From Verrucomicrobiota bacterium (GTDB taxonomy: Bacteria > Verrucomicrobiota > Kiritimatiellia > UBA8416 > JBHORK01): a stretch of DNA of 64,000 nt. Of the stretch, positions 1-64,000 are shown in pieces. The position numbers were made by a program, and so were the translations under genes. Where the stretch lies: NCBI GenBank assembly GCA_042565725.1, contig JBHORK010000003.1, forward strand, positions 10,000 to 73,999. Reading direction: 5' to 3'. Positions within the stretch are counted from its first letter, which is position 1. Every line of letters starts with the position of its first letter. Under the pieces are notes generated by a model, which was not told the DNA's origin, ran no database searches, and saw nothing but the letters and a program-made list of their open reading frames with translations.

Positions 1-1
1 T

Positions 2-643
2 AGGCTGAAGACGGATCTGACGGATCCTGATGATTATCCGCCGCTGATAGATTTGTTGCGTGTTGACAGGATTGTTGCTGAAGAATTTCAGTTGTTATTC
101 CGAAGCGACATGAAGCTTGAAGGTTTTAATCCTGACGATTCTCAGGAAGAGAGCGTTAAGTATATGAAGTTTGGCTTGAACCTGAGAAGCGGAGAAAAAA
201 CCATTTTTGCTAAACTTAATGAAACAGTGGAAATAAAGATGGGTGAAGAGAAAGTCGGATTCAAACTCGTGAAATATGAAAAAAAGATCGAAAAAAAGCC
301 TTTGTACAGAAACAGCTCCACAATGAAAAAAACTGATGTTTCTGAGTTAACGCTTCAGAGGGGTGATAAAGAAATAGTGCTTATCAAGGGGAAAGCGGAG
401 AAGCATAAGGAATATAGGGCTTATTTGATGTTCGATTTGGACAAAAGCCAGCGTATTGTTAAAAAAGATGATATGTTCGAATTGAAGAAGGACAAAAAAT
501 ATCAGGTAATAAATATTGACAGTAAATTGAGAATTGTCATAATACGTAACCTTCAAACCGGTGAAGAGAAAATCGTTGGTAAAGGGGTAAGCACGAAAAA
601 AGCTATTGCGCCGGATGCTCATTTCGAAGCTCCCAAGTGGTGA
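2..643 (+). CDS. Amuc_1099-like pilus-associated protein, 5'-truncated by the window edge
   Basis: The frame is open from base 2 (RLKTDLTDPDDYPPLIDLLRV...) and joins the 53..643 ORF. It lies directly upstream of a secretin, as in verrucomicrobial Amuc_1099-Amuc_1098 loci. Confidence 0.55.
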   Translation, partial: RLKTDLTDPDDYPPLIDLLRVDRIVAEEFQLLFRSDMKLEGFNPDDSQEESVKYMKFGLNLRSGEKTIFAKLNETVEIKMGEEKVGFKLVKYEKKIEKKPLYRNSSTMKKTDVSELTLQRGDKEIVLIKGKAEKHKEYRAYLMFDLDKSQRIVKKDDMFELKKDKKYQVINIDSKLRIVIIRNLQTGEEKIVGKGVSTKKAIAPDAHFEAPKW

Positions 644-664
644 TAAGAACAGGAAGATTCTTTT

Positions 665-3631
665 ATGATATTTAATAGCCAAAAGTTATTCGGAGTCATT
701 CTAGCAGCAGTTCTGCTGCTTCCTTCGTTGTTGATTACAGCCCAGGAAGAAATTGCTGAGGAGATGGTCATTGATGCGGCAATTGATGGTGAGCTGCCTG
801 TTGAGATTGACCTGGAAGAGGATGATCTCTTGGATGCTGAAATGAGCAGCGAAATCGGCGCGGCAACTGACGGGCTTGATGATGAGATGTTAGCTGAAGT
901 GGAGATGGAAGAAATTGAGATAGAAGAAGAACCTATGGAATTGGCTGATGATGAGTCTGATCCTATAGCTGAAGAATCTGTTGAGGCATTGGAGATAGAG
1001 GAACTTGAAGAACCCGTTTTGGATGAAGTCCCCTTGGTAGAAGAAGCTATCGGCAGTATTGTTGAGGCAACAACTGCTGAGGCGATTGAAGTTGAAATCG
1101 AACCCGAAGTTGAAATCGAACCCGAAGTTGAAATCGAACCCGAAGTTGCGGTTGAAGTTGAAATTGAATCTGCAGTTGAAGATGAAATCGAACCCGAAAT
1201 TGAGAGTGAGATGGTTGAGGGGCCTTTTGAAGAAAAGGAATCGCCTCAAGTAATGGCCAAACGGGCTGAAGTTACTGTTTTTGCAGAGGAAGAGAAACTT
1301 CGCAGATTGGCCTTGAGAAGGCACGGGGAGGAGTCTTTGTCTGAGGCCAGGAAGTCTTTGCAGAGTGGGCGATATGAGGTTGCAATTACCCTGTTTAATG
1401 AAGCTATGAGTTGTTTTAAACGGTCCCATGTCAAGACACAGCAGAGGGAAGCTCTGGAGGGCCTGCAGGAAACGTACTATCGTTGGGCTTTGTCTATGGA
1501 GCAACAGAGAAAAATGGATGAGGCAATTGACCAGGCCAAGAAAGCTGCTGGAGCAGGACATCCCAGGGGCGAGAAGCTTGTGGTGCGCTTGGAGGATATT
1601 AGAGACAAACCGGTTGAAGAGGAGGTTGCATTACCAGATGCACGCCAGACGAGCAAAGAGTTTCTCGAAGACAGAAAGAAAATCGCAGTCAAATTAAAAC
1701 GCGCGCGGGAATATTTTGTCTCAGGTGAGTATGATGAAGCACAGCTGAAAGCGGAGTTGGTTCTTAGAGATGATCTATTTAACACCGAGGCGCAGAGACT
1801 GCTTCATAAGATAGAGCAGAAAAGATACGACAGGGCAACAATGGAAGGTGAGGCTACTCGCAAGAATATGATGGCAGAAGTGCGCAGGACATGGAATCCC
1901 AGGGATTACGGTATCGAAAAAGATAATATCGGCGTAAACCAAGATATTTATAAGCCAAAGGTTGATGAAAGCAAAAGAATGGCGATACTGCGCAAGATGG
2001 AAGGTATTGTTATTCCTGAAATAGATTTCAGACAGGCGAATATTAATGATGTAGTTGAGGTTCTTCATGATTATAGCTTGGAGTATGATCCGGATACTGA
2101 CGCCGAGCCAAAAGATCGAGGGATAAATATTATTCTACGACTTGGTACTGGAAAAGCAGAAAGTGTGGAGGCAGAACCTTCGATTGATGATCCTTTTGCC
2201 GAAGCGCCAGCATCAGCGGGCGGCACAGGAGGTTCGGGAGATCAACTGATTACGGTCCATGCACGTTATGTTACGTTGAAAGAGGCGCTTAAAATATGTA
2301 CTGAAATGGCCGATTTGAAATATCGCATTGAAGGTTCGGTTGTAATGATTGTACCTCAGAACGAGCCTGACGGGGAGGTCCTTATTCGAATGTATAACGT
2401 GTTGCCCTCTGTTGGTGAGAGGATTGCCGAGCTTGCGCCGGATATAGGGGCTGGGGGAGAAGAGCGTGACGATTTTATCACGATCGAAAAGGGTTCCGTA
2501 GGACAGGTAAGGGATGATTGGAAGCAGTTTTTCGCGGGGATGGGAGTGAAATGGCCGCAGGGGACTTCAATCAAGTATATCGCCGCAATAGGTAAGATAG
2601 TAGTTGCCAATACAGCTAATAATCTAACTGAATTCGAGAAGGTGCTTGCTATTATCAATGTTGTTCCATACCAGATTGAAATTGAAGCGCGTTTTGTTGA
2701 AGTGGGCCAGAATAATCTTGAAACTTTGGGCTTTGAATGGCTTTTAACCGATGACTGGGAACTTATGATGAAGAATAGTCCCGGAACGGCGCTTGCAATG
2801 AAACCAAGAATTCAGATGGAAGCAAATGACCCGGGAGGTTTTATGACGGGCCATAGATTTTACGAGGAATTTGCAGGTATACCTGAAGGTGATACGCCTG
2901 TTACAGATAATATAGCGACATTTAGCAGTTTTCTGACGAATCCACAGTTGAAAATGATACTTCATGCGCTTGAACGGGAAGGGCATGCGGACCTTCTTTC
3001 TGCGCCAAAGGTTACTACCACAGCAGGTCAAGAGGCTGTGATAAAGGTGGTCAGAGAGTTTATTTATCCCACAGAATTCACAGTAACACCAATTATGTCA
3101 CGAGGAGTCACTGGCGCTACTATACCTGTAGGCGGCATTGTGGAGCCAGGCTCATTCCAGACGCGTGAGGTAGGTGTTCTTCTTACTGTTGCACCTGAAG
3201 TAAGTCCAGACGGACAGATGATCAATTTGATGGTAACTCCTGAAGTAGTTGATGACCCAACATGGAAGGACTATGGCTCCACTTTTACAGTGCCTGGTGC
3301 TGGTATAAACTTTCTCCCTATGCCGCAGCCGTTCTTTCCCGTACGCAATGTCAGCACGACGATCTCTGTGTATAATGAGGCAACAATTGTTCTCGGGGGA
3401 ATGATTACTGAAAAGAGATGGGATGTTGATGATGGGATACCGTTTCTGATGGATATTCCGTTTATTGGTCGTCTTTTCAGGAGCAGATACGAGCGAAGCG
3501 ACAAGATTAATCTCATGATATTCCTTACCGCGCGTCTAGTTGATCCTGCTGGAAGACCGGTTTCAAAGAAAGCAGAAAGGCAGATCACTGAAGCTATGCA
3601 GGACAAGGCTGCGGCGTCATCCGGTAAATAG
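665..3631 (+). CDS. Secretin (PilQ/GspD family, Amuc_1098-like) with acidic N-terminal region and TPR-like helices
   Basis: Signal peptide, E/D-rich region, TPR-like segment, secretin motifs QIEIEARFVEV, DLLSAPKVTT, REVGVLLTVAPEV, IPFLMDIPFIGRLFRS. Confidence 0.9.
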   Translation: MIFNSQKLFGVILAAVLLLPSLLITAQEEIAEEMVIDAAIDGELPVEIDLEEDDLLDAEMSSEIGAATDGLDDEMLAEVEMEEIEIEEEPMELADDESDPIAEESVEALEIEELEEPVLDEVPLVEEAIGSIVEATTAEAIEVEIEPEVEIEPEVEIEPEVAVEVEIESAVEDEIEPEIESEMVEGPFEEKESPQVMAKRAEVTVFAEEEKLRRLALRRHGEESLSEARKSLQSGRYEVAITLFNEAMSCFKRSHVKTQQREALEGLQETYYRWALSMEQQRKMDEAIDQAKKAAGAGHPRGEKLVVRLEDIRDKPVEEEVALPDARQTSKEFLEDRKKIAVKLKRAREYFVSGEYDEAQLKAELVLRDDLFNTEAQRLLHKIEQKRYDRATMEGEATRKNMMAEVRRTWNPRDYGIEKDNIGVNQDIYKPKVDESKRMAILRKMEGIVIPEIDFRQANINDVVEVLHDYSLEYDPDTDAEPKDRGINIILRLGTGKAESVEAEPSIDDPFAEAPASAGGTGGSGDQLITVHARYVTLKEALKICTEMADLKYRIEGSVVMIVPQNEPDGEVLIRMYNVLPSVGERIAELAPDIGAGGEERDDFITIEKGSVGQVRDDWKQFFAGMGVKWPQGTSIKYIAAIGKIVVANTANNLTEFEKVLAIINVVPYQIEIEARFVEVGQNNLETLGFEWLLTDDWELMMKNSPGTALAMKPRIQMEANDPGGFMTGHRFYEEFAGIPEGDTPVTDNIATFSSFLTNPQLKMILHALEREGHADLLSAPKVTTTAGQEAVIKVVREFIYPTEFTVTPIMSRGVTGATIPVGGIVEPGSFQTREVGVLLTVAPEVSPDGQMINLMVTPEVVDDPTWKDYGSTFTVPGAGINFLPMPQPFFPVRNVSTTISVYNEATIVLGGMITEKRWDVDDGIPFLMDIPFIGRLFRSRYERSDKINLMIFLTARLVDPAGRPVSKKAERQITEAMQDKAAASSGK
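1088..1147 (+). repeat. 18-bp coding tandem repeat (EVEIEP x3)
   Basis: gaagttgaaatcgaaccc repeated three times, with degenerate copies to about 1200. Confidence 0.9.
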
Positions 3632-3632
3632 C

Positions 3633-4508
3633 ATGTCTTGCGACAGACTGATTCTCATTGACGGAATGTGTGCTTTGTATCGTGCCTTCTACGCAATAAA
3701 GAATTTATCCACCAAATCAGGAAGGCCTACTAATGCTGTCTTCGGATTTGTCAGGATGCTGAATCAGATTCGGGAACTGAGAAACCCCAGTCATTGGGCG
3801 GTTGTTTTTGATGGTGGTTTGCCGAAAGACAGGGTTGAAATGCTGGAGGAATATAAGGCTCAGAGACCGTCCATGCCGGATGCTCTCAGGGAACAGATCA
3901 GTGTTGTTGAAGACTACCTTGATAAAGCTGAAATTGCCTGGGTTAGAAAAGATGGCGAAGAAGCTGATGATGTAATTGCTTCTATCGCGGATTGGGCTGA
4001 GTCACAATCTGATTCCATAATGATCGCTACTAATGATAAAGATATTTATCAACTTATTAATAGAAAAACCAATGTGATACCGGTTGCTGGCAGAAATGAC
4101 CCCTTTGGCCCAGAGAGTGTTAAATCTAAAACGGGAGTTGCTCCTTCGCAGATGATAGATTGGCTGGCGCTTGTTGGGGACAGTGCCGACAACATACCGG
4201 GAGTTCCGGGAGTTGGGCCTAAAACAGCAGCGAAGCTGATAAATGCTTTTGGGTCGGTTCAGGAAATCTGGAAGCATCTCGATAAAGTGGAAAGCAAAAA
4301 ACTTCGTAGATCACTGCAGGATTCCAGGGATCTTGTTTCCAGAAATATGAAAATAGTTCGTCTGAAACGAGATTTGGGCAGTTTATTGAATTGGGATGAG
4401 CTTAAGGTGCGTTCTGTTGATCCTGGTAAGGTTCTGCCGTTGTTGGAGGAACTTGAGTTGCACTCATTGGCACGTGAGTTAAGAGAGGGAGATTTATTCA
4501 AGAAATAG
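3633..4508 (+). CDS. Stand-alone 5'-3' exonuclease (PolA N-terminal/FEN domain only)
   Basis: LILIDG..YRAFYA, PTNAVFGF, EYKAQR, EADDVIA, DKD, LVGDSADNIPGVPGVGPKTA motifs; no polymerase domain. ATG at 3633 follows the secretin stop. Confidence 0.9.
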   Translation: MSCDRLILIDGMCALYRAFYAIKNLSTKSGRPTNAVFGFVRMLNQIRELRNPSHWAVVFDGGLPKDRVEMLEEYKAQRPSMPDALREQISVVEDYLDKAEIAWVRKDGEEADDVIASIADWAESQSDSIMIATNDKDIYQLINRKTNVIPVAGRNDPFGPESVKSKTGVAPSQMIDWLALVGDSADNIPGVPGVGPKTAAKLINAFGSVQEIWKHLDKVESKKLRRSLQDSRDLVSRNMKIVRLKRDLGSLLNWDELKVRSVDPGKVLPLLEELELHSLARELREGDLFKK

Positions 4509-4522
4509 AATGTTTTTTGGTG

Positions 4523-4551
4523 TTGACAATGTTCGCCTACTGATTTATGCT
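4523..4551 (+). promoter_or_regulatory. sigma70-type promoter upstream of coaE-rho
   Basis: TTGACA-17 nt-TATGCT. Confidence 0.6.
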
Positions 4552-4663
4552 TAATCATCTTATTTCTCAGGGAGGATATCCCCGAATTTCTCAACCAATT
4601 CAATTCCATATGTTAGTTTGGTTTCACTTCGAAGTTTTATCCTTTGTATGTTAAAGGGCCCGT

Positions 4664-5245
4664 ATGTTGAGAATTGCTGTGACGGGTGGAATAGCCTGCG
4701 GGAAGACTGAGGTTGGTTCTGTTATGGCCAATCAAGGGGCTGTTGTGTTTGAATGCGATGAGGCAGCGCATAAACTCATGGAGCCTGGACAAAAAGTGTA
4801 TCACAGAATTCTTGCGCAGTTCAGTGATGATATTCTGGATGATCATAAGAAAATTGACAGATCGAAACTTGCAGAGCGCGTATTCGCTGATGCAGATGAT
4901 TTGAGTGCCTTGAACAGGATTGTTCATCCTGAGGTAAAAGCCGTTTGGCGAAAATGGTTAAATAATCAACAGTCAGTTGCAGTTATCATAATGCCATTGC
5001 TTTATGAGGCAGGTGAAGGTGAGAATTGGGATGCTGTTGTGTGTGTAAGCTCATTTGAAATAAAACAGATTGGCAGGCTGAAAAAACGAGGTATATCGGA
5101 ATCAGGAGCGCGAAGGAGAATTTCAGCTCAAATGCCGGTGCGGAAAAAAGCTGAACTGGCTGATTTTGTGATAAGTAACAATGGTGCGATGAAACAGTTA
5201 AGGGCGCAAACTGTAAGAGTATGGAAGATTATAACGGAGAGTTAA
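4664..5245 (+). CDS. coaE: Dephospho-CoA kinase
   Basis: IAVTGGIACGKT P-loop, IDRSKLAERVF, LNRIVHPEV, PLLYE. Confidence 0.95.
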   Translation: MLRIAVTGGIACGKTEVGSVMANQGAVVFECDEAAHKLMEPGQKVYHRILAQFSDDILDDHKKIDRSKLAERVFADADDLSALNRIVHPEVKAVWRKWLNNQQSVAVIIMPLLYEAGEGENWDAVVCVSSFEIKQIGRLKKRGISESGARRRISAQMPVRKKAELADFVISNNGAMKQLRAQTVRVWKIITES

Positions 5246-5248
5246 GTT

Positions 5249-6700
5249 ATGGGACTTAGAAGCCACAATACGACAAGACGGACAAGACACAATAATAATT
5301 CACGCAGAAGCTCGATGGATAACACCAGGTACTCGGCCCGGAGTTCTCGTGCAAAGAGTGCAAATTCTGCCGGAAATTCAGACGCTGACAGCTCAAACGG
5401 GAACGAGGTACCGGTACCACCGCCCAGAAAAAACGGGTCTGGTGAGCAAGGGCTTAGTCTTTACGAGCTTCAGGAAAAGTCAGTACCAGAATTGCACAAG
5501 ATAGCTGATGAATTCGGGCTGACCGACCTTGGAGCGTTACAAAAGCATGAGTTGATTTTCGAGATTCTGAAGGAAGGTGCCAGAAAGACCGGCACAATGT
5601 TCAGTAAAGGGGTGCTCGAGATTTTACCTGACGGTTTCGGATTTCTCAGATCACCGTACAATAACTATTTGCCGTGTCCTGAAGATATATATGTCTCACC
5701 GTCTCAGATCAGAAGATTTGCGTTGAGGACAGGAGACCTTGTCGAGGGTGAAATTAGAGAGCCTAAGGACAAGGAGCGTTTTTTTGCGCTTCTCAGGGTT
5801 GATAAAGTCAATGAAAATGACCCGGAAATGTCCCGTAGTAAGGTTCCCTTCGAAAATCTCACTCCTCTTTTCCCTGATAATCGTATTCATCTGGAAAGAG
5901 AAGCCAGCGAGATTTCCATGCGCGTAATGGATATTTTTACTCCAATAGGCATGGGACAGCGCGGGTTAATAGTTGCAGCTCCCCGGACAGGGAAAACGGT
6001 GCTTCTTCAAAAGATTGCAAACAGCATTACGGCAAATCATCCGGATGTTTATCTGATAATTCTTCTTATTGATGAGCGCCCCGAAGAAGTGACCGACATG
6101 ATGCGCCACACATCTGCGCACGTTTTCAGTTCTACATTTGATGAAGCTCCTGAGCGCCATGTTCAGGTTTCTGAGCTTGTGCTTGAAATGTCAAAACGTA
6201 TGGTTGAGTGTGGTAAAGATGTTGTAATACTGCTTGACAGTGTTACACGACTTGCGCGTGCATATAATACACTTCAGCCGCACAGCGGCAAAATTCTATC
6301 AGGGGGCGTTGACGCGAATGCATTGCATAAGCCCAAACGCTTTTTCGGCGCCGCACGCAACATTGAGGACGGAGGAAGTCTGAGTATAATTGCAACAGCG
6401 CTTGTGGATACAGGCAGTAGAATGGATGAGGTTATCTTTGAAGAATTTAAAGGAACAGGCAATATGGAGCTCTGTCTTGATAGAAACCTTGTTGACAAAC
6501 GGATATTCCCCTCTATTAATATGGAGAAATCGGGAACACGGAAGGAAGAACTGCTTCTGCATCCGGATGAATTAAGCAAGATATGGATCCTCAGGAGAGC
6601 CATTAATGGAGTGCCTCCTGTCGAAGCCATGGAAATGATTGTAAAGCGATTAAAGAAAACAAAGAGCAATGCGGAATTTCTTATGGCAATGAAAGAGTAA
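5249..6700 (+). CDS. rho: Transcription termination factor Rho
   Basis: [67 protein letters not shown]. Confidence 0.99.
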
Positions 6701-6742
6701 GGTCAGACTCTTGATTTACGTTTGCCTACCAGGAGATCATAA

Positions 6743-8041
6743 ATGAAAGTAACAGTTCAAGACGCAGCTTCATGTCGTAAAATTCTGCATGTGGAGGTTC
6801 CCGACGATGGAGTAGTGGATGAGTATGGTAAAGTGATAAATGTATATGCTGAGAGCGTCAAGGTCCCGGGTTTCAGGAAAGGGAAAGCACCGGCGCATGT
6901 TGTTGAACGCAGGTACGCCAAGAATATAGCAGAGGAAACCAGAGATCGTCTTATTCCGCGGTTCTGTAAAGAAGCCCTTGCTCAAGAGGAAATAAATCCA
7001 GTGGCGTTGATCGGGGTGCATGATGTCGATTTTGAAGATGGTAAAAGACTTGCCTTTAAAGTGACTGTTGATGTTGCGCCGCAGTTCAAATTACCGAAAT
7101 ACATGAAGATCAAACTTAAGGCCACGAAGGTTGTAGTTGCTGATACTGAAGTTGAAGAGGCTTATAATCGTCTTCTTGATTCTTTTGCCCGTTTTGAGGA
7201 TGTTGCAAGAACTGATGTTTGCGAAGGAGATTTAGTTAAAGTCGATTATGTCGGAACTTGCGAAGACAAGCCGCTTCGTGAGTTTGCCCCCAATTGCGCA
7301 GGGATTGATGAAGGTAAGGATTTTTGGGTTTTTCTTGGTGATCGTGAGTTTCTGCCCGGTTTCTCCCAGGCGCTTATTGGATCCACTGTAAATCAAGAGA
7401 TAAAAGTAAACGTTCATTTCCCTGACGACTACCATGTAACGGAGGTTTCCGGAAGAGATGCAATCTACATGGTTGTCCCTAAAGGAATACGGGAAAAGAT
7501 ACTTCCGGAATTGAATGAGGAATTTTGGAAAAAACTGAATGTCGGATCCGAAGCAGAATTGCGAGAAAAAATCCGTCAGGAGTTACTGGAAACTGCTGAA
7601 AGCAATGAAAAGAACCGGCTGAAAGAAGAGATTTCCAAGTATCTTCTAGAAAATACTAAGCTGGATCTGCCCAAGTCTGTGGTTGATCACGAAACAAATT
7701 TGGTGGCTCGTAATATGGTTGAAAATATCGCCATGCGTGGCGCCACAAAGGAGCAGATCGAGGCGCAGAAGGATGATATTCTCAATATGGCCGTGAAATC
7801 GTCTAAAGATCGTGTGAAGTTATCATATATTCTTGAACAAATAGCCGAAAAGGAGAATATTCAGGTGGAAGAAAACGAGGTGGAGGGGCGCATAGCGGCT
7901 ATGGCGGAGTATAACAAAACGTCTGCTGACCGTTTGAAGTCGGAATTGAACAAGCGAAATTCCATGGAAAAGCTTAAGAGTGATATTCGCTCCGAAAAAA
8001 CTCTCGACTTTTTGTTGGAACATTCAAAGATAAAAAAATAA
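6743..8041 (+). CDS. tig: Trigger factor
   Basis: [10 protein letters not shown] ribosome-binding motif, FKBP-like middle domain, upstream of clpP. Confidence 0.97.
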
Positions 8042-8051
8042 GGATTATGTT

Positions 8052-8672
8052 ATGAACGAAATGGGGCAAGCTTTAATACCAATGGTGGTGGAACAGACGG
8101 GAAGAGTAGAGAGAGCGTACGATATATTTTCACGCCTTCTGAAAGACAGGATTATTTTTATAGGTTCGCCTATTACTGATGAGGTGAGCAATCTGATTAT
8201 AGCCCAATTGCTCTTCCTTCAGGCTGAAAACGCCGAAAAAGATGTTTGTATGTACATTAATTCACCTGGCGGATCTGTCACTGCCGGCATGGCGATCTAT
8301 GACACCATGCAATTTATGAAGTGTGACGTTGCGACCTATTGTGTGGGACAGGCGGCGAGTCTTGGCGCAGTTTTGCTTGCGGCAGGGACTGCAGGAAAAC
8401 GTTTCGCGCTCCCTAATGCGAGAATAATGATTCATCAGCCCTGGGGCGGTGTGCAGGGCCAGGCTTCTGATATCAGTATTCAGGCAAAAGAAATCCTCAG
8501 ATTGCGTGATACAATAAATGAGATCCTTGGCAAACATACGGGAAAATCACTGAAAGTGATATCAGAAGATACCGATAGAGATTTCTTTATGTCCGCCTCG
8601 GAAGCAAAGAATTATGGTTTGGTGGATGAAGTTGTGCGAAGCAGAAAACAGAAAAAAACCAGGAAGAAGTAG
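8052..8672 (+). CDS. clpP: ATP-dependent Clp protease proteolytic subunit
   Basis: [40 protein letters not shown]. Confidence 0.99.
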
Positions 8673-8701
8673 GGGCACTATTCTTCTGTGGAGAATGACC
8701 T

Positions 8702-9958
8702 GTGGCTAGTGAAAATCAAGCTTTATGTTCCTTTTGCGGTAAAAACAGCCGAGAGGTTAGAAAACTCATAGCTGGTCCGGATGTCAGTATATGTGACGAA
8801 TGTGTGACATTGTGCAATTCAATGTTAAATAGCGAAAAGAGTGAGGGGCGAAGAAAACAAGTCTCTAAACTCAAAGTTCCTAAACCTGCGGCGATAAAAG
8901 CTTTCCTGGACCAATATGTGGTTGGGCATGAGTATGCCAAAAAGGTCCTGGCAGTTGCTGTATATAATCATTACAGGCGTTTACGGCAGGAAGTCCATTT
9001 TGCCGATGATCATCCCTATGCAGAAGTTGAGATCGAAAAGAGCAATATACTTATGATCGGATCAACGGGGTGCGGTAAAACTCTTATGGCAAGAACGTTA
9101 GCTCGGCTTCTGGATGTTCCATTTGCAATTGCAGATGCCACAACACTGACTGAAGCAGGATATGTAGGTGAGGACGTGGAAAACATTTTACTGAGCCTTA
9201 TCCAGAATGCGGACAATGATATCGGTCGGGCCGAGATGGGAATCATATATATTGATGAAATAGATAAAATAGGCCGCAAAACCGATAATGTTTCTATTAC
9301 ACGTGATGTTTCGGGTGAAGGTGTCCAGCAGGCACTTCTCAAAATTCTGGAGGGTACGATTGCCAATGTATCTCCTCACGGCGGCCGTAAACATCCGCAG
9401 CAGGAATATATGAAAATCAATACGGAACACATCCTTTTTATCTGCGGAGGGGCTTTTGTCGGATTAGATGATATAGTCAGGCGCAGAACGGGTAAGGGTA
9501 TGCTCGGTTTTAGCGAAGCAGACTTTATAGGACGGCGTGGAGACAATGCTAAATTGGGTTTAGATGTTGAACCTGAGGATCTGATACGATATGGGCTAAT
9601 TCCTGAGCTGGTAGGTCGTTTGCCTGTTGCCGTTGCTTTGCCGGAACTTACTGAAGATGACCTTGTTCACATTATGGTCAAGCCGAAGAATTGTATGGTG
9701 AAGCAGTATCAGAAGCTTATGGCTATGGACGGAATGTCGCTTTCGTTTACCGATAGTGCGCTACGCGAGTTGGCCACCATTTCGATTAAGAGAAAAACAG
9801 GCGCGCGCGGATTACGTGCTATAGTTGAGAGATTAATGCTTGATATTATGTTTGAAGCTCCGGGTAAAACTAAATGTACACTGCGAATCACTAAATCCAT
9901 GGTTCGGCAGAAATGTCTTAATAATGAAACCCAGAGTGAAAAACGTAAAATCGCGTAG
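8702..9958 (+). CDS. clpX: Clp protease ATP-binding subunit ClpX
   Basis: CSFCGK zinc finger, [38 protein letters not shown]. Confidence 0.99.
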
Positions 9959-9972
9959 CCGGGAAAACAGCT

Positions 9973-10332
9973 CTACGTTGCCGTTTTAATCTTGTTATTT
10001 TCATCCAGAAGAATTACGCGCGGCCGGTGCTGGTTTATCTCTTCCTCTTGAAGAAGCCCAAAGGCAAATACTATCAGTCGATCTCCGGATGAGCCTTTAT
10101 GAGCGGTAGCCCCATTGAGGCAAATCTTTCCTGATCCGGATTCTTCTGCGGGAATGGCATACGTTTCGAACCTGTTTCCGTTGGCAAGGTTTGCAATAAG
10201 AATTTTCTCGTAAGGCCGTATGCCGGCTGCGTCCATGAGATTGCTGTCTATAGTGAGACTGCCCTCGTACTCTAATTCCACATCAGTTACAGTCGCATGG
10301 TGAAGTTTGGATTTAAGCATTACTGAAAGCAT
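9973..10332 (-). CDS. panD: Aspartate 1-decarboxylase
   Basis: MLKSKLHHATVT, YEGSLTID, NGNRFETYAI, ICLNGA. Confidence 0.97.
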   Translation of the reverse strand: MLSVMLKSKLHHATVTDVELEYEGSLTIDSNLMDAAGIRPYEKILIANLANGNRFETYAIPAEESGSGKICLNGATAHKGSSGDRLIVFAFGLLQEEEINQHRPRVILLDENNKIKTAT

Positions 10333-10477
10333 GTTATTCCCTCCAGCTCCGCACGTTACCGCATGGAATTCTGAAGATCAAGGAAAGAAAACGAGGAATT
10401 TGCGTTACAAACGCAAATTCCTAAAGGGATAGAAGGGGGTGGAAAGGGATGGAACCGAAACCAGTCAGGAGATAGGT

Positions 10478-10637
10478 CCAAATCGGTATCGAAATCGGTA
10501 TCCAAATCGAAATAACATGGGGTTGGGATGCGAAAAACTGAATATCTGCCGTACTGTGATTCTCTGAATATTGCCTAAGGCAATGGCAAGACGGTGAAAT
10601 CGATAGCGATCCCGATAGCGATAGCGATTTCGATGGG
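10478..10637 (+). pseudogene. Hexamer (ATCGNN) inverted-repeat element enclosing a decayed four-helix-bundle (TIGR02436-like) gene
   Basis: Left arm aatcggtatcgaaatcggtatc, right arm atcgatagcgatcccgatagcgatagcgatttcgat. Inside, ATG 10517 gives MGLGCEKLNICR and another frame gives LNIA*GNGK at 10564-10590. Confidence 0.7.
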
Positions 10638-10823
10638 GTTAAATAATATAACAAAAATAATGAGGTCAAAGTGACAACTTCAAATCAGGACTTGACCAAT
10701 GAAAGGGACAGGAAGGGATAGAGGGGGAGCAACCCTTCTTTTTGGCGAATATATGATCAATAACTACCGCCATTTTCTTTGGGCATGCCCGCCTGATTGC
10801 GAAGCTTTCGGCGGGGTCAATAT

Positions 10824-12191
10824 CTAGCTTTCCCCATTCTGACTCCTGGCTTCTGACTCCTGAATTCTGACTTCTCTCTTAAGCCATTCAAGAAGTTCGC
10901 GTCGATCTTTGAATTGGCCTTCCAATTGAGCGTTGAAAGCTTTCTTATGCAATTTGCCGATTTCCGGCCCCTCCGAAATACCGAGTTGGATAATGTCATT
11001 CCCGTTTATCCAGGGTTTTGGCAGAGGCGGTTCATCACGCAATTGGTTTTTGAATTCCTCAAGGAACCGGTAGTTGCTTAAATCGCCATGGCTGGCAAGG
11101 CAGTCTAAGCGATGGAGTTCCAACTCTACTGAAAACGTTGGTGCGCCGACAAACCTGCGAAGAGTAGAACGTCTCATCTTTTGAACATCCATGAATCTCA
11201 TATGGTTACGGATGCAGTAACTGATCGATTCTGTATCGCTATTTGAAAATTTCAGCCTGCTCAAGATCTTTTTTGAGATTTCAGAACCCATCTCAGAATG
11301 TCCGTTAAATCTGATTCTGTCACCTGCAGTTTCTGTTGCAGTAGGAGGTTTGCCTACATCATGAAGCAATACCGCGTATGCTAGCTGTGGAGAAGGAGAT
11401 GACATTTCATTGAGCATAATGACAGTGTGTTTAAATACGTCACCTTCCGGATGAAATTCCGGTGGTTGTTTCTGGCCTTTCATTTCCGTAACTTCCGGTA
11501 GAATGACCCTGAGAAGCTGAACTTTGTCCAGCAGAACAAGAGCATTGCCGGCCTTCGGGGCCTCTATCAGGATACGCGTAAGTTCTCCTTGTATTCTCTC
11601 TGCGCTGATTCTTGTGATCATTGACGCCGATTTTCTTATTGCATCCTCTGTAGCCGGTTCTAATGAGAAATCAAGTGTTACAGCAAAACGCACAGCTCGA
11701 AGCATCCGTAGATGATCTTCTCGAAAACGATCATCGGGGTTGCCAACACATCGTATGACTTTAGCATCAATATCTTTTTGTCCTTCGACATAGTCATGCA
11801 GTTTATTTGTTATTGGATCTGAAAATAAAGCGTTTATTGTAAAATCACGACGCGTTGCGTCTGTTTCAGGATCTGTAAAAGAAACTTTTTCGGGTCTGCG
11901 TCCGTCTTTATATGCGTGATCTTTCCTGAACGTGGCGATTTCAAAAAACGTGTCTTCGATCGGAGCTCTTACTACTGCAAATGACTGCCCTACGGCAACC
12001 GAGCCTGGAAACAGTTCGATAACCTGCTCGGGTCTGGCGCTGGTTGCTATATCGTAATCCTTGGGATTCTGCCCCATGATAATGTCACGAACACAGCCAC
12101 CGGCCCAGAATGCGGTAAAACCGGCTGATTGCAGCCGCCTGACAGCTTCTACGGCACGTTCATGAAGAGCCTTATTGTTTACGTTATTCAT
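10824..12191 (-). CDS. cca: CCA tRNA nucleotidyltransferase / poly(A) polymerase family, with HD domain
   Basis: AGGCVRD, PKDYDIAT, EIATFR, RRDFTINA, EDHLRMLRAVRF, LLHDVGKP. Confidence 0.92.
   Translation of the reverse strand: MNNVNNKALHERAVEAVRRLQSAGFTAFWAGGCVRDIIMGQNPKDYDIATSARPEQVIELFPGSVAVGQSFAVVRAPIEDTFFEIATFRKDHAYKDGRRPEKVSFTDPETDATRRDFTINALFSDPITNKLHDYVEGQKDIDAKVIRCVGNPDDRFREDHLRMLRAVRFAVTLDFSLEPATEDAIRKSASMITRISAERIQGELTRILIEAPKAGNALVLLDKVQLLRVILPEVTEMKGQKQPPEFHPEGDVFKHTVIMLNEMSSPSPQLAYAVLLHDVGKPPTATETAGDRIRFNGHSEMGSEISKKILSRLKFSNSDTESISYCIRNHMRFMDVQKMRRSTLRRFVGAPTFSVELELHRLDCLASHGDLSNYRFLEEFKNQLRDEPPLPKPWINGNDIIQLGISEGPEIGKLHKKAFNAQLEGQFKDRRELLEWLKREVRIQESEARSQNGES
10836..10878 (-). 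repeat. Heptamer array (GGAGTCA/GAATTCA type) forming the last codons of cca
   Basis: attctgactcctggcttctgactcctgaattctgact; same family as 13409-13445. Confidence 0.75.
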
Positions 12192-12444
12192 CTTAAAAGA
12201 CGGTCGTCATACGGCCTTTCCTTACTCATAACTTTCTGTTTTGTTCGTGCAATATGCATGTTAGCCTGTAGGCTAAAGGCTGTCAGTTTTTCCTGAATGC
12301 TACGGTCTAAAAGTGAGTATGTACAGGACGTTTTTCTTGATGTTGGATGCCTGCAGGCGATGCTTGATAAATCTTCCATCCTTCTGTAAGGTTATCGATC
12401 AGTAGATTTTGACAGGAATGGATTATTCGGCAGAAAAGGAGTTT

Positions 12445-13407
12445 ATGAGAATACTTTCGGGAATACAGCCGTCTGGCAAACTGCATATCGGCAACTATTT
12501 CGGAATGATAAAGCCGGCCCTTGAGCTTCAGGAAAAGGGTGAAGTTTTTCTTTTTATTGCGAATTATCATGCTTTGACTACTGTTGACGATCCCGATCTG
12601 CTCAGGCAAAACACAATTGATATTGCTTTGGATTTTCTGGCGTGTGGTCTTGATCCCGAGCGGGCAATATTTTACCGGCAGAGTGATGTTCCGGAAGTGA
12701 CGGAATTGGCATGGCTGCTTTCGATTGTTACACCCATGGGTCTTCTGGAAAGGTGCCATTCCTACAAGGACAAGCTGGCCAGGGGAATGTCACCTAATCA
12801 TGGACTTTTTGCTTACCCGGTTTTGATGGCCGCGGATATATTGGCATATCAATCCAATATTGTTCCCGTTGGCAAGGATCAGAAACAGCATGTTGAAGTA
12901 ACTCGCGACATAGCTCTTAAGTTTAACAATCGATTTGGTGAAATCTTTACGATTCCAGATTCGTCAATACTGGATTCTGTTGCGGTTGTTCCGGGTGTTG
13001 ACGGGCAAAAAATGTCTAAGTCCTACAATAACCATCTTGAGATTTTTGGCGATGAGAAGGAAACACGTGCGAAAATAATGCGTATTGTTACCGACAGCAA
13101 AACTCTTGAGGACGCGAAAGATCCCGAGAGATGTAACATTTTTGCCCTTTATCGATTGTTTGCGTCAAAAGAAGAGATTGTCAGGATGACGGATCTTTAT
13201 AAATCCGGCGGGTATGGTTACGGAGACGCAAAGAAGGCTTTGTTCGAGCTGATGTGGAACTATTTTGAGCCGTACAGAAAAAAACGGGAAGAACTTGCTA
13301 ATGATCAAAGTTATGTCGAGTCTGTTCTGGAAAAAGGCGCCGAGCGGGCGGCTTCTGAAGCAGGCAAGACTTTGAGTGCGGCACGACGCGCTATGGGGAT
13401 AGATTAG
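12445..13407 (+). CDS. trpS: Tryptophanyl-tRNA synthetase
   Basis: RILSGIQPSGKLHIGNY, YPVLMAADIL, VPVGKDQKQH, KMSKS; AAGGAG before ATG 12445. Confidence 0.98.
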   Translation: MRILSGIQPSGKLHIGNYFGMIKPALELQEKGEVFLFIANYHALTTVDDPDLLRQNTIDIALDFLACGLDPERAIFYRQSDVPEVTELAWLLSIVTPMGLLERCHSYKDKLARGMSPNHGLFAYPVLMAADILAYQSNIVPVGKDQKQHVEVTRDIALKFNNRFGEIFTIPDSSILDSVAVVPGVDGQKMSKSYNNHLEIFGDEKETRAKIMRIVTDSKTLEDAKDPERCNIFALYRLFASKEEIVRMTDLYKSGGYGYGDAKKALFELMWNYFEPYRKKREELANDQSYVESVLEKGAERAASEAGKTLSAARRAMGID

Positions 13408-13408
13408 A

Positions 13409-13445
13409 ATAGAAGACAGAATTCAGGAGTCAGAATTCAGAAGTA
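13409..13445 (+). repeat. Heptamer array downstream of trpS
   Basis: gaagacagaattcaggagtcagaattcagaag. Confidence 0.7.
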
Positions 13446-13483
13446 AATCAAATAAATAATTAATAACTGACAACCAGAGCATT

Positions 13484-14224
13484 ATGAATACACAGGAAGA
13501 ATATAAAGTTGAACTTGAAGTTTTTGAAGGGCCGCTCGATCTTCTCCTTTATCTGATTAAAAGGGAAGAAATTGATATCTACAATATACCCATCGAGAAG
13601 ATTACAACTCAATATATGGAATATCTGAGTCTGATGCGTATGTTGGACTTGAACATTGCAGGAGAATTTATCGTAATGGCGGCTACTTTGATGATGATAA
13701 AAAGCCGCATGCTTTTGCCTGAGGACGAACGGCCCGAATTGGAAGCAGAAGAAGACGATCCGCGATGGGATTTGGTCAGGCAACTTGTGGAATACAAAAA
13801 GTTCAAGGATGCCGCGGGCCACCTTGAGGAGAGGGAGATTCTGCAGGAGAATATCTTTGGGATTGGTGCTGATGGCGTAGTTCTGGAGCAGGATGAGCCG
13901 GGTGTTGTGTTGCAGGATATCAGTCTTTTTGATCTTATTTCCGCTTTCAAAGATGTGCTTTCCAACTCAAAACCGGAAGAAATAGGTGAGATCTTTGCGG
14001 AACAATTTACTGTTGCTGATAAAATAGACGCCATTCTGCATATTGTTGCAGAAAAAGATAAGCTTGCATTTGCGAGCCTTTTTGGCGATATGGCCTCACG
14101 ACATGAGATAACCTGTACTTTTCTGGCATTGCTTGAGCTTATCAGACTGCGACAGGTAAGTGTACGGCAGGAGAAGCAGTTCGGGGAAATAGTTATTTCA
14201 GCGGTTGAAGAAATTACAGTTTAG
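13484..14224 (+). CDS. scpA: Segregation and condensation protein A
   Basis: FEGPLDLLLYLI, EFIVMAATLMMIKSRMLLP, TFLALLELIR. Confidence 0.97.
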   Translation: MNTQEEYKVELEVFEGPLDLLLYLIKREEIDIYNIPIEKITTQYMEYLSLMRMLDLNIAGEFIVMAATLMMIKSRMLLPEDERPELEAEEDDPRWDLVRQLVEYKKFKDAAGHLEEREILQENIFGIGADGVVLEQDEPGVVLQDISLFDLISAFKDVLSNSKPEEIGEIFAEQFTVADKIDAILHIVAEKDKLAFASLFGDMASRHEITCTFLALLELIRLRQVSVRQEKQFGEIVISAVEEITV

Positions 14225-14385
14225 CCTGATCTATTCATCAACTTTTTGGGTTGATGAATAGATCACTCTGGTGCAACATGTTGCACCAGAGACGTGATGC
14301 TAAACGCTTTGCATTTTGCAAACGTGGCTTAACCCCGTTTATTTGCAGCAAAGCTGCAAATATCACGGCTTTCGCCTAAGGCGAA
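14223..14385. other. Multi-hairpin palindromic element between scpA and scpB
   Basis: 16-bp stem 14227-14265, perfect 26-bp palindrome 14266-14291, hairpins at 14341-14361 and 14371-14385, cgtgat/atcacg closing pair. Confidence 0.75.
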
Positions 14386-14438
14386 CCTGAATTATTCATG
14401 CTTGCATGAATAATTCAGGTTTAGGAGAGGATTGAATA

Positions 14439-15128
14439 ATGTCAACAATTGGTACGGTTCCTGAATTGAAGCAGATCCTTGGCGCATTGATTTTTGGCGC
14501 TGAGCGCCCTTTAACAATAAAGGAAATGCGGAAGTGTCTGGTGGAGGTTGCGGAAATATATAAAGCGGAAACTGCAGCATTTGCCAAAGTGCGGGATAGC
14601 GATATTGAATCTGCAATAAATGATTTAAAGACGGATTTAGAGAAAATGCATGTAGGCTTTATTCTAGCCCATGTGGCAGGCGGTTATAAGATACAAAGCG
14701 ATGTTTCATGCGGGAAATGGCTTAAACATTTCCTGAATGCCAGATCCAACAGGCTCTCAAAACCAGCTCTGGAAACACTGGCAATTATCGCATACCGTCA
14801 ACCAATATCAAGGGCGGAGATAGAGGCTGTTCGAGGCGTGAATGTGGATTATGTGATCAGAAAGCTTATGGAAATACAGCTTATAAAGATAACAGGTCGA
14901 AGTAGTTTACCGGGCAGGCCGTTTCTTTACGGAACCACTCACGTCTTTTTTGAACATTTTGGATTGAAAGATATTAGTGAATTAAATGCATTAGAGCCGG
15001 CCTTGGCTATGCGACTGGGCAATGAAAGAAAGACCACACAATATCCTGAAGAAGGGCATGAATCATCTAATGACGAGGAAAATGCCGAAACAAACAATGA
15101 GGCTGAGGAACAAGATAATGAGTCTTGA
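14439..15128 (+). CDS. scpB: SMC-Scp complex subunit ScpB
   Basis: LSKPALETLAIIAYRQPISRAEIEAVRGV, GRPFLYGTT..F.EHFGL. Confidence 0.97.
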   Translation: MSTIGTVPELKQILGALIFGAERPLTIKEMRKCLVEVAEIYKAETAAFAKVRDSDIESAINDLKTDLEKMHVGFILAHVAGGYKIQSDVSCGKWLKHFLNARSNRLSKPALETLAIIAYRQPISRAEIEAVRGVNVDYVIRKLMEIQLIKITGRSSLPGRPFLYGTTHVFFEHFGLKDISELNALEPALAMRLGNERKTTQYPEEGHESSNDEENAETNNEAEEQDNES

Positions 15129-15393
15129 CGAATTAAGGTGCGAAATAGATAAAATCGATGAGAAGCTTGTGAGTTTGCTGAATCAGCGGGCTCACTGCGC
15201 ATCTGAAATAGGTAAAAAAAAGAATGATGCAGATATGCCGGTGCATGATCGTGTCAGGGAAGAGGAAGTTTTGGCTCGAGTTAAGAGTCTGAATACAGGC
15301 CCTGTCAACGATGGGAATATTGAATCGATTTACCGGCAGATCATCTCAGCATGTCTTGAGGTTCAAAATGACAAACTTTCCTCAGACGGCTAA
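15118..15393 (+). CDS. Monofunctional chorismate mutase (AroQ type)
   Basis: MSLDELRCEIDKIDEKLVSLLNQR, REEEVL; located in an aromatic amino acid cluster. Confidence 0.9.
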   Translation: MSLDELRCEIDKIDEKLVSLLNQRAHCASEIGKKKNDADMPVHDRVREEEVLARVKSLNTGPVNDGNIESIYRQIISACLEVQNDKLSSDG

Positions 15394-16492
15394 TTCGTGG
15401 GTTGGCGGACTTGCCACGTATGAGCCGGGCCGTCCCATAGAAGAAGTGGCGCGCGAACTGGGATTTGAGAGTGCCGGTGAGATTATTAAACTTGCCTCAA
15501 ACGAGAATGCTCTTGGGCCGTCTCCTATGGCAGTTGAAGCTATCAGAAAACATGCTGCAGAAATGCACCGGTATCCTGATGGGGGAGCTTATTATCTGAA
15601 ACGGAAACTGGCCGAGAGACTTGATGTCAAACCGGAGCAATTGCTGCCTGCTAATGGAAGTAATGAGATTATTGAGCTCATGGCGCATGTTTTTCTGGGA
15701 CCGGACAATGGAATTGTTGTGGCTGATCAAGCCTTTGTCGTATATAGATTAATAGCAGAGTGTTTTCAGGCTGAAATTGTTTCGGTTCCTATGAAAAGAT
15801 TTACCCATGATCTTTCCGCTATGCTTGAGGCGATTAAGCCCAACTCCAGGATTGTTTTTATCAGTAATCCTAATAATCCAACAAGTACGATGGTGGGAGA
15901 ACAGGAAATAAATGATTTTATGAGCAAAGTTTCCGATGATATAATTGTGTGTTTTGATGAAGCTTACATTGAGCTTTTGCCTCCTGCTCAACAGCCGGAC
16001 ACTTTGAAGTTTGTTAAAGAAGGTCGTAATGTTGTTATTCTTCGAACATTCTCGAAGACATACGGTCTGGCCGGTTTGCGGATTGGCTACGCCGTTGCGG
16101 CAGAACCGTGCATATCATTGCTTAACAAAGTTCGTCAGCCTTTCAATGTCAATTCCATGGCTATGACTGCGGCAATAGCCGCTTTGGATGATGATAGTCA
16201 TGTAGGAAAAACACGTGAAATGGTGCAGGCGGGGCTTGCGTATCTACAGGGTGAATTCGAGGGAATGGGGCTTAATTTTGTGCCTGCTGTAGCCAATTTT
16301 CTTCTTGTTGAAGTTGGTTCAGGCCCTTCGGATCCCCTCAGGACAGGCAGGAAAGTGTTTGAAACCCTGCAAAAGGAAGGGATAATAGTAAGACCCATGG
16401 ATGTATATGGCTTGCCGGGGTTTATACGTGTAACGGTAGGGACGGAAGAGGAAAATACACGCTTTATTAAGGCTTTTAAAGCTCTGATTTAA
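15368..16492 (+). CDS. hisC: Histidinol-phosphate/aromatic aminotransferase
   Basis: YEPGRPIEEV, KLASNEN, NPNNPT, DEAY, RTFSKTYGLAGLRIGY. Confidence 0.95.
   Translation: MTNFPQTANSWVGGLATYEPGRPIEEVARELGFESAGEIIKLASNENALGPSPMAVEAIRKHAAEMHRYPDGGAYYLKRKLAERLDVKPEQLLPANGSNEIIELMAHVFLGPDNGIVVADQAFVVYRLIAECFQAEIVSVPMKRFTHDLSAMLEAIKPNSRIVFISNPNNPTSTMVGEQEINDFMSKVSDDIIVCFDEAYIELLPPAQQPDTLKFVKEGRNVVILRTFSKTYGLAGLRIGYAVAAEPCISLLNKVRQPFNVNSMAMTAAIAALDDDSHVGKTREMVQAGLAYLQGEFEGMGLNFVPAVANFLLVEVGSGPSDPLRTGRKVFETLQKEGIIVRPMDVYGLPGFIRVTVGTEEENTRFIKAFKALI
16324..16347 (-). mobile_element. 24-bp CCTG-type micro-element inserted in frame in hisC
   Basis: cccttcggatcccctcaggacagg adds PSDPLRTG between VEVGSG and RKVFE. 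Confidence 0.6.
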
Positions 16493-16520
16493 TAGTAGGC
16501 AATGGAAACAGCATAGCTGT

Positions 16521-16715
16521 TAAGCATAATTCGGAAATTGAACACTCAACATCCAACAAGGAATTTCCAATGTCCAAGTTTCGGAATTATTAGAGATTCA
16601 CTTTTTGGTTCTATTCATTTTCAAACATAGATTAAACGATTTTTGAAGGCTGTTTCTTACTCATTCATAATTGGATATTCCTTGTTGGATATTGGATATT
16701 CATATAAATTGCTTA
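16521..16715. repeat. Inverted-arm element, CCAACAAGGAAT family, copy 1
   Basis: Left arm tgaacactcaacatccaacaaggaatttccaatgtccaa, right arm ttggatattccttgttggatattggatattca. Confidence 0.85.
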
Positions 16716-16769
16716 TGCAGAATTGTTGGATTCATTTAGTTAAACCTTTGAGAGCTTAGAAACTGACAT

Positions 16770-17615
16770 ATGAAAAGACTTGCTATAATAGGTTTAGGAC
16801 TTATGGGTGGCTCTTTGGGGCTTGCCGTGAAAAAGAAAGGACTCGCCGAATCGGTATGCGGCTATGCCCGTCGTGAGGAAAACAGACGTGATGCCCTTAA
16901 GCAAGGTGTAGTTGATAGCGTTTGTGATCGGCCCGAAGATGCTGTTAAGGACGCGGATCTTGTCATATTCTGCGTTCCTGTGCTGGTTATTCCGGAATTG
17001 GTAAAGATTTGTAAGTCAAGTCTGATGGATAAATGTGTTGTAACCGATGTCGGCAGTACCAAAGCACATGTTGTTTCGGAGGTCTCAGCTTTGCTTGGGG
17101 ATAGTGCCGCTGAATTTATTGGGAGTCATCCCATGGCGGGTTCGGACCAAAATGGTTTGGATGCTGCAAGAATGGATTTGTACAATGATGCTATGGTGGT
17201 CATAACACCCAGTGGTTCTGTTGACGCAGAAACTGTAACGAAAGTAAAAGAGTTCTGGCAGTCTTTAGGCGCAGAGGTGGTCTCGATGGATCCAGAGAAG
17301 CATGACAGTATTATTGCAAGGACCAGCCATTTGCCTCACCTTGTTGCATCCATGCTTGTCAGCAACCTTGTCCGGGATAATGATCAGGAGATATGCAGGT
17401 TCTGTGGGTCTGGTTTCAGGGATACGACACGCATAGCCGGAGGATCAGAGGACATATGGCATGATATCGTGAAGACCAATAAGTTTTCCGTGGGTAGAGA
17501 GCTGGAAGAACTGGGGAAAATATTAAAACGTGTAAAAGCTATGATTGATAAAGATGATTTTGACGGGGTGCGTCGTTTTCTCGCTGAATGCCGTCACGTC
17601 CGTCGCGGATTGTAG
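16770..17615 (+). CDS. tyrA: Prephenate/arogenate dehydrogenase
   Basis: IIGLGLMGGSLG, TDVGSTK, GSHPMAGS, SHLPH, GSGFRDTTRIA. Confidence 0.95.
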   Translation: MKRLAIIGLGLMGGSLGLAVKKKGLAESVCGYARREENRRDALKQGVVDSVCDRPEDAVKDADLVIFCVPVLVIPELVKICKSSLMDKCVVTDVGSTKAHVVSEVSALLGDSAAEFIGSHPMAGSDQNGLDAARMDLYNDAMVVITPSGSVDAETVTKVKEFWQSLGAEVVSMDPEKHDSIIARTSHLPHLVASMLVSNLVRDNDQEICRFCGSGFRDTTRIAGGSEDIWHDIVKTNKFSVGRELEELGKILKRVKAMIDKDDFDGVRRFLAECRHVRRGL

Positions 17616-17695
17616 CATCCAATAGGATGCAGCCTATAGCCTGAACCGCTATAGTCTTTGCGTTCCTATGGGACGCTATTGTAAGAATATAAATT

Positions 17696-19036
17696 GTGAC
17701 TATTGATGATTCCAAAATTATTCGACCGTTTTCTTCCGAGCTTTGTGGGACTGTGCGGGTTCCGGGTGACAAGAGTATATCTCATCGGGCCGTCATGCTC
17801 TCAGCCGTCGCTTCGGGTGAATCTCTGATAGATAATTTCCTGCTGAGCGAGGACTGTCTTGACACACTTCATGCGGTAGAAAGCTTGGGCGTGTCTGTGT
17901 CCAGGGAGGACGTTAGAGTTAGGGTTAAAGGCTTGGGTGGCAAGTTAAGCGCGTCTGGCAGACAGCTTGATTTGGGTAATTCGGGTACGGGAATGCGTCT
18001 TCTAGCCGGATTGCTTGCCGGACAGAAATTCTCATGCGAAATGATGGGAGATGCTTCATTGTTGTCGCGCCCCATGCGGAGAATCAAAGAGCCTCTTGAG
18101 TTGATGGGTGCTAAGGTTGAACTGCTGGGCAGCCGCGAATGTGCGCCAATGCGGATAACCGGTGCAGATTTAGAGGGGATAGAATATAAATTGCCTGTGG
18201 CATCCGCCCAGGTTAAATCGTGTGTGCTTCTGGCAGGCCTTTTTGCGGAAGGCCAAACAACAATTGTTGAACCTGCTCCTTCTCGCGATCATACTGAAAG
18301 AATGCTTCGCGCTATGAATGCGGATATCGAAGTAGATGGACCCACTATTCGCTTGAAAGGTTCAGGGGGTAATCCTCTTTCTCTTAAGGCGGAAGAATGG
18401 ATTATTCCCGGCGATTTTTCTTCCGCAGCTTTCTGGATTACCGCGGCAGCGTGCAGGGAAGGTTCTGAGATAATAGTGGAGAATGTAGGACTTAACCCAA
18501 GGAGAATCGCGTTTCTTGGTGTTTTAGAGAGAATGGGGGCGGATATAGAAGCGATTGCGGATTGCGGATTGCGGAACGCGGAGTGGGAGCCGGTTGGAAA
18601 TATTACGGTGAAAGGGCGAAAGTTGAAAGGGACGGAGATCGGCGGGGAGGAGATACCCAATCTGATTGATGAGTTGCCGTTAGTTGCTGTTGCAGGAATA
18701 TTGGCTGAAGGAAAAACTGTTATTCGGGACGCGGCTGAACTGCGTGTCAAGGAGTCGGACAGAATTGCGACAATGGCCGCAGGTCTCTCGGCTCTTGGAG
18801 TCAAAGTTGAAGAAACCCCTGATGGAATGATAATTGAAGGAGGACAGGAAATCGCTGGTGATGCTCAGGTCGACAGTTGCGGAGATCACCGCATTGCAAT
18901 GGCGCTGGCAGTGCTGGCTCTCTTTGCGGTTGGACCAGTGCGGATTATGCGCACTGACTGTGTTGCAACGTCTTATCCGGGGTTCTGGGAAGAAATGAAG
19001 AAAATGATGAACGGAAGTCAGAGAGCTGAAAACTGA
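17696..19036 (+). CDS. aroA: 3-phosphoshikimate 1-carboxyvinyltransferase (class II EPSPS)
   Basis: PGDKSISHRA, GNSGTGMRL, SAQVKS, RDHTERML, IDELP, ELRVKESDR, DHRIAM. Confidence 0.98.
   Translation: MTIDDSKIIRPFSSELCGTVRVPGDKSISHRAVMLSAVASGESLIDNFLLSEDCLDTLHAVESLGVSVSREDVRVRVKGLGGKLSASGRQLDLGNSGTGMRLLAGLLAGQKFSCEMMGDASLLSRPMRRIKEPLELMGAKVELLGSRECAPMRITGADLEGIEYKLPVASAQVKSCVLLAGLFAEGQTTIVEPAPSRDHTERMLRAMNADIEVDGPTIRLKGSGGNPLSLKAEEWIIPGDFSSAAFWITAAACREGSEIIVENVGLNPRRIAFLGVLERMGADIEAIADCGLRNAEWEPVGNITVKGRKLKGTEIGGEEIPNLIDELPLVAVAGILAEGKTVIRDAAELRVKESDRIATMAAGLSALGVKVEETPDGMIIEGGQEIAGDAQVDSCGDHRIAMALAVLALFAVGPVRIMRTDCVATSYPGFWEEMKKMMNGSQRAEN
18553..18587 (+). repeat. In-frame GATTGCG heptamer array inside aroA
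   Basis: gattgcggattgcggattgcggaacgcggagtggg encodes IADCGLRNAEW. Confidence 0.85.
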
Positions 19037-19049
19037 ACGCTGAAACCTG

Positions 19050-19079
19050 CTTGTCCGCCATAGCCTTGGCGTTGGCGGG
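19050..19079 (+). mobile_element. CTTG-hairpin micro-element nested in a heptamer array at the aroA 3' end
   Basis: aaacctg|cttgtccgccatagccttggcgttggcggg|aaaccta. Confidence 0.7.
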
Positions 19080-19088
19080 AAACCTATT

Positions 19089-19757
19089 ATGTCTAATACT
19101 GTCATAACAATCGATGGCCCTTCCGCATCTGGGAAGTCGACAATCGCGCGGTGTGTTGCTGAGGAAAAGAAGGGCCTTATATACGTCGATTCAGGTTCAT
19201 TGTATCGTGGTGTTGCCTGGAAAGCATTGCATGAGCAAATTGATGCTGATGATATAGATGGCTTGACTAAATTATTGGACAATCTTGAAATTGAATTTTT
19301 TATAAATAATTGCGCTGTACAATTCCGGATTGATGGAAAGGAGTTGCGTGAAGAGCTCAGGACTGAGGCAGTTAATGAGGTTGTAAGTCCAATATCGGCC
19401 GTACCGGTGGTACGGTCTCGTGTGGTCTCGTGGTTGAGAGATATGATTCGTTTTGGTGATCTTGTTATGGAAGGCAGGGATATTGGTACGGCAGTTTTTC
19501 CTGAATCTAAGTTCAAGTTCTTTCTTGACGCTGATCCTGCAGAACGAGCCCGGCGGCGTTATACGGAAATGGCTCAGAGTGAAGATCAGGCAAGTATAGG
19601 TAAGGTAGAGGAATCTCTTAAACGCCGTGATATGATTGACAGTAATCGAGACATGGATCCTCTGAGAGTTCCGCCTGGTGCGGTAGTCGTTAATTCAACA
19701 TCAATGACAATTGACGAAGTTGTGAATTTTATAATAAAGAATATAGAGATGGTTTGA
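19089..19757 (+). CDS. cmk: Cytidylate kinase
   Basis: ITIDGPSASGKST, DSGSLYR, VMEGRDIGTAVFP, RD..DS.R..DPL. Confidence 0.97.
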   Translation: MSNTVITIDGPSASGKSTIARCVAEEKKGLIYVDSGSLYRGVAWKALHEQIDADDIDGLTKLLDNLEIEFFINNCAVQFRIDGKELREELRTEAVNEVVSPISAVPVVRSRVVSWLRDMIRFGDLVMEGRDIGTAVFPESKFKFFLDADPAERARRRYTEMAQSEDQASIGKVEESLKRRDMIDSNRDMDPLRVPPGAVVVNSTSMTIDEVVNFIIKNIEMV

Positions 19758-19784
19758 TAACATAGGGTTATATGAGGAATTTGC

Positions 19785-19990
19785 CCTGTAAACGGTTTTC
19801 GGTTGGGGTTGCGCGGCTGGAAACGTCATACCTGCCCGCAGTGCTACAGCGTTGCAGGCGGGCGGTTGAGGTTGCGTATTATAAAGGTTACAAGTTACAA
19901 GGGTTACAGAGGTTACAAGCAGGAAAAGAGATTACGCAACCGTTTGACGATAACCGATTCGAGCGGCGCAACCGATCAACGATGACCGTA
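19785..19990. repeat. Stack of short-repeat remnants including a CCTG hairpin (19831-19862) and a GGTTACA array (19885-19919)
   Basis: cctgcccgcagtgctacagcgttgcaggcggg; aggttacaagttacaagggttacagaggttacaag. Confidence 0.65.
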
Positions 19991-20205
19991 TTTGCCGGGG
20001 TAAATAGTTTTTTTATGTTTTTATTATTAATCGATTCAACAAAGTAAATAGATCCATATGTCTTCTGACACAATAATTGGCAGTATCATAGTAGTTGGAT
20101 CGCTTGTGCTTATTACAAGCCTCATAATATGGAGCCGCCGCACAATCAACAGGATAGCGAGCAGGGATCTTCGCTCTGCGCGCGAGATAGTGCAAGAGTT
20201 GAATA

Positions 20206-22500
20206 ATGGCCGATAAACATCAGATTTCCTCTGAATTGTCCCGTGAACTTTCCTTGTTTCACATCACTATGATGGGGCTTGGGATGATGATAGGCGCGGG
20301 TGTTTTTATTGGTATGGGAAACGCTATACTTCATGCCGGACCCGGCGGTGTTGTCCTCACCTTTGCTCTGAATGGAGTATTGGCTCTATTTACAGCAATG
20401 TCATACGCCGAATTAAGCTCAGCCATTCCAAGGGCGGGCGGTGCTTACAATTTTGCGCGTGTCGGGTTCGGGCGGGAAACAAGCTTCCTTGCCGGCTGGA
20501 TGGAATGGTTTGCGTCAAGTGTTGCAGGTAGTTTGTATGCTGTAACATTTGCCATTTACACAGTTCGTTTTCTCTCCGTTACTGGAGCGCTTGATCATGT
20601 AATTATTGACGTGTTTGATCTTGAAAAAATCGTTGCGGTAATTGTTGCTGCTTTTTTTATTTACATAAATTATCGAGGAGCTTCAGAGACCGGGCGTATA
20701 GGTGCTTTCTTTACATTAGGACAAACACTGTTTCTTGTCGTCATTGGTGTTGTCGGCATTGTTACGGTTGTTAAGGATCCATCGCGTCTCCAGAATTTTC
20801 AGCCATTTATGCCGGAAGGGTGGGGGAAACTCCTAATCACTATGGGTTTTACATACGTTGCCTTTGAGGGCTTTGAAGTAATAGCTCAAGCGGGCGATGA
20901 AGCTATTGACCCGCGGCGCAATTTGCCTAAGGCAATGTTGTATTCAGTTTTTATTGTTACTATTATTTATATAGTTGTGGCATTTGCGGCAGTGATTGCA
21001 GTTAAAGATGTCGGGACGGAACCTTGGAAGTGGATCGGGCAATTTAAGGAAAAAGGGTTTGGGGAAGCTGTTTCTCGACTGATGCCGGCAGGTAATTTGC
21101 TTCTTACACTTGCCGTAATTTTTGCGTCCACTTCAGCGTTGAATGCCACCATCTACTCCGCCACCAGAGCATCGTACGCTCTTGGCCGCGATCGTATGCT
21201 GCCGTCTTTCTTTGCGAAAATATCAAAAACAAGGAAAACACCCTGGGTGGCATTGTTGTTTACAGGATTAATTATAATCATAATAGCAACGGTTCTGCCC
21301 ACAATGGATGTTGCTTCCAGCGCCAGTATAATGTTTCTGTTTCTCTTCTTCCTGGTCAATCTATGCGTAATAAAAATACGCAGGAATATGAGTGATGAAC
21401 TTACCTATGGCTTCATAATGCCGTTTTTCCCGCTTTTCCCCATTGTAGCCATTATTGGTCAGGTAATTCTTGCGGCATGGCTTGTTCATATGAGTGTGAT
21501 AGCCTGGATTGTGGCGCCGGTGTGGATATTATCCGGAGCGTTGATCTATAGGTTGTACTCAAAATCACGTGTTGAAACAAGTGAACATGAAATATTGGTT
21601 TTTGAAGAAGAAAAAGCACCTGAAGGCAGCGAATACAAGATTATGGTCGCAGTAGCCAATCCGGACAATGCGCTTAACATGATCAGACATACGTATACCC
21701 TTTGTGCTGTTAAAGATGCGCGTGTTGAAATCCTTCATATGGTACCTGTTCCAGACCAGGTTCCTCTGTCCGATGCTGGTCTTTATATGCTTGAAGGTAA
21801 AGAGGCTGTTACGGAGACTATGCTTTATCTGGCTCCTCAATTTCCTTCAAGCTCAACGATACGTTACTGTCGAAATGTTGCGCGAGGAATAGTGAGTGCT
21901 GCCCGCGAAAAGAAAGCAGATATGTTGATAATAGGTTGGCGCGGTTCTTCAGCGGCGTTTCCGGATTCACCGAGGGCAAGTGGAAGAGGATTTGTGCTTG
22001 GCAGTACTGTCGATCCGGTTGTGGAGAGGGTCCCCTGTAATGTGGTGGTTCTGAAAAACTGTCAGGATCAGAAATTTAAACATATTTTAGTACCGGTAGC
22101 CGGCGGACCAAACAGCGCGTTTGCTTTCGAAATTGCCGGCGTCCTTGCTGAAAAAAATGCAGGGAAAATCACCGCCTTTACAGTTGGTTCTGGAGAAAGA
22201 ATCGAACGGTTTGATATCGAGGAGTTTGTTGAGAATAATATGGAGAAAATTTCTTTGCCGCGAACCAGGATTAATATCAAGATTTCAAATAAGTCCGATG
22301 TCGTATCATCAATTCTGAAAGAAATTGATAATGAGAAGGAAGAATATGATCTGGTGGTAATGGGATATACGCGTCAGTCACAACTGCGCAGAATGAGAAG
22401 AGCGTCAGCTCCGGAATCAGTCGCAAGATTGTGTTCCAAGCCTTTTGTCATGGTCAAAGCATCCGGAGGTATTAAGTCGTGGGTCAAAAGATGGATGTAA
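20206..22500 (+). CDS. APC-family amino acid permease fused to two C-terminal universal stress protein domains
   Basis: GMMIGAGVF, SYAELSSAIPRAGGAY, about 12 hydrophobic segments, then IMVAVANP and ILVPVAGGPNS USP starts, LGSTVDPV. Confidence 0.9.
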   Translation: MADKHQISSELSRELSLFHITMMGLGMMIGAGVFIGMGNAILHAGPGGVVLTFALNGVLALFTAMSYAELSSAIPRAGGAYNFARVGFGRETSFLAGWMEWFASSVAGSLYAVTFAIYTVRFLSVTGALDHVIIDVFDLEKIVAVIVAAFFIYINYRGASETGRIGAFFTLGQTLFLVVIGVVGIVTVVKDPSRLQNFQPFMPEGWGKLLITMGFTYVAFEGFEVIAQAGDEAIDPRRNLPKAMLYSVFIVTIIYIVVAFAAVIAVKDVGTEPWKWIGQFKEKGFGEAVSRLMPAGNLLLTLAVIFASTSALNATIYSATRASYALGRDRMLPSFFAKISKTRKTPWVALLFTGLIIIIIATVLPTMDVASSASIMFLFLFFLVNLCVIKIRRNMSDELTYGFIMPFFPLFPIVAIIGQVILAAWLVHMSVIAWIVAPVWILSGALIYRLYSKSRVETSEHEILVFEEEKAPEGSEYKIMVAVANPDNALNMIRHTYTLCAVKDARVEILHMVPVPDQVPLSDAGLYMLEGKEAVTETMLYLAPQFPSSSTIRYCRNVARGIVSAAREKKADMLIIGWRGSSAAFPDSPRASGRGFVLGSTVDPVVERVPCNVVVLKNCQDQKFKHILVPVAGGPNSAFAFEIAGVLAEKNAGKITAFTVGSGERIERFDIEEFVENNMEKISLPRTRINIKISNKSDVVSSILKEIDNEKEEYDLVVMGYTRQSQLRRMRRASAPESVARLCSKPFVMVKASGGIKSWVKRWM

Positions 22501-22507
22501 GAAGACG

Positions 22508-22627
22508 ATAAATTATGAATTATGAATGATGAATGTAGAGCAGGGATGCGGAAAGGAAGCAAATAATCAAAAGGGAAGGTTGATCCGAATTCTTTTATTC
22601 AGCATTTATCATTTATCGTTTATCATT
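22508..22627. repeat. Inverted heptamer element (ATGAATT / TTATCAT family)
   Basis: Left arm ataaattatgaattatgaatgatgaat, right arm attcagcatttatcatttatcgtttatcatt. Confidence 0.75.
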
Positions 22628-22635
22628 CTCTTCGC

Positions 22636-22664
22636 TTGACACTTAATAACACTGTGTGTAGATT
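22636..22664 (+). promoter_or_regulatory. sigma70-type promoter of infA
   Basis: TTGACA-17 nt-TAGATT. Confidence 0.6.
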
Positions 22665-22702
22665 CGAATCAAATATTAAAGCCGGTAAGCAAGGAAGTAT
22701 TA

Positions 22703-22924
22703 ATGCCTAAAAATGACGCAATAGAAGCGCTAGGAACCGTTGTAAAGGTTTTACCCGCAACCATGTACACGGTGCGTCTTGAAAATGGTCACGAGCTTCT
22801 TGCTCATATATCCGGAAAAATGCGGAAAAACTTCATAAAGATTACTACGGGCGACAAAGTAACTCTTGAAATCTCACCTTACGACCTTTCCAAGGGTCGT
22901 ATTACTTATAGACACAAGAATTGA
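22703..22924 (+). CDS. infA: Translation initiation factor IF-1
   Basis: [40 protein letters not shown]. Confidence 0.99.
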
Positions 22925-23020
22925 ACGTCGAACATTGGACATTGAACGTTCAACATCGAAGCATGAGAGAAAATCAGGACTTTCGAAGTTCGAAGTTGAG
23001 TGTTCGATGTTGGAAGTTTA
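22921..23020. repeat. Inverted heptamer element, AACATCG family, empty copy
   Basis: Left arm gaacgtcgaacattggacattgaacgttcaacatcgaa, right arm ttcgaagttcgaagttgagtgttcgatgttggaagtt, spacer of about 20 nt containing an ATG. Confidence 0.85.
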
Positions 23021-23131
23021 GATTGTGAGATAATAAGCTGTAATAGTTTAATCTGTAACACGTTATAATATTTTTAAGGGCTCCTTAGCTTAGCACCTAT
23101 GGGACGCGGGGTGGTGTCTTTCCATGATCAA

Positions 23132-23959
23132 CTATCTTAGATTGAATATTTTCAGACATTTCCTGAAATCACTTGGCAGAGGTGAGGATGTAGTGATTTT
23201 ATCGCCTGTATAAGGATCATGAAACATAAGTTTTGAAGCATGCAGCATCTGACGAGCGATTCCGATCAGTTTGTCTGACAATTGTCGCTGTGTACCGTGA
23301 CAACGATCTCCCAGGACGGGATGACGGAGAATCGCGAGATGTTTTCGTATCTGATGTGTTCTTCCTGTTTCAGTATTAATCAGCAAATGGCTGGCATCTT
23401 TGTTTGCGTCGAGTGTTTCCATATGAGTTATTGCGCATTGACTGTCGATAGGTATTGTTATTGTCCGTTTATTGCATATGATTTGACCCGCACTTATTGC
23501 GTGGTATGTTTTTTTAACATGACGTATTCGAAATAAGGAGATAACCTTTTGGAGCGCCTCTTGATTCTTAGCCAGAAGCAGGCATCCAGTGGTATCTTTG
23601 TCGAGTCTGTGGGCAGCCGTAAGCAGGGGCATTTTTAATTGTATGCGCAGGCAAGACTCAATGCTGTCTTTGCCGTTTGATAGAATTCCTGCGGTCTTAT
23701 TTACGATTAAATAGTTATTGTTTTCGAAAAGGACTTGAGGTTTGTGTTTTTTTATTGGGTTTTCATGCGGGAGGATGATTTCTACCTTGTCGCCTCTATT
23801 AAGCTTGTGACGTGTTATCCATATCCTTTGACGGTTCACAAGCACGTTGCGGGTATCTATGAGTTTTTTGGCCTTCTTTTTGGAAATATCAAGTTTCTTG
23901 GCCAGAAACTGAAGCAGTGTAATTCCATCTTTTTTAGATATAATGCAGATGGTTTTCAT
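23132..23959 (-). CDS. RluA-family pseudouridine synthase with S4-like N-terminus
   Basis: IVNKTAG, HRLDKDTTGCLL, TGRTHQIRKHL, HPVLGD, QMLHA. Confidence 0.93.
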   Translation of the reverse strand: MKTICIISKKDGITLLQFLAKKLDISKKKAKKLIDTRNVLVNRQRIWITRHKLNRGDKVEIILPHENPIKKHKPQVLFENNNYLIVNKTAGILSNGKDSIESCLRIQLKMPLLTAAHRLDKDTTGCLLLAKNQEALQKVISLFRIRHVKKTYHAISAGQIICNKRTITIPIDSQCAITHMETLDANKDASHLLINTETGRTHQIRKHLAILRHPVLGDRCHGTQRQLSDKLIGIARQMLHASKLMFHDPYTGDKITTSSPLPSDFRKCLKIFNLR

Positions 23960-24073
23960 CTAATAAGTATAGCCGATTTTGTCGTTATAGATAGTATAAT
24001 TCATGCTATTGACATGCATCAATGTATATGATAACGTCCGCCCTTCATTTTGGTAATAAAGATGGAGTAAGTT

Positions 24074-24757
24074 ATGCCGAAAAACAAGAAAAGCACTGCA
24101 AGCACCAGAAAGACTGCAAAATCAGGCAGAAAAAAGACTGCTTCTGCAGCTAAGAAAAAGCGTTCTTCGTCGAAAACAAAGTCCGTAAAACGGTCTTCAA
24201 AAGCAACTTCTGGCAAGACAAAAAGAAAAGTCGCTAAGAAATCTTCAAAGAAACCTGCTGCAAAAAAAACTACTGCAAAGAAATCTGTCGCAAAAAAAAC
24301 CGTCGCAAAAAAAGTTGTTGTAAGAAAAAAGGCTGAGAAGCCCGTACGTCTTCATATTCCGGCGGACGAGAAGAGAGAGTTTATACAGTTATTGCTGGAT
24401 TTGCGAGAAAGGTTAAAAGGCCAGATTGAGTCGCTGAAGGGTGGGTCGTTGACCAGATCTGATTCCGTAGCGTCGGAGGAAGACGGAACTGATGCATTTG
24501 ATCGTCAATTTGCCCTGAAACTGGTAAGCTCGGAACATGATATTGTCTTTGAGATCGATGAGGCATTACGCAGGATAGAGGCAAGAACTTATGGAGTTTG
24601 TGAAGGGTGTAAAAAAGCTATTGAAAAACTGCGTCTGAAAGCCTTGCCTTTTGTCAAAATGTGCGTGAAATGCCAATCGGAGATTGAAAACGGAAGACCG
24701 GGTTTCTATAAAATAAACTCTCTTGCTCTGAATCATGAAGCAGAAGCAGAGCGCTGA
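24074..24757 (+). CDS. dksA: DksA/TraR C4-zinc-finger protein with Lys/Ala/Ser-rich N-terminal tail
   Basis: EIDEALRRIEARTYGVCEGC, RLKALPF..MCVKCQ; directly upstream of lspA. Confidence 0.85.
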   Translation: MPKNKKSTASTRKTAKSGRKKTASAAKKKRSSSKTKSVKRSSKATSGKTKRKVAKKSSKKPAAKKTTAKKSVAKKTVAKKVVVRKKAEKPVRLHIPADEKREFIQLLLDLRERLKGQIESLKGGSLTRSDSVASEEDGTDAFDRQFALKLVSSEHDIVFEIDEALRRIEARTYGVCEGCKKAIEKLRLKALPFVKMCVKCQSEIENGRPGFYKINSLALNHEAEAER

Positions 24758-24814
24758 GGTGTTTCGTGCAAAAGAGGGCAAAGGGAACACGGTTGACTAT
24801 ATAAATTAGCCTAA

Positions 24815-25300
24815 ATGATTGTTCTCTGTCTGAGTATCTTTATCGCTGTTGCTGACCAGATTACGAAATATCTGGCTAGACATTTTCTTTGCCTGGGCCG
24901 GCCTGTGCCGATTGTTTCGGGTTTCTTTAATCTAACATACATTCAGAATACTGGTGCAGCGTGGGGCAGGTTTCAGGGCTTTAATGACTTGCTGGTAGTT
25001 ATGTCTGTAATCGTCTTAATACTAATGATTGTATTCAGACGATCTTTTTTTGCCGGTCAATTGACTCAGAAGATTGCTTTAGGCTTAGTGGTGGGCGGTA
25101 TCATCGGGAATCTAATAGACCGGCTTAAACTTGATTATGTGGTCGATTTTCTCGATTTTTGTTGGAAATCAAAGCATTTTCCAGCTTTCAACATAGCGGA
25201 TTCTGCTATCTGCATAGGTGTGGGGCTTTATATGCTGTTGCAGATTAAAGGAAATCGCAGTCAGGAAAAGACAGTAGACGGAAAGCAGAAAGATGCTTAA
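24815..25300 (+). CDS. lspA: Lipoprotein signal peptidase II
   Basis: DQITK, NTGAAWG, GGIIGNLIDR, VVDF, PAFNIADSAI. Confidence 0.97.
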   Translation: MIVLCLSIFIAVADQITKYLARHFLCLGRPVPIVSGFFNLTYIQNTGAAWGRFQGFNDLLVVMSVIVLILMIVFRRSFFAGQLTQKIALGLVVGGIIGNLIDRLKLDYVVDFLDFCWKSKHFPAFNIADSAICIGVGLYMLLQIKGNRSQEKTVDGKQKDA

Positions 25301-25314
25301 TTGGAAATCGGAAC

Positions 25315-26298
25315 GTGGCACAAGTTTCATCAAATGCTTATTTTCTTGTAGGGCCAACGGCAGTGGGAAAGAGTTCAGTGGCCCAATGGATAGCGGAAAA
25401 TTATCATTACGATATACTCTCCGCAGATTCCATGCTTGTTTACAAGGGTATGGATATCGGAACCGCAAAACCTTCTAAAGAAAACAGGACCAAAGTTCGT
25501 TACTACGGTGTTGATCTTGTTGATCCCGACGAAACCTTCAGTGTGGGGCATTACTATCGTCACGCGTGCACAGTTCTGAATGAAATAGTTTCCGGCAACA
25601 GAAAGGTCATTGTCGCTGGCGGTACGGGGCTGTACGTTAAAAGCTTAACACATGGGTTCTCGTCTTTACCCGAAAATCGTTCAGAAACGCGTGCTCATTG
25701 GGCGCGGGTGCTCAGCGATCAAGGAGTAACGGCTCTACAGCAGGCGCTACGCGAAAAGAATAAAGCCGTCTATGAAGCTTTGGAAGACAATAAGAACGCT
25801 CGACGTCTGATCCGTGCGTTGGAAATGACTGAAGCAGGGATGAAGGAGTTACCAAGTAATTGGGAGGATGATGCAGGTCTCTCCGATGATAAGTCACGTG
25901 ATAAGAGTTCTGCCCGCAACTGTACGTTAACTGGTTTGATGCTGCCCACGGAACAGCTTCTTTCAAAGATAGAAAAACGAGTAAAGGAGATGTTCGAACA
26001 GGGACTTGTTGAAGAAGTTAAAACTATTATTGATCAGTATGGTGATTTGTCAAACACGGCAAAACAGGCGATAGGTTATTCAGAGGTGGGTTGTCTGTTG
26101 GAAGGAAAATGTTCACTCAGTGAAGCAATTGAAAGAACGGTAATACGAACGCGTCAATTGGCAAAAAAACAAAAGACATGGTTCAGGCACCAGGCTGATG
26201 TAAAATGGATTAATATAGACATTAATATGAAAACACGTGATATTGCGGAACAGGTGCTGGCATGTTGGGAGGAATGCGGACCTGTAGATATTCAATGA
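25315..26298 (+). CDS. miaA: tRNA dimethylallyltransferase
   Basis: GPTAVGKS, SADSMLVYKGMDIGTAKP, GGTGLY, QAIGY, TRQLAKKQKTWFR. Confidence 0.97.
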   Translation: MAQVSSNAYFLVGPTAVGKSSVAQWIAENYHYDILSADSMLVYKGMDIGTAKPSKENRTKVRYYGVDLVDPDETFSVGHYYRHACTVLNEIVSGNRKVIVAGGTGLYVKSLTHGFSSLPENRSETRAHWARVLSDQGVTALQQALREKNKAVYEALEDNKNARRLIRALEMTEAGMKELPSNWEDDAGLSDDKSRDKSSARNCTLTGLMLPTEQLLSKIEKRVKEMFEQGLVEEVKTIIDQYGDLSNTAKQAIGYSEVGCLLEGKCSLSEAIERTVIRTRQLAKKQKTWFRHQADVKWINIDINMKTRDIAEQVLACWEECGPVDIQ

Positions 26299-26420
26299 TA
26301 AAATATGATTGATGAATGATGAAAAAGAGAGGGAAATTAGAAATTGGAAATTTGGAAGTAAAGAGGCAGGTGCTAGGTTTTGGGTTTGAGCCTAACAGCC
26401 TTCAGTCTGCAGCCTAAGTA
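26295..26420. repeat. Stack of heptamer remnants (ATGAATG, GGAAATT, CAGCCTA types)
   Basis: atgattgatgaatgatgaa; ggaaattagaaattggaaatttggaa; agcctaacagccttcagtctgcagccta. Confidence 0.6.
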
Positions 26421-26450
26421 ACGAGATACTGAATGAAGGTATAGAAAATC

Positions 26451-27188
26451 ATGGCGGAATCGTCTTATATTATTAAACCGGCTCCTAAAAGGGTCCGAGA
26501 TATGCCGAAAAAACTTCAGCCCAGGGAAGAACTTGATCGTGTTGGAGTTGAGCATGTTTCCGATGTTGTTCTGTTGTCTGTGATCTTACGCAGTGGTGTT
26601 CATGGAATGAACGTAGTTGAACTGGCTGTTCAGCTGCTGAAGGATTACGGCTCGTTTACCGAATTAACCAAGGCGTCGATTGATGAACTTGCATCCGTCA
26701 AAGGTATGGGCAAAGTCAAGGCACAGGTTCTGATGGCGGCACTGGAAATTGCCAAAAGATTGTCTTTAGAGTCAGTGCCTGAACGTTGCAGAATAAAGAC
26801 TCCGGAGGATGCGGCCTGCCTGCTTAGAGAAGAGGTAAGAACGCTGGAAAGAGAAGTATTCTGGATTCTCATGCTTGATACCAGGAATCACCTTAAGCGG
26901 GTACCTGTTGATGTGACTAGAGGGTTGCTTGACGCCAGCCTTATTCATCCGCGGGAGGTGTTTAGGGAGGCTATACGGTCCATGGCGGCCGCGGTTGTTC
27001 TGATTCATAATCATCCTTCTGGTGATTGCACTCCTTCGGCAGAGGATATTAGAATTACAAAACAGCTTGTCGCCGCAGGTCAAATAGTTGATATTAAGGT
27101 GCTTGATCATGTAATACTTGGGAAGAAGGCAGGAAATGATAAAAATGATTTTCTGAGCCTTCGTGAGCAGGGTATAGTGGAGTTTTGA
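26451..27188 (+). CDS. radC: RadC/UPF0758 JAB-domain protein
   Basis: PRE, helix-hairpin-helix KGMGKVKA, IHPREVFREAI, HNHPSGD..PS.ED, LDHVI. Confidence 0.95.
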   Translation: MAESSYIIKPAPKRVRDMPKKLQPREELDRVGVEHVSDVVLLSVILRSGVHGMNVVELAVQLLKDYGSFTELTKASIDELASVKGMGKVKAQVLMAALEIAKRLSLESVPERCRIKTPEDAACLLREEVRTLEREVFWILMLDTRNHLKRVPVDVTRGLLDASLIHPREVFREAIRSMAAAVVLIHNHPSGDCTPSAEDIRITKQLVAAGQIVDIKVLDHVILGKKAGNDKNDFLSLREQGIVEF

Positions 27189-27207
27189 TAAGGGCATTCG
27201 AAAAGAA

Positions 27208-27352
27208 GAATATCCAACAGCCAACAAGGAATATCCAGTGACCAAGTTTAAGATTTTAACGGAATTGCGCAAAGAAAAGAACATTGCTTCGTTTTGCCTT
27301 GTCCTCAGTTCCGATGTTCGGTTGGATATTCCTTGTTGGTTATTGGATGTTG
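27208..27352. repeat. Inverted-arm element, CCAACAAGGAAT family, copy 2
   Basis: Left arm gaatatccaacagccaacaaggaatatcca, right arm ttggatattccttgttggttattggatgtt. Confidence 0.85.
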
Positions 27353-27410
27353 AAAACCCCAAAATTGAAAATACTTTTCCGAATAACGTTTAACTGATAA
27401 CATCTTCACC

Positions 27411-28193
27411 ATGATCCATAAGACAGCAGTAATAGAACCCGAAGCGGAGTTGGGCGTAAATGTCACGGTTGGCCCCTTCTCGTATATTGATAAGGACGTC
27501 CGTATAGGCGATGGTTGTGTGATTGGTCCGCATGTGAGTATTCTGAAACACACGTCAATCGGCAGCGGCTGTGAAATCCATTCCGGGGCCGTGCTGGGAG
27601 ATCTTCCGCAGGACACTGAATTTGAAAAGGAGGAGTCTTTTGTCAGTATCGGATCAAATTGTATTATTCGTGAATGTGTAACAGTTCATCGCGGGACAAA
27701 GACCGGCACAACAACAGAGATAGGTGACGAATGTTTTCTGATGGCTTTTTCGCACTGCGCGCACAATGTTAAATTAGCGCGAGGTGTGATTCTTGCGAAT
27801 GGAGCATTGCTTGCTGGATATGTGGAAGCAGGTGAACGCGTATTTATTAGCGGCAATGTTCTTGTGCATCAATTTGTTAAAATCGGGCGATTGGCCATGT
27901 TGGGCGGCGCTTGCGGAATATCCAAGGATGTGCCGCCGTTTTGTACCATCAGGCCTCTTGCTGCCAATGTAATACTTGGCCTCAATGTAGTAGGCATGAG
28001 ACGTGCCGCTTTAACTCCTGATGAGCGAAAGCAGGTCAAGCAGGCTTTTAATATTCTATACAAGTCGGGATTGAATGTGATGGACGCGACAAATAAAATT
28101 AAAAATACTTTTTCTTCTGGCCCCGCGCTGGAGTTTTGTGATTTTATTGAAAAATCTGAACGCGGTATCTGCAGATTTTCATCTGACCAATGA
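27411..28193 (+). CDS. lpxA: UDP-N-acetylglucosamine acyltransferase
   Basis: MIHKTAVI hexapeptide repeats, GDLPQD, IRECVTVHRGT, HCAHN, VHQFVKIG, GLNVVGMRR. Confidence 0.95.
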   Translation: MIHKTAVIEPEAELGVNVTVGPFSYIDKDVRIGDGCVIGPHVSILKHTSIGSGCEIHSGAVLGDLPQDTEFEKEESFVSIGSNCIIRECVTVHRGTKTGTTTEIGDECFLMAFSHCAHNVKLARGVILANGALLAGYVEAGERVFISGNVLVHQFVKIGRLAMLGGACGISKDVPPFCTIRPLAANVILGLNVVGMRRAALTPDERKQVKQAFNILYKSGLNVMDATNKIKNTFSSGPALEFCDFIEKSERGICRFSSDQ

Positions 28194-28214
28194 CAAGAGA
28201 CAAGGATATAAACT

Positions 28215-29459
28215 ATGAATTCCAGAGAACGTATATTAGCCGCTGTTAATCATCAGGAACTTGATCGGGTGCCGATTGATCTTGGGTCAAACCCAAGTTC
28301 CGGTATTTCTGCCATTGCTTACGGAAATTTAAGAAAACATTTGGGAATAAAAGAAGGGCATACCCGTATTTATGATGTGGTGCAGCAGCTGGCTCAGCCG
28401 GAAGATATGATTCTCGATCGATTCGATGTAGATGTAGTGGATATCGGCCGTGCGTTTAATACGGAAGATTCTGCCTGGTACGATATAACCGTTGCTGATG
28501 GTGCCACGGCGCAATATCCGACATGGTTCAAGCCCGAACATCTGGAAGATGGATCACGGAAAGCATATACAAAAGACGGAATTCATGTTGCATCTATGCC
28601 TGCGGGCGGTACGTTTTATGATCAGACATGCTTTCCGTATTTAGACGGATACCCGGATGATTATGGTAATTTGCCGGATGCGATGGGTAAAGTGCTCTGG
28701 TCAGCTCTGGTCCACAGTCCGTGGGATCATGCTGGTGAGGAGGATTTCTGGGAGCAGTTGCGCGAAAAAACACTGAAGCTTAGAGAAGAAACCGACAGGG
28801 CATTAATGATAGTATGCGGCTGTAATTTGTTTGAGTGGGGTACTTTCCTGCGGCGCATGGATAATTTTCTTATGGATTTGATGCTTGAGCAGGATAAAGT
28901 TGAGAAGCTGCTTGATGCGCTGATGGAGCAGCATCTTGCGGCCTTGCGAAAGGTGTGCGAAAGTGTTGGGGATATTGTTGATATTCTGCGGTTTGGCGAT
29001 GATCTGGGCATGGATACTGGCCCATTCATGCAGCCGGCTATATATCAAAAGCTGTTTAAACCGCGCCATAAGATTCTCTGTGATTATGTGCATAAAAACA
29101 GTGGCATGAAAACATTTCTGCATTCATGCGGTTCTATTTATGCGTTTATGCCGGATTTGATTGAGTCAGGTTATGATATTATTAATCCGGTTCAGACCAA
29201 CTGTCAGGATATGGGACCCGAACGACTGAAAAAAGAATTTGGAAAGCATATAACATTCTGGGGCGGTGGATGCGACACTCGTACTGTTCTTAATCGGGCC
29301 ACACCTGAAGAAATTAAAAAACATGTCCTTGAACGTTTGGAAATATTTGCACCCGGCGGCGGTTTTGTGTTTAATACTGTTCATAATATTCTGCCTGAAG
29401 TTCCACCGGAAAACGTGGTCGCGATATTTGATGCTGTTAAAGAGTTTAATGCTTGTTAG
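28215..29459 (+). CDS. Uroporphyrinogen decarboxylase (UroD/MtaA-CmuA) family protein, probably methyltransferase-like
   Basis: MNSRERILAA..H.E.DRVPID, FGDDLG, FLHSCG, INPVQ, FWGGGCDT, GGFVFNTVHNI. Confidence 0.85.
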   Translation: MNSRERILAAVNHQELDRVPIDLGSNPSSGISAIAYGNLRKHLGIKEGHTRIYDVVQQLAQPEDMILDRFDVDVVDIGRAFNTEDSAWYDITVADGATAQYPTWFKPEHLEDGSRKAYTKDGIHVASMPAGGTFYDQTCFPYLDGYPDDYGNLPDAMGKVLWSALVHSPWDHAGEEDFWEQLREKTLKLREETDRALMIVCGCNLFEWGTFLRRMDNFLMDLMLEQDKVEKLLDALMEQHLAALRKVCESVGDIVDILRFGDDLGMDTGPFMQPAIYQKLFKPRHKILCDYVHKNSGMKTFLHSCGSIYAFMPDLIESGYDIINPVQTNCQDMGPERLKKEFGKHITFWGGGCDTRTVLNRATPEEIKKHVLERLEIFAPGGGFVFNTVHNILPEVPPENVVAIFDAVKEFNAC

Positions 29460-29501
29460 GCTTGGTTTGAGTAATCTTTAATTAATGAGAAAGGAGTAGT
29501 T

Positions 29502-29936
29502 ATGCTGAAAGGGATTCCTAATATACTATCGCCGGAGTTATTGAAAATCATAATGGAGATGGGGCATGGTGATGAAATCGTTATTGCGGATGGTAATTTT
29601 CCCGCCGCAAGTATAGCTCAAAGACTCTTGAGAGCTGATGGACATGGGGTGCCGGAGCTTTTGAAGGCTATATTGCGTGTGTATCCACTTGATATCTATG
29701 TGGACCAGCCTGTTGCCCTGATGCAGGTTGTGCCAGGTGATCCGACTAAGCCTGTAATATGGGAAGAGTATCGTTCCATTATTAAGGATAGCGGTGAAAA
29801 ATTCTCAGATTTCGATTTTGTGGAAAGATTCGACTTCTATGAGAGAGCAAAGAAAGCTTACGCAGTTATTGCTACAAGCGAAGGCGCTCTTTATGCCAAT
29901 ATTATCCTGAAAAAGGGTGTTATTAAAGCGGAATAG
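29502..29936 (+). CDS. fucU: L-fucose mutarotase (RbsD/FucU family)
   Basis: MLKGIPNILSPELLK..MEMGHGDEIVIADGNFP, ERFDFYERAKKAYAVIATSE.A.YANIILKKGV. Confidence 0.93.
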   Translation: MLKGIPNILSPELLKIIMEMGHGDEIVIADGNFPAASIAQRLLRADGHGVPELLKAILRVYPLDIYVDQPVALMQVVPGDPTKPVIWEEYRSIIKDSGEKFSDFDFVERFDFYERAKKAYAVIATSEGALYANIILKKGVIKAE

Positions 29937-30017
29937 GGCTTTGAGCTATTTCATGATGTAAGCTTTTTCAATAATTATATATGTGAAAAATAAAAAGGCT
30001 TAATTTATTATCTTTCC

Positions 30018-30095
30018 TGGAGTACTGGAGTGTTGGAGTAATGATTAAATTGGCAAAAATTCTTTTTCCAATACTCCATCATTCCATTACTCCAT
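30018..30095. repeat. Inverted octamer element (TGGAGTAN / TACTCCAN family)
   Basis: Left arm tggagtactggagtgttggagtaatg, right arm caatactccatcattccattactcca. Single arms also at about 39534-39572 and 60746-60763. Confidence 0.8.
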
Positions 30096-30150
30096 TATTT
30101 ATCGGGGCAAATAAACAAAGCAAATAACTCTATTTACAGGCTTATATAAG

Positions 30151-31206
30151 ATGAGTATTAATAAAAGACCATTTGGCAGCCTGAAAGACGGTACACTTGT
30201 TGATATATATACGCTGATCAACAATAGCGGGCTGAAGGCCGAAATAACCAATTTTGGCGGGATAGTTGTTTCCCTGTCCGTTCCTGACCGGAATGGCGAA
30301 ATGGACGACGTTGTTCTGGGCTACGATACGCTCGAGGAGTATGTCAAGGATGATGCTTATTTCGGCAGTCTCGTGGGACGTTGCGGTAACAGGATAGCAA
30401 ATGGAAGATTCACTCTGAGCGGAAAAGAATACACCTTATATACGGGCGATAATCAGTGGCATCTTCATGGCGGCAAGAAAGGATTTAATAAGGTAGTATG
30501 GCAGGCAAATCCCGTTGAGACCGAAGATGGGCCGGCTTTGGAATTGAAATACATGAGCAAAGACGGAGAAGAGGGCTATCCCGGTAATCTTGACGTGAAG
30601 GCTATATACACACTAACCGACCAAAATGGACTCAAGCTGGAATTCACCGCCGCAACCGATCAGACCACAATAGTTAATCTCACGCATCATTCCTATTTTA
30701 ATCTGGCCGGGGCCGGGGCAGGAGATATTCTTGGCCACGAGCTGATGATTGCGGCTGACAGTTTCACCCCGACTGATGAAATCCAGGTTCCGACAGGCGA
30801 AATAAGAGCAGTTAAGGGTACACCGTTAGATTTTACGGAACCTATTGAAATCGGCGCGAGAATCGATGAGGATGATGAACAGCTTAAATATGGATATGGA
30901 TACGATCATAATTGGGTGCTGAACAAAGGGGAATGCAAGCAGATTCCGGCCGCGCGGGTTTTTGAATTAAACAGCGGTCGAATTATGGAGTTCTTTACAA
31001 GCGAGCCGGGAGTACAGCTTTATACCGGCAATTTCCTGAATGGCATAATGGGGAAAGATGGTAGGAAATATGAGCGTCGCTATGGTTTATGCCTTGAACC
31101 TCAGCATTTTCCGGACGCACCCAATAAGCCTGATTTTCCTTCAATTGTGCTGGAGCCGGGCGAGACCTTCAAGAGCTTTGTTCTATACAAATTCTCCGCA
31201 GTATGA
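30151..31206 (+). CDS. galM: Aldose 1-epimerase (galactose mutarotase)
   Basis: GR..NRIANGRF, HLHGG, EEGYPGNL, NLTHHSYFNL, GYDHNW, CLEPQHFPD. Confidence 0.96.
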   Translation: MSINKRPFGSLKDGTLVDIYTLINNSGLKAEITNFGGIVVSLSVPDRNGEMDDVVLGYDTLEEYVKDDAYFGSLVGRCGNRIANGRFTLSGKEYTLYTGDNQWHLHGGKKGFNKVVWQANPVETEDGPALELKYMSKDGEEGYPGNLDVKAIYTLTDQNGLKLEFTAATDQTTIVNLTHHSYFNLAGAGAGDILGHELMIAADSFTPTDEIQVPTGEIRAVKGTPLDFTEPIEIGARIDEDDEQLKYGYGYDHNWVLNKGECKQIPAARVFELNSGRIMEFFTSEPGVQLYTGNFLNGIMGKDGRKYERRYGLCLEPQHFPDAPNKPDFPSIVLEPGETFKSFVLYKFSAV

Positions 31207-31989
31207 GTCCGCTTGCCCAATTACCTGCGCGTAGGCATTGTGGTTATGAATGCTTTCGAGGTTTTCCGTTTCAACCTGATACCAGGTAATACGCGGATCT
31301 TTTCTCATCCGTACAGCGATAGAGCGAACGACGTCTTCGGCGAACCGAGGATTTTCGTAGGCATGCTCTGTCAGGTATTTTTCATCTTCCCTCTTGAGCA
31401 TAGAATAGAGTGGCGCGCTGGCTTCGGCTTCTGCCAGTTCTATCAGATCTTCAAGCCAAACGAGTTTTCGGCTTCTCACTTGAATGACTATCCGGGATCT
31501 CTGATTGTGGGCACCATATTCGCTGATTTCTTTTGAACAGGGGCAGACAGTAGTAACAGGAACACCTGCTTCCAGAATGAGGTCAAGACTATTATCTCCA
31601 TCCGAGACATTCATGGTGGCAAGAAAGGCGCAATCATAGTCCATCAGTGATTTGACGCCTGAAACAGGAGCGGTCTTTTCAATCGAATACGGGAAGCGGA
31701 TTTCTATGTGAGCGGTTTCGGATTCGAACCGTTCCAGCATAGCTTTAAGAATGGCGCCGATTTCTTGTACGGCTATCCTGCCGCGGTACTGATTTATAAT
31801 CTCCACGAACCGGGACATGTGTGTGCCTTTGAAGTGGTGAGGAAGATCCACGAACATGTTAACTGTGGCAACAGTATGCTGTGATTCATTCTGACGATCC
31901 ATGACAACTACAGGGTAACGCAGATTCTTGATTCCAACTTTATGAATCGGGACTTTTCGGTCATCATGACTGTTCTGTACATCTTTCAT
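31183..31989 (-). CDS. folE2: GTP cyclohydrolase IB
   Basis: MKDVQ, KGTHMSRF, TTVCPCSKEISEYGAHNQRS, KREDEK, ENPRFAEDVVR, ESIHNHNAYA. Confidence 0.96.
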   Translation of the reverse strand: MKDVQNSHDDRKVPIHKVGIKNLRYPVVVMDRQNESQHTVATVNMFVDLPHHFKGTHMSRFVEIINQYRGRIAVQEIGAILKAMLERFESETAHIEIRFPYSIEKTAPVSGVKSLMDYDCAFLATMNVSDGDNSLDLILEAGVPVTTVCPCSKEISEYGAHNQRSRIVIQVRSRKLVWLEDLIELAEAEASAPLYSMLKREDEKYLTEHAYENPRFAEDVVRSIAVRMRKDPRITWYQVETENLESIHNHNAYAQVIGQADSYCGEFV

Positions 31990-32016
31990 AATGGAATAGT
32001 TTGATTATATGGCGCA

Positions 32017-32700
32017 CTAGTCAAGTTCGTTTTCCAAATGACGAATCATCTTTTGCAATTTATTTTGAACACGACTTTTATAGACGTATATCGTGTTTTC
32101 CCGGAGTTTAAGAGTTTTTGCAATCTCGGAGACAGGACGACCTTTTACCCATAACAGAAAAGCTTCCTGAACCGATTCACTGAAATCATCCTTTATTTTC
32201 CCCCATGCCAGGTTGCTGATATATTCTTTCCACTCTTCTTCGGCTATCATTTCCAATGAATTGAGATCTATGCGACGCAGGTAATCGGGCAGTTCATTTT
32301 TCTTGTACCGCTTTAATCGGCTTGCTCGACGACTGTAACTGCGCATAAAGTTTTTTACGGTGTTTCGGACAACAGTGCAGAGCCAGCTGCGGAATTTGCC
32401 GCGTTCACGGTTAAACTTTATTTCCGGCAGCTTCTTCCAGAGTTTGAGCATCACCATTTGGACGAGTTCTTCTGCATTATGATGATCAAGTCCCATGCCT
32501 CTGCTTATGTTGTAGACATACTGGCGATAATAGGATATGAAATCTTCCCAAGCTACTTCATCGTAGCGGTCTTTAATCTTTTGTAAAAGAGTTTGGCGGG
32601 TATATAATGGGTCATCTTGAGGAAGGCATTCTGTTTTTTCGGTGCATTTCCGGGCAGGTCGAGAGGTCTTTTTTATAGAAGCTTTACGTTTGGCAGTCAT
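32017..32700 (-). CDS. ECF-type sigma-70 factor (Planctomycete/Lentisphaera-like)
   Basis: TRQTLL.KIK....AWEDF...Y, AEELVQ, GKFRSWL, IA..L....N.IYVYKSRV. Confidence 0.88.
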   Translation of the reverse strand: MTAKRKASIKKTSRPARKCTEKTECLPQDDPLYTRQTLLQKIKDRYDEVAWEDFISYYRQYVYNISRGMGLDHHNAEELVQMVMLKLWKKLPEIKFNRERGKFRSWLCTVVRNTVKNFMRSYSRRASRLKRYKKNELPDYLRRIDLNSLEMIAEEEWKEYISNLAWGKIKDDFSESVQEAFLLWVKGRPVSEIAKTLKLRENTIYVYKSRVQNKLQKMIRHLENELD

Positions 32701-32831
32701 ATTGCACTGAATTTGTCACAAAAAAAGAGGCTGTTTGTCAAGATTGGGCTGTTTGAAGGTGTTTTTATTGATAGTAGATTTAGTTATTAGAAAGCATATT
32801 TCAGGTATAAATATCAAGGAATAGAGAATAT

Positions 32832-34556
32832 ATGAAGCTATATTCGATGCAATCAGTAAAAAATACGTTCATTGCTGTGATATTTCTATTATTAGTAGCG
32901 AAAATCGGCTGGAGCGAGCCGAATGTCGCCACCGGTGAAAATCAGCAATATGAGCACATGAAATGGTGGGAAAATGCCAGATTTGGAGTTTTTATTCACT
33001 GGGGACCATGTGCTCTCAAAAATACGGAAATAAGTTGGGGCAGATTCGGTGACCGTCCGGGTAAAGGAAAAGCCACTCAGGGTGTGCCTGCTAAAGAGTA
33101 CGACAACCTTTATAAAAAATTCAATCCTGTAAAATTTAACGCCAAAGAATGGGTTCGCATGATTAAGGATTCAGGGGCGCGTTATCTTATCTTTACCACA
33201 AAGCATCATGACGGCTTTTGTATGTTTGATACCAGCCAGCGCGATTACAAAATCACCAAATCACCATTTGGACGCGATATAACAAAAGAATTGGCCGATG
33301 CCTGTCATGAGGCGGGGGTAAAAATATTCTGGTACTACTCTCAGCCGGATTGGACTCACCCCGATTATCTTACAGATAACCATAAACGCTACGTAAAGTA
33401 TCTGCATGAGCAGGTCAGGGAGTTGTTAACCAATTACGGGAAAATTGACGGTGTATGGTTTGATGGGCTTGGAATGGAAGGTTCCTCTTGGAATTCGGAA
33501 GAACTTGACCCGATGATTCGAGAATTACAGCCGGGGATAATTATCAATAGCCGCATAGCAAGAGAATTGCCTGGTGATTTTGACACGCCCGAGGGCCGTG
33601 TAGGCTGCTTCCAGATTGATCGTCCCTGGGAGACATGTATGTCCATACATAGTGGATGGTCGTTTCGTGAGAATTCTAAAGTCAAAAGCCTGAAAGATTG
33701 TATCCGTGTTCTCGTTCGTTGTGCGGGTAACGGAGGGAATTTAGCTTTGAATTTTGGCCCTGCGCCAGATGGCAGTATTCCAGCTGAAGTAGCGAAGCGT
33801 TATCTTGCCATAGGTAAGTGGCTTAAGAAATATGGAGAAAGTATTTATGGCACAACAGGAGGGCCGTGGGTGTTTTGTCCGACTGATAATATCACCTCAA
33901 CGAGAAACGGTAATAAGATATATCTTCACATATTGCAGAAGCCCCCTAAAGGATCTATTGAACTGCACGGTTTCGACAAAAAAATAGTGGGCCACAAGGT
34001 CTTAACCGGCGGCAAGGCGTGGGTGCGGCAAACCCATAGTAAAATTACAATAAAAATCTCTCCAGAACACTTCAATCCTACAAATACGATAGTAATGCTG
34101 AAACTTGACGGGGATGCTTTGAGCATTCCTCCAATTTCAAACATTGAGAAAGGCGCGGTATCAATACGCAAGAATGCAACTTCATCACCTGCGCTGGATG
34201 AAGATCATAACGCTTCAAAAGCATTTGATAATGATTTGACTACTTACTGGAAGGGTAAGTGGCATGATCCGAGTTACGAGGACACTGCCGGCTGGATTGA
34301 AGTGGATTTGGGGTGGCCTGTTGATATTGACCGTATTGCCGTATACGGCGGTGATCATGGAGTGCAAAATTATGAATTGCAGTACAAAAAAGATGAGAAA
34401 TGGAAAACTTTTCATAAAGGCAAAAAACCGGACGGCTTGAATCTGAAAGTTAATTCTGTGAAAGCTCGTCATGTCCGTCTTTATATGGAATATTTATGGA
34501 AGCCGAACATATATGAATTTCAGGTTTTTGAAAAACAACACAAGGGTAGGAGGTAA
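32832..34556 (+). CDS. Secreted alpha-L-fucosidase (GH29) with C-terminal F5/8 (CBM32-like) domain
   Basis: Signal peptide, WW.NARFGVFIHWG, TTKHHDGFCMF, YGKIDGVWFDG, C-terminal AFDND.TT.W...VDLG. Confidence 0.93.
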   Translation: MKLYSMQSVKNTFIAVIFLLLVAKIGWSEPNVATGENQQYEHMKWWENARFGVFIHWGPCALKNTEISWGRFGDRPGKGKATQGVPAKEYDNLYKKFNPVKFNAKEWVRMIKDSGARYLIFTTKHHDGFCMFDTSQRDYKITKSPFGRDITKELADACHEAGVKIFWYYSQPDWTHPDYLTDNHKRYVKYLHEQVRELLTNYGKIDGVWFDGLGMEGSSWNSEELDPMIRELQPGIIINSRIARELPGDFDTPEGRVGCFQIDRPWETCMSIHSGWSFRENSKVKSLKDCIRVLVRCAGNGGNLALNFGPAPDGSIPAEVAKRYLAIGKWLKKYGESIYGTTGGPWVFCPTDNITSTRNGNKIYLHILQKPPKGSIELHGFDKKIVGHKVLTGGKAWVRQTHSKITIKISPEHFNPTNTIVMLKLDGDALSIPPISNIEKGAVSIRKNATSSPALDEDHNASKAFDNDLTTYWKGKWHDPSYEDTAGWIEVDLGWPVDIDRIAVYGGDHGVQNYELQYKKDEKWKTFHKGKKPDGLNLKVNSVKARHVRLYMEYLWKPNIYEFQVFEKQHKGRR

Positions 34557-34561
34557 ACAGG

Positions 34562-35578
34562 GTGGATATAAAGAACGGAACCGCAACTTTTGTTATGCCG
34601 CATTGGCTTAATGGTGATGAACAAAGCAGGAAATATCTTGATGAAGCTATAAAGTCTCTGTTCGAGCAGACGGATAGTAACTGGCAATTGGTTATTGTTG
34701 ATGACCTTTCACCTTCTGAACAGGCAAAAGATTATCTCAAACAGCTTAGCGAAAAACACCCGGATAAGATTCATGTCATATTTAAAGAGACTAACGATGG
34801 GCCGGGATATTGCAGAAACATAGGAATTGATTGGGCTCACGAGCATGATTCGCCTTTTGTGCTTTATAACGATGCTGACGATGATTCCGATCCGAAACGC
34901 GTAGAAACTGCCAGGAAAATCTTTATGGAAGATCCGGAGGCAAGTGTGATCTATTCCACCATAAAGATTATTGATGAGAACAGTGAACTTGTGCCTGAAG
35001 AAAAACTTACGCCTTCTATAGTGGAGATTATCGAATCGCATAAACATAATCCACCCCAGGGGCTGAATGCGTGGATTGAAATTGGTACTGACAAAGGATA
35101 TACAAATCTGACTTCCGCTACTGCTGTCAGAACGGAGATAGCGAAAGCGTACCCTTTCCCTCCTGAAAAGGTGTCTGAAGATTCACATACATGGATGCGT
35201 TATTCCGCTGGCGGCGGTAAATTTGTATATACGCCGGAAACGCCAACCCTTTACAGGATTCCACAGGATACTGCAGGTTCGGCCTCACGTTCACGGGAAG
35301 GCGGTAAGCATGGTTTCTATGTAACTAAGGCCAGAGTGGATACTGATGGCTTCCAGGAGGCCGTAAGGCTGGCTCTTGAGAATGGCAAGCTTGATCCCGC
35401 TGATAAGGATACGGTATTGATCGGGTTTTACGTCAAGCTGGGTGAGACCATGGCAAAAGAGCAGGAAATGGACATTGCCAGTGAGCAAATCACCTGTGCG
35501 ATTAAGCTTTCACAGGAAAAGACCCAACAGGCGCTGGCTAAAAGAGGTCTACAGGACGCGGATTGGGCTTCTATCTAG
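34562..35578 (+). CDS. Glycosyltransferase family 2 protein
   Basis: AIKSLFEQT..NWQLVIVDDLS, N.GPGYCRNIGI, YNDADD, EDSHTW. Confidence 0.85.
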   Translation: MDIKNGTATFVMPHWLNGDEQSRKYLDEAIKSLFEQTDSNWQLVIVDDLSPSEQAKDYLKQLSEKHPDKIHVIFKETNDGPGYCRNIGIDWAHEHDSPFVLYNDADDDSDPKRVETARKIFMEDPEASVIYSTIKIIDENSELVPEEKLTPSIVEIIESHKHNPPQGLNAWIEIGTDKGYTNLTSATAVRTEIAKAYPFPPEKVSEDSHTWMRYSAGGGKFVYTPETPTLYRIPQDTAGSASRSREGGKHGFYVTKARVDTDGFQEAVRLALENGKLDPADKDTVLIGFYVKLGETMAKEQEMDIASEQITCAIKLSQEKTQQALAKRGLQDADWASI

Positions 35579-35630
35579 ACGTTGTTCGAAAAGGGTTTCG
35601 AACAGCGTATGGTTAATGGTTGATGGTTGA

Positions 35631-35660
35631 CCTGTCCTCCGTAGCCTTGGCGAAGGGGGA
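35631..35660 (+). mobile_element. CCTG-hairpin micro-element nested in an ATGGTTG heptamer array
   Basis: atggttaatggttgatggttga|cctgtcctccgtagccttggcgaaggggga|tggttgatg. Confidence 0.75.
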
Positions 35661-35761
35661 TGGTTGATGTTTCCTGCACACATTTTCTCTGTTATCTGAT
35701 AAAGACATAATGTCTTCTTGCATAAAAGCCACGGAGTATCTGATCTTAATTTTGTCTAAAC

Positions 35762-36094
35762 CTATTGCATTTTATTGTGTGTGTTCTTCTTGCGTTTGAG
35801 AAGCTGGCGAAAGCCGAGCCGGATCAAGGGAAAAGCTCCCACACCCGTCATCATTATGCCAGGGATAAAAATTATCCAGCTCAGGATAAACGCCGCTAAT
35901 GCAGCGTACGACCAGGGTGATTTTATATTGTTGATCGCTAACGCGCCGAACGCAAACATCGCTCCCCAGAAAATATAGCTGATGGCTATCAGTATAAGGC
36001 CGATTTTTAATCGTGCCTTCTTTTTGCGCTCATCATCAATACCCGATGTTTGTCCTTGAATATTCAAAAGAACTGTACCTCCATTGCAAAACAT
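35762..36094 (-). CDS. Small membrane protein (2-3 TM), hypothetical
   Basis: Hydrophobic segments flanked by basic residues. Start placed at ATG 36094 behind TTGACG-16-TATATC; the start is uncertain. Confidence 0.55.
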   Translation of the reverse strand: MFCNGGTVLLNIQGQTSGIDDERKKKARLKIGLILIAISYIFWGAMFAFGALAINNIKSPWSYAALAAFILSWIIFIPGIMMTGVGAFPLIRLGFRQLLKRKKNTHNKMQ

Positions 36095-36287
36095 TCCCTT
36101 GATATACTCACGCAACTGCGTCCGTCAATGGAAATTCCTCTTTATTTGATTGCTGTTGTCGAAAACATTGGAGTAATCTGTTGATGAATGAAAGAAGGCA
36201 GAAGCTGGCAGAGTGCTGGCGAGATACGAAATACCAGCCGCTTGCGAGCGTAAGCGAGTGATGCGGCGCTTTACGAGATACGATAAA

Positions 36288-38015
36288 ATGCAGCTTATTA
36301 ACGAAATTCTTGCGGAAAAACTGAAAGATAGCTTTAAGAAGGTCTATCCGGATTCTGCCAGTGAATTCTCCTCAATCTCTGTTGTTGCCGCAGAAAATCC
36401 AGAGTTTGGAGATTATCAGTGTAATGATTCAATGGCTTTGGCAAAGATGCTGAAAAAATCTCCGCGTGAAATCGCTGAATCTGTTTCCGCCTGTATGTCG
36501 GCAGGTGATGACGACATTCTGGAGCAGATTGATGTTGCCGGTCCGGGTTTTATTAATATGTCTTTAAAGCAGGAATTTCTTATCAACCGCCTCAAGGCCA
36601 TCGCGGAAGATGCGGGTTTGGGAGTTTCCGGGGCAGGGGAGGGGCATACGGCAGTAATCGATTATTCGAGCCCGAATGTGGCTAAGCCCATGCATATCGG
36701 GCATATTCGATCCACGATCATAGGTAATGCGTTGGACCGAATGCATCGTTTTCTTGGATACAAGGTTATCGCAGATAATCATATCGGTGACTGGGGAACG
36801 CAGTTCGGGATCTTGACAATGGGCTATCGCAATTTTATCGATAAGGAAGCGCTGGAAAAAGCACCTGTCGAAGAACTTGAACGTGTGTATGTAAAGAGCT
36901 ACGAGAAGTCAAGAGAAGATGAGCAATGGCTCAAGCAATGCAGGCAGGAGCTTGTAAAGCTTCAGTCCGGAGACGCGGAAAATATTGCGTTGTGGAAAGA
37001 ATTTGTTGAAGTCAGCATGAAAGAATTTGACCGGATATACAAGCGGCTGGATGTGTCGTTCGATTTTGTCCGAGGTGAGAGTTACTATAAAGACAAACTT
37101 CAAGGTGTAATCGACAAGCTTGAAAAGGAAAAGCTTGCCGAACAAAGCGAAGGTGCAACGGTGGTGTTTCTGGATGATGAAAAACTGCCGGTTTGTATAG
37201 TTCGCAAGAGTGATGGCGGCTTTAATTATGCTACAAGCGACCTGGCGACTGTCATGAGCCGCATAGATGAATTTCAGCCGGACAAAATCGTTTATATCAC
37301 AGATGAACGCCAGCAGCTTCACTTCAGGCAGATTTTTGCAATCAGCAGCAAGCTGGGCCTGAAGGTTAATCTGCATCACGTATGGTTTGGCTTGATGCGT
37401 CTGCCGGAGGGTACGTTTTCAACGCGGGAGGGAAATGTTATCAAGCTGGAAAAACTGCTTGATGAGGCGGAAGCTAGAGCGTTGGAAATAGTTAAAGAAT
37501 CAAGCCCGGAAATGGCTGAAGATCAACAGAAAGAAGTTGCGCGTGCGGTAGGGATTGGAGCGGTGAAGTATGCGGATCTAAGTCAAAGCCCTCAAACGGC
37601 GGTTACTTTTACATGGAAGAAGGCATTGGCGTTGGACGGAAATTCGGCGCCATATCTTCAGTATGCTTATGCGCGTATCGAAAGTGTTCGGGATAAGTAT
37701 TCAGAAAAGTTTCCTGACAGTGACCTTGCATCGTTTTTACTTAAACTTACAGAACCAATAGAGCGGATACTGGCATTGAAAGTTATTCAATTCTCGGAAC
37801 ATATTATACGCGCGACGCATAGCTATAAGCCAAGTGTGTTGGCTGATTATCTGTACGATCTGGCGCGGACCTATAGTACGTTTTATCAGAATGTTCCTTT
37901 TTTAAAAGCCGATACGGGGGTTAGAGAAAGCCGAGTGCAATTATGTGGAATTGTGGCAAAAGTATTACATAAAGGACTTGAGCTTCTGGGTATAGAGACA
38001 CCGGAACGGATATAG
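36288..38015 (+). CDS. argS: Arginyl-tRNA synthetase
   Basis: FGDYQCN, AGPGFIN, IDYSSPNVAKPMHIGHIRSTIIG, HIGDWGTQFG, GNSAPYLQYAYARI. Start placed at ATG 36288, after a repeat-derived upstream stretch. Confidence 0.97.
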   Translation: MQLINEILAEKLKDSFKKVYPDSASEFSSISVVAAENPEFGDYQCNDSMALAKMLKKSPREIAESVSACMSAGDDDILEQIDVAGPGFINMSLKQEFLINRLKAIAEDAGLGVSGAGEGHTAVIDYSSPNVAKPMHIGHIRSTIIGNALDRMHRFLGYKVIADNHIGDWGTQFGILTMGYRNFIDKEALEKAPVEELERVYVKSYEKSREDEQWLKQCRQELVKLQSGDAENIALWKEFVEVSMKEFDRIYKRLDVSFDFVRGESYYKDKLQGVIDKLEKEKLAEQSEGATVVFLDDEKLPVCIVRKSDGGFNYATSDLATVMSRIDEFQPDKIVYITDERQQLHFRQIFAISSKLGLKVNLHHVWFGLMRLPEGTFSTREGNVIKLEKLLDEAEARALEIVKESSPEMAEDQQKEVARAVGIGAVKYADLSQSPQTAVTFTWKKALALDGNSAPYLQYAYARIESVRDKYSEKFPDSDLASFLLKLTEPIERILALKVIQFSEHIIRATHSYKPSVLADYLYDLARTYSTFYQNVPFLKADTGVRESRVQLCGIVAKVLHKGLELLGIETPERI

Positions 38016-38086
38016 TATCTTGTATTTAGGTTCTTCCCTGTTTTGCGTTGAAACTTAAACCAGGCGAAGGATACACAGCAAATATA

Positions 38087-38226
38087 CCAAATCGCTATCG
38101 AAATCGGTATCGGTATCGAAATAACATGGGATTGAGGTACAAAAAGCAGGACATCTACCGCCTTGTAATAAATTACGTAGCTTGGGTCTACAAAACTACA
38201 GAATCGATTTCGATAGCGATCCCGAT
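38087..38226 (+). pseudogene. Hexamer (ATCGNN) inverted-repeat element with 5' fragment of a four-helix-bundle gene
   Basis: Left arm ccaaatcgctatcgaaatcggtatcggtatcgaaataac, then ATG giving MGLRYKKQDIYRLVINYVAWVYK, then right arm atcgatttcgatagcgatcccgat. Homologous to 10478-10637. Confidence 0.75.
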
Positions 38227-38561
38227 TAAGTTCATTCTAACCGGAATTCCTAGCCTGATCATTGCATGAGTTCAGAGTGACGGAGCTGGCTGGCAGGCGA
38301 CTTACAGTAAAAAGGCCTGTCAGCCAGGTTGGTTTCATTGGACAGGATAAATTTTCATTATCGCTACCGTTTGTGTGGGTCCTCTCTTACCAACCCAGCT
38401 TAAGGCCGCCTATAGTATTAGCATAGAGCATGCCAATAGGGTGGTGAATGTAAGATTGGCACGAGAAACAGCTGAAAATGCCTGTTTTATTAGGGAATTT
38501 AGAGGGAACATGGTACAGCCATTATTAAGCCGGTGAGACAGTTGTTCGAATACCAGAAAGC

Positions 38562-38772
38562 AATTCTAAGCACTAAACCCTAAATTCTAAACAATCCGCC
38601 GTTGCCAAGGCTATGGCGGGACAAGATTTCAATGATCTAAATTCAAATGCTCAAAACGCAGAGAATGCTCAGAAGTGCAGATCTGCAAGTATTGGCACCA
38701 AATGTTTTGATTATTTGAACATTAGAATTTAGGATTTGTTTAGAAATTATATATTAGATATTAGGATTTCGC
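38562..38772. repeat. Long inverted heptamer element (CTAAATT / AATTTAG family) with a nested hairpin micro-element at 38595-38625
   Basis: Left arm aattctaagcactaaaccctaaattctaaacaa...ctaaattcaaatgctcaaaac, right arm gttttgattatttgaacattagaatttaggatttgtttagaa...attaggattt. Confidence 0.85.
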
Positions 38773-38890
38773 ATTTTGCGTCATTTGTAGCCTGAAAAAT
38801 CTTCACAAAAAAGCTTGCAGCGCAAAATGCTCTGCTATAACCTCTCTTTCCCAACAATCGTGTATACTGAATATGTAAAAAAAGGACATT

Positions 38891-39142
38891 ATGGGCACAG
38901 GAAGATCATTCAATAAAGATCCAAAGACCAGGCCGAAAAAGAAAACCAGGGAACGCAAACGTAGGATAAAAACCCAGCAGAAACGGCTCATAGCCCTTGG
39001 TATGTCGGAAGATGCTGTTTCCCGCCTGAACACAGAGCAAATCAGAACATTGCTTAAGAGACCCGCGAAGATATCGGTCGAGACTAAGCCTAAAGCTAAT
39101 AAAACTAAAGCTAAGGCCAAAGCCAAGACAAAGAGTAAATAG
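38891..39142 (+). CDS. Small basic hypothetical protein
   Basis: 83 aa, K/R-rich, AAGGA ribosome-binding site; core TRPKKK..ERKRRIKTQQKRLIALG. Confidence 0.7.
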   Translation: MGTGRSFNKDPKTRPKKKTRERKRRIKTQQKRLIALGMSEDAVSRLNTEQIRTLLKRPAKISVETKPKANKTKAKAKAKTKSK

Positions 39143-39151
39143 TCGATGGTT

Positions 39152-39430
39152 TCAGTGAACAGCCTTGTATCTGAGAATCTTGAAGTTCACTTGTGAGAGT
39201 TCTCGCGCCAGTTTACGAAGACGTCGGTGTTTTACAGTCATTTCACCAGCTTCTTTCAGTACATTTTTTCGAATGTATTTGGTTACCGTCTTTCCGTCCA
39301 CCTTGTCGGTCAGGTAATATCCCGACTGTGAGGGCGCTTTAACAATCGACCCCATTAACAGATCCAAGTTTGAAATAATACCTTTTTTGATCTTGTCCCT
39401 CTGAAACATCAATTGATTCAACCTCTTCAT
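39152..39430 (-). CDS. Small basic protein, DUF6788-like
   Basis: LLMGSI....YYLTDKVDGKTVTKYI pattern; AAGGAGG Shine-Dalgarno and its own promoter. Family call is from recollection. Confidence 0.6.
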   Translation of the reverse strand: MKRLNQLMFQRDKIKKGIISNLDLLMGSIVKAPSQSGYYLTDKVDGKTVTKYIRKNVLKEAGEMTVKHRRLRKLARELSQVNFKILRYKAVH

Positions 39431-39460
39431 GATATGCCTCCTTATAAAAGTATTAATACT

Positions 39461-39489
39461 TGTATATCAAAAACAGCAAATTCTGTCAA
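39461..39489 (-). promoter_or_regulatory. sigma70 promoter of the DUF6788-like gene with adjacent palindrome
   Basis: Minus strand TTGACA-17-TATACA, followed by the palindrome aagtattaatactt (39448-39461). Confidence 0.6.
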
Positions 39490-39597
39490 GGGGGAAAGCG
39501 AAAAAAAACCGATTGCGCTGTGGCGCAAACGGCGTGGAGTAATGGAGTATTGGGCTTATGGTAACATTGGAGTGAAATTCCCGTATTTCTTTTAAAT

Positions 39598-39626
39598 TTG
39601 ACAATTCGGGCCCAAGAACGGAGAAT
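39598..39626 (+). promoter_or_regulatory. sigma70 promoter placing the start site at the wzm ATG (leaderless candidate)
   Basis: TTGACA-17-GAGAAT-6 nt-ATG, no Shine-Dalgarno. Confidence 0.5.
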
Positions 39627-39632
39627 TCGCAC

Positions 39633-40400
39633 ATGTTTAAGCTTATAAGCGACATATTTGATCGTAAGGAGCTGTTTCTGATCCTTGTTTTAAGGAATAT
39701 CAAGATCAGATATAAAAACTCGGTGTTGGGCTTCTTCTGGACACTCTTAGTCCCTGTATTCTTTATCCTGATATATTCATTCTTTTTGCAATTTGTGATG
39801 AAAATAAAGATAGGACTACCTGTTTTAGTTACGGGTATTATTATATGGCAGTTTCTTTCCATGTGCCTCGGGGACTCACTTCAGGCCGTTGCGGGTAATT
39901 CGAATCTGATCAAAAAAACAGCATTCCCGAGAATAATCCTTCCTTTGTCTATGATCGCCGCGAACCTGATTAACTTTTTGTTAACTTTGATTGTTTTAGT
40001 CTGTTATCTCCTGGTAACAGGTGCTGATTTTGGTTCAGTACTCTTTCTTCCCTTAATCGTATTGACCCATGTGGCTTTTTGCTTGGGGATCAGCCTGATT
40101 GTTTCGTCCATAAACGTATTCTTCCGGGATACTGAACATATCCTTGGTGTCGTAATGCTGGCCTGGTTCTTTATGACGCCGGTTATCTATACTTTCGATC
40201 TTATACCGGCCAGATTCCATCACCTGGCAATATTGAATCCGATGGCAGGTATTGTTTCCGCGTACAGAAGTGTTTTTCTGTCGGTAAACCCGTTAACTCC
40301 TGCCATGATGAAAGTGTCTCTTGTGATAGCCTGGGCATGTTTGTTCATCGGGTTAATGGTTTTTCAAAGTTTGCAGTCAAAGTTTGCTGATGAATTGTAA
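39633..40400 (+). CDS. wzm: ABC-2 polysaccharide export permease (Wzm/RfbA)
   Basis: RNIKIRYKNSVLGFFWTLL.P, NLIKKTAFPR, FFRDTEH, FFMTPVIY, LNPM, FADEL. Confidence 0.92.
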   Translation: MFKLISDIFDRKELFLILVLRNIKIRYKNSVLGFFWTLLVPVFFILIYSFFLQFVMKIKIGLPVLVTGIIIWQFLSMCLGDSLQAVAGNSNLIKKTAFPRIILPLSMIAANLINFLLTLIVLVCYLLVTGADFGSVLFLPLIVLTHVAFCLGISLIVSSINVFFRDTEHILGVVMLAWFFMTPVIYTFDLIPARFHHLAILNPMAGIVSAYRSVFLSVNPLTPAMMKVSLVIAWACLFIGLMVFQSLQSKFADEL

Positions 40401-40496
40401 TGAATAGTTAAGGAGGCAGCCACGTCAGCGATGGAATCGCTAAGTGGTCACTTGCCGCCAAGGCGGCGACGTGAAAGTCAGGAGTCAGCAGTTAGA

Positions 40497-41681
40497 ATGA
40501 AGAATAGCGTCATAGAAGTTAAAGGGGTAACCAAAAGGTTCAAGCTTCATCCGGGCGGCGTGCGTACGCTGAAATCCGCCGTGCTTGGTCTGCTGAAATA
40601 TGGCGGGAGCAAAAACTTCTGGGCCCTGAAAGACATAAATTTCAGCGCGGTTCGAGGTGAAACTCTCGGAATTATTGGCTCGAACGGCGCGGGTAAAAGC
40701 ACGCTGCTCTCAATAGTCGCGGGCGCCATGATGCCGACAACAGGAGAGGTCAGCACAAATGGAACAATATCATCATTACTGGAATTGGGCGCTGGTTTTC
40801 ATCCGGACCTTACGGGGCGTGAAAACGTTTATCTCTATGGCGCCATAATGGGCTTGCCGCGGGAACGTATGAAAAAACGGTTTGATGCCATAGTTGATTT
40901 CGCGGGGGTACATGAATATATAGACCAGCCGGTAAAACACTATTCTTCCGGCATGTATATAAGACTCGGGTTTGCCGTTGCTGTAGAGGTGGATCCCGAT
41001 ATTCTTCTGATAGATGAAGTACTGGCGGTCGGCGATGTGGCATTCCAGCAAAAATGTCTTAATCGTATGGCGGAATTCAAGGCTCAGGGCAAAACAATGC
41101 TGATTGTCTCGCATGATCTACCGACCATTCAGCGTATGAGCGATCGTATTCTGCTCCTTAATGAAGGTGTTGTGGGTGGGTTAGGAGAGCCTGGAACCGT
41201 GGTCGGGGAATACAGAACATCGGCGGGCAGGAAAGAAGCCGCAGGCATTCAGAAAGAGTGGGGATCGGGTGAGCTCAAAATAGTTAAAGTTGAATTTCAG
41301 GGCCAAGCTGGAAATGTAGTAGAAAAATTTGAATCAGGAAAGTCTTTGACTATACGTATTTTCTATAAGGCCCAGAAACGTATCGAAAACCCGGTGTTTG
41401 GGTTCAGTATTTCAAGTAATGAAGGTCACACTATTTACGGTAACAATACGCAAATTGAGAATTTTGATATTCCTTCGGTGGAAGGTGAGGGGAGTGTTGT
41501 TCTTAGAATAGATAATCTTAACCTGGCCGCTGGATCATATTTCTTTTCTTTCTCTGCTCATTCGTACGATCACAAGACCAACTATCATAGGCTGGACAAC
41601 AGTTTCGTAATAGCATGCGAAAACGATAAAGCAGCGGCTGGCAGTTGTTATTTTCCATGCAGGTGGGAGAGAGAGGGATGA
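40497..41681 (+). CDS. wzt: Polysaccharide ABC exporter ATPase with C-terminal Wzt carbohydrate-binding domain
   Basis: GIIGSNGAGKSTLL, LELGAGFHPDLTGREN, YSSGM, LLIDEVLAVGD, C-terminal beta-rich domain. Confidence 0.93.
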   Translation: MKNSVIEVKGVTKRFKLHPGGVRTLKSAVLGLLKYGGSKNFWALKDINFSAVRGETLGIIGSNGAGKSTLLSIVAGAMMPTTGEVSTNGTISSLLELGAGFHPDLTGRENVYLYGAIMGLPRERMKKRFDAIVDFAGVHEYIDQPVKHYSSGMYIRLGFAVAVEVDPDILLIDEVLAVGDVAFQQKCLNRMAEFKAQGKTMLIVSHDLPTIQRMSDRILLLNEGVVGGLGEPGTVVGEYRTSAGRKEAAGIQKEWGSGELKIVKVEFQGQAGNVVEKFESGKSLTIRIFYKAQKRIENPVFGFSISSNEGHTIYGNNTQIENFDIPSVEGEGSVVLRIDNLNLAAGSYFFSFSAHSYDHKTNYHRLDNSFVIACENDKAAAGSCYFPCRWEREG

Positions 41682-41686
41682 GGGCG

Positions 41687-41861
41687 GAAACCTTCCTCCT
41701 CGGGCGGATCCGCCTGTGGCGGAGAAACCTGAGAGAGGGAGAAAGAGAAGATTTTTCGACGGGATTAACAAGATCAACAGGATAAATGGAACCAAGGCGA
41801 GACGGGGTCTGGCCTTGACTTTACGGGGGGAGGTGGGGCGGAAAGTAAACGGCCTGACCCC
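41687..41861. repeat. Stack of repeat elements between wzt and nadC
   Basis: gaaacct|tcctcctcgggcggatccgcctgtggcgga|gaaacct; nonamer arm gacgggattaacaagatcaacaggat; inverted repeat ggggtctggcc...ggcctgacccc (41804-41861). Confidence 0.7.
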
Positions 41862-41881
41862 AAGCGAGCTGAGATTTTATT

Positions 41882-42811
41882 ATGAATTTACCAGCAATAA
41901 TAGATAACCCTGAAGTTGCTGAAATAGTACGCCGGGCCTTGAAAGAAGACATCGGGGCGGGCCCTGCACCAGAGCAAGCACGATGCAGGGCAGGTGATAT
42001 AACTACCAATGCGATTATCCCTGAATCTGCGATCGCAAAGGCGGCTATTGTTTCGCGCGGCGCGTATGTTCTGGCAGGGATTGATGTGGCGCGAATGGTT
42101 TTTTCAGAAGTTGATTCCGGGATTCAATGCAAAACTGATATTAACGATGGGCAGGGTGTAAAAGCGGATCAAGGCGTAATGACCATAGAGGGCCCTGCGC
42201 GTGGAATTCTTACAGGTGAACGGACGGCTCTTAATTTCGTGCAGAGAATGACCGGTATAGCTACGCTTACAAATCAGTTTGTTGAAAAGGTCAAAAAATA
42301 CGGAGTTGTCATCCTCGATACACGCAAGACAACTCCGGGTCTTCGCGTATTGGAAAAATATGCAGTGCTGTGCGGCGGCGGTGTGAATCACAGAAATGGA
42401 CTGTATGACAGAGTCTTGATAAAGGATAATCATCTTCGGATTGCGGATTGCGGATTGCGGATTGCGGAAAGAGGGGAAGGGAACGCGGATTGCGGATTGC
42501 CGATTGCGGATTGTATAAAAAAGGCGAAAGATCTGAATCCGGGGGTTATTATTGAGGTGGAGGTGGAGAATGAGAAAGAGCTGGAGGATGCTCTAAAGGG
42601 CCGTCCTGATTGGGTTTTGCTCGATAATATGCCGCCTGAGCAATTGAGGCGATGTGTGGATATTTGTGCTGGCAGAGCGAAACTTGAGGCATCCGGCGGA
42701 ATAACACTCGAGAATGTCGAAAAAATAGCCCAAACCGGAATTAACGCTATATCGCTGGGCTGTCTGACACATTCGGCGCCGGCATCAGATTTTTCATTGG
42801 AAATTATTTAA
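41882..42811 (+). CDS. nadC: Nicotinate-nucleotide pyrophosphorylase carrying two in-frame repeat-derived insertions
   Basis: ALKEDIG..GDITT, ILTGERTALNF, LDTRKTTPGLR, LIKDNH, EVEVE, LLDNM, LEASGGIT. Confidence 0.97.
   Translation: MNLPAIIDNPEVAEIVRRALKEDIGAGPAPEQARCRAGDITTNAIIPESAIAKAAIVSRGAYVLAGIDVARMVFSEVDSGIQCKTDINDGQGVKADQGVMTIEGPARGILTGERTALNFVQRMTGIATLTNQFVEKVKKYGVVILDTRKTTPGLRVLEKYAVLCGGGVNHRNGLYDRVLIKDNHLRIADCGLRIAERGEGNADCGLPIADCIKKAKDLNPGVIIEVEVENEKELEDALKGRPDWVLLDNMPPEQLRRCVDICAGRAKLEASGGITLENVEKIAQTGINAISLGCLTHSAPASDFSLEII
41962..41994 (-). mobile_element. 33-bp CCTG-hairpin micro-element inserted in frame in nadC
   Basis: ccctgcaccagagcaagcacgatgcagggcagg; removing it restores EDIGAGDITT. 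Confidence 0.8.
42437..42513 (+). repeat. In-frame GATTGCG heptamer array inside nadC
   Basis: (gattgcg)x4 ... gaacgcg gattgcg gattgcc gattgcg gattgt encodes RIADCGLRIAERGEGNADCGLPIADC. Confidence 0.9.
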
Positions 42812-42874
42812 TAATCAATATAGTATTGCGAAACATTTTGGTGCGAGAAACAGTAAAGATACAGGAGATATATT

Positions 42875-44722
42875 ATGGCATTCAGTTTAGCGGATCTGAT
42901 TATATTCGTAGCTTTTATAGTAGGTGTTATTACTTTAGGCCTGCTGAAAAGCAGGAAAGAAAAGACCAGTGAAGATTACTTTCTTGCCGGTCGTGGTTTA
43001 ACATGGTGGCTTATAGGGATATCCCTGATTGCCGCAAATATTTCAGCCGAGCAATTTGTGGGCATGTCAGGCAGTGCCGCGGATTATCTTGGGCTCGCCA
43101 TAGCAAGCTATGAATGGATGGCCGCGATAACACTTGTTGTTGTGGCATTTGCATTTCTCCCGTACTTCCTGAAAACTGGTATTTTTACTATCCCCCAATT
43201 TTTGGAACACCGCTACAACCATTGGGCCAGGAGCATGATGGCCATTTTCATGCTTATCATCCTCATAGCTGTTTCATTATCAGGTGTAATCTATGCCGGC
43301 GCATTAACTATGCAAAACCTTCTGGCGCAGGCGGACGTTGGGATTACTTTGACATTGTGTTGCTGGATAATGGGTATCATTGCAGCCATCTATGTAGCTT
43401 CTGGCGGTCTCAAGGCCTGCGCATGGGCTGATCTGATACAAGGAACCGCGCTGGTAATAGCGGGTGGTATTATCACCTGGCTTGCTCTGCGTCACCTGGG
43501 ACTCATGCCGGCAGGTGAACTTGTCGATGCCACAGGTTCGGTCGCGGCAAATATGGATGAAGCACTCAGTGGAGCTGGTAGATTCCAGTTTCTTAATGAA
43601 ACTAAGCTTCATATGGTTCTGCCGCGCACGGATAAAAACATTCCATGGACTGCTCTGGTTATTGGACTCTGGATTCCTAACTTTTACTACTGGGGCCTCA
43701 ATCAATACATAACACAGCGTGTCCTGGGTTCTGCATCGCTCAAAGAAGGGCAGAAGGGTATCGTTTTTGCGGCAGCGCTGAAGCTTATCATACCTTTTAT
43801 TATAGTTTTCCCCGGCCTTATGGCTTTCAATATGTACAGCAATGATATGGCCGAGCTTGCGTCAAACGATGAAAAGATAGTTCTTCAGAACACTAAAGTT
43901 CTTGAATCGTTCGAATCAGACAAAGCCTCGGCAGACTCTTTGACGGTCTACAAATTCGATAAAGGTTGGCAGGACCGTAACCAGGAAAAGGCAGCTGAAA
44001 TCAACGCTCACAACGCACAGGTTGTTGCAAGGGCCGAAACAAGTGGCGAAAAGGTGAAAGATTCGACACTGGTAGGATACAAGACAGATTCGGCGCTTGG
44101 CCTTCTAATCGGCAAACTGGTGCCGACAAATGGTTTACGTGGCTTTGTTATGGCCGCCCTGTTGGGAGCAATTATAAGCTCGTTGGCCGCAATACTTAAT
44201 GCCGCATCGACAATATTTACCATGGATATCTTTGGGCGCTACATCAAGAAGGATGCAGCTCAGCATACACTTGTTACGGTCGGTAGAATATGCGTTGGTG
44301 TCTTTGTTGTAATCGGCTGTATAATTTCGCCTCAACTTGCGAATCCACGGTTCGGAGGAATTTTCAAATATATCCAGGAATTTCAGGGCTATATCTCACC
44401 GGGAATTCTTGCCGTATTCATATTTGGCCTTCTCAATCGTACAGCGCATGGCTCAACGGGTGTAATCGGGCTCATGGTGAATCCTCTGATTTATGGCGCT
44501 CTTGCCAAATGGGCGCCGGAAATTGCTTTCCTGGACAGAATGGCTATATGTCTTGGTTCGGTACTGATTATTATGACTGTCATTGGATTGTTCAGGAAGC
44601 TGGACAAGCCTGTAGAGTTCAAGTCGGACACTACACTTGATCTCACAAGCTCCAATCCGGCAAAGATAGCCGGCATAGGTGTTGTCATAATGACACTGAT
44701 TCTCTATGTAATCTTCTGGTAG
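42875..44722 (+). CDS. Sodium:solute symporter (SGLT-like, probably galactose)
   Basis: DYFLAGRGL.WW.IG.SLIAANIS.EQFVGMSG, YYWGLNQYITQR.LG; directly upstream of galK. Confidence 0.92.
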   Translation: MAFSLADLIIFVAFIVGVITLGLLKSRKEKTSEDYFLAGRGLTWWLIGISLIAANISAEQFVGMSGSAADYLGLAIASYEWMAAITLVVVAFAFLPYFLKTGIFTIPQFLEHRYNHWARSMMAIFMLIILIAVSLSGVIYAGALTMQNLLAQADVGITLTLCCWIMGIIAAIYVASGGLKACAWADLIQGTALVIAGGIITWLALRHLGLMPAGELVDATGSVAANMDEALSGAGRFQFLNETKLHMVLPRTDKNIPWTALVIGLWIPNFYYWGLNQYITQRVLGSASLKEGQKGIVFAAALKLIIPFIIVFPGLMAFNMYSNDMAELASNDEKIVLQNTKVLESFESDKASADSLTVYKFDKGWQDRNQEKAAEINAHNAQVVARAETSGEKVKDSTLVGYKTDSALGLLIGKLVPTNGLRGFVMAALLGAIISSLAAILNAASTIFTMDIFGRYIKKDAAQHTLVTVGRICVGVFVVIGCIISPQLANPRFGGIFKYIQEFQGYISPGILAVFIFGLLNRTAHGSTGVIGLMVNPLIYGALAKWAPEIAFLDRMAICLGSVLIIMTVIGLFRKLDKPVEFKSDTTLDLTSSNPAKIAGIGVVIMTLILYVIFW

Positions 44723-44734
44723 GGGGTATAGCCA

Positions 44735-45901
44735 GTGGTTAATGAAAAAGTATTCAATGAATTGAAGGATAAATTTCAAGACCATTTCGGTTGTGCTCAT
44801 ACTATTGCGGCCTATGCGCCCGGCAGGGTTGAGGTCGTTGGGAATCATACCGACTACAACGAAGGGTATGTTCTGTCAGCAGCGATAGATTTCGGGATAT
44901 TCTTTCTAGCCGCCCCTTCAGATGACACAAAATGTACCCTCGTCGCGGGAGATCTGAACGAAGAGACGTCTTTTGATATCGGCTCTATTACCCCTTCATC
45001 CGATCAGCCCTGGTCGAACTATGTCAGGGGTGTTCTGGCGGGACTAGGCAAGCATGGAGCAGTCAATACGGGCTTTAAGGGCCTGATTGGGGGTAATGTG
45101 CCGTTGGGGGCGGGTTTGTCCAGTTCTGCGGCGCTTGAGATATCTTCCGGCCTGGCTCTGGGGTCGCTTTATGGCATCAAAGTGGACAATCTGACGCTCG
45201 CTAAGATAGGTCAGGCCGCCGAGCACGAATATGCGGGGGTCAAGTGTGGGTTGCTCGACCAGATATCGAGTTTGTTCGGAAAAGAAAACGGACTAGTCAT
45301 GACCGACTTCAGATCGCTTGAAGTTAAAAATGTACCGCTCGGCAATGACGCGTGCTTTTTGATGTGCAATACCAAGGCAAAACACGCGCTGGTGGATGGA
45401 GAATACAATGAGCGGCGTGAGAAATGTGAAGAGTCAGCAAAATACTTTGCTTCTGTCCTGGATCATCCAGTTACAGCATTACGAGACGTAAGCTGGCAGG
45501 AATGGGAAGCACATTCCGCAAAAATGGATCCCGTAACCGCAAAAAGGGCGGCTCATCCTATTGGTGAAGATGAGCGTGTGCTCAAAGGAATGGAATTGCT
45601 TGCGAAAGGCGATCTGCCGGAATTTGGTAAGTTGATGTTTGCGTCGCATAAGAGCTCACGGGAATATTTTGAGAATTCATGTCCTGAACTGGATACGATT
45701 GTTGATGCGGCGGAGAAAATCCCCGGTGTAATGGGCGCCAGACTGTCAGGCGGCGGGTTTGGGGGTAGCGCGGTTCTGCTTGTCCATCCGCGCGACGTTG
45801 ATGTAGTGAGTAAAGCAGTCAACTCCGCCTACGAAAAGGTGCATGGGCATCCTTGTGAGATAAGCGTTATCAAGCCTTCGGACGGAGCCACTTTACTCTA
45901 A
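44735..45901 (+). CDS. galK: Galactokinase
   Basis: APGRVEVVGNHTDYNEG, VPLGAGLSSSAALE, CGLLDQ, YNERR, GARLSGGGFGG. Confidence 0.95.
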   Translation: MVNEKVFNELKDKFQDHFGCAHTIAAYAPGRVEVVGNHTDYNEGYVLSAAIDFGIFFLAAPSDDTKCTLVAGDLNEETSFDIGSITPSSDQPWSNYVRGVLAGLGKHGAVNTGFKGLIGGNVPLGAGLSSSAALEISSGLALGSLYGIKVDNLTLAKIGQAAEHEYAGVKCGLLDQISSLFGKENGLVMTDFRSLEVKNVPLGNDACFLMCNTKAKHALVDGEYNERREKCEESAKYFASVLDHPVTALRDVSWQEWEAHSAKMDPVTAKRAAHPIGEDERVLKGMELLAKGDLPEFGKLMFASHKSSREYFENSCPELDTIVDAAEKIPGVMGARLSGGGFGGSAVLLVHPRDVDVVSKAVNSAYEKVHGHPCEISVIKPSDGATLL

Positions 45902-46077
45902 GCTCTATCCACTCACTTATATCCTTTTGAGATTCTACCACCCGGCCTCCCGGCCTGGAGAGCCCGAGGCACAGAGAAAATCAAGAGGAGTGAGACGAGA
46001 GAAATTCTTCTTGAGTTCAACATTGGGGCACCCAAAAAACAAGAAGTTGAAATACGCATTGAAATGCTATAGTTTTT

Positions 46078-46161
46078 GAATCGAAATCGCTATCGGGATC
46101 GCTATCGAAATCGAAAACATGAGGGAGAGGAAAAGACGATCCCGATTTCGATTTGGATGGG
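46078..46161. repeat. Hexamer (ATCGNN) inverted-repeat element, empty copy
   Basis: aatcgaaatcgctatcgggatcgctatcgaaatcgaaaacATG, about 15 nt, then cgatcccgatttcgatttggatggg. Confidence 0.8.
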
Positions 46162-46313
46162 CAGTAAATATTCCTGATTTTTGCTGCGGGACACCCATTT
46201 CCCAAACCAAACTCAATATTTACAGTGGTTTTTGAAGCACTTTTCCCAAGGTGTTGAATTCAGGAGCCTTCCGCCGGAGCGAAACTGGTTTAGGAATTTG
46301 CTGATCTCTCTTT

Positions 46314-46379
46314 CTTGTAACTTGCCTGCCCCTCCGTAGCTTCCGAGCGAAGGGGGGTAACCCCTGTAACTTGTAACTT
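46314..46379 (+). mobile_element. CCTG-hairpin micro-element (46325-46357) nested in a CTTGTAA array
   Basis: cttgtaacttg|cctgcccctccgtagcttccgagcgaagggggg|taacccctgtaacttgtaactt. Confidence 0.75.
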
Positions 46380-46389
46380 CTTTCTGGTA

Positions 46390-47181
46390 TTAATCGCAAT
46401 GGAATACTTCTGTCATACTGTCCCAGATTTCCTTCTTCTTCTCGGCGGCAGGCAAGGGGATCTGACAATCATCAGTCTGTTTCCACCAGCGGCGTGTAGT
46501 AGCATCTTCGCCTATCTTGGCAAAATCCTTATTCATGTCTTTGCCAACATATTCGAAATAACTAAGCAGATATAGTTTGCCCTTGATTTTTTTCAGATAG
46601 ATCGAGTAATTGCGGATATTAGCGTCTTTAATCTGCTTTAACACGCCCGGCCATGTGGTTTGATGCAGGGTACGGTAATATGCTTCCTTTTCGTATTTCA
46701 AGCCGGTAATAGTTCCTATTCTGACGACCTTTTCGGGTACGACATCAATAGCGCCGTCCGAATGAAACACTTCTTCAGCGTTGGACCAGATTTGTTTCTT
46801 TTTTGCGGCTTCGAACAATGGTTTCTGGCATGGATCCGTTTCCTTCCACCACGTTTGAGTGATCACATCTTTCGCCATGTCAGTCATGTCGGCATCGAAA
46901 TCCTTGCCGATATATTCGTAGTATCCGAAGAGATAGAGTTCGCCATCAATTTCTTTTTCGTAAATAGAGAAATTGCGGATATTGGATTTTTCGATCTGCT
47001 TTAACACGCCTGGCCATGTGTTTGCGTGCAATTTTCTGTAGTATGCGGCCTTTTCCGGTTTCAGGCCGGTTACCATTCCCGTACGCACAACCACCGTACT
47101 TTTGCAAGGGCAGATACTGCTGCATCCGGATAAAACAACACAACAGAGAGTTAAAACTATCCAATTAAACCATCTCTTCAT
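46390..47181 (-). CDS. Lipoprotein with two tandem L-rhamnose mutarotase (RhaM-like) domains
   Basis: MKRWFNWIVLTLCCVVLSGC lipobox, then two copies of GLK.EK.AYYR.LH..TWPGVLKQI...NIRN.SIY...YFEY.G.D...WWK.TD.CQ.PL. Confidence 0.85.
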   Translation of the reverse strand: MKRWFNWIVLTLCCVVLSGCSSICPCKSTVVVRTGMVTGLKPEKAAYYRKLHANTWPGVLKQIEKSNIRNFSIYEKEIDGELYLFGYYEYIGKDFDADMTDMAKDVITQTWWKETDPCQKPLFEAAKKKQIWSNAEEVFHSDGAIDVVPEKVVRIGTITGLKYEKEAYYRTLHQTTWPGVLKQIKDANIRNYSIYLKKIKGKLYLLSYFEYVGKDMNKDFAKIGEDATTRRWWKQTDDCQIPLPAAEKKKEIWDSMTEVFHCD

Positions 47182-47291
47182 AATATTTCTCCTTATTTGA
47201 TTGTTATAATAGACTTCTGCAAAATACATTTTGCAGAAGTAGTGTTCAGGAATTCAAGAAACCCTACACATGAAACCTTTTCTGCCGCGTG

Positions 47292-48956
47292 TTATCTGAA
47301 AATGATGTAAAGAACGACCATTGTTACAAACAGTGCTGCGGAAAGGAACTTGTAGTTGCCAATGCCCTTCCATGCATTGCCGCGTAACGCGTCAATAGGA
47401 TTATTCCATACCAGCTTGGAGCTTTCCTCCGTATGCTGATGCGGTTTGGCAATGGAAAAAGCAATCATAATCCCGGCATCAATGCAAAACAGGTAAAAGG
47501 CGGCCATCATGAACGGCACGTTCCATTTTCCTTCTTTGAACAGGAACTCAAAGTTTGCCAGAGCCGGAGCAGTAGCGTTGAACCATTCACAATAATTCTT
47601 ACTGAAGAAATCAAGGCAAAACACAACACCGCCCAGGAGTGAACCGAGGCCCAAAGTGTATAGAGCGCCTTTCGTGGAAGCTTTCTTCCATAAAACACCG
47701 AATAGGAAGACTACCGTAATAGGAGGTGCCAGGTAGCATATGACGGCATTGGCGCCCTGATATATAGTCTCAAATCTTTCGACCATCCGTGCGCACAATA
47801 TCGCTATTACCATGCCGGCAAACGTTGCTATCTTCCCGATCAGAACAAGCTTTTTATCGGGTGTATCAGGTTTCCATCGTTTCCATAGGTCATAACTGAA
47901 CAAAGTACCAATGGAATTAAGAGCGCCTGCAACAGTGCTCATAAGCGCTGCCAGGAGTGCCGCGGCCATAAGTCCTCTAAGCCCTGCAGGCAGAAGATCC
48001 ATAATGGCTCTTGCGTAGCAATCCTTTGTGTCCAGGAGCGGGGCGAATTTACCCATTTTAACCAGGGCATAATAAGCTGTTCCTGGCAGGAAAAAGATGA
48101 AAACCGGCAGAATCTTCAGAAATCCGCAGAACAGCGGGCCGACCCGTGCGTGATTCTCGTCTTTCGCGCCCAGCACACGCTGGACGATAGTCTGGTCCGC
48201 GCACCAGTACCATAAGCCGATTACCGGATAACCCAGGAATACAGAATACCAGGGAAGATTACAGGGATCACTGGCGCTTCTCAGAACGGTAAGTTTGACA
48301 GGTTCCACATTGGCGACCAGGCCGGACCAGCCGCCGACTTGATTCATTGCGATTATGGTGATGATAATGGAGCCGACAAGAAGGATTACCGATTGCATTG
48401 CACCGGTTATCACTACGGCCAGCAATCCTCCGATAACGGTGTATATGCCCGTAACCACGGCAGCCAGTATGATGCTGACATTGATTGGGATACCAAATAA
48501 TCCTTTAAGCACGACTGCGCCAGTATACAGGCAGAACACTATATGAATCATAACAGCCGACAGGATTGAGAGAAACGCTAGCCAGTCGCGGCAGCTGCGG
48601 CTGTATCGTTTTTCCAGAAAATCGGGTAATGTCGCGATCCTCGATTTCAGGTAAAACGGCGCGAAGAACAGAGAAAGCGCGATAAGAGTAAATGGTGCCA
48701 TCCATTCGAAGTTGCCGTGAGCAAGACCGTTAACATATCCTTCCTGAGCAAATCCTACCAGGTGGATGGTAGAAATGTTTGTTGAGAAGAGGGCAAGGCC
48801 AATAACCCACCACGTCAGCGTTCCGCCGGCACGAAAGTAACTGTCGCTACCCGTAGATTCCTTCTTCTTGAGTCCGGCCCACAGGCCGACCCCGACAATT
48901 GCCGCAAAATATGCCACAAGAATTGTTATGTCTAGCGGTGAAAGATTAATACTCAT
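47292..48956 (-). CDS. Sodium:solute symporter (SSS family sugar transporter)
   Basis: YFRAGGTLTWWVIGLALFSTNIS, WYWCADQTIVQRVLGAK, GLMAAALLAALMST. Confidence 0.93.
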   Translation of the reverse strand: MSINLSPLDITILVAYFAAIVGVGLWAGLKKKESTGSDSYFRAGGTLTWWVIGLALFSTNISTIHLVGFAQEGYVNGLAHGNFEWMAPFTLIALSLFFAPFYLKSRIATLPDFLEKRYSRSCRDWLAFLSILSAVMIHIVFCLYTGAVVLKGLFGIPINVSIILAAVVTGIYTVIGGLLAVVITGAMQSVILLVGSIIITIIAMNQVGGWSGLVANVEPVKLTVLRSASDPCNLPWYSVFLGYPVIGLWYWCADQTIVQRVLGAKDENHARVGPLFCGFLKILPVFIFFLPGTAYYALVKMGKFAPLLDTKDCYARAIMDLLPAGLRGLMAAALLAALMSTVAGALNSIGTLFSYDLWKRWKPDTPDKKLVLIGKIATFAGMVIAILCARMVERFETIYQGANAVICYLAPPITVVFLFGVLWKKASTKGALYTLGLGSLLGGVVFCLDFFSKNYCEWFNATAPALANFEFLFKEGKWNVPFMMAAFYLFCIDAGIMIAFSIAKPHQHTEESSKLVWNNPIDALRGNAWKGIGNYKFLSAALFVTMVVLYIIFR

Positions 48957-49040
48957 ATTACTCCCTCAGTTATAATTACGATTATTAAAGTTTAACTTGT
49001 GCAATTATATGATCTATTAGCCTTTTCTATCTGATTCTTT

Positions 49041-50852
49041 TTATACTTTGTCGTGTTTAAGAAATGTTCTGAAGCCATAATGCGTGATTACGGCAAAACA
49101 TATCAGAGGCAGGACAAATGATGCGCGTGCGCTTGTTAATTCCATGAATCCTAAATCAAACGCCGATTGATCCATGATCCATCCCTGCATTGGGGGCATA
49201 AGGCAACCGCCGCCGATAGCCATTATAAGGCCGGCAGCACCCAGCTTGGCGTCATCACCAAGTCCTCTGAGCGCAATACCGTAAATGGTAGGGAACATAA
49301 GTGACATACATGCTGAGACTCCGACCAGACAATAAAGGCCTGTCATGCCTCGAATAAATATGGTTCCAGTAGTCAAAAGAAAGCCACCTATGGCCAGAGA
49401 GCCTAATAACGCTCCCGGTTTAAAGAACTTTAACAAAAAGGTACATACGAATCTGCTGCTGCAGAAAATAATCATTGCAGCAATGTTGTAGCCCTGGGCT
49501 TTCCCGTAAGGCATATCCAGTTCGCTAGCTGCATATTGAATAATAAAGGTCCAGCACATAATCTGTGCGCCGACATAAAAAGCCTGCGCAACGACACCTT
49601 CAATGTATCTTTTGTTTGAAAAGAGACGTTTTAGAGTCGGGCCGATGTGGAGAGATTTATCATCTTCATTTTGACTCGCAGGAAGTTTTGCGAAGAAAAA
49701 TATTACCAGAACAATAAGGATAACCAATCCAATCGCAAAATATGGTTTTTGTAAAACATTCAAGTCAAATTGTTGAATCTGGCTCCATTTTTCGGTATCA
49801 ACGGACGAAATCATTCGTCTAGCTTGTTCTTCATCAGGAATACCAGCTAATAATGGAGTTTCTCCCCAGTTTATAGCTTCTCCTATGGTAATATCTTTGA
49901 CAATTGCTTCGCGTGCTTTGTCATTTACAGCTGCGTCAAGACCTGCAGACTGGATTTGTTCCCATTTTGCTGAATCATCCTTATCGGTTTCAACTATTCT
50001 GAGAATAGCGGCTAGTTCGGTATGTTTGCTTTTTAGTTCCGTGAGTATTGGTGTCCAATCTATTGGTTTTTTATTGTCGATGCTTTCATCTATTTTGTCG
50101 CTAGTTTCACCGCTGATCCAACTGTTCATACGCAGACCTTGGATTACAGCCCATTTTTGAGCATCAAGCCCCTCAATTTCTGAGATATTGATGTCTTGGT
50201 CTTTTATGATCTCAGTAAGGCCCGAGTCATTGCTAACAGCAGCGATTTGACCGATTCGAGTGTGTGCCTCCTGAGCGAGAATCGGAGACAGTTCTGTGTC
50301 GGTGCTTACAACGGTGAGTTGATTCAATATCAGAGTCATAGCCACGAACATACCAACAAGCGAGCCCATAGGATTAAAAGATTGAGCAAAATTCAAACGC
50401 TGGGTAGCAGTTTCCTCAGCTCCCATGGAAAGGATGTAGGGATTGGATGTTGTTTCAAGGAATGATAAACCGCAGGTCATGACAAAATAAGCTATCAGGA
50501 AAGCCGCAAAAGACATCATATGTCCCGCAACGGGAAAGAATAGTGCCGCCGATGCGTATAATATTAATCCCAGAAGAATACCTAATTTATAACTGAATCT
50601 CTTGATAAATAGTGCTGCCGGAATTGCCATTACACAATAACCACCGTAAAAAGCGAATTGAACCAACGCGCTCTCGAAATTACTAATGAGCAAAATCTTT
50701 TTAAAAGCGGCCACCATAGGGTTAGTAATGTCGTTCGCAAAACCCCAAAGCGAGAAAAGAGTTGTAACAAGAATAAAAGGGAATATTAGGTTTCGAGCTA
50801 TTACCGGGATTTTTTTCTTAACGGAGCCTTCAGAAGAAGTGTTGTCTGTCAT
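49041..50852 (-). CDS. fucP: L-fucose:H+ symporter (MFS) with a large soluble insertion
   Basis: LFSLWGFANDITNPMV, VQFAFYGGY, FLETTSNPYI, RLNFAQSFNPMG, QAFYVGAQIMCWTFII, MSLMFPTIYGIAL. Confidence 0.92.
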   Translation of the reverse strand: MTDNTSSEGSVKKKIPVIARNLIFPFILVTTLFSLWGFANDITNPMVAAFKKILLISNFESALVQFAFYGGYCVMAIPAALFIKRFSYKLGILLGLILYASAALFFPVAGHMMSFAAFLIAYFVMTCGLSFLETTSNPYILSMGAEETATQRLNFAQSFNPMGSLVGMFVAMTLILNQLTVVSTDTELSPILAQEAHTRIGQIAAVSNDSGLTEIIKDQDINISEIEGLDAQKWAVIQGLRMNSWISGETSDKIDESIDNKKPIDWTPILTELKSKHTELAAILRIVETDKDDSAKWEQIQSAGLDAAVNDKAREAIVKDITIGEAINWGETPLLAGIPDEEQARRMISSVDTEKWSQIQQFDLNVLQKPYFAIGLVILIVLVIFFFAKLPASQNEDDKSLHIGPTLKRLFSNKRYIEGVVAQAFYVGAQIMCWTFIIQYAASELDMPYGKAQGYNIAAMIIFCSSRFVCTFLLKFFKPGALLGSLAIGGFLLTTGTIFIRGMTGLYCLVGVSACMSLMFPTIYGIALRGLGDDAKLGAAGLIMAIGGGCLMPPMQGWIMDQSAFDLGFMELTSARASFVLPLICFAVITHYGFRTFLKHDKV

Positions 50853-51162
50853 TAATACGATCCTTTCTTTAATAAACGTCTATGTGTGGCAGATAAAATC
50901 AGGCCATGTAGCCAAACTTTAAAGGCTAAATCTAGCAGTAACCCAATAAATATCAAGGATAATTCATGGAATATCTCGCCTGCCCCGTGATACTAGCCAG
51001 AAGCCAGAAATAGGCGGACGGTCAAGAAAAAAGTTTGCCCCAAAGAGTTGTTGGTTTGTTGAGTTGTTGGTTGTTAAGGGGAACATTTTGGAATATTAAA
51101 CCCTGAGCAAATAGTAATTTATAAAAGTTTATGTTTCCCAAGTATTCGCGCAAAGCGCGCAA

Positions 51163-51195
51163 GATCCTGTCGATCCTGTTGATCCTGTCTAAAAA
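51163..51195. repeat. Nonamer array (GATCCTGTN), single arm
   Basis: gatcctgtcgatcctgttgatcctgtctaaaaa; reverse complement of the arms at about 41752, 57521 and 59634. Confidence 0.75.
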
Positions 51196-51266
51196 TGCTT
51201 ATATCGCACATTCCTCGAAATTCCTAATATATTGCTAAAGATACCCCCATTTGCTACAAACACGCT

Positions 51267-52043
51267 ATGAGTATGAAATCTTCTTCAATTCTGCTTGTCG
51301 ATATCGGCAATACGTCAATTTCCATTGGTGTCGGACACGGGAAACGCTTGGAAAACACCCTCAGACTGGACACGAAACAATGTTCCGCCACGACAGTAAA
51401 AAAGGCGATATCCAAAGCAATACAGAGAAAAAAGATTCATGGGGCAGTGCTTTGTTCGGTAGTTCCAGAATTAACAGAATTATGGAAAAGGACTATTGTG
51501 AAAACCTGCAGAATCATGCCACTGATAGTCCATAACCGTCTTAAGCTCGGAATACATATTGACTACCCCAAGCCTTCATCTATCGGCGCCGACCGTATTG
51601 CCAACGCCTGCGGAGCTGTCTACCGTTATGGCACACCCGCCATTGTAATTGATTTCGGCACAGCCCTTACATTCGATGTCGTGTCAAAAGACAATAAGTA
51701 TATCGGCGGAGTCATAGCGCCGGGTCTGCCGCTGATGACTGATTATCTGGCCGAAAAAACGGCGCTTCTGCCGCATATTGAATTAAGAGATCAATGCTCA
51801 AAAATCGGCAGAAGCACAGAAGGCGCTATGCGGATAGGTGCGCATGTAGGCTATCGTGGAATTGTTCGTGAGGTAATCATGTATCTTAAGCAGAATCTGG
51901 ATATGAAAAAAGTCCATCTCTGCGCTACAGGCGGTTATGCGAAATGGGTACTGAAAGGCCTGAATATGCCGTTTAAGTTTGACCCCAATTTGACGCTTTA
52001 TGGATTGATGAACATATGGGAGCTGAACACAAAGGTGTCTTAA
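51267..52043 (+). CDS. coaX: Type III pantothenate kinase
   Basis: LLVDIGNTSI, SVVP, IGADRIAN, VIDFGTALTFD, GGVIAPG, ATGG. Confidence 0.96.
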   Translation: MSMKSSSILLVDIGNTSISIGVGHGKRLENTLRLDTKQCSATTVKKAISKAIQRKKIHGAVLCSVVPELTELWKRTIVKTCRIMPLIVHNRLKLGIHIDYPKPSSIGADRIANACGAVYRYGTPAIVIDFGTALTFDVVSKDNKYIGGVIAPGLPLMTDYLAEKTALLPHIELRDQCSKIGRSTEGAMRIGAHVGYRGIVREVIMYLKQNLDMKKVHLCATGGYAKWVLKGLNMPFKFDPNLTLYGLMNIWELNTKVS

Positions 52044-52051
52044 TTCATCCT

Positions 52052-52085
52052 GAACTATTAACTGATAACCATTAACCAATAACTG
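52052..52085. repeat. Heptamer array (TAACCAT/TAACTGA), single arm
   Basis: gaactattaactgataaccattaaccaataactg; reverse complement of the ATGGTTA/ATGGTTG array at 35609. Confidence 0.65.
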
Positions 52086-52093
52086 CCATTCCT

Positions 52094-53104
52094 ATGCAAA
52101 CAGCCAGATTCTGGGAGAAGACAGATAAAGGGCAGCTTAGCTGTCAGCTTTGTCCTCATAACTGTCTGCTTGCAGACGGCAAGACAGGTCTGTGCGGAGT
52201 ACGTCGCGCTCAGGATGGGGAGCTGAAAGCGATTGGATACGGGCTTTTGTCTTCATCTGCCATGGATCCGATAGAGAAGAAGCCTCTATATCATTTTCAT
52301 CCGGGATCGAACATCTTCAGCATAGGAGGGTGGGGCTGTAATTTTAAGTGTGATTTTTGTCAAAACTGGACAATCTCTCAGCAGATAATAGAGCAGTCCG
52401 ATCGATATTCTCCCGATGAAGTTGTTGCCAAAGCCGCGGCAAGTGATTCGATAGGGATTGCCTACACTTATAATGAGCCATTAATCGCGTATGAATTCGT
52501 AAGGGATTGCGCTCGGATCGCCAGGGCAAAGGGTTTGGTAAACGTACTTGTGACCAACGGTCACATCAATCGTGAGCCGGCGGCGGAATTATTGCCATTA
52601 ATAGATGCTTTGAATATTGATATCAAAAGTATGGACAGCAATTTTTACAGGGAACATTGTCATGGTTTTCTGGAGCCAGTCTTACATTTCGCCAGACAGG
52701 CGGTTGAGGCCGGGTGTCATGTTGAGCTTACAAATTTACTTATTCCCGGATTAAATGATAATCCGGACGATATAAAATCTCTAGCAGGATGGATTGGTGA
52801 TAATCTGGATGATGGTGTGCCTTTACATATAAGCGCATATCGGCCGCAATATAAACTGAAAAATCCGCCTACCTCAATGGAATTACTTGAACAGGCTTAT
52901 GCGATATGTTCCAAAGAATTGTCATATGTTTATATTGGGAATGTGATTATGGGTATAGGGCAAGATACATTGTGTTCGGGATGCGGCGAAGTTCTGATTT
53001 CGCGGCATGGATACTCAGCGCGGGTACTGGCTATTGATAATGGGGTGTGTACCGCGTGCGGGGCGAAGGTGTCAGGATGGTTTAAACCTCAAAAGAGTGG
53101 TTAA
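52094..53104 (+). CDS. amrS: AmmeMemoRadiSam system radical SAM enzyme
   Basis: CQLCPHNC, DPIEKKPLYHFHPGS, GCNFKCDFCQNW.ISQ, IAYTYNEP, YVYIGNV, C-terminal C..C pairs. Confidence 0.93.
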   Translation: MQTARFWEKTDKGQLSCQLCPHNCLLADGKTGLCGVRRAQDGELKAIGYGLLSSSAMDPIEKKPLYHFHPGSNIFSIGGWGCNFKCDFCQNWTISQQIIEQSDRYSPDEVVAKAAASDSIGIAYTYNEPLIAYEFVRDCARIARAKGLVNVLVTNGHINREPAAELLPLIDALNIDIKSMDSNFYREHCHGFLEPVLHFARQAVEAGCHVELTNLLIPGLNDNPDDIKSLAGWIGDNLDDGVPLHISAYRPQYKLKNPPTSMELLEQAYAICSKELSYVYIGNVIMGIGQDTLCSGCGEVLISRHGYSARVLAIDNGVCTACGAKVSGWFKPQKSG

Positions 53105-53200
53105 ATATCCAATATCCAACAAGGAATATCCAATTCCCAAGTGAAGATTCCAATAGATCCGTTGGATGTTGGACATTCCTTGTTGGATATTGAGTGTTCA
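53104..53200. repeat. Inverted-arm element, CCAACAAGGAAT family, copy 3
   Basis: Left arm aatatccaatatccaacaaggaatatccaattcccaa, right arm ttggatgttggacattccttgttggatattgagtgttca. Confidence 0.85.
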
Positions 53201-53300
53201 GTTTTCCACCAAATGGGTACTGGCTGAGGTATTTGGTGCCGATACTACAGAGAGGATGTCTCAATGAATAATGTCAACAGTAGAACAGTTGAATTGCTTT

Positions 53301-54971
53301 TTACTCCTCATCGTCCTCTGCAGCCTCAGCGTCTAACTCACTTTCATCCGATTTCTCGGTCAGGTCTTTGAACTCAGCCTGATCAAGCATGTAATCATTC
53401 CATCCCGCAAGCATGAGCTCAGCACGATATTTGGATAATGTGGAAGCAAATTCCGGCCTGATAAATTCTTTTGTTGAAGCATCTCCCGGTTGTCTGTCCT
53501 GCACGAACGCCAGGAGGGCACCGTCCTCTATCATGGTGATTTCGGCAAGTTCTCCTTTTCCATGCGTAATAATATTAGGAATGATTTCATTGTAATATTC
53601 CATTTCCTGCGTCCAGGCTTCATACGCTGTGAATGTGACTGTTGTTGTAACGTTGAGCTTGATTTTGTGAAGTGAATCTTCGAACGATTTTTCAGCCTGC
53701 AGGGATTCTGTTAGCGCTTTTTGCATTTCATTGATCTTCTCTGTAAACGCCTCGCTTTCGGCTTTTTGTTTTACAAAAGGCATCACATCGTCTTTTACTT
53801 CGTCAAAATCAGGGATATGTGCTTTTTTCTTTTCACCCGCGGCGATTACGTATACGGAGTTTGAGCCAACCAGGGGATCACTGAAATATCGGTCTGGGTC
53901 ATCAGGATCGAGAGAAAATGCTGTGGCGACAAAGTCAGGACCCACTTCGAGTTTGGGTACTTCCTCGGAAGCCGAGAAAAAATCGCTTGTATGTATTGCG
54001 AAATTGAGATTGTAAGCAACTTTATCGAAATCAAGGGCGTTGCCGTAGCGGTCGGGCATAAGTCTTTTAACGAATTCAGCGGCTTTGTTGTTTGCGTTAT
54101 AAAGTGCATGTTGATACTGAACCATATCAATTATTTCCTCACGCACTTCTTCAAATGGTGTTGTTAGCGATTCATCATTGGTGTTTATGGTTGAATACTC
54201 TTCGAGATGTTCTGAATAGTAATCCAATAATTCGTTTTCTTCGATCTCTACTTTTGACAGGTAGTCTGAGATTGGGATTTCGACATAGCGGACATTAATT
54301 GTATCCGGCACAGTAAAGTATTCTTTATTTTCCTCGAAGAATTCTCTGACATCTTTTTGGGAAACTTTTACTTTCTTGACGTGATCATCAGATTTCAGAA
54401 GTACATATTGTATGGTAAAGGAATCGGTCAAATCCTTTATTTTTTCGTGCAGTTCGAACGGAGAGACCCAGACAGCGGTTTCCAGCATCATGAGCAACTT
54501 TTGGAATGTTAATTCCTGATGTATGAATTCTTCAAATGCGGGTATGGTCGTTCTTCTTACTCTGTTGACATAATCTTTGTATTTTAATTCATTAAAGATG
54601 CCTTGTTCAGAGAAATAGGGGTTATTTTGTATTACTTCGACAACTTCTTTGTCCTTGACTGTGATGCCCATTCTTTCTGCGGTCTTCAAGGCAACAAGTC
54701 TTTGCCATGTTTGTTTTTTGATAAGTTTATCCGTTTCCGGATCTGCATTGTCAATGTCACGCATTCCGAGGGCGTAGAACCTCGCATTCCAGAATTCGCG
54801 GGCAGATATATCTTCACCGAACAATATACCGACCGTATCTCCGGTTTTTCCCTTCTGATCTCGGTTCAAGCCTGGTGAAAAAGCAAACACGAATACGACA
54901 GCCACCACTACAGCGAAAAAGCCCAATAGCAGTTTACTGCGAATCAATTTGTTGAATTTTGTGATCAGCAT
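53301..54971 (-). CDS. PpiD/SurA N-terminal-domain periplasmic chaperone
   Basis: N-terminal membrane anchor, A.RMGITV.D.EV, FSEQGIFN...Y, FFEENKEYF.VP....V.YV, PFEEVREEI. Confidence 0.8.
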   Translation of the reverse strand: MLITKFNKLIRSKLLLGFFAVVVAVVFVFAFSPGLNRDQKGKTGDTVGILFGEDISAREFWNARFYALGMRDIDNADPETDKLIKKQTWQRLVALKTAERMGITVKDKEVVEVIQNNPYFSEQGIFNELKYKDYVNRVRRTTIPAFEEFIHQELTFQKLLMMLETAVWVSPFELHEKIKDLTDSFTIQYVLLKSDDHVKKVKVSQKDVREFFEENKEYFTVPDTINVRYVEIPISDYLSKVEIEENELLDYYSEHLEEYSTINTNDESLTTPFEEVREEIIDMVQYQHALYNANNKAAEFVKRLMPDRYGNALDFDKVAYNLNFAIHTSDFFSASEEVPKLEVGPDFVATAFSLDPDDPDRYFSDPLVGSNSVYVIAAGEKKKAHIPDFDEVKDDVMPFVKQKAESEAFTEKINEMQKALTESLQAEKSFEDSLHKIKLNVTTTVTFTAYEAWTQEMEYYNEIIPNIITHGKGELAEITMIEDGALLAFVQDRQPGDASTKEFIRPEFASTLSKYRAELMLAGWNDYMLDQAEFKDLTEKSDESELDAEAAEDDEE

Positions 54972-55042
54972 AATGAAATATCCGATTCAGTGTAGGATTA
55001 TGATCCCCTCGGTATGTGTGTGAAACGATATAATAAACGTTA

Positions 55043-56065
55043 TTATCTTACATATCGCTTTCCGATAGGGGTAGGGGATGGAGCGGTTTGAAATGCCATG
55101 AGAGTTCCTTTGTCATCTTCGGGGAGAGTGGTCGTGGTCGTGGTTGTAGTAGTGGTCGATCTGACGGTTATTACCGGCCATCCTGCGCCAACTACAATTT
55201 CCGCTACCTGTTCGTCTTCAGTTTTTCCTTCCTCGTCCAGTTTTTCTTCGGGTTTCTCCTCATCTTTTCCGGCAACAGCAATTTCTTTACGGAACCGCAG
55301 CGCTGGTAGTATAGCTGTACCGTCAGGCGCTACAGGTATAATAGCTACCAGTATTGCGTCACCTGATTCTGACAAGCTGGTGAATATTCTTATTAAAGAG
55401 CCTTCTTCCATCTCTTTGGTGACAACCTCTTCTGGAGTCTTCAGGTTGATTTCATATTTCCCCTTCTCATCAGCCACCTTAGTGTAAGTTCTGTCAAAGG
55501 TTGATCCCACTGATACAGATTCATTCTCTTCTAATACAGGGATTTCAAAATATGGATTAAACACTTTCATGTCACCCTTTTCACACATGATCATTACGAC
55601 CCTCATATCGGGTTCGGTCATGACATTTATAGTGAAGCTGCCGCCGGTTGATTCACATACTACTGTTGAAGACTCGACGTTAAGGCGGTTCCCTGTTTGA
55701 TCTTGGTAACTCTTTTCCAGGAGTACTTTGATTTTCCCTTCATCAAGTAGAATTTTTTTGAGTTTTGAGTCTTTGGCGTCTTCAGCTATTACGAAGGAGC
55801 TGTTAGGAGAAACTTCAAACTCATTGTCGGAATTAAGCTGAATTGAAATTGATGATTCCGGACCTGTTTTGATTCTGGTCCCGTAGGGATATCTTTTGTC
55901 ACGCTCGGCTTTTATTTCGCTGGAGGCACCAGGCAGTCTTACAAAACACCTGCCTTCAATTTCCTTTATTACTATTAGCCGATCAAAAGAACCCGCTGAT
56001 AACGTATTGCTAGAAAGAAGCATTATGCACAAAGTTATTAATATACCAGAAATGAGCGTCTTCAT
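55043..56065 (-). CDS. Secreted FecR-like beta-domain protein with Thr-rich C-terminal tail
   Basis: Signal peptide, IKTGPESS..I.L.....F.V.PNS.F pattern, poly-T tract near the C-terminus. Confidence 0.55.
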   Translation of the reverse strand: MKTLISGILITLCIMLLSSNTLSAGSFDRLIVIKEIEGRCFVRLPGASSEIKAERDKRYPYGTRIKTGPESSISIQLNSDNEFEVSPNSSFVIAEDAKDSKLKKILLDEGKIKVLLEKSYQDQTGNRLNVESSTVVCESTGGSFTINVMTEPDMRVVMIMCEKGDMKVFNPYFEIPVLEENESVSVGSTFDRTYTKVADEKGKYEINLKTPEEVVTKEMEEGSLIRIFTSLSESGDAILVAIIPVAPDGTAILPALRFRKEIAVAGKDEEKPEEKLDEEGKTEDEQVAEIVVGAGWPVITVRSTTTTTTTTTTLPEDDKGTLMAFQTAPSPTPIGKRYVR

Positions 56066-56175
56066 ATTTTTAATCCTCCAGAATAAGTATTAATTGTATT
56101 AAATGATAAACCATTGCGAGTACAAAAGTCAAGCTTATATGTAGCGCGGTTAATGAGCTTCTTTAAGAAGTCCTG

Positions 56176-57450
56176 TCAGTTGGCCGCTTCTGTTACGGCT
56201 AAGAGATCCAGGTCATTGTTTGAGGTTCCCTGGAAAAGCAGTGAGCCGTCTTCATTAAATATACTTATTATAACACCATGCAGAGCAAGTCCGCTCTTAG
56301 TTGATGAAGAGGCGTAATCATAGTAATAAGAAGATACGTATTGCGATGATGACTTCTTGAATGATACTGGTGAGAAGTCGATATAGATTCGGTCTGACGA
56401 TATTTTTTCCAGCTTAATGGTTTTCTTTTCGGCTTCCGTAGGTTTGATTTTTCCTTTTGCGCCCACCGGCTTGCTGAAGTATTGAACAACGATTCTTGGG
56501 TTCTCGAAGGTTATGTCGCTGCTGGTTGACCGCAGTTCCAGCCTAACAAAATGTGATATGACGCCGCTTTGTGTTTTGTAAATTGAATAGTCGCTGTGAG
56601 ATGTTGATTTCGTATCAGACGTCGATGCCTGCATTACGGTACAGGAGACTTTACGGATTAGACGGGCGGTTTTTGTCGGTTTAAAAGATGTTTTTGCGAA
56701 ATGTATATCGGGAGTTTTCGGAGGGCGGGAGTCATATATTTCGAAATCCGATTTTTTGTTTTGGGGTTTGCTGGATGTTTCTCTTGCCTCTCTGTCACGT
56801 TTCCTCTGTTCTTTTTTTGTCAATTTCTCAGGTTCGTCCTTAGTGCCCGGGGGCGTTTTCTTTTTCGGCGTCGCCTCCTCGGGTTTTAAGTGTTGAGCTT
56901 CGTACTCAGCTATGGTGAATTCAGCAACAGTGATGTCAGAGTGAGATTTGACAGAGTCTGCCTCTTTCTTGATCTCAATCGCTTCTTCTATTTTGCCCTG
57001 CTTTGTCAAATCCTTCTGCATACCAGTAAGGTGCGTAATGTATTTTTCTGTTAAATCAAGTATCTCTTTGCTCTTTTCTATCTCAAGGCCTGACGATGCC
57101 TGGAAGTAGGTTTTCTGAAGAGAACGAAGTGAGGCAGGTTTTTCAACAATGGCTTTTTTCGGTAGTTCCTTGTTCTTCTCAAACCTTTTTACTTCCTTAT
57201 CCACCGCAACCCAGCCTTCAAGGTCTCCGGACTCTCGCGTTTTTTCGAGAAGCACTGTCAAAGCTTTCTGGTATTGCACAGGCCAGCTTATAGCTTTTTG
57301 CGTGTATTCTGCTTTGATCTTATTGAGAGATCCAGCGAAAATTGCTTTAGCGGAGGTTAGTGAACTTTTGCCTTTATCTGCGGCAAACATGACAAGAGGG
57401 CAGATCAGGCAGACAGATATAATAAATAATGGTTTTTTGTAGCTTTTCAC
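56176..57450 (-). CDS. Secreted hypothetical protein (helical N-terminal domain, charged linker, beta-rich C-terminal domain)
   Basis: 424-aa ORF with signal peptide; no family recognised. Confidence 0.7.
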   Translation of the reverse strand: MKSYKKPLFIISVCLICPLVMFAADKGKSSLTSAKAIFAGSLNKIKAEYTQKAISWPVQYQKALTVLLEKTRESGDLEGWVAVDKEVKRFEKNKELPKKAIVEKPASLRSLQKTYFQASSGLEIEKSKEILDLTEKYITHLTGMQKDLTKQGKIEEAIEIKKEADSVKSHSDITVAEFTIAEYEAQHLKPEEATPKKKTPPGTKDEPEKLTKKEQRKRDREARETSSKPQNKKSDFEIYDSRPPKTPDIHFAKTSFKPTKTARLIRKVSCTVMQASTSDTKSTSHSDYSIYKTQSGVISHFVRLELRSTSSDITFENPRIVVQYFSKPVGAKGKIKPTEAEKKTIKLEKISSDRIYIDFSPVSFKKSSSQYVSSYYYDYASSSTKSGLALHGVIISIFNEDGSLLFQGTSNNDLDLLAVTEAAN

Positions 57451-57520
57451 ACTGCCATGCTAATTCTGCTGTCGAAGAAGTCAAGCCTTTAACACAGGGA
57501 GGAAATTGCGCTGTTAAGAG

Positions 57521-57583
57521 ATTTTAGACGGGATCAACAGAATAACAGGCGGGTAGGCACGAATCCCGCTATGCGGGGCAGGC
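57521..57583. repeat. Nonamer arm followed by a CCTG-hairpin remnant
   Basis: attttagacgggatcaacagaataacagg ... aatcccgctatgcggggcagg. Confidence 0.55.
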
Positions 57584-57595
57584 GAAATACGTTAT

Positions 57596-58726
57596 TTATG
57601 GCGTTGAAATTCGAGGTAGAATAACCGAAAAAGTTGTGCCTTTATTGACTTCAGACGTTACCCCAATGTCTCCTTTGTGATCCCTGATGATGCCCCTGGA
57701 GATTGAGAGCCCCAACCCGGTGCCTTCGCCTTTTTCTTTTGTTGTGTAGAATGACCCGAATATTCCCTCAAGCTGATCAGAAGGTATGCCTGTTCCCGTG
57801 TCTGACACATCGCATTTCCAGCAATTCACATTGTTATACTTGCATGTCCCAATTTTGAGCCGAAGTTCTTTTCTTTCACGATCGGCCATAGCGTCACAGG
57901 CATTACCGATGAGATTGACAAAAACCTGTTCCATATGATTGGGACAGCCGGTTATCATGTGTTTACCTTTTTTAACTTCATTATGAACTTTTACATTTGT
58001 TTTCTGGATCTTGTTATTAATTATAAACAAAGCATCCGCAATACTGTTGTAAAGGTCAACCGGTTCGTATTTCTCGGCTATGCCGCGCGAAAAGTTTCTT
58101 AAATGATCGGCAAGTTTCTGGATAGATTTAGACGCTCTCTCGATATCCTTTGCAAAGGTCAGAAGACGCTGTAGGTCAGTGTCATTGTCTTTTTCTATAA
58201 GGCTTAATTCCCTGAGCATCATTTCGTTTGAGAGCAGAATAACAGTTAACGGGTTGTTGATGTCATGCGCGACACCGGAAGAAAGTTCTCCAATAGCGGC
58301 CAGCCGGCCCGAATGAGCCAGGCTTCTCTGAAGTTCTTTAACATTTCTGATATCTCTCAGAATTGAAAACGTGCGTATAAAATTACCATCATCATCGTAA
58401 ATACCGAAAGACCTGATTTCAACGGGTATTATTGTGCCGTCTTTAGTCTTTAACAGGCTTTCGGGAATCAGCTTGTCGCCGCGTTCCTTAAGGTCCGTGA
58501 AACCCTTTTCGACGTCATGCATGACTTCGTTGGCATAGATATCACGGATATTCATGGATAGTAATTCGTCGTGAGTGTATCCTAGAAGTGATTCGGCGGT
58601 TTTATTAGCATAGACGATGTTGCCATTTTCGTCTATTGAGTGGATTATATCAGGGAAACTGTCCAGCAGTATCTTGAATATATTCGCGTTACTAATCTCA
58701 ATCTCATGTATTCGCATTTTAGTCAT
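57596..58726 (-). CDS. Cytoplasmic PAS-domain sensor histidine kinase (NtrB-like)
   Basis: PAS (IVYANKTAESLLGY), GELSSGVAHDINNPL H-box, QVFVNLIGNACDA, DTGTGIP, FYTTKEKGEGTGLGLSI. Confidence 0.95.
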   Translation of the reverse strand: MTKMRIHEIEISNANIFKILLDSFPDIIHSIDENGNIVYANKTAESLLGYTHDELLSMNIRDIYANEVMHDVEKGFTDLKERGDKLIPESLLKTKDGTIIPVEIRSFGIYDDDGNFIRTFSILRDIRNVKELQRSLAHSGRLAAIGELSSGVAHDINNPLTVILLSNEMMLRELSLIEKDNDTDLQRLLTFAKDIERASKSIQKLADHLRNFSRGIAEKYEPVDLYNSIADALFIINNKIQKTNVKVHNEVKKGKHMITGCPNHMEQVFVNLIGNACDAMADRERKELRLKIGTCKYNNVNCWKCDVSDTGTGIPSDQLEGIFGSFYTTKEKGEGTGLGLSISRGIIRDHKGDIGVTSEVNKGTTFSVILPRISTP

Positions 58727-58747
58727 AACAGAATAAATCTTACGTGG

Positions 58748-59572
58748 TTATTTCGAACTGTGTAATAACATGTTTTCCGTGGCAGCGTGTGTTTCCGGGA
58801 AAAGCTTTCTGGCATCCTCAACAATACTCTCAATGTCTTTGTCTTTCCTGACCGGTTCGTGATGGGTCAGGACAAGCTTTTGGACTTTTGCTTCAATGGC
58901 GGCCCGAACTGCGACCTTCCACGTGCTGTGTCCCCATCCGCTATGTGAAAGATATTCTTTCGGTGTGTACTGAGCGTCAAATATAAGGCAATCGGCGGTG
59001 GCACAAAAATTAATGAAAGCTGGATCAATGTCATCTTCTCTGTATTCTACGTCTGTTGCTATTACAATGTCCTTGCCGGGCATATTTACGCGGTACGCGA
59101 TGCAGCCCTGGGGGTGGGGTACCCTGAACCATGATATTTCGATTCCGTAAAGATTGAGACTGCATTTATCAGCAGGAAGATCAACAAGGTTCATTGCCGC
59201 ATCAGTTTCTGCAAGACCCACAGGCCAGTAAGGTTTGCCGACGATGGTTTTGAGCGTCTTTTTCCAATCATCATCCCGTTCGGGATCTGCCATTATCTGT
59301 ATATTGGCTTTTTTATTGTACAGCGGTGCAAAACTTGGCAGACCAATAAGATGATCCATGTGGAAATGGGTAAAAAGCATTGTTATAGGAAGCGGTTGAG
59401 GTTGATTAGAAAGAGTTTCCGCGGCGAATGAAATTCCTGTCCCGGCATCAAAGATAATATTTCCGGTGTCGGTATTGACTGTAAAACATGATGTATTGCC
59501 TCCGTAGACACGATATGCTTCACCAAAGGCTGGCATAGTCCCTCGAGCCCCTCTTATCATGAATTCATGCAT
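58748..59572 (-). CDS. Metallo-beta-lactamase-fold hydrolase (phosphodiesterase-like)
   Basis: GARGTMP, YGGNTSC, FDAGTGI, THFHMDHLIGLP, HPQG, DAQYT..EY....GWGHST, HHEP. Confidence 0.92.
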   Translation of the reverse strand: MHEFMIRGARGTMPAFGEAYRVYGGNTSCFTVNTDTGNIIFDAGTGISFAAETLSNQPQPLPITMLFTHFHMDHLIGLPSFAPLYNKKANIQIMADPERDDDWKKTLKTIVGKPYWPVGLAETDAAMNLVDLPADKCSLNLYGIEISWFRVPHPQGCIAYRVNMPGKDIVIATDVEYREDDIDPAFINFCATADCLIFDAQYTPKEYLSHSGWGHSTWKVAVRAAIEAKVQKLVLTHHEPVRKDKDIESIVEDARKLFPETHAATENMLLHSSK

Positions 59573-59579
59573 CAGAGAA

Positions 59580-59608
59580 ATCCTAGAATCTCAACCTGCC
59601 TTTGTCAA
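59580..59608 (-). promoter_or_regulatory. sigma70 promoter placing the start site at the MBL-hydrolase ATG (leaderless candidate)
   Basis: Minus strand TTGACA-17-TAGGAT-7 nt-ATG. Confidence 0.6.
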
Positions 59609-59633
59609 TGAGGAGAATTTACGCTGCAAGACT

Positions 59634-59820
59634 TTTTTAGACAGGATCAACTGGATCAACAGGATGTTTCGCGCTTCCGCCTTCGCTCTGCAAGCTACAG
59701 CGGACAGGTCGCGCGAATTGAAGTGCTCCAGAGGCTTTCGCCCTTGGTCGACGTGTACGGGGTCAATTCTGTTGTCTTCTCCTCTCCTTAATCATGTTCA
59801 TCCTGTAAATCCTGTCAAAA
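59634..59820. repeat. Inverted nonamer element (ACAGGATNA) with nested CCTG-hairpin micro-element at 59676-59708
   Basis: Left arm ttttagacaggatcaactggatcaacaggat, right arm aatcatgttcatcctgtaaatcctgtcaaaa, inner tccgccttcgctctgcaagctacagcggacagg. Confidence 0.8.
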
Positions 59821-59929
59821 TTCTCTTCTCTTTGAGGTAAATTGCTTTTCTAATCCCCATTTTGTATTGTTATTATTCTATAATTCAATACAGTAAATAA
59901 CTTACTATTATGGGACGGAGGCTGTTTTA

Positions 59930-60718
59930 TTGACTATGCTTTCAAAGACAGGCGGGTATGTTTTGAAGCGATGGCTATCGGTTCGCCATGTTGCCGCAGT
60001 AGTTTGGGGTGTTCTCAGTCTGGCTCCAAGGCCGAACTGTTGGCCCAGGACAGTACGCTCACTCTTTGGGCGGCAGATTCTTTTTACCGGTATTGAGGCT
60101 CTGGGTATCATATCTCTGATAGCGTTTCTGGCCGGTATTTCTGTTGTTACCCAAACACAAGTCTGGCTTACAAGAATTGGTCAGACGGAAATGCTGGGTT
60201 CTGTTCTGGTTATGGTGATTGTACGTGAGGTAGGCCCAATCCTTGTAAACCTGGTTGTTGCAGGGCGAAGCGGAACTGCCATGGCGGCAGAACTGGCCAA
60301 TATGCGGGTGCGCGGTGAAATCAATGTCCTTGACGCGCAGGGAATTGAACCGATGCAATATCTTGTGATGCCGCGGGTTCTTGGTATGGCTGTTTCCGTT
60401 TTTTGTCTAACTATAATATTTATTGCTTTGGCCTTGGGAACAGGTTTTGTTTTTGGGTTCTTCCTTAAAGTCACTACAAGCGATCCCGGACTTTTCTTTA
60501 ATAATGTAATGTCAGCGATCTCGCCAAAAGATATTGCGAATGTGTTTGCCAAAACGATTATTCCCGGCCTGACCACGGGGGCAATAAGCTGTATTAGTGG
60601 ACTGAGCGTCAGGGGGGCAGTGACAGAAGTTCCTGTGGCAGTAACGCGCAGCGTGGTTGCATCTATAGTTACAGTATTGGTTCTTTCAGCGTTATTTTCA
60701 GTGCTTACGTATGTGTAG
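59930..60718 (+). CDS. mlaE: MlaE-family ABC permease
   Basis: VREVGPIL..LVVAGRSGTAMAAELANMRVRGEINVLDAQGIEP..YLVMPRV, VP.AVTRSVV. Confidence 0.92.
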   Translation: MTMLSKTGGYVLKRWLSVRHVAAVVWGVLSLAPRPNCWPRTVRSLFGRQILFTGIEALGIISLIAFLAGISVVTQTQVWLTRIGQTEMLGSVLVMVIVREVGPILVNLVVAGRSGTAMAAELANMRVRGEINVLDAQGIEPMQYLVMPRVLGMAVSVFCLTIIFIALALGTGFVFGFFLKVTTSDPGLFFNNVMSAISPKDIANVFAKTIIPGLTTGAISCISGLSVRGAVTEVPVAVTRSVVASIVTVLVLSALFSVLTYV

Positions 60719-60824
60719 GAAGCGTGAAACGTATCTCGTGAAGCGGGGAGTAGTGGAGTAATGAAAAGATGAGGGATGCCGTCATTATGGCCATGGGTTA
60801 TTACTTGAGAAAAACGTTTGAAAA

Positions 60825-61041
60825 TGAACATCGAACATTGAACTTTCAACATCGAACATCGAAATAAAGGGAAATAAGAACGTGTCAAGACGCAAATATG
60901 ATCTTGAAGACAGGCTTCTTGAATATATGGCATCTGTACTGCCCGGAACAACAACGTTTGAGAAAACACGGAGTATGGCTGCTGACATGCATTCTGCAAC
61001 TTCGATGTTGGAAGTTCAATGTTCAATGTTCGATGTTCGAT
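60825..61041 (+). pseudogene. Inverted heptamer element (AACATCG family) enclosing the 5' fragment of a four-helix-bundle gene
   Basis: Left arm gaacatcgaacattgaactttcaacatcgaacatcgaa, GTG 60882 giving MSRRKYDLEDRLLEYMASVL, right arm ttcgatgttggaagttcaatgttcaatgttcgatgttcga. Confidence 0.75.
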
Positions 61042-61099
61042 ACCCAGGAATAGGTGTTCTCCAGCAATCAGCGATCATTACGAATCAATCCAGTAACTC

Positions 61100-61792
61100 A
61101 TGAATAATATTTTAGAATTTGATAAAGTGACCTTTGATCCAGAGTCGTATCGGCTTACCGGTATATCAGATGTCTCGTTCAGTATTGTTTCGGGAAGCCT
61201 GACATTGATACTCTTTGATCAGGCCAGTGAGCACACGCCTATTTTCGACCTGGCACAAGGTTTGATTTCGCCGGACAGCGGCTCGATAAAATTCCTCGGA
61301 AAAGAATGGGGGCAAATGGATCCGTTTCGTCAGTCCGAAATGCGAGGAAAAGCTGGCAGGGTATTTACCGGAGAAGGATGGGTGAGCAATTTGACTGTAT
61401 ATGAAAATGTTACGCTTTCTGCGCATCATCACACGTTGCGTTCGGAAGATGAGATTCGCGAAGAAGTTTTGAGTCTGGCTAAATGTATGGGATTGGACCA
61501 GGTTTCAGAATTACGTCCAGACGTTATCCGAAAAAATGATTTAAAAAGATCTCAATGTGTTCGCGCTTTTCTTGGGAAGCCTGTATTAATTCTTCTGGAA
61601 CAGCCGGAACTTGGTCTTCGGACTGAAGACATATCGCAATTGATAAATTTAGTAGAAATGGCGGCAAAACAGGGCAGTGGAATAATATGGATCACATTGA
61701 ATAACTATATATGGAACGATGAAAGATTAAGTTGGGCTAGACGTTTTATGGTTCAGAATGGCAAAATGATATCTTCAGCGGAGGTAGAATAA
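61100..61792 (+). CDS. MlaF-like ABC ATPase with degenerate Walker A and signature motifs
   Basis: ILEFDKVTF, GLISPDSGSIKFLG, SNLTVYENV.L, RAFLGKPVLILLEQP; no GxxGxGKS/T. Confidence 0.8.
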   Translation: MNNILEFDKVTFDPESYRLTGISDVSFSIVSGSLTLILFDQASEHTPIFDLAQGLISPDSGSIKFLGKEWGQMDPFRQSEMRGKAGRVFTGEGWVSNLTVYENVTLSAHHHTLRSEDEIREEVLSLAKCMGLDQVSELRPDVIRKNDLKRSQCVRAFLGKPVLILLEQPELGLRTEDISQLINLVEMAAKQGSGIIWITLNNYIWNDERLSWARRFMVQNGKMISSAEVE

Positions 61793-61793
61793 T

Positions 61794-63353
61794 ATGGAAA
61801 AACAATTCAAATTCAGACACGCGAACGAACTTGCCGGAGGTTTTGTCGTTCTTGTGTTTGCTCTATGTCTTACGGGTATTTTTGTTGCGGGCCATCGCCA
61901 GGGCTGGTTCGAGGGAAAGTTTGTGTTAAAGGTAAGATTTGTTGATGCCGATGGTTCGATTTCTGAAGAGGGCTCTTTTGGTCTTCGCGAAGGAAATGAA
62001 GTCAGGATTATGAATACACTGGCTGGCAGGGTAGGCAAGATCATACCCGTGGAAAAGGGCTATATTGAAACTACTTTAATTATCCGTAACAGCTTCAAGC
62101 AGTATGTTCGTAAGGATTCAACGGCCAAAGTTAAAAAAATGTTTGGCGTTGCGGGTGATTCGCATCTGTCCGTCGAGGGCGGTAAGGGGGCGCCGATTGC
62201 AGAAGGAGAGTTACTTATATGCGTTAAAGACGAAGAAGTTATGGATAAAGCCAAAAAGATGATGGCAAAGGTTGAAGAGGTTGTAGTGCCAATGCTGGAG
62301 CAGGTTCAGCGTATTCTTGAGCATCTCAATCATATTACCGGACAAATTGAAGATGGCGCAGGAATTGCCGGTTCTGTTGTTAATGATAAGCAATTGGATC
62401 GGGACGTAAAAGATACAGTAAAAAACCTGAACGGAGTTATGCTCGAAACTCAGTCAACTCTTTTGGAAACAAGGCGTTTAGTTAAAGGTATGCAGAAGCA
62501 TTGGATTGTAAGAAGGTATATAGAGGAAGGAAAAGAGGCTGAACTGTTGTTGCCTGCGGCAGTGTATCGATCCAACATGAGCGCTCAGTTTCGAAACAGT
62601 TCTTTGTCTCTTGATATTGCAAGAAGCGCTGATGATTCTAGAAGAATAGGGCGAAGCGCGTATAATCTTGCTGTTTGCATGCTTGCTGAAGATGAAGAAT
62701 GTAAGGCGATCGAATTTCTTAAGGAGGCCAGAGCTGAATTTGAAGCCTCAGGAGAGAATATTGCGTGTCTTCTTCTGGTCGAGGCAGAAATAGAACATCG
62801 TAAAGGCGAAGCAGACAATGCGATTACAATGGTACAGTCTTCATTGAAATTGATGGGGAGGTCATTTGATAGACAGTTTAAGCTTAACGGACTTATTTTG
62901 CTGGGACATTTGCTGTGCGATACTGGAAGAATTGAAGATTGTCGAGCTCAGTTAAAAACAATCAATTCGTTGGCAAGGAAGGTAGAGTCGTTTCAACTCA
63001 AGGCTATGGCCTCCGGTATATCGGGGCGTGTATTGTTGCTTGAAAAAGAACCGGCCGAAGCAGCAAAGCAATTTGATGATGAAACTCGTTCTTTTCGCGA
63101 AGCGGAATTATATCGGAATATGGCATTGGCTCTCAGATCTGCGGGAGACGCCTATGTGAAAGCAGGTCAATATGATACTGCGGCTGATCGTTATTTTCGG
63201 GCTGGACGTACATTGTTCTCGAATGGTGATAAAGGAACTGCCGATGTAGTTATGAAATATGCGATAGATGCTTCAGAACGGGGTAAAAACGAGGCTTTGA
63301 AGGCTCGAATCAATCGCTTGAAGGCCGAAATTCAAGGCTCAGACAGCATTTAG
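61794..63353 (+). CDS. mlaD: MlaD/MCE-domain protein fused to a C-terminal TPR-like helical region
   Basis: N-terminal TM, GLREGNEVRI....AGRV.KI MCE core, coiled coil, then about 260 aa of Ala-rich helical repeats. Confidence 0.82.
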   Translation: MEKQFKFRHANELAGGFVVLVFALCLTGIFVAGHRQGWFEGKFVLKVRFVDADGSISEEGSFGLREGNEVRIMNTLAGRVGKIIPVEKGYIETTLIIRNSFKQYVRKDSTAKVKKMFGVAGDSHLSVEGGKGAPIAEGELLICVKDEEVMDKAKKMMAKVEEVVVPMLEQVQRILEHLNHITGQIEDGAGIAGSVVNDKQLDRDVKDTVKNLNGVMLETQSTLLETRRLVKGMQKHWIVRRYIEEGKEAELLLPAAVYRSNMSAQFRNSSLSLDIARSADDSRRIGRSAYNLAVCMLAEDEECKAIEFLKEARAEFEASGENIACLLLVEAEIEHRKGEADNAITMVQSSLKLMGRSFDRQFKLNGLILLGHLLCDTGRIEDCRAQLKTINSLARKVESFQLKAMASGISGRVLLLEKEPAEAAKQFDDETRSFREAELYRNMALALRSAGDAYVKAGQYDTAADRYFRAGRTLFSNGDKGTADVVMKYAIDASERGKNEALKARINRLKAEIQGSDSI

Positions 63354-63483
63354 AGCAAAAAACTGATATTTTTTTGTCGATTTTACTTGATATAAGGCTC
63401 ATACACGTTTACAAGCCAACGGAGTATCTAATAATTTTTATTTTTTTCTACCCAAAACCAACGAAAATAGGAAGTTAATGCGT

Positions 63484-64000
63484 ATGGCTAGATCCAAATC
63501 GAAGTCCAGTACCAGGAAGAAAAAGAAAACCCGAATCGTTAAGAAAAAAGCCAAGAAAAAGAAGACCCAGAAAAAAGTCAGCATTAAGTCTAAATCACGC
63601 TCTAAATCCAAGCCCAAACCCAAAACCCGTGTTGCGAAAAAACGGGGTACGAAGGTAAGCGCAAAGAAAAAGAAAACGAGCGTTAAAGTTAAAGCTGTTA
63701 CGAAGGGTCGGGGGCTGCGTGCTGTCAGAAAGAAGGTTGCAGCAATTCGGATGGCGGCGGGTATTACTGACGAAGAAGGTTCGGTAACTTCTAAGACTGT
63801 AACTGGTAAAATTTCTCGTGAGGAACGTAACGAGAAGCTCAAGGTCCTGATAAAACTATCGGAAGACCAGGGCTATCTCACATACGACGACATAAACGAA
63901 GTCATACCTGAGAGCGTTGTTAATCCTGAAGAACTCGAATCTTACCTTGTGCTTCTTCGCAGTATGGATATTGAAACGATCGATTCATCTTCGGTTGATA
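63484..64000 (+). CDS. rpoD: Primary sigma factor RpoD, 5' part (runs off the window), with long Lys-rich N-terminal extension
   Basis: Not in the ORF track (no stop in the window). Manual translation: MARSKSKSSTRKKKK...EKLKVLIKLSEDQGYLTYDDINEVIPESVVNPEELESYLVLLRSMDIE, i.e. sigma70 region 1.1. Confidence 0.88.
   Translation, partial: MARSKSKSSTRKKKKTRIVKKKAKKKKTQKKVSIKSKSRSKSKPKPKTRVAKKRGTKVSAKKKKTSVKVKAVTKGRGLRAVRKKVAAIRMAAGITDEEGSVTSKTVTGKISREERNEKLKVLIKLSEDQGYLTYDDINEVIPESVVNPEELESYLVLLRSMDIETIDSSSVD

What the first reader, a model, noticed from the sequence alone, without database searches (positions are those of the whole stretch)
10478..61041. Window-wide family of inverted short-tandem-repeat cassettes that carry, then lose, four-helix-bundle genes
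Seen: many intergenic spaces hold arrays of 6-9 nt units, often as left and right inverted arms, in about ten distinct unit families (ATCGNN, AACATCG, CCAACAAGGAAT, CTAAATT, ATGAATT, TGGAGTAN, ACAGGATNA, GGAGTCA, GGTTACA, ATGGTTG, GATTGCG). Two families show a decay series. ATCGNN: 10478 (gene start plus LNIA*GNGK), 38087 (gene start only), 46078 (ATG then right arm). AACATCG: 60825 (KYDLEDRLLEY) and 22921 (ATG then right arm). Established, from recollection: these peptides match the N-termini and NIAEG motif of TIGR02436/23S-rRNA-IVP four-helix-bundle proteins, [19 protein letters not shown] of the DGR accessory protein Avd. Inference: arms plus small gene form a transposase-free mobile cassette that inserts between genes of housekeeping operons, forms a long hairpin and decays to empty elements, with each repeat unit linked to its own protein subfamily. 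No mobilising enzyme is in the window.
Basis: partly seen in the sequence, partly recalled or inferred. Interest (0 to 1): 0.85.

Follow-up and report, generated by a model that had tools for sequence, protein, structure and literature searches.

The report
Repeat-armed selfish small-gene cassettes
Two widespread families of small proteins of unknown function are carried, in many bacterial phyla, between mirror-image arrays of 6-9-base tandem repeats, and the window is littered with decayed, gene-less copies of these cassettes, which may explain why such repeat arrays crowd the spaces between bacterial genes.

Summary
The window holds 20 strong tandem arrays against 2 in a shuffled copy. Eleven sites are inverted array pairs that fold into a terminal stem.

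All 6 four-helix-bundle genes (PF05635/TIGR02436) and the 5 near-full GxxExxY genes (PF13366/TIGR04256) of this genome lie between such arms. The rule also holds elsewhere:
- 24 of 29 loci in the same order
- 68 of 77 loci from many phyla
- 23 of 29 GxxExxY loci
- 4 of 4 named plasmid genes

Arm sequence tracks protein identity.

The window fragments fail the family HMMs. Two of them match intact relatives.

Gene-less derivatives are multi-copy and share deletion junctions. One cassette is nested inside another. Orthologous sites in relatives lack these cassettes.

Best reading: a selfish cassette of the same kind as the 23S rRNA intervening sequences, here sitting between ordinary genes. How it moves is not known.

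Caveats:
- Only 13-18% of arrays are detectably paired.
- Arm mismatches show no RNA-level pairing signature.

The parts
10477..10697 (+). ATCGNN cassette, 'type A'. Left arm 10477-10513. Remnant four-helix start at 10517 and a LNIA*GNGK piece. Right arm 10601-10634. A conserved 63-nt tail ends in the hairpin GGTCAAAG..CTTGACC.
   Evidence: There are 8 copies in the genome at 85-95% identity with the same internal deletion. The tail is shared by 7 copies. The peptide match to the C77 gene is weak.
10836..10875 (.). TTCTGAC / GGAGTCA heptamer array over the 3' end of the poly(A) polymerase-like gene
   Evidence: The same unit forms the arms of four-helix genes in two relatives (L041, L043) and on Nostoc and Trichormus plasmids.
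13411..13444 (.). AGAAGTC array 4 nt after a stop codon, complementary to the array at 10836
   Evidence: No partner within 2 kb.
16539..16702 (.). Gene-less cassette of the CCAACAAGGAAT family
   Evidence: I3; z -4.2. Family.
18553..18582 (+). GATTGCG array in frame inside the EPSP synthase gene
19886..19919 (.). Solitary GGTTACAAG array. The unit is that of the C118 four-helix cassette.
22505..22627 (.). ATGAATT-unit inverted pair directly after the permease gene's stop codon
   Evidence: I9; z -2.6
22921..23018 (+). AACATCG-unit gene-less cassette. Its first unit overlaps the infA stop codon.
   Evidence: z -4.4. Absent downstream of infA in 16 of 16 relatives.
26294..26357 (.). Two short arrays (AATGATG, GGAAATT) at a gene end
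27209..27351 (.). CCAACAAGGAAT-family gene-less cassette
   Evidence: I6; z -6.3. Whole-length copies lie at C122 and C143, 82-86% identical.
30017..30099 (.). TGGAGTA-unit gene-less cassette
   Evidence: z -8.1. At least 6 further copies at 78-89% identity.
35609..35630 (.). Solitary ATGGTTG array after a stop codon
38089..38227 (+). ATCGNN cassette, 'type B', keeping the first 22 codons of a four-helix gene
   Evidence: There are 3 copies with the same deletion junction. DNA is 70% identical over 107 nt to the intact C77 cassette.
38562..38768 (.). CTAAATT-unit inverted pair
   Evidence: I7, 73% complementary; z -5.1
39535..39553 (.). Short TGGAGTAA array
42437..42513 (+). CGGATTG x11 direct array in frame inside the nadC gene
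46079..46158 (+). ATCGNN cassette, 'type C': an ATG and then the right arm
   Evidence: z -4.3. There are 3 copies at about 91% identity.
51048..51189 (.). Two solitary arrays: TTGTTGGT, and GATCCTGTC (the right-arm type of the ACAGGAT family)
52053..52083 (.). AACCATT array between two genes
53104..53192 (.). CCAACAAGGAAT-family gene-less cassette starting at a stop codon
   Evidence: I5; z -8.5
59641..59816 (.). ACAGGAT-unit gene-less cassette. These are the arms of the GxxExxY gene C22:8884-9273.
   Evidence: Sister copies still hold GxxExxY fragments.
60826..61041 (+). AACATCG cassette holding the first ~41 codons of a 'type 2' four-helix gene (60882-61010)
   Evidence: I1, 38 nt, 89% complementary; z -5.6; E 7e-8 to an intact relative. 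Related intact genes have NNCGAAC or NNCCAAC arms.

Best explanation
The paired arrays are the terminal arms of a selfish small-gene cassette.

An intact cassette has four parts:
- a left arm, median 36 nt, made of 7-, 8- or 9-nt tandem units
- a short leader
- one gene of about 120-145 codons, either a pentameric four-helix-bundle protein (PF05635/TIGR02436) or a PD-(D/E)XK-fold GxxExxY protein (PF13366/TIGR04256)
- a right arm that is the reverse complement of the left

Shown:
- The unit is inherited and copied whole, since arms and protein co-vary.
- It sits between co-directional host genes, in their orientation, hugging stop and start codons.
- It decays by internal deletion into gene-less hairpin elements.
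- These gene-less elements are themselves multi-copy.

Inferred:
- It is the same kind of element as the ORF-bearing 23S rRNA intervening sequences of Coxiella and Leptospira, landed in operons instead of rRNA.
- The host read-through transcript folds into a long stem that RNase III can cut.
- The complementarity of the arms is made and kept at the DNA level. The arms behave as terminal inverted repeats, not as a selected RNA helix.
- By analogy with REPIN/RAYT, the cargo protein may act on its own arms.

The copying mechanism is unknown.
For: Arms around intact genes:
- 6 of 6 four-helix genes and 5 of 5 near-full GxxExxY genes in this genome, judged by eye
- 24 of 29 order loci, controls 1 and 3
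- 68 of 77 loci from Verrucomicrobiota, Ignavibacteria, Bacteroidota, Patescibacteria, Leptospiraceae, Bdellovibrionales, Gammaproteobacteria, Flexilinea and Erysipelotrichaceae, controls 7 and 7
- 23 of 29 GxxExxY loci, controls 2 and 6
- 4 of 4 named plasmid genes, including one wedged between cmr2 and cmr3

Specificity: the same flank test on crude gene calls gives 51 of 2014 other genes against 6 of 11 cassette genes.

Co-inheritance:
- Arm 6-mer sharing against protein identity gives Spearman 0.61, with 0 of 500 permutations reaching it, n=99.
- GxxExxY arms use their own unit set.
- Type-2 four-helix genes have NNC[C/G]AAC units.

Decay:
- HMM-positive GxxExxY fragments lie inside ACAGGAT arms.
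- Four-helix fragments lie inside CCAACAAGGAAT arms (E 3.8e-14 and 3.5e-11) and inside the window's ATCG and AACATCG arms.

Copying:
- Deletion derivatives with identical junctions occur in 8, 3 and 3 copies.
- The 20-mer arm end occurs 47 times in the genome, and 37 of those copies have an ORF under 20 aa after the ATG.
- An ATCG cassette is nested in a CGTGAAG-type four-helix gene at C126:66288-66670.

Insertion:
- The rnpA-yidD junction is about 505 nt here and holds a cassette. In 26 of 28 relatives the upstream-ORF-to-yidD gap is -31 to +51 nt.
- None of 16 relatives has the cassette after infA.

Polarity:
- The gene lies on the strand of co-oriented flanking genes in 63 of 66 cases.
- The left arm is purine-rich in 84 of the 95 arms that are not exactly half purine.

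Known parallel: the Coxiella IVS has an S23p ORF, a 28-bp terminal stem and tandem GACAGAT heptamers, and is cut by RNase III (passages of PMC4990558).
Against: - No movement was observed. No sequencing run was listed for the window, and the nearest genomes held are in other families of the same order.
- No target-site duplication is seen at type A borders. No mobilising enzyme was identified.
- Only 13-18% of TRF arrays lie in a detectable inverted pair. Some arrays sit in frame inside aroA and nadC. The cassette therefore does not account directly for most arrays.
- Arm mismatches give 149 G.U-type against 172 C.A-type on the sense strand (p 0.22). The stem does not look like a selected RNA helix, which weakens the RNase III part.
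- The window fragments fail every HMM test.
- Type A copies carry an extra conserved tail outside the arms, so the copied unit is not always bounded by the arms.
- The 20-mer arm end is kept in 35 of 61 genomes of the order. Several of these yielded no gene with the one query used. That hints at host-level constraint rather than pure selfishness.
Confidence: 0.7

Rival explanations
1. Arrays come first. Heptamer arrays are a general product of replication slippage, or of an array-making activity, in this genome, as with cyanobacterial STRR and the Xanthomonas GGGAATC arrays. Hairpin pairs are one outcome, and small genes settle into or survive inside pre-existing hairpins.
For: - 82-87% of arrays have no detected partner.
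- Arrays also lie in frame in aroA and nadC.
- Copy number of units differs between copies of one element (a 6-nt indel).
- Heptamer over-representation and convergent array pairs have been described with no gene attached (passages of PMC4692102; passages of PMC4679880).
Against: - Gene-less pairs hold pieces of the cognate gene at both ends, so they derive from full cassettes.
- Arm units track protein clade across phyla, which insertion into random hairpins would not give.
- About 15 unit families make up 372 of 725 strong arrays. By eye, most of the largest families are arm types of cassette genes seen here or in relatives.
Confidence: 0.15
2. The arms are a local expression device, not a mobile element. 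They form a processing or stabilising stem that frees a monocistronic mRNA for a small accessory gene, they evolved in place, and the gene-less pairs are ordinary regulatory hairpins.
For: - The cassette gene is co-oriented with its flanks in 63 of 66 cases.
- The arms hug the ORF: the left arm ends a median 25 nt before the start and the right arm begins a median 7 nt after the stop.
- Strong predicted stems.
- RNase III cuts the equivalent Coxiella stem.
Against: - There is no excess of G.U over C.A mismatches.
- Multi-copy deletion derivatives share junctions.
- One cassette is nested in another.
- Relatives lack the cassette at the rnpA-yidD and infA sites.
- The same arm types and protein clades occur in distant phyla.
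Confidence: 0.08
3. The arms are REP/REPIN-like sequences moved in trans by the genome's Y1 (HUH) transposases.
For: - The genome has 5 PF01797 hits.
- C177:5631-6101 scores as a REP-associated tyrosine transposase (2.8e-33) and is flanked by its own palindromic repeats.
- There is no target duplication, as with IS200/IS605 elements.
Against: - The repeats beside the RAYT genes are 21-46-nt palindromic units unrelated to the heptamer arms.
- Arm type follows the cargo protein, not a transposase.
- The architecture holds in 68 of 77 loci across phyla. No co-occurrence with Y1 genes was tested there.
Confidence: 0.05

Closest known systems
ORF-bearing intervening sequences (IVS) of 23S rRNA genes (Leptospira, Coxiella burnetii; S23p ORF)
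   Same: Same cargo family (PF05635). The element has terminal inverted repeats that form a long stem. In Coxiella there are tandem heptamers next to the ORF, with copy number varying between strains. The literature regards it as a selfish, horizontally spread element (passages of PMC4990558).
   Different: The window's elements lie between protein-coding genes, not in rRNA. This genome's 23S gene is 2953 nt against a 2925-position model, so it has no large insertion. None of 20 cassette loci scanned lies in rRNA. A second cargo family (GxxExxY), multi-copy gene-less derivatives and the cross-phylum rule appear in none of the passages read or listings seen.
REPIN / RAYT systems
   Same: Both have inverted repeat doublets that form hairpins in intergenic DNA in tens of copies. 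Both have a single-copy gene flanked by its own repeat type, with repeat type tracking the gene's clade. Neither makes a target duplication. The REPIN/RAYT side of this comparison is recalled and rests on no call.
   Different: The gene here is not a Y1/HUH transposase. The repeats are tandem 6-9-nt units rather than one palindrome. The genome's real RAYTs have other repeats.
MITEs (internally deleted, non-autonomous transposon derivatives)
   Same: Terminal inverted repeats, small size, many copies, and origin by internal deletion of a gene-bearing parent.
   Different: There is no transposase in the parent, no target-site duplication, and the arms are tandem arrays of variable length.
Over-represented intergenic heptamer repeats: cyanobacterial STRR (recalled), Xanthomonas GGGAATC (PMC4692102), Beggiatoaceae TAACTGA (PMC4679880)
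   Same: Arrays of 7-nt units, mostly intergenic and close to the end of the upstream ORF. Xanthomonas has 70-75 convergent pairs that could form stem-loops.
   Different: The passages returned from those papers do not link the arrays to a gene. The searches inside them found 0 occurrences of 'four-helix' or 'four helix'. Here the arrays are tied to two protein families.
Avd, accessory protein of diversity-generating retroelements
   Same: The fold and pentamer are homologous (PF05635 resembles Avd; passages of PMC10053308). The C118 protein matches the pentameric XCC0516 structure 2gsc at E 2.8e-12.
   Different: No template or variable repeat is seen beside these genes. No search for a reverse transcriptase was run.

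Membership tests
Four-helix-bundle protein, PF05635 / TIGR02436 | Family HMM score above the curated cut-off | tested here: met
   Six genes elsewhere in the genome score 61-118 bits (cut-off 33.8) and 69-114 bits (cut-off 24). This concerns the intact genes, none of which is in the window.
Four-helix-bundle protein, PF05635 / TIGR02436 | The window fragments (10517, 38126, 60882) score with the family HMM | tested here: not met
   No hit on the window's contig at E<=10. NCBIfam gives 0 families for the two fragments of 35 and 43 aa. A custom HMM gives E 0.5-9. The 16-aa fragment was too short to scan.
Four-helix-bundle protein, PF05635 / TIGR02436 | The window fragments are homologous to an intact family member | tested here: met
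   38126-38212 against the C77 gene gives E 4e-4 and 75% over 16 aa. 60882-61010 against P0001 gives E 7e-8. The 10517 fragment is only weak (E 0.04).
Four-helix-bundle protein, PF05635 / TIGR02436 | Conserved R..S...N..E motif (GxxRxxxSxxxNxxE in PMC3936711) | tested here: met
   Q44, R47, S51 and N55 are invariant in the 5 aligned genes of this genome. In the window only LNIA*GNGK remains, with a stop codon inside it.
GxxExxY protein, PF13366 / TIGR04256 | Family HMM score above the cut-off | tested here: met
   Nine hits in the genome. Five are near-full at 124-142 bits, one of them with a TAG. The C22 protein scores 4e-42 against TIGR04256. None is in the window, which holds only the arm type (59641-59816).
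23S rRNA intervening sequence (S23p type) | S23p/PF05635 ORF between terminal inverted repeats that form a stem | tested here: met
23S rRNA intervening sequence (S23p type) | Located inside a 23S rRNA helix | tested here: not met
   The window cassettes lie between protein genes. The genome's own 23S gene has no large insertion. None of 20 loci is in rRNA.
23S rRNA intervening sequence (S23p type) | Excised from the transcript by RNase III | not testable with these tools
   No RNA data: no run was listed. The mismatch test gives no RNA-level signature.
MITE | Target-site duplication at the borders | tested here: not met
   None is seen at the aligned borders of 8 type A copies.
MITE | Multi-copy, inverted ends, derived from a longer parent by internal deletion | tested here: met
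REPIN / RAYT | The flanked gene is a Y1 (HUH) tyrosine transposase | tested here: not met
   The cargo genes score as TIGR02436 or TIGR04256. The genome's RAYT genes have unrelated repeats.
Intrinsic terminator | G+C-rich stem followed by a run of T | tested here: not met
   By reading only: the right arms at 23018, 27351, 30099 and 53192 are A+T-rich and are not followed by a T run. The terminator scan tool was not run.

The most novel reading that the evidence does not exclude
The long-noted excess of heptamer tandem repeats between bacterial genes (cyanobacterial STRR, Xanthomonas GGGAATC and the like) may be the arms and wreckage of one ancient, cross-phylum class of selfish cassettes. In this reading the cargo proteins, a pentameric four-helix bundle or a PD-(D/E)XK GxxExxY nuclease, recognise their own repeat units and drive copying. 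That would be a REPIN/RAYT-like partnership with no HUH transposase. The 23S rRNA intervening sequences, and the 'CRISPR-associated' 23S_rRNA_IVP genes, would then be cassettes that happened to land there.
Probability: 0.3. Interest if true: 0.9.

Novelty: new variant of a known kind. Interest (0 to 1): 0.78.

Why it matters
- Two large protein families with no known role (PF05635 outside DGRs, and PF13366) would gain a common genomic definition: the cargo of repeat-armed cassettes.
- Their reported 'associations' would be re-read as promiscuous insertion. Examples are the cas loci in PMC3936711 and the cmr2-cmr3 case.
- The 23S rRNA intervening sequences would become the special case of a general element.
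- The unexplained surplus of intergenic heptamer arrays in several phyla would get a testable origin.
- Practically, these hairpins sit inside operons such as rpmH-rnpA-yidD, after infA and after argS. They are likely to affect mRNA processing, and they break assemblies and gene calls.

Tried and rejected
- Family HMMs on the window fragments gave nothing. The 16-aa fragment made the Pfam call fail, and the fragments were not re-sent to Pfam.
- An RNA-level signature was sought as an excess of G.U over C.A mismatches in the arms. There is none: 149 against 172.
- Rfam gathering scan of the window: 0 families. tRNA scan: 0 genes.
- Twenty cassette loci scanned for rRNA context: one tRNA and no rRNA.
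- Sequencing runs for reads, excised forms or RNA ends: none was listed and no RNA holder was listed.
- The search for related loci with a five-protein alignment failed for lack of a conserved stretch. A single protein was used instead.
- The intergenic share of arrays came out at only 46-50% with a crude longest-ORF gene model. That model runs ORFs through the arms, so the figure is a floor and is not used as evidence.
- The idea that genes insert into ready-made hairpins was rejected because gene-less pairs hold gene remnants.
- The terminator reading was rejected on sequence alone.
- Ralph and McClelland 1993 is not held. It is known here only through citations in other papers.
- Eight literature searches found no paper that ties PF05635 or PF13366 genes in general to flanking inverted tandem repeats. 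Supplements were not seen and may hold context tables. Subscription journals are not covered.
- Xanthomonas chromosomes could not be fetched, so the link between the GGGAATC pairs and XCC0516 was not tested.
- No structure or complex prediction was run.

Full report
**What is in the window**

The window is contig C137:10000-73999 of a 2.96-Mb, 203-contig genome that is 73% complete. TRF lists 65 rows in the window.

At TRF score >=40 the window has 20 arrays against 2 in a dinucleotide-shuffled copy. The genome has 725 against 70.

Twelve sites are inverted pairs of arrays. Eleven of them were folded. All give a stem between the two ends, with z-scores of -1.9 to -8.5.

The arrays hug genes. 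The first unit at 22921 overlaps the infA stop codon. The arrays at 13411 and 53104 start at or within 4 nt of a stop. Flanking genes include panD, a poly(A) polymerase-like gene, argS, galK, mlaE, aroA and nadC.

Rfam and tRNA scans of the window find nothing.

**Intact cassettes elsewhere in the genome**

PF05635 and TIGR02436 each find six genes, none of them in the window. All six lie between arrays that are reverse complements of each other:

| Gene | Unit of the arms |
|---|---|
| C118 | GTTACA[AG] |
| C126 | CGTGAAG / CGTATTT |
| C77 | ATCGNN |
| C177, and both genes on C182 | ATCGGAT |

PF13366 finds nine places: five near-full genes and four fragments. The five genes are likewise armed, with units ACAGGAT, CACGGAG (twice), CGCGAAA and CACGAAT. 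Three of the four fragments sit inside ACAGGAT arms listed.

The C126 cassette lies between rnpA and yidD of the rpmH-rnpA-yidD operon.

**Is the window's debris derived from such genes?**

The family HMMs say nothing. Comparison with intact relatives does.

- 38126-38212 reads MGLRYKKQDIYRLVINYVAWVY and then the right arm. It matches the N-terminus of the ATCG-armed C77 gene (E 4e-4 genome-wide; 75% over 16 aa). The DNA is 70% identical over 107 nt.
- 60882-61010 aligns over 43 aa with an intact four-helix gene of a relative (P0001, E 7e-8). That clade carries NNCGAAC or NNCCAAC heptamer arms, which fits the window's AACATCG unit.
- The 10517 fragment is weak by itself, but its element is 81% identical over 74 nt to the 38089 element.
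Its copies at C136 and C22 still encode 48 and 46 residues of the same clade (E 3.8e-14 and 3.5e-11).

**Generality**

A simple flank test was used. The 200 nt upstream of the gene are aligned locally against the reverse complement of the 200 nt downstream, and a score of 12 or more counts as positive. The controls replace the downstream flank by its reversed or its complemented copy.

| Set | Positive | Controls |
|---|---|---|
| Four-helix loci from other families of the order | 24 of 29 | 1, 3 |
| Evaluable loci from many phyla (80 fetched) | 68 of 77 | 7, 7 |
| GxxExxY loci from the phylum | 23 of 29 | 2, 6 |
| Annotated genes on plasmids of Nostoc punctiforme, Trichormus variabilis, Riemerella and Picosynechococcus | 4 of 4 | - |

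The Picosynechococcus gene lies between cmr2 and cmr3.

With crude gene calls, 51 of 2014 other genes of this genome pass the test, against 6 of 11 cassette genes.

Arm properties over 99 positive loci:
- The arms are a median 36 nt long.
- The left arm ends a median 25 nt before the start codon.
- The right arm begins a median 7 nt after the stop codon.
- Where periodicity is clear, the period is 7 (31 arms), 8 (13 arms) or 9 (24 arms) nt.

**The cassette behaves as a unit**

Sharing of arm 6-mers rises with protein identity. It is essentially nil below 40% identity. At 60-80% identity, 63% of pairs share at least a fifth of their 6-mers. Spearman is 0.61 and 0 of 500 permutations reach it. 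Kin are not independent, but the set includes pairs from different phyla.

Where both neighbours are co-oriented, the gene lies on their strand in 63 of 66 cases. The sense-strand left arm is purine-rich in 84 of the 95 arms that are not exactly half purine, with 12% C. The element therefore has a polarity tied to transcription of the host operon.

**Signs of copying and insertion**

- Deletion derivatives with identical junctions are dispersed. Type A (window 10477) has 8 copies at 85-95% identity. Type B (38089) has 3 copies. Type C (46079) has 3 copies.
- The 20-mer arm end CCAACAAGGAATWTCCAATG, allowing one mismatch, occurs 47 times in this genome and in 35 of 61 genomes of the order. The reversed control occurs 0 times anywhere. 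In this genome 37 of the 47 copies are followed by an ORF of under 20 aa.
- An ATCG cassette sits inside a CGTGAAG-type four-helix gene at C126:66288-66670. The same junction is seen at C111.
- The upstream-ORF-to-yidD gap is -31 to +51 nt in 26 of 28 relatives, and about 505 nt here. The upstream ORF in the relatives was not identified by family.
- None of 16 relatives has the AACATCG cassette after infA. By eye, about five have other arrays or hairpins there.
- No target duplication is visible at the borders.

**What speaks against, or limits, the reading**

- Only 13-18% of arrays are in a detected pair.
- GATTGCG arrays lie in frame inside aroA and nadC.
- Type A copies share a 63-nt tail outside the right arm.
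- Arm mismatches are not enriched for G.U (149 against 172). The complementarity therefore looks DNA-made rather than RNA-selected.
- The genome has REP-associated tyrosine transposases, but with unrelated repeats.
- No close relatives are held and no reads were available, so movement was never seen.

**Comparison with what is known**

The Coxiella IVS has the same cargo, a 28-bp terminal stem, tandem GACAGAT heptamers of variable number, and excision by RNase III (passages). The present elements match that anatomy but lie outside rRNA.

Convergent heptamer pairs in Xanthomonas, TAACTGA arrays and 23S_rRNA_IVP genes in cas loci were each described without this link.

Eight literature searches found no general statement of the rule.

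**Verdict**

It is widened by a second cargo family, the cross-phylum rule, the IVS identity and a REPIN-like logic. It is qualified in three ways: the copying mechanism is unknown, the RNA role is unproven, and most arrays are solitary.

Noticed in passing
window 42437-42513 and 18553-18582: Heptamer arrays (CGGATTG x11 with a spacer; GATTGCG x3) lie in frame inside nadC and aroA. They add roughly 26 and 10 residues to otherwise full-length Pfam domains.
   Followed up: partly
G000 C177:5491-6429 and C159:39073-39525 (outside the window): Two REP-associated tyrosine transposase genes are flanked by their own palindromic repeats. A 46-nt tandem array lies downstream of the C177 gene. These repeats are unrelated to the heptamer arms.
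   Followed up: partly
window 10635-10697, and 6 other copies in the genome: A conserved tail follows the right arm of type A elements and ends in the hairpin GGTCAAAG...CTTGACC. The copied unit is therefore longer than the armed part.
   Followed up: partly
Arm end of window 16539, 27209 and 53104; 35 of 61 genomes of the order: A 20-nt arm end that includes the ATG is kept almost unchanged across at least 13 families whose housekeeping genes are only about 65-70% identical in DNA. Some of these genomes yielded no cognate gene with the query used. This points to either recent spread or constraint on the arm sequence.
   Followed up: partly
G000 C20:3208-3343: A 61-nt direct duplication covers the end of the upstream gene plus the left arm of a GxxExxY cassette. 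It may be a footprint of how arms are made or extended.
   Followed up: no
G000 C128:4488-6065; C122:2809-3855; C164:1224-2273: A 526-aa ORF is flanked by long inverted repeats (score 60.5). Two 349-aa proteins with a Y1_Tnp domain are also flanked by inverted repeats. These are probably ordinary insertion sequences.
   Followed up: no
L264 (Picosynechococcus sp. PCC 7003 plasmid, NZ_CP016476.1:126146-127290): An armed four-helix gene sits between cas10/cmr2 and cmr3. The published 'association' of this family with cas loci may therefore be insertion rather than function.
   Followed up: partly
window 1086-1203 and 24246-24313: Coding repeats of 18/24 nt and 15/30 nt lie inside long ORFs. They are ordinary protein repeats and not part of the cassette phenomenon.
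   Followed up: no
window 10836-10875 and 13411-13444: Two complementary GGAGTCA-type arrays lie 2.5 kb apart, each at the 3' end of one of two divergently oriented genes. Each has the same orientation relative to its own gene.
   Followed up: no

Follow-up and report, generated by a model that had tools for sequence, protein, structure and literature searches.

Very small mobile repeats such as REP, SDR and RPE are known, but for most, to our knowledge, it is unsettled what moves them and by which rules they insert. The window analysed here, a 64,000-nt stretch from a Verrucomicrobiota bacterium, contains a short hairpin with a CCTG or CTTG tail that recurs within tandem heptamer arrays and inside genes. 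Is this hairpin itself mobile, and if so, what moves it and where does it insert? A first-pass annotation had suggested a minimal non-autonomous element that prefers the arrays as targets and resembles the substrates of HUH transposases.

A two-tier hairpin within repeat arrays

The five close copies that had been claimed are all present. Two are canonical 30-nt copies on the plus strand. The first (19050..19079; CTTG + TCCGCC / ATA / GCCTTGGC / GTT / GGCGGG) lies between aroA and cmk, within a CTGAAAC-type array and after ..CCTG (nhmmer E 5e-06; DNA fold -7.5 kcal/mol, z -2.66). The second (35631..35660; nhmmer E 1e-07) sits in register within an ATGGTTG array, as ..ATGGTTGA + copy + TGGTTGATG.., and a 31-nt copy on the minus strand (38595..38625; CTTG + TCCCGCC..GGCGGA) lies within a TTTAGRR array. 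Of two 33-nt copies, one (46325..46357, plus strand; CCTG + CCCCTCC / GTA / GCTTCCGAGC / GAA / GGGGGG) is within a GTAACTT array and the other (59676..59708, minus strand) is between the inverted arms TTCGCGC/GCGCGAA, adjoining a 9-mer array. The array resumes in register beyond the copy at the first four sites, so that the annotated context, four interrupted arrays and one nonamer element, is borne out.

Each element begins with four unpaired nucleotides, the tail CYTG. A GC-rich outer stem of 6 bp follows, then a 3x3 internal loop conserved as RTA on the 5' side and GAN on the 3' side, and an inner hairpin that varies in sequence but covaries so that pairing is kept. Most copies are 30 nt long, and relatives range from 20 to 41 nt. 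CYTG, not GTAG or CGTC, is the terminal tag, and RTAG is placed inside the internal loop. Taken literally, the consensus first written for the five copies, with a single N, has no match at up to 3 mismatches, because that N is actually the variable inner hairpin, 8-11 nt long in these copies.

DNA folding gives all five window copies one common shape, an unpaired 4-nt tail and a two-tier hairpin. Taken singly, 3/5 are no more stable than their shuffles (z 0.07, -0.71 and -1.23), and the case for structure is made by covariation among copies and not by folding energy. In the outer stem, columns 5-30 are occupied by C-G 37, T-A 72, T-G 9 and C-A 1, and columns 8-27 by G-C 71, T-A 35, G-A 13 and T-C 0. 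The internal-loop columns 11-24 hold G.A 86, A.C 15, A.A 16 and G.G 2, and the third pair of the inner hairpin is pairable in 37/38 copies, as C-G, T-A or G-C. The excess of T-G over C-A indicates that the CYTG strand is the one that folds.

More divergent relatives beginning with CCTG had also been listed, and these are a mixed group. The insert in nadC (41962..41994, minus strand; 33 nt, in frame, 11 aa, AGPAPEQARCR) is a CCTG-tailed hairpin, CCTG + CCCTGCA (7-bp stem) + 15-nt loop + TGCAGGG, with a DNA fold of -7.1 kcal/mol (z -2.27); together with 4 relatives in the genome it makes up a side family. A 20-nt mini version (57563..57582, minus strand; CCTG + CCCCGC ATA GCGGGA) resembles CTTG-TCCCGC-loop-GCGGGA units elsewhere in the genome. 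The hisC insert (16324..16347, minus strand, reading CCTGTCCTGAGGGGATCCGAAGGG; 24 nt, in frame, 8 aa, GPSDPLRT), a short relative of the CYTGTCC..CGAAGGR type, barely folds (-1 kcal/mol, with the folded stretch placed 3 nt off), and the hairpin at 19831..19863 (plus strand) is a member of a separate, second family of CCTG hairpins, which numbers 8 copies when up to 4 mismatches are allowed and has common flanks. Both coding insertions are multiples of 3, as had been noted. Five of the six reading frames through the element are open, which explains how in-frame copies persist in surface loops of housekeeping proteins.

Within the window alone, an 11-mer count is weakly elevated (3 vs 0.68 expected). 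In the whole genome, which is 73% complete, the 22-nt 5' core occurs 43 times at up to 1 mismatch, vs 0 for the same pattern reversed, and nhmmer finds 86 profile matches at E <= 0.1 and 111 at E <= 1.

Evidence for precise insertion

For 37 of the 111 copies, an empty look-alike of the joined flanks exists elsewhere in the same genome. Nine filled/empty pairs were compared base by base; in eight the difference is exact, the whole unit including its tail being inserted with no target duplication and no loss of target bases, and in these pairs no added tails or truncated 5' ends were found. In the ninth (C11 vs C99), 3 nt differ. The exact pairs include two window copies and a copy in the D-loop of a tRNA-Cys remnant. 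The copy at 38595 has an empty paralogous site at G000:C88:30689-30734 and a filled paralogue at C148:33408, and that at 59676 is the empty counterpart of C158:7140, which has a second copy at GT^AG.

Orthologues give the same picture. The alignment that had been proposed as a check finds the in-frame inserts missing from 19/19 orthologues for nadC and 19/19 for hisC, and from 18/18 for nadA. Canonical copies are spanned by the Pfam domains of NadA, LarC, Lnt, a Mur ligase and a GT2 protein, and linkers of PriA and a Bac_transf protein hold others. With junctions exact in 8/9 pairs, the idea of a non-autonomous mobile micro-element has held up well, and we consider it very probable that the CYTG hairpin is one.

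An alternative is that the hairpin is itself immobile and has spread only within larger repeats (array blocks, the 'nonamer' palindrome, or composite array-hairpin-array units) through their transposition or recombination. Several copies do have long flanks in common, namely C130:3615, C55:38273 and C144:15717 (GAGGGMT-array / GAAACCTG), as well as the window copy at 38595 and C148:33408, which suggests that part of the spread is that of a passenger; the shared flanks of the 19831 family point the same way. However, the larger repeat is found in both members of the paralogue pairs, and the hairpin alone is the variable part. Copies also occupy unique sites, such as the tRNA-Cys D-loop remnant and nadC, the flanks of the nadC copy having no homology to a donor locus, and at 119 loci from other genomes the flanks are unrelated, nested copies excepted. 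As a full account, passenger spread is very improbable.

Could the hairpin instead be an immobile motif kept by selection, such as a terminator, an RNA-stability element or a protein-binding site? Its strong sequence conservation across phyla, and a preference for convergent over divergent gene pairs (14 vs 6; background 256 vs 231), would fit such a role. Intergenic copies, however, show no consistent orientation with respect to genes (21 sense, 18 antisense), copies lie within coding sequences, and copy number ranges from 0 to 70 among related genomes. The nesting of copies in arrays and in each other, together with the filled/empty pairs, already largely refutes this explanation, to which we give almost no credence.

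Target choice and nesting

Arrays had been proposed as preferred targets, and this is confirmed: 16/86 copies abut 7-periodic sequence, compared with 40/5000 (0.8%) random positions. Copies also insert into one another; 17/86 lie inside another copy, mostly at GT^AGC or CCT^TGG, and five identical inner copies are found within diverged outer copies. Targets follow a short, loose pattern, roughly CC[G/T]N^[A/T]G, and the logo from 38 copies of this genome resembles that from 115 copies of other phyla. At positions -4 and -3, C is more frequent than any other base (55% and 63% in this genome, 44% and 49% elsewhere), and insertion is often directly after ..CCTG or ..CTTG and followed by A. The element itself contains this target, at GT^AGC in the internal loop and at CCT^TGG in the apical loop, which accounts for the self-nesting. 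Heptamer arrays offer it too, in their CTG^A, TTGA^TGG and CG^TGAAGC phases, which accounts for the array nesting.

Subfamilies differ in their targets. The TCC..GGA subfamily targets N^AG, the ACC..GGT subfamily CT^TG (6/6), and the CCC..GGG subfamily G^N. Where two copies are within 300 nt of each other they have the same orientation in 7/7 pairs.

Distribution across genomes and phages

At least 119 genome stretches, drawn from many phyla, contain the same 30-mer consensus, with 56 distinct sequences among these matches to one degenerate pattern. In our sample of the phylum, 62/201 genomes have copies, with bursts of 70, 43, 24, 16 and 14; about 70-88 are in a complete genome, G216. The 30-mer is also found in 29 viral-contig stretches, including two in complete DTR genomes, and one cyanobacterial MAG has two copies. 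Blastn searches of 5,426 E. coli genomes, of PLSDB plasmids and of cultured phages gave no match.

It is tempting to see here a pan-bacterial 30-nt CYTG-tagged hairpin transposon that phages carry about and that a conserved enzyme acting on single-stranded DNA, never encoded beside it, moves in trans, with the tail and first stem pair choosing the target. This is speculative, and we would not expect all of it to be right. If true, no smaller mobile element would be known that keeps one consensus across many phyla. It would then constitute a third tag class beside those of GTAG and CGTC palindromes, and a tractable model in which to look for the missing mobilising enzyme. The material is clean, with a fixed 30-nt unit that has defined unpaired bases and with exact filled and empty sites in a single genome, so that the identity of the mover and the constancy of so short a sequence across phyla are testable by comparative genomics and oligonucleotide biochemistry. 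Further assets are subfamilies with different targets, bursts that include a complete genome, copies in complete phages, and the many phyla.

The search for a mobilising enzyme

No neighbouring gene recurs across the 119 loci (largest cluster 6/119), and the element is probably moved in trans by an unlinked function. The link to REP and IS200/IS605 enzymes that the first-pass annotation had drawn found no support in gene context. None of 30 loci with RAYT homologues in the phylum has a copy, and among 32 Y1 loci (30 in five high-copy genomes and 2 in this genome) only two have one within about 1.5 kb. Inverted doublets are absent (0/7 close pairs), and five multi-copy viral contigs encode no Y1. 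This genome's two RAYTs, on C177 and C159, have GTAG-tagged REP hairpins of their own at their flanks, different from the CYTG element. For GIY-YIG genes, the other association proposed, 2/4 small loci have a degenerate copy within 500 nt, both in tRNA-remnant junk.

Co-occurrence gives a hint. A Y1 match (this genome has 4 by Pfam) is present in 36/62 element-bearing genomes vs 38/139 without the element, and in 11/11 genomes with 7 or more copies, a naive association because kin are non-independent and large mobilome-rich genomes are richer in everything. With the query used here, the match is missing from 26/62 carriers, all of which have 6 or fewer copies. A family of ~350-aa, TIRYT-like Y1 proteins is absent from 2/11 high-copy genomes. 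An IS91-type mover is excluded by co-occurrence, with Y2_Tnp in 23/201 genomes only; among the high-copy genomes the gene is intact in 2/11 and a broken fragment in a third, and there is none in the 70-copy G216. Rep_1 and Phage_GPA were not found in this 73%-complete genome, the absence of Rep_1 being weak evidence given that the search was also silent in all control genomes.

Circumstantially, the lack of target duplication, the strand-specific fold, the subfamily-dependent targets and the presence of Y1 in all high-copy genomes fit an HUH enzyme. In G216, the one complete genome examined, the strand bias is partial: orientation switches near 2.98 Mb, with 20+/16- before and 15+/37- after, and with 5+/26- between 2.99 and 4.43 Mb and mixed orientation elsewhere; dnaA lies at 3.2 Mb and GC-skew samples are noisy.

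A quite different possibility is that there is no dedicated transposase, and that a replication, repair or topoisomerase activity of the host (such as a type IA topoisomerase, or template switching where forks stall) copies or ligates the hairpin into single-stranded DNA. Machinery this ubiquitous would explain how one 30-mer works in so many phyla. The absence of a linked gene, the carriers without a Y1 match and the copies in complete phage genomes without Y1 also fit, and the commonness of C at -4 and -3 recalls type IA topoisomerase, which prefers C at -4. However, the C at -4 is not kept at the right end, the conserved unpaired bases resemble a protein recognition site, and template switching at microhomology predicts one shared junction CCTG, whereas CCTG/CCTG is observed. 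The distribution is also patchy (139/201 sampled genomes lack copies, a few have bursts of 14-70, and the blastn searches were negative), and something non-universal seems to be needed. We regard host machinery alone as unlikely.

Alternatively, a small stable hairpin RNA might be copied into nicks by a reverse transcriptase, which might also make the heptamer arrays that constantly accompany the element. The way in which G.A, A.C and A.A covary across the internal loop agrees with a sheared non-canonical pair, of a kind best known from RNA under isostericity rules, and the G-T wobbles are strand-specific. Against this, intergenic copies have no preferred orientation and genic copies are mostly antisense (16 vs 6 sense), so that mRNA would carry the complement. 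The exact pairs lack tails, target duplications and truncated 5' ends, and Rfam has no match at gathering score across the window, the hits around one copy having E of 5 or worse. An RNA intermediate is, in our judgement, quite unlikely.

On balance, we favour a tiny hairpin that is recognised as a folded single strand and moved in trans. In this scenario the CYTG strand would be the one recognised, and the enzyme would be encoded away from the element; our best guess is an HUH-type single-strand DNA nuclease-ligase, such as a Y1 transposase acting by 'peel and paste', an assignment that is possible but doubtful. Part of the target choice would be encoded in the element itself, as in IS608, and phages that acquire copies could transfer them between lineages.

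Relation to known small mobile elements

The CYTG element is related to REP and cyanobacterial SDR elements, and is set apart by its tag. Elhai et al. (2008, Genome Res 18:1484) reportedly described SDR4-6 of Nostoc punctiforme and its relatives as 21-27 nt long, with a common hairpin fold, judged mobile with the mover unknown, and nesting both in tandem heptamer repeats and within one another. The likeness lies in the small hairpin, the nesting in heptamer arrays, the self-nesting and the evidence for insertion. The CYTG element differs in its non-cyanobacterial genome, 30-nt length, CYTG tail and conserved internal loop, and its consensus, in contrast, is found in many phyla and viral contigs.

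Rickettsia palindromic elements are likewise palindromic selfish DNA that places in-frame loop residues in housekeeping genes. They are, however, 100-150 bp long and lineage-restricted, whereas the CYTG element is 30 nt and cross-phylum.

With the IS200/IS605 family (IS608, ISDra2 and ORF-less palindrome-associated derivatives) it shares exact ends without target duplication, 4 nt on the 5' side of the hairpin foot, and insertion beside a short specific sequence. Target choice in this family is DNA-guided, which the subfamily-dependent targets recall. These elements have two different ends and a replication-strand bias, in contrast to a single hairpin, 30 nt in all, with no linked tnpA and the partial bias of G216. 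IS91 inserts 3' of CTTG or GTTC, and the nick site of pC194 and phiX174 is CTTG^A; the CTTG/CCTG tail and the frequent insertion after ..CCTG/..CTTG, then A, are similar to these rolling-circle HUH systems, but the element does not consistently co-occur with Y2_Tnp.

Like REPs and REPINs, the CYTG element is a short imperfect palindrome with a fixed terminal tetranucleotide tag and many copies, some intragenic. The REP tag is GTAG or CGTC, whereas here the tag is CYTG and GTAG is a nesting site inside the hairpin. REPs replicate as inverted doublets, flank their RAYT gene and have a species-specific consensus; the CYTG element has no doublets, does not flank RAYT genes and has one consensus common to many phyla. 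Passages of Di Nocera et al. 2013 (PMC3733652) also describe CGTC-tagged REPs without a dedicated transposase, and parts of the REP literature (PMC3733652; Bertels & Rainey 2011, PMC3116915) report intragenic REPs in the verrucomicrobium Opitutus terrae. The nesting hot spot here, GT^AG, is also the motif that recombinant RAYT cleaves on single-stranded REP, according to passages of the former (PMC3733652).

The unit also matters for annotation: enzymes such as NadA, NadC, HisC, LarC and Lnt gain 8-15 residues from it, and it creates spurious small ORFs.

Structure and abundance of the CYTG hairpin

The window holds five close copies of a small element, here called the CYTG hairpin, at the positions where the first-pass annotation had placed them. 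The copies are real, and the consensus written for them then finds no literal match, because its single N stands for a small inner hairpin whose length varies. Each copy begins with a C(C/T)TG tail and a GC-rich stem of 6-7 bp, above which three bases stay unpaired on either side (5' RTA, 3' GAN) below an inner stem-loop with GC at its start and GC at its end. DNA folding gave the same shape in all five, with the 4-nt tail left unpaired; single-copy fold energies are unremarkable in three of the five (z 0.07, -0.71 and -1.23). As had also been claimed, four of them split an array that resumes beyond the copy, in each case a heptamer array that keeps its register, and the fifth lies between inverted arms with a 9-mer array alongside.

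The genome of the window (G000; 2.96 Mb in 203 contigs, 73% complete), in which the window spans 10000-73999 of contig C137, contains 43 copies of the core, the 22-nt 5' part of the hairpin, at up to one mismatch, and none of the same pattern read backwards. A profile derived from 136 copies of 30 nt gave 86 matches in this genome at E <= 0.1, rising to 111 at E <= 1 and to 147 at E <= 10. When copies were picked by a structural rule, 136 of 153 (38 in G000, 115 elsewhere) were exactly 30 nt long.

Covariation was counted among the 119 genome matches listed for a degenerate 30-nt pattern that admits every combination at two stem pairs. Stem columns 5-30 hold C-G in 37 matches, T-A in 72, T-G in 9 and C-A in 1, and columns 8-27 hold G-C in 71, T-A in 35, G-A in 13 and T-C in none; at the unpaired columns 11-24 the combinations are G.A (86), A.C (15), A.A (16) and G.G (2). 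The same behaviour is seen in 31 viral copies. Copies in G000 have 18 different outer-stem pairs, and their third inner pair is C-G in 23, T-A in 10, G-C in 2 and A-T, T-G and A-G in one each. Judging from these substitutions, the structure is kept by compensatory change, and the ratio of T-G to C-A (9 to 1) suggests that folding takes place on the CYTG strand. A search of Rfam matched no family for the hairpin.

Evidence of movement

For 37 of 111 copies, the joined flanks have a contiguous look-alike elsewhere in G000 (identity of at least 85%, at least 11 nt per side). Eight of nine filled and empty pairs inspected base by base are exact, the insert comprising tail plus hairpin with neither duplication nor loss, so that the precise junctions and empty sites anticipated in the first-pass annotation are found between paralogous sites of one genome. 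The exact pairs are window copy 38595 against C88:30689-30734 (C-numbers are contigs of G000), the copy in a tRNA-Cys remnant at C33:43844, for which two sister remnants serve as the empty form, and copies at C187:3789, C130:5814 and C158:7140 and on C117, C115 and C118; the inexact pair, C11 against C99, shows a 3-nt difference. The copy at C158:7140 sits at GT^AG (^ marks the insertion point) inside an outer copy whose empty twin is window copy 59676. A search for public sequencing runs that contain the window found none. Elsewhere, the apical loops of five diverged outer copies hold five identical inner copies of the ACC..GGT outer-stem subfamily.

By context, 86 copies comprise 17 nested in another copy, 16 beside 7-periodic sequence, two between palindromic flanks and 51 others, a class that includes weaker arrays. 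Only 40 of 5000 random positions lie at 7-periodic sequence, which bears out the proposed enrichment in arrays. A lag-7 measure was used here instead of TRF, which at score 30 put 4 of 38 copies in arrays and under-counted short arrays. These observations fit a non-autonomous element that is mobilised in trans and recognised as a folded single strand.

Target choice and composite units

The flanking logo (C, C, G/T, N ^ A/T, G, C) is alike in G000 and in other phyla, and the most frequent junctions are GA^AG, GT^AG, GG^AG, TG^AG and CT^TG. Copies in arrays lie at a fixed phase, CTG^A in CTGANNC, TTGA^TGG in TGGTTGA and CG^TGAAGC in GTGAAGC arrays. Targets also differ by subfamily: TCC..GGA copies favour N^AG, all six ACC..GGT copies lie at CT^TG, and CCC..GGG copies follow G. 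Covariation of tail position 2 with the flanks is weak (0.086 bit with position -1).

A composite of a GAGGGMT array, GAAACCTG, the hairpin and AGACCTGAG occurs at C55:38273, C144:15717 and C130:3615. The genes concerned are larC, nadA and that of a PQQ protein, which are not related to one another. Possibly the array also moves together with the hairpin, or forms a mobile first tier in its own right. In Victivallaceae/Lentisphaeria MAGs, three loci (L065, L071 and L079), from two or three genomes, share the flanks ..cccttttttc / copy / aaaccttttaccggcatttatct.., which suggests either that the locus is conserved or that the hairpin forms part of a larger repeat.

Copies within genes

Two in-frame insertions had been proposed in the window, and both stand out against orthologues: none of 19 contains the 33 nt in nadC, and likewise none of 19 contains the 24 nt in hisC. 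Across the genome, 22 of 111 copies lie within open frames that extend at least 60 codons on either side. Pfam was run on ten of these 22. NadA, LarC, Lnt, a Mur ligase and a GT2 protein each gave a family match that runs across the copy; in PriA the copy falls in a stretch separating two domains, and in a Bac_transf protein it is found upstream of the domain. NadA has 15 extra residues, ten of them encoded by the copy, and none of 18 orthologues has them. In three paralogous frames of about 1100 aa (C130:2365-5733, C130:15643-19032 and C66:29713-32988), a methyltransferase part is connected to a PQQ/BamB-like beta-propeller by a linker that consists of hairpin copies together with a repeat, coding for KGPAYGK, that recurs; these may be gene fusions, or two genes read through. 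Copies in genes are antisense in 16 cases and sense in six, an excess that arises in part because a closed frame exists on the sense strand only.

The window's nadC gene also contains a CGGATTG heptamer array of 11 units (42437-42513). Its translation (..IADCGLRIAERGEGNADCGLPIADC..) makes a variable loop about 12 residues longer than in 19 orthologues.

Candidate transposases

An HUH-type route (HUH being the single-strand transposase class that includes Y1 and RAYT) would be expected to produce three of the features observed: the lack of target duplication, the exact ends and a target choice that depends on the element. The GT^AG hot spot recalls the RAYT cleavage at a GTAG motif that is reported in PMC3733652. 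G000 has two RAYT genes (C177 and C159), each with its own GTAG-REPs, and two to three Y1 genes of about 350 aa (C164:1224-2288, C122:2809-3855 and C136:1-250) with GGGGTCA-type inverted repeats on either side. The latter proteins match the 'TIRYT' class of PMC3733652 (their loci being 'TIRtron'-like), and several relatives carry the family in multiple copies, with nine matches in G216 and eight in G198, two other genomes of the phylum sample.

The suggested link to REP and IS200/IS605 substrates finds no support in gene adjacency: no RAYT or Y1 gene of G000 adjoins a copy. Nor was there a copy at 30 RAYT homologues elsewhere or at 30 of 32 Y1 loci (30 loci in five high-copy genomes, two in G000). 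No recurrent neighbour gene emerged, the largest cluster accounting for six of the 119 loci listed. Single-strand HUH transposition is a tentative candidate for the route, with the balance somewhat against it; movement by host machinery with no dedicated transposase seems unlikely, and an RNA-mediated route less likely still.

Co-occurrence gives a broader view. A Y1 match is present in 36 of 62 carriers of the hairpin and 38 of 139 non-carriers (odds ratio 3.7, a naive value confounded by relatedness and genome size); all 11 genomes with at least seven copies have one, and 26 low-copy carriers have none. For the TIR-flanked family of about 350 aa the signal is no sharper than for Y1 generally (70 of 201 genomes, nine of 11 high-copy ones). 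Y1 was not found in five multi-copy viral contigs. Enzymes of the IS91 type target CTTG. As movers they are ruled out by co-occurrence, being present in only 23 of 201 genomes and absent from G216. Searches for Rep_1 and Phage_GPA found neither in the 73%-complete G000, and the Rep_1 search also matched no control genome.

Orientation gives little information on the mover. Intergenic copies are sense in 21 cases and antisense in 18 relative to tandem neighbours. The G216 copies change orientation near 2.98 Mb, not far from dnaA (3.2 Mb) and from the change in GC skew; elsewhere in that genome orientation is mixed.

Distribution and relationship to known repeats

Of 20 other genomes from the same order, 11 carry one to seven cores, and in the phylum sample 62 of 201 have at least one, with peaks of 70 in G216 (a complete genome of 6.1 Mb), 43 in G000, and then 24, 16 and 14. 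In the species-genome collection, at least 119 stretches contain the exact degenerate 30-mer; a cultured carrier, a strain of Cerasicoccus arenae, has at least one copy. By record title, which may be wrong for some MAGs, the hosts listed are Verrucomicrobia/Opitutae, Kiritimatiellae, Lentisphaerae, Planctomycetes, Acidobacteria, Chloroflexi, Saccharibacteria and other CPR groups, Omnitrophota, Bacteroidetes, one cyanobacterium and several proteobacterial classes. Flanks of the listed loci are unrelated save for nesting and arrays. Viral contigs contain the 30-mer in 29 stretches; five of these contigs are multi-copy, and two of the five are complete genomes bounded by terminal repeats. A blastn search with the 30-nt query matched no PLSDB plasmid, cultured phage or E. 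coli genome.

The closest known systems are cyanobacterial SDRs, REP/REPIN, GTAG/CGTC-tagged palindromes, IS200/IS605 substrates and RPEs. The hairpin differs from REP/REPIN in its tag, in the lack of doublets and in the lack of linkage to RAYT, and by description, the level at which the two were compared, it fits the cyanobacterial SDRs. Intragenic REPs are reported for Opitutus terrae. Literature searches by sequence string and keyword, in the main texts of a collection with few subscription journals, returned no description of the hairpin. What is surprising is its constancy across phyla together with a probably unlinked mover.

Neighbouring elements

After the C177 RAYT (5610-6101, 163 aa) come five 46-nt units in tandem, each with a GTAG-tagged hairpin (GTAG + CCGACG..CGTCGG); two related units lie upstream of the gene. 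This locus is a REPtron of the classical kind and has no relation to the CYTG family. The second RAYT (C159:39127-39507) has its own flanking hairpins. Two IS91-family (Y2_Tnp) genes lie at C197:6352-6849 and C145:9960-10466, and the ORF preceding the former ends in putative tyrosine-recombinase-like motifs. Outside the window, small GIY-YIG ORFs (frames of 114-134 aa; C33:43860-44680, C170:11330-12100 and C88:42560-43060) lie directly 3' of tRNA genes (Cys-GCA, Ala-GGC and a third), and a duplicated tRNA 3' part follows each. From this arrangement they look like a homing or integrating cassette aimed at tRNA genes. The tRNA remnants at these loci carry hairpin micro-insertions in the D-loop and anticodon loop.
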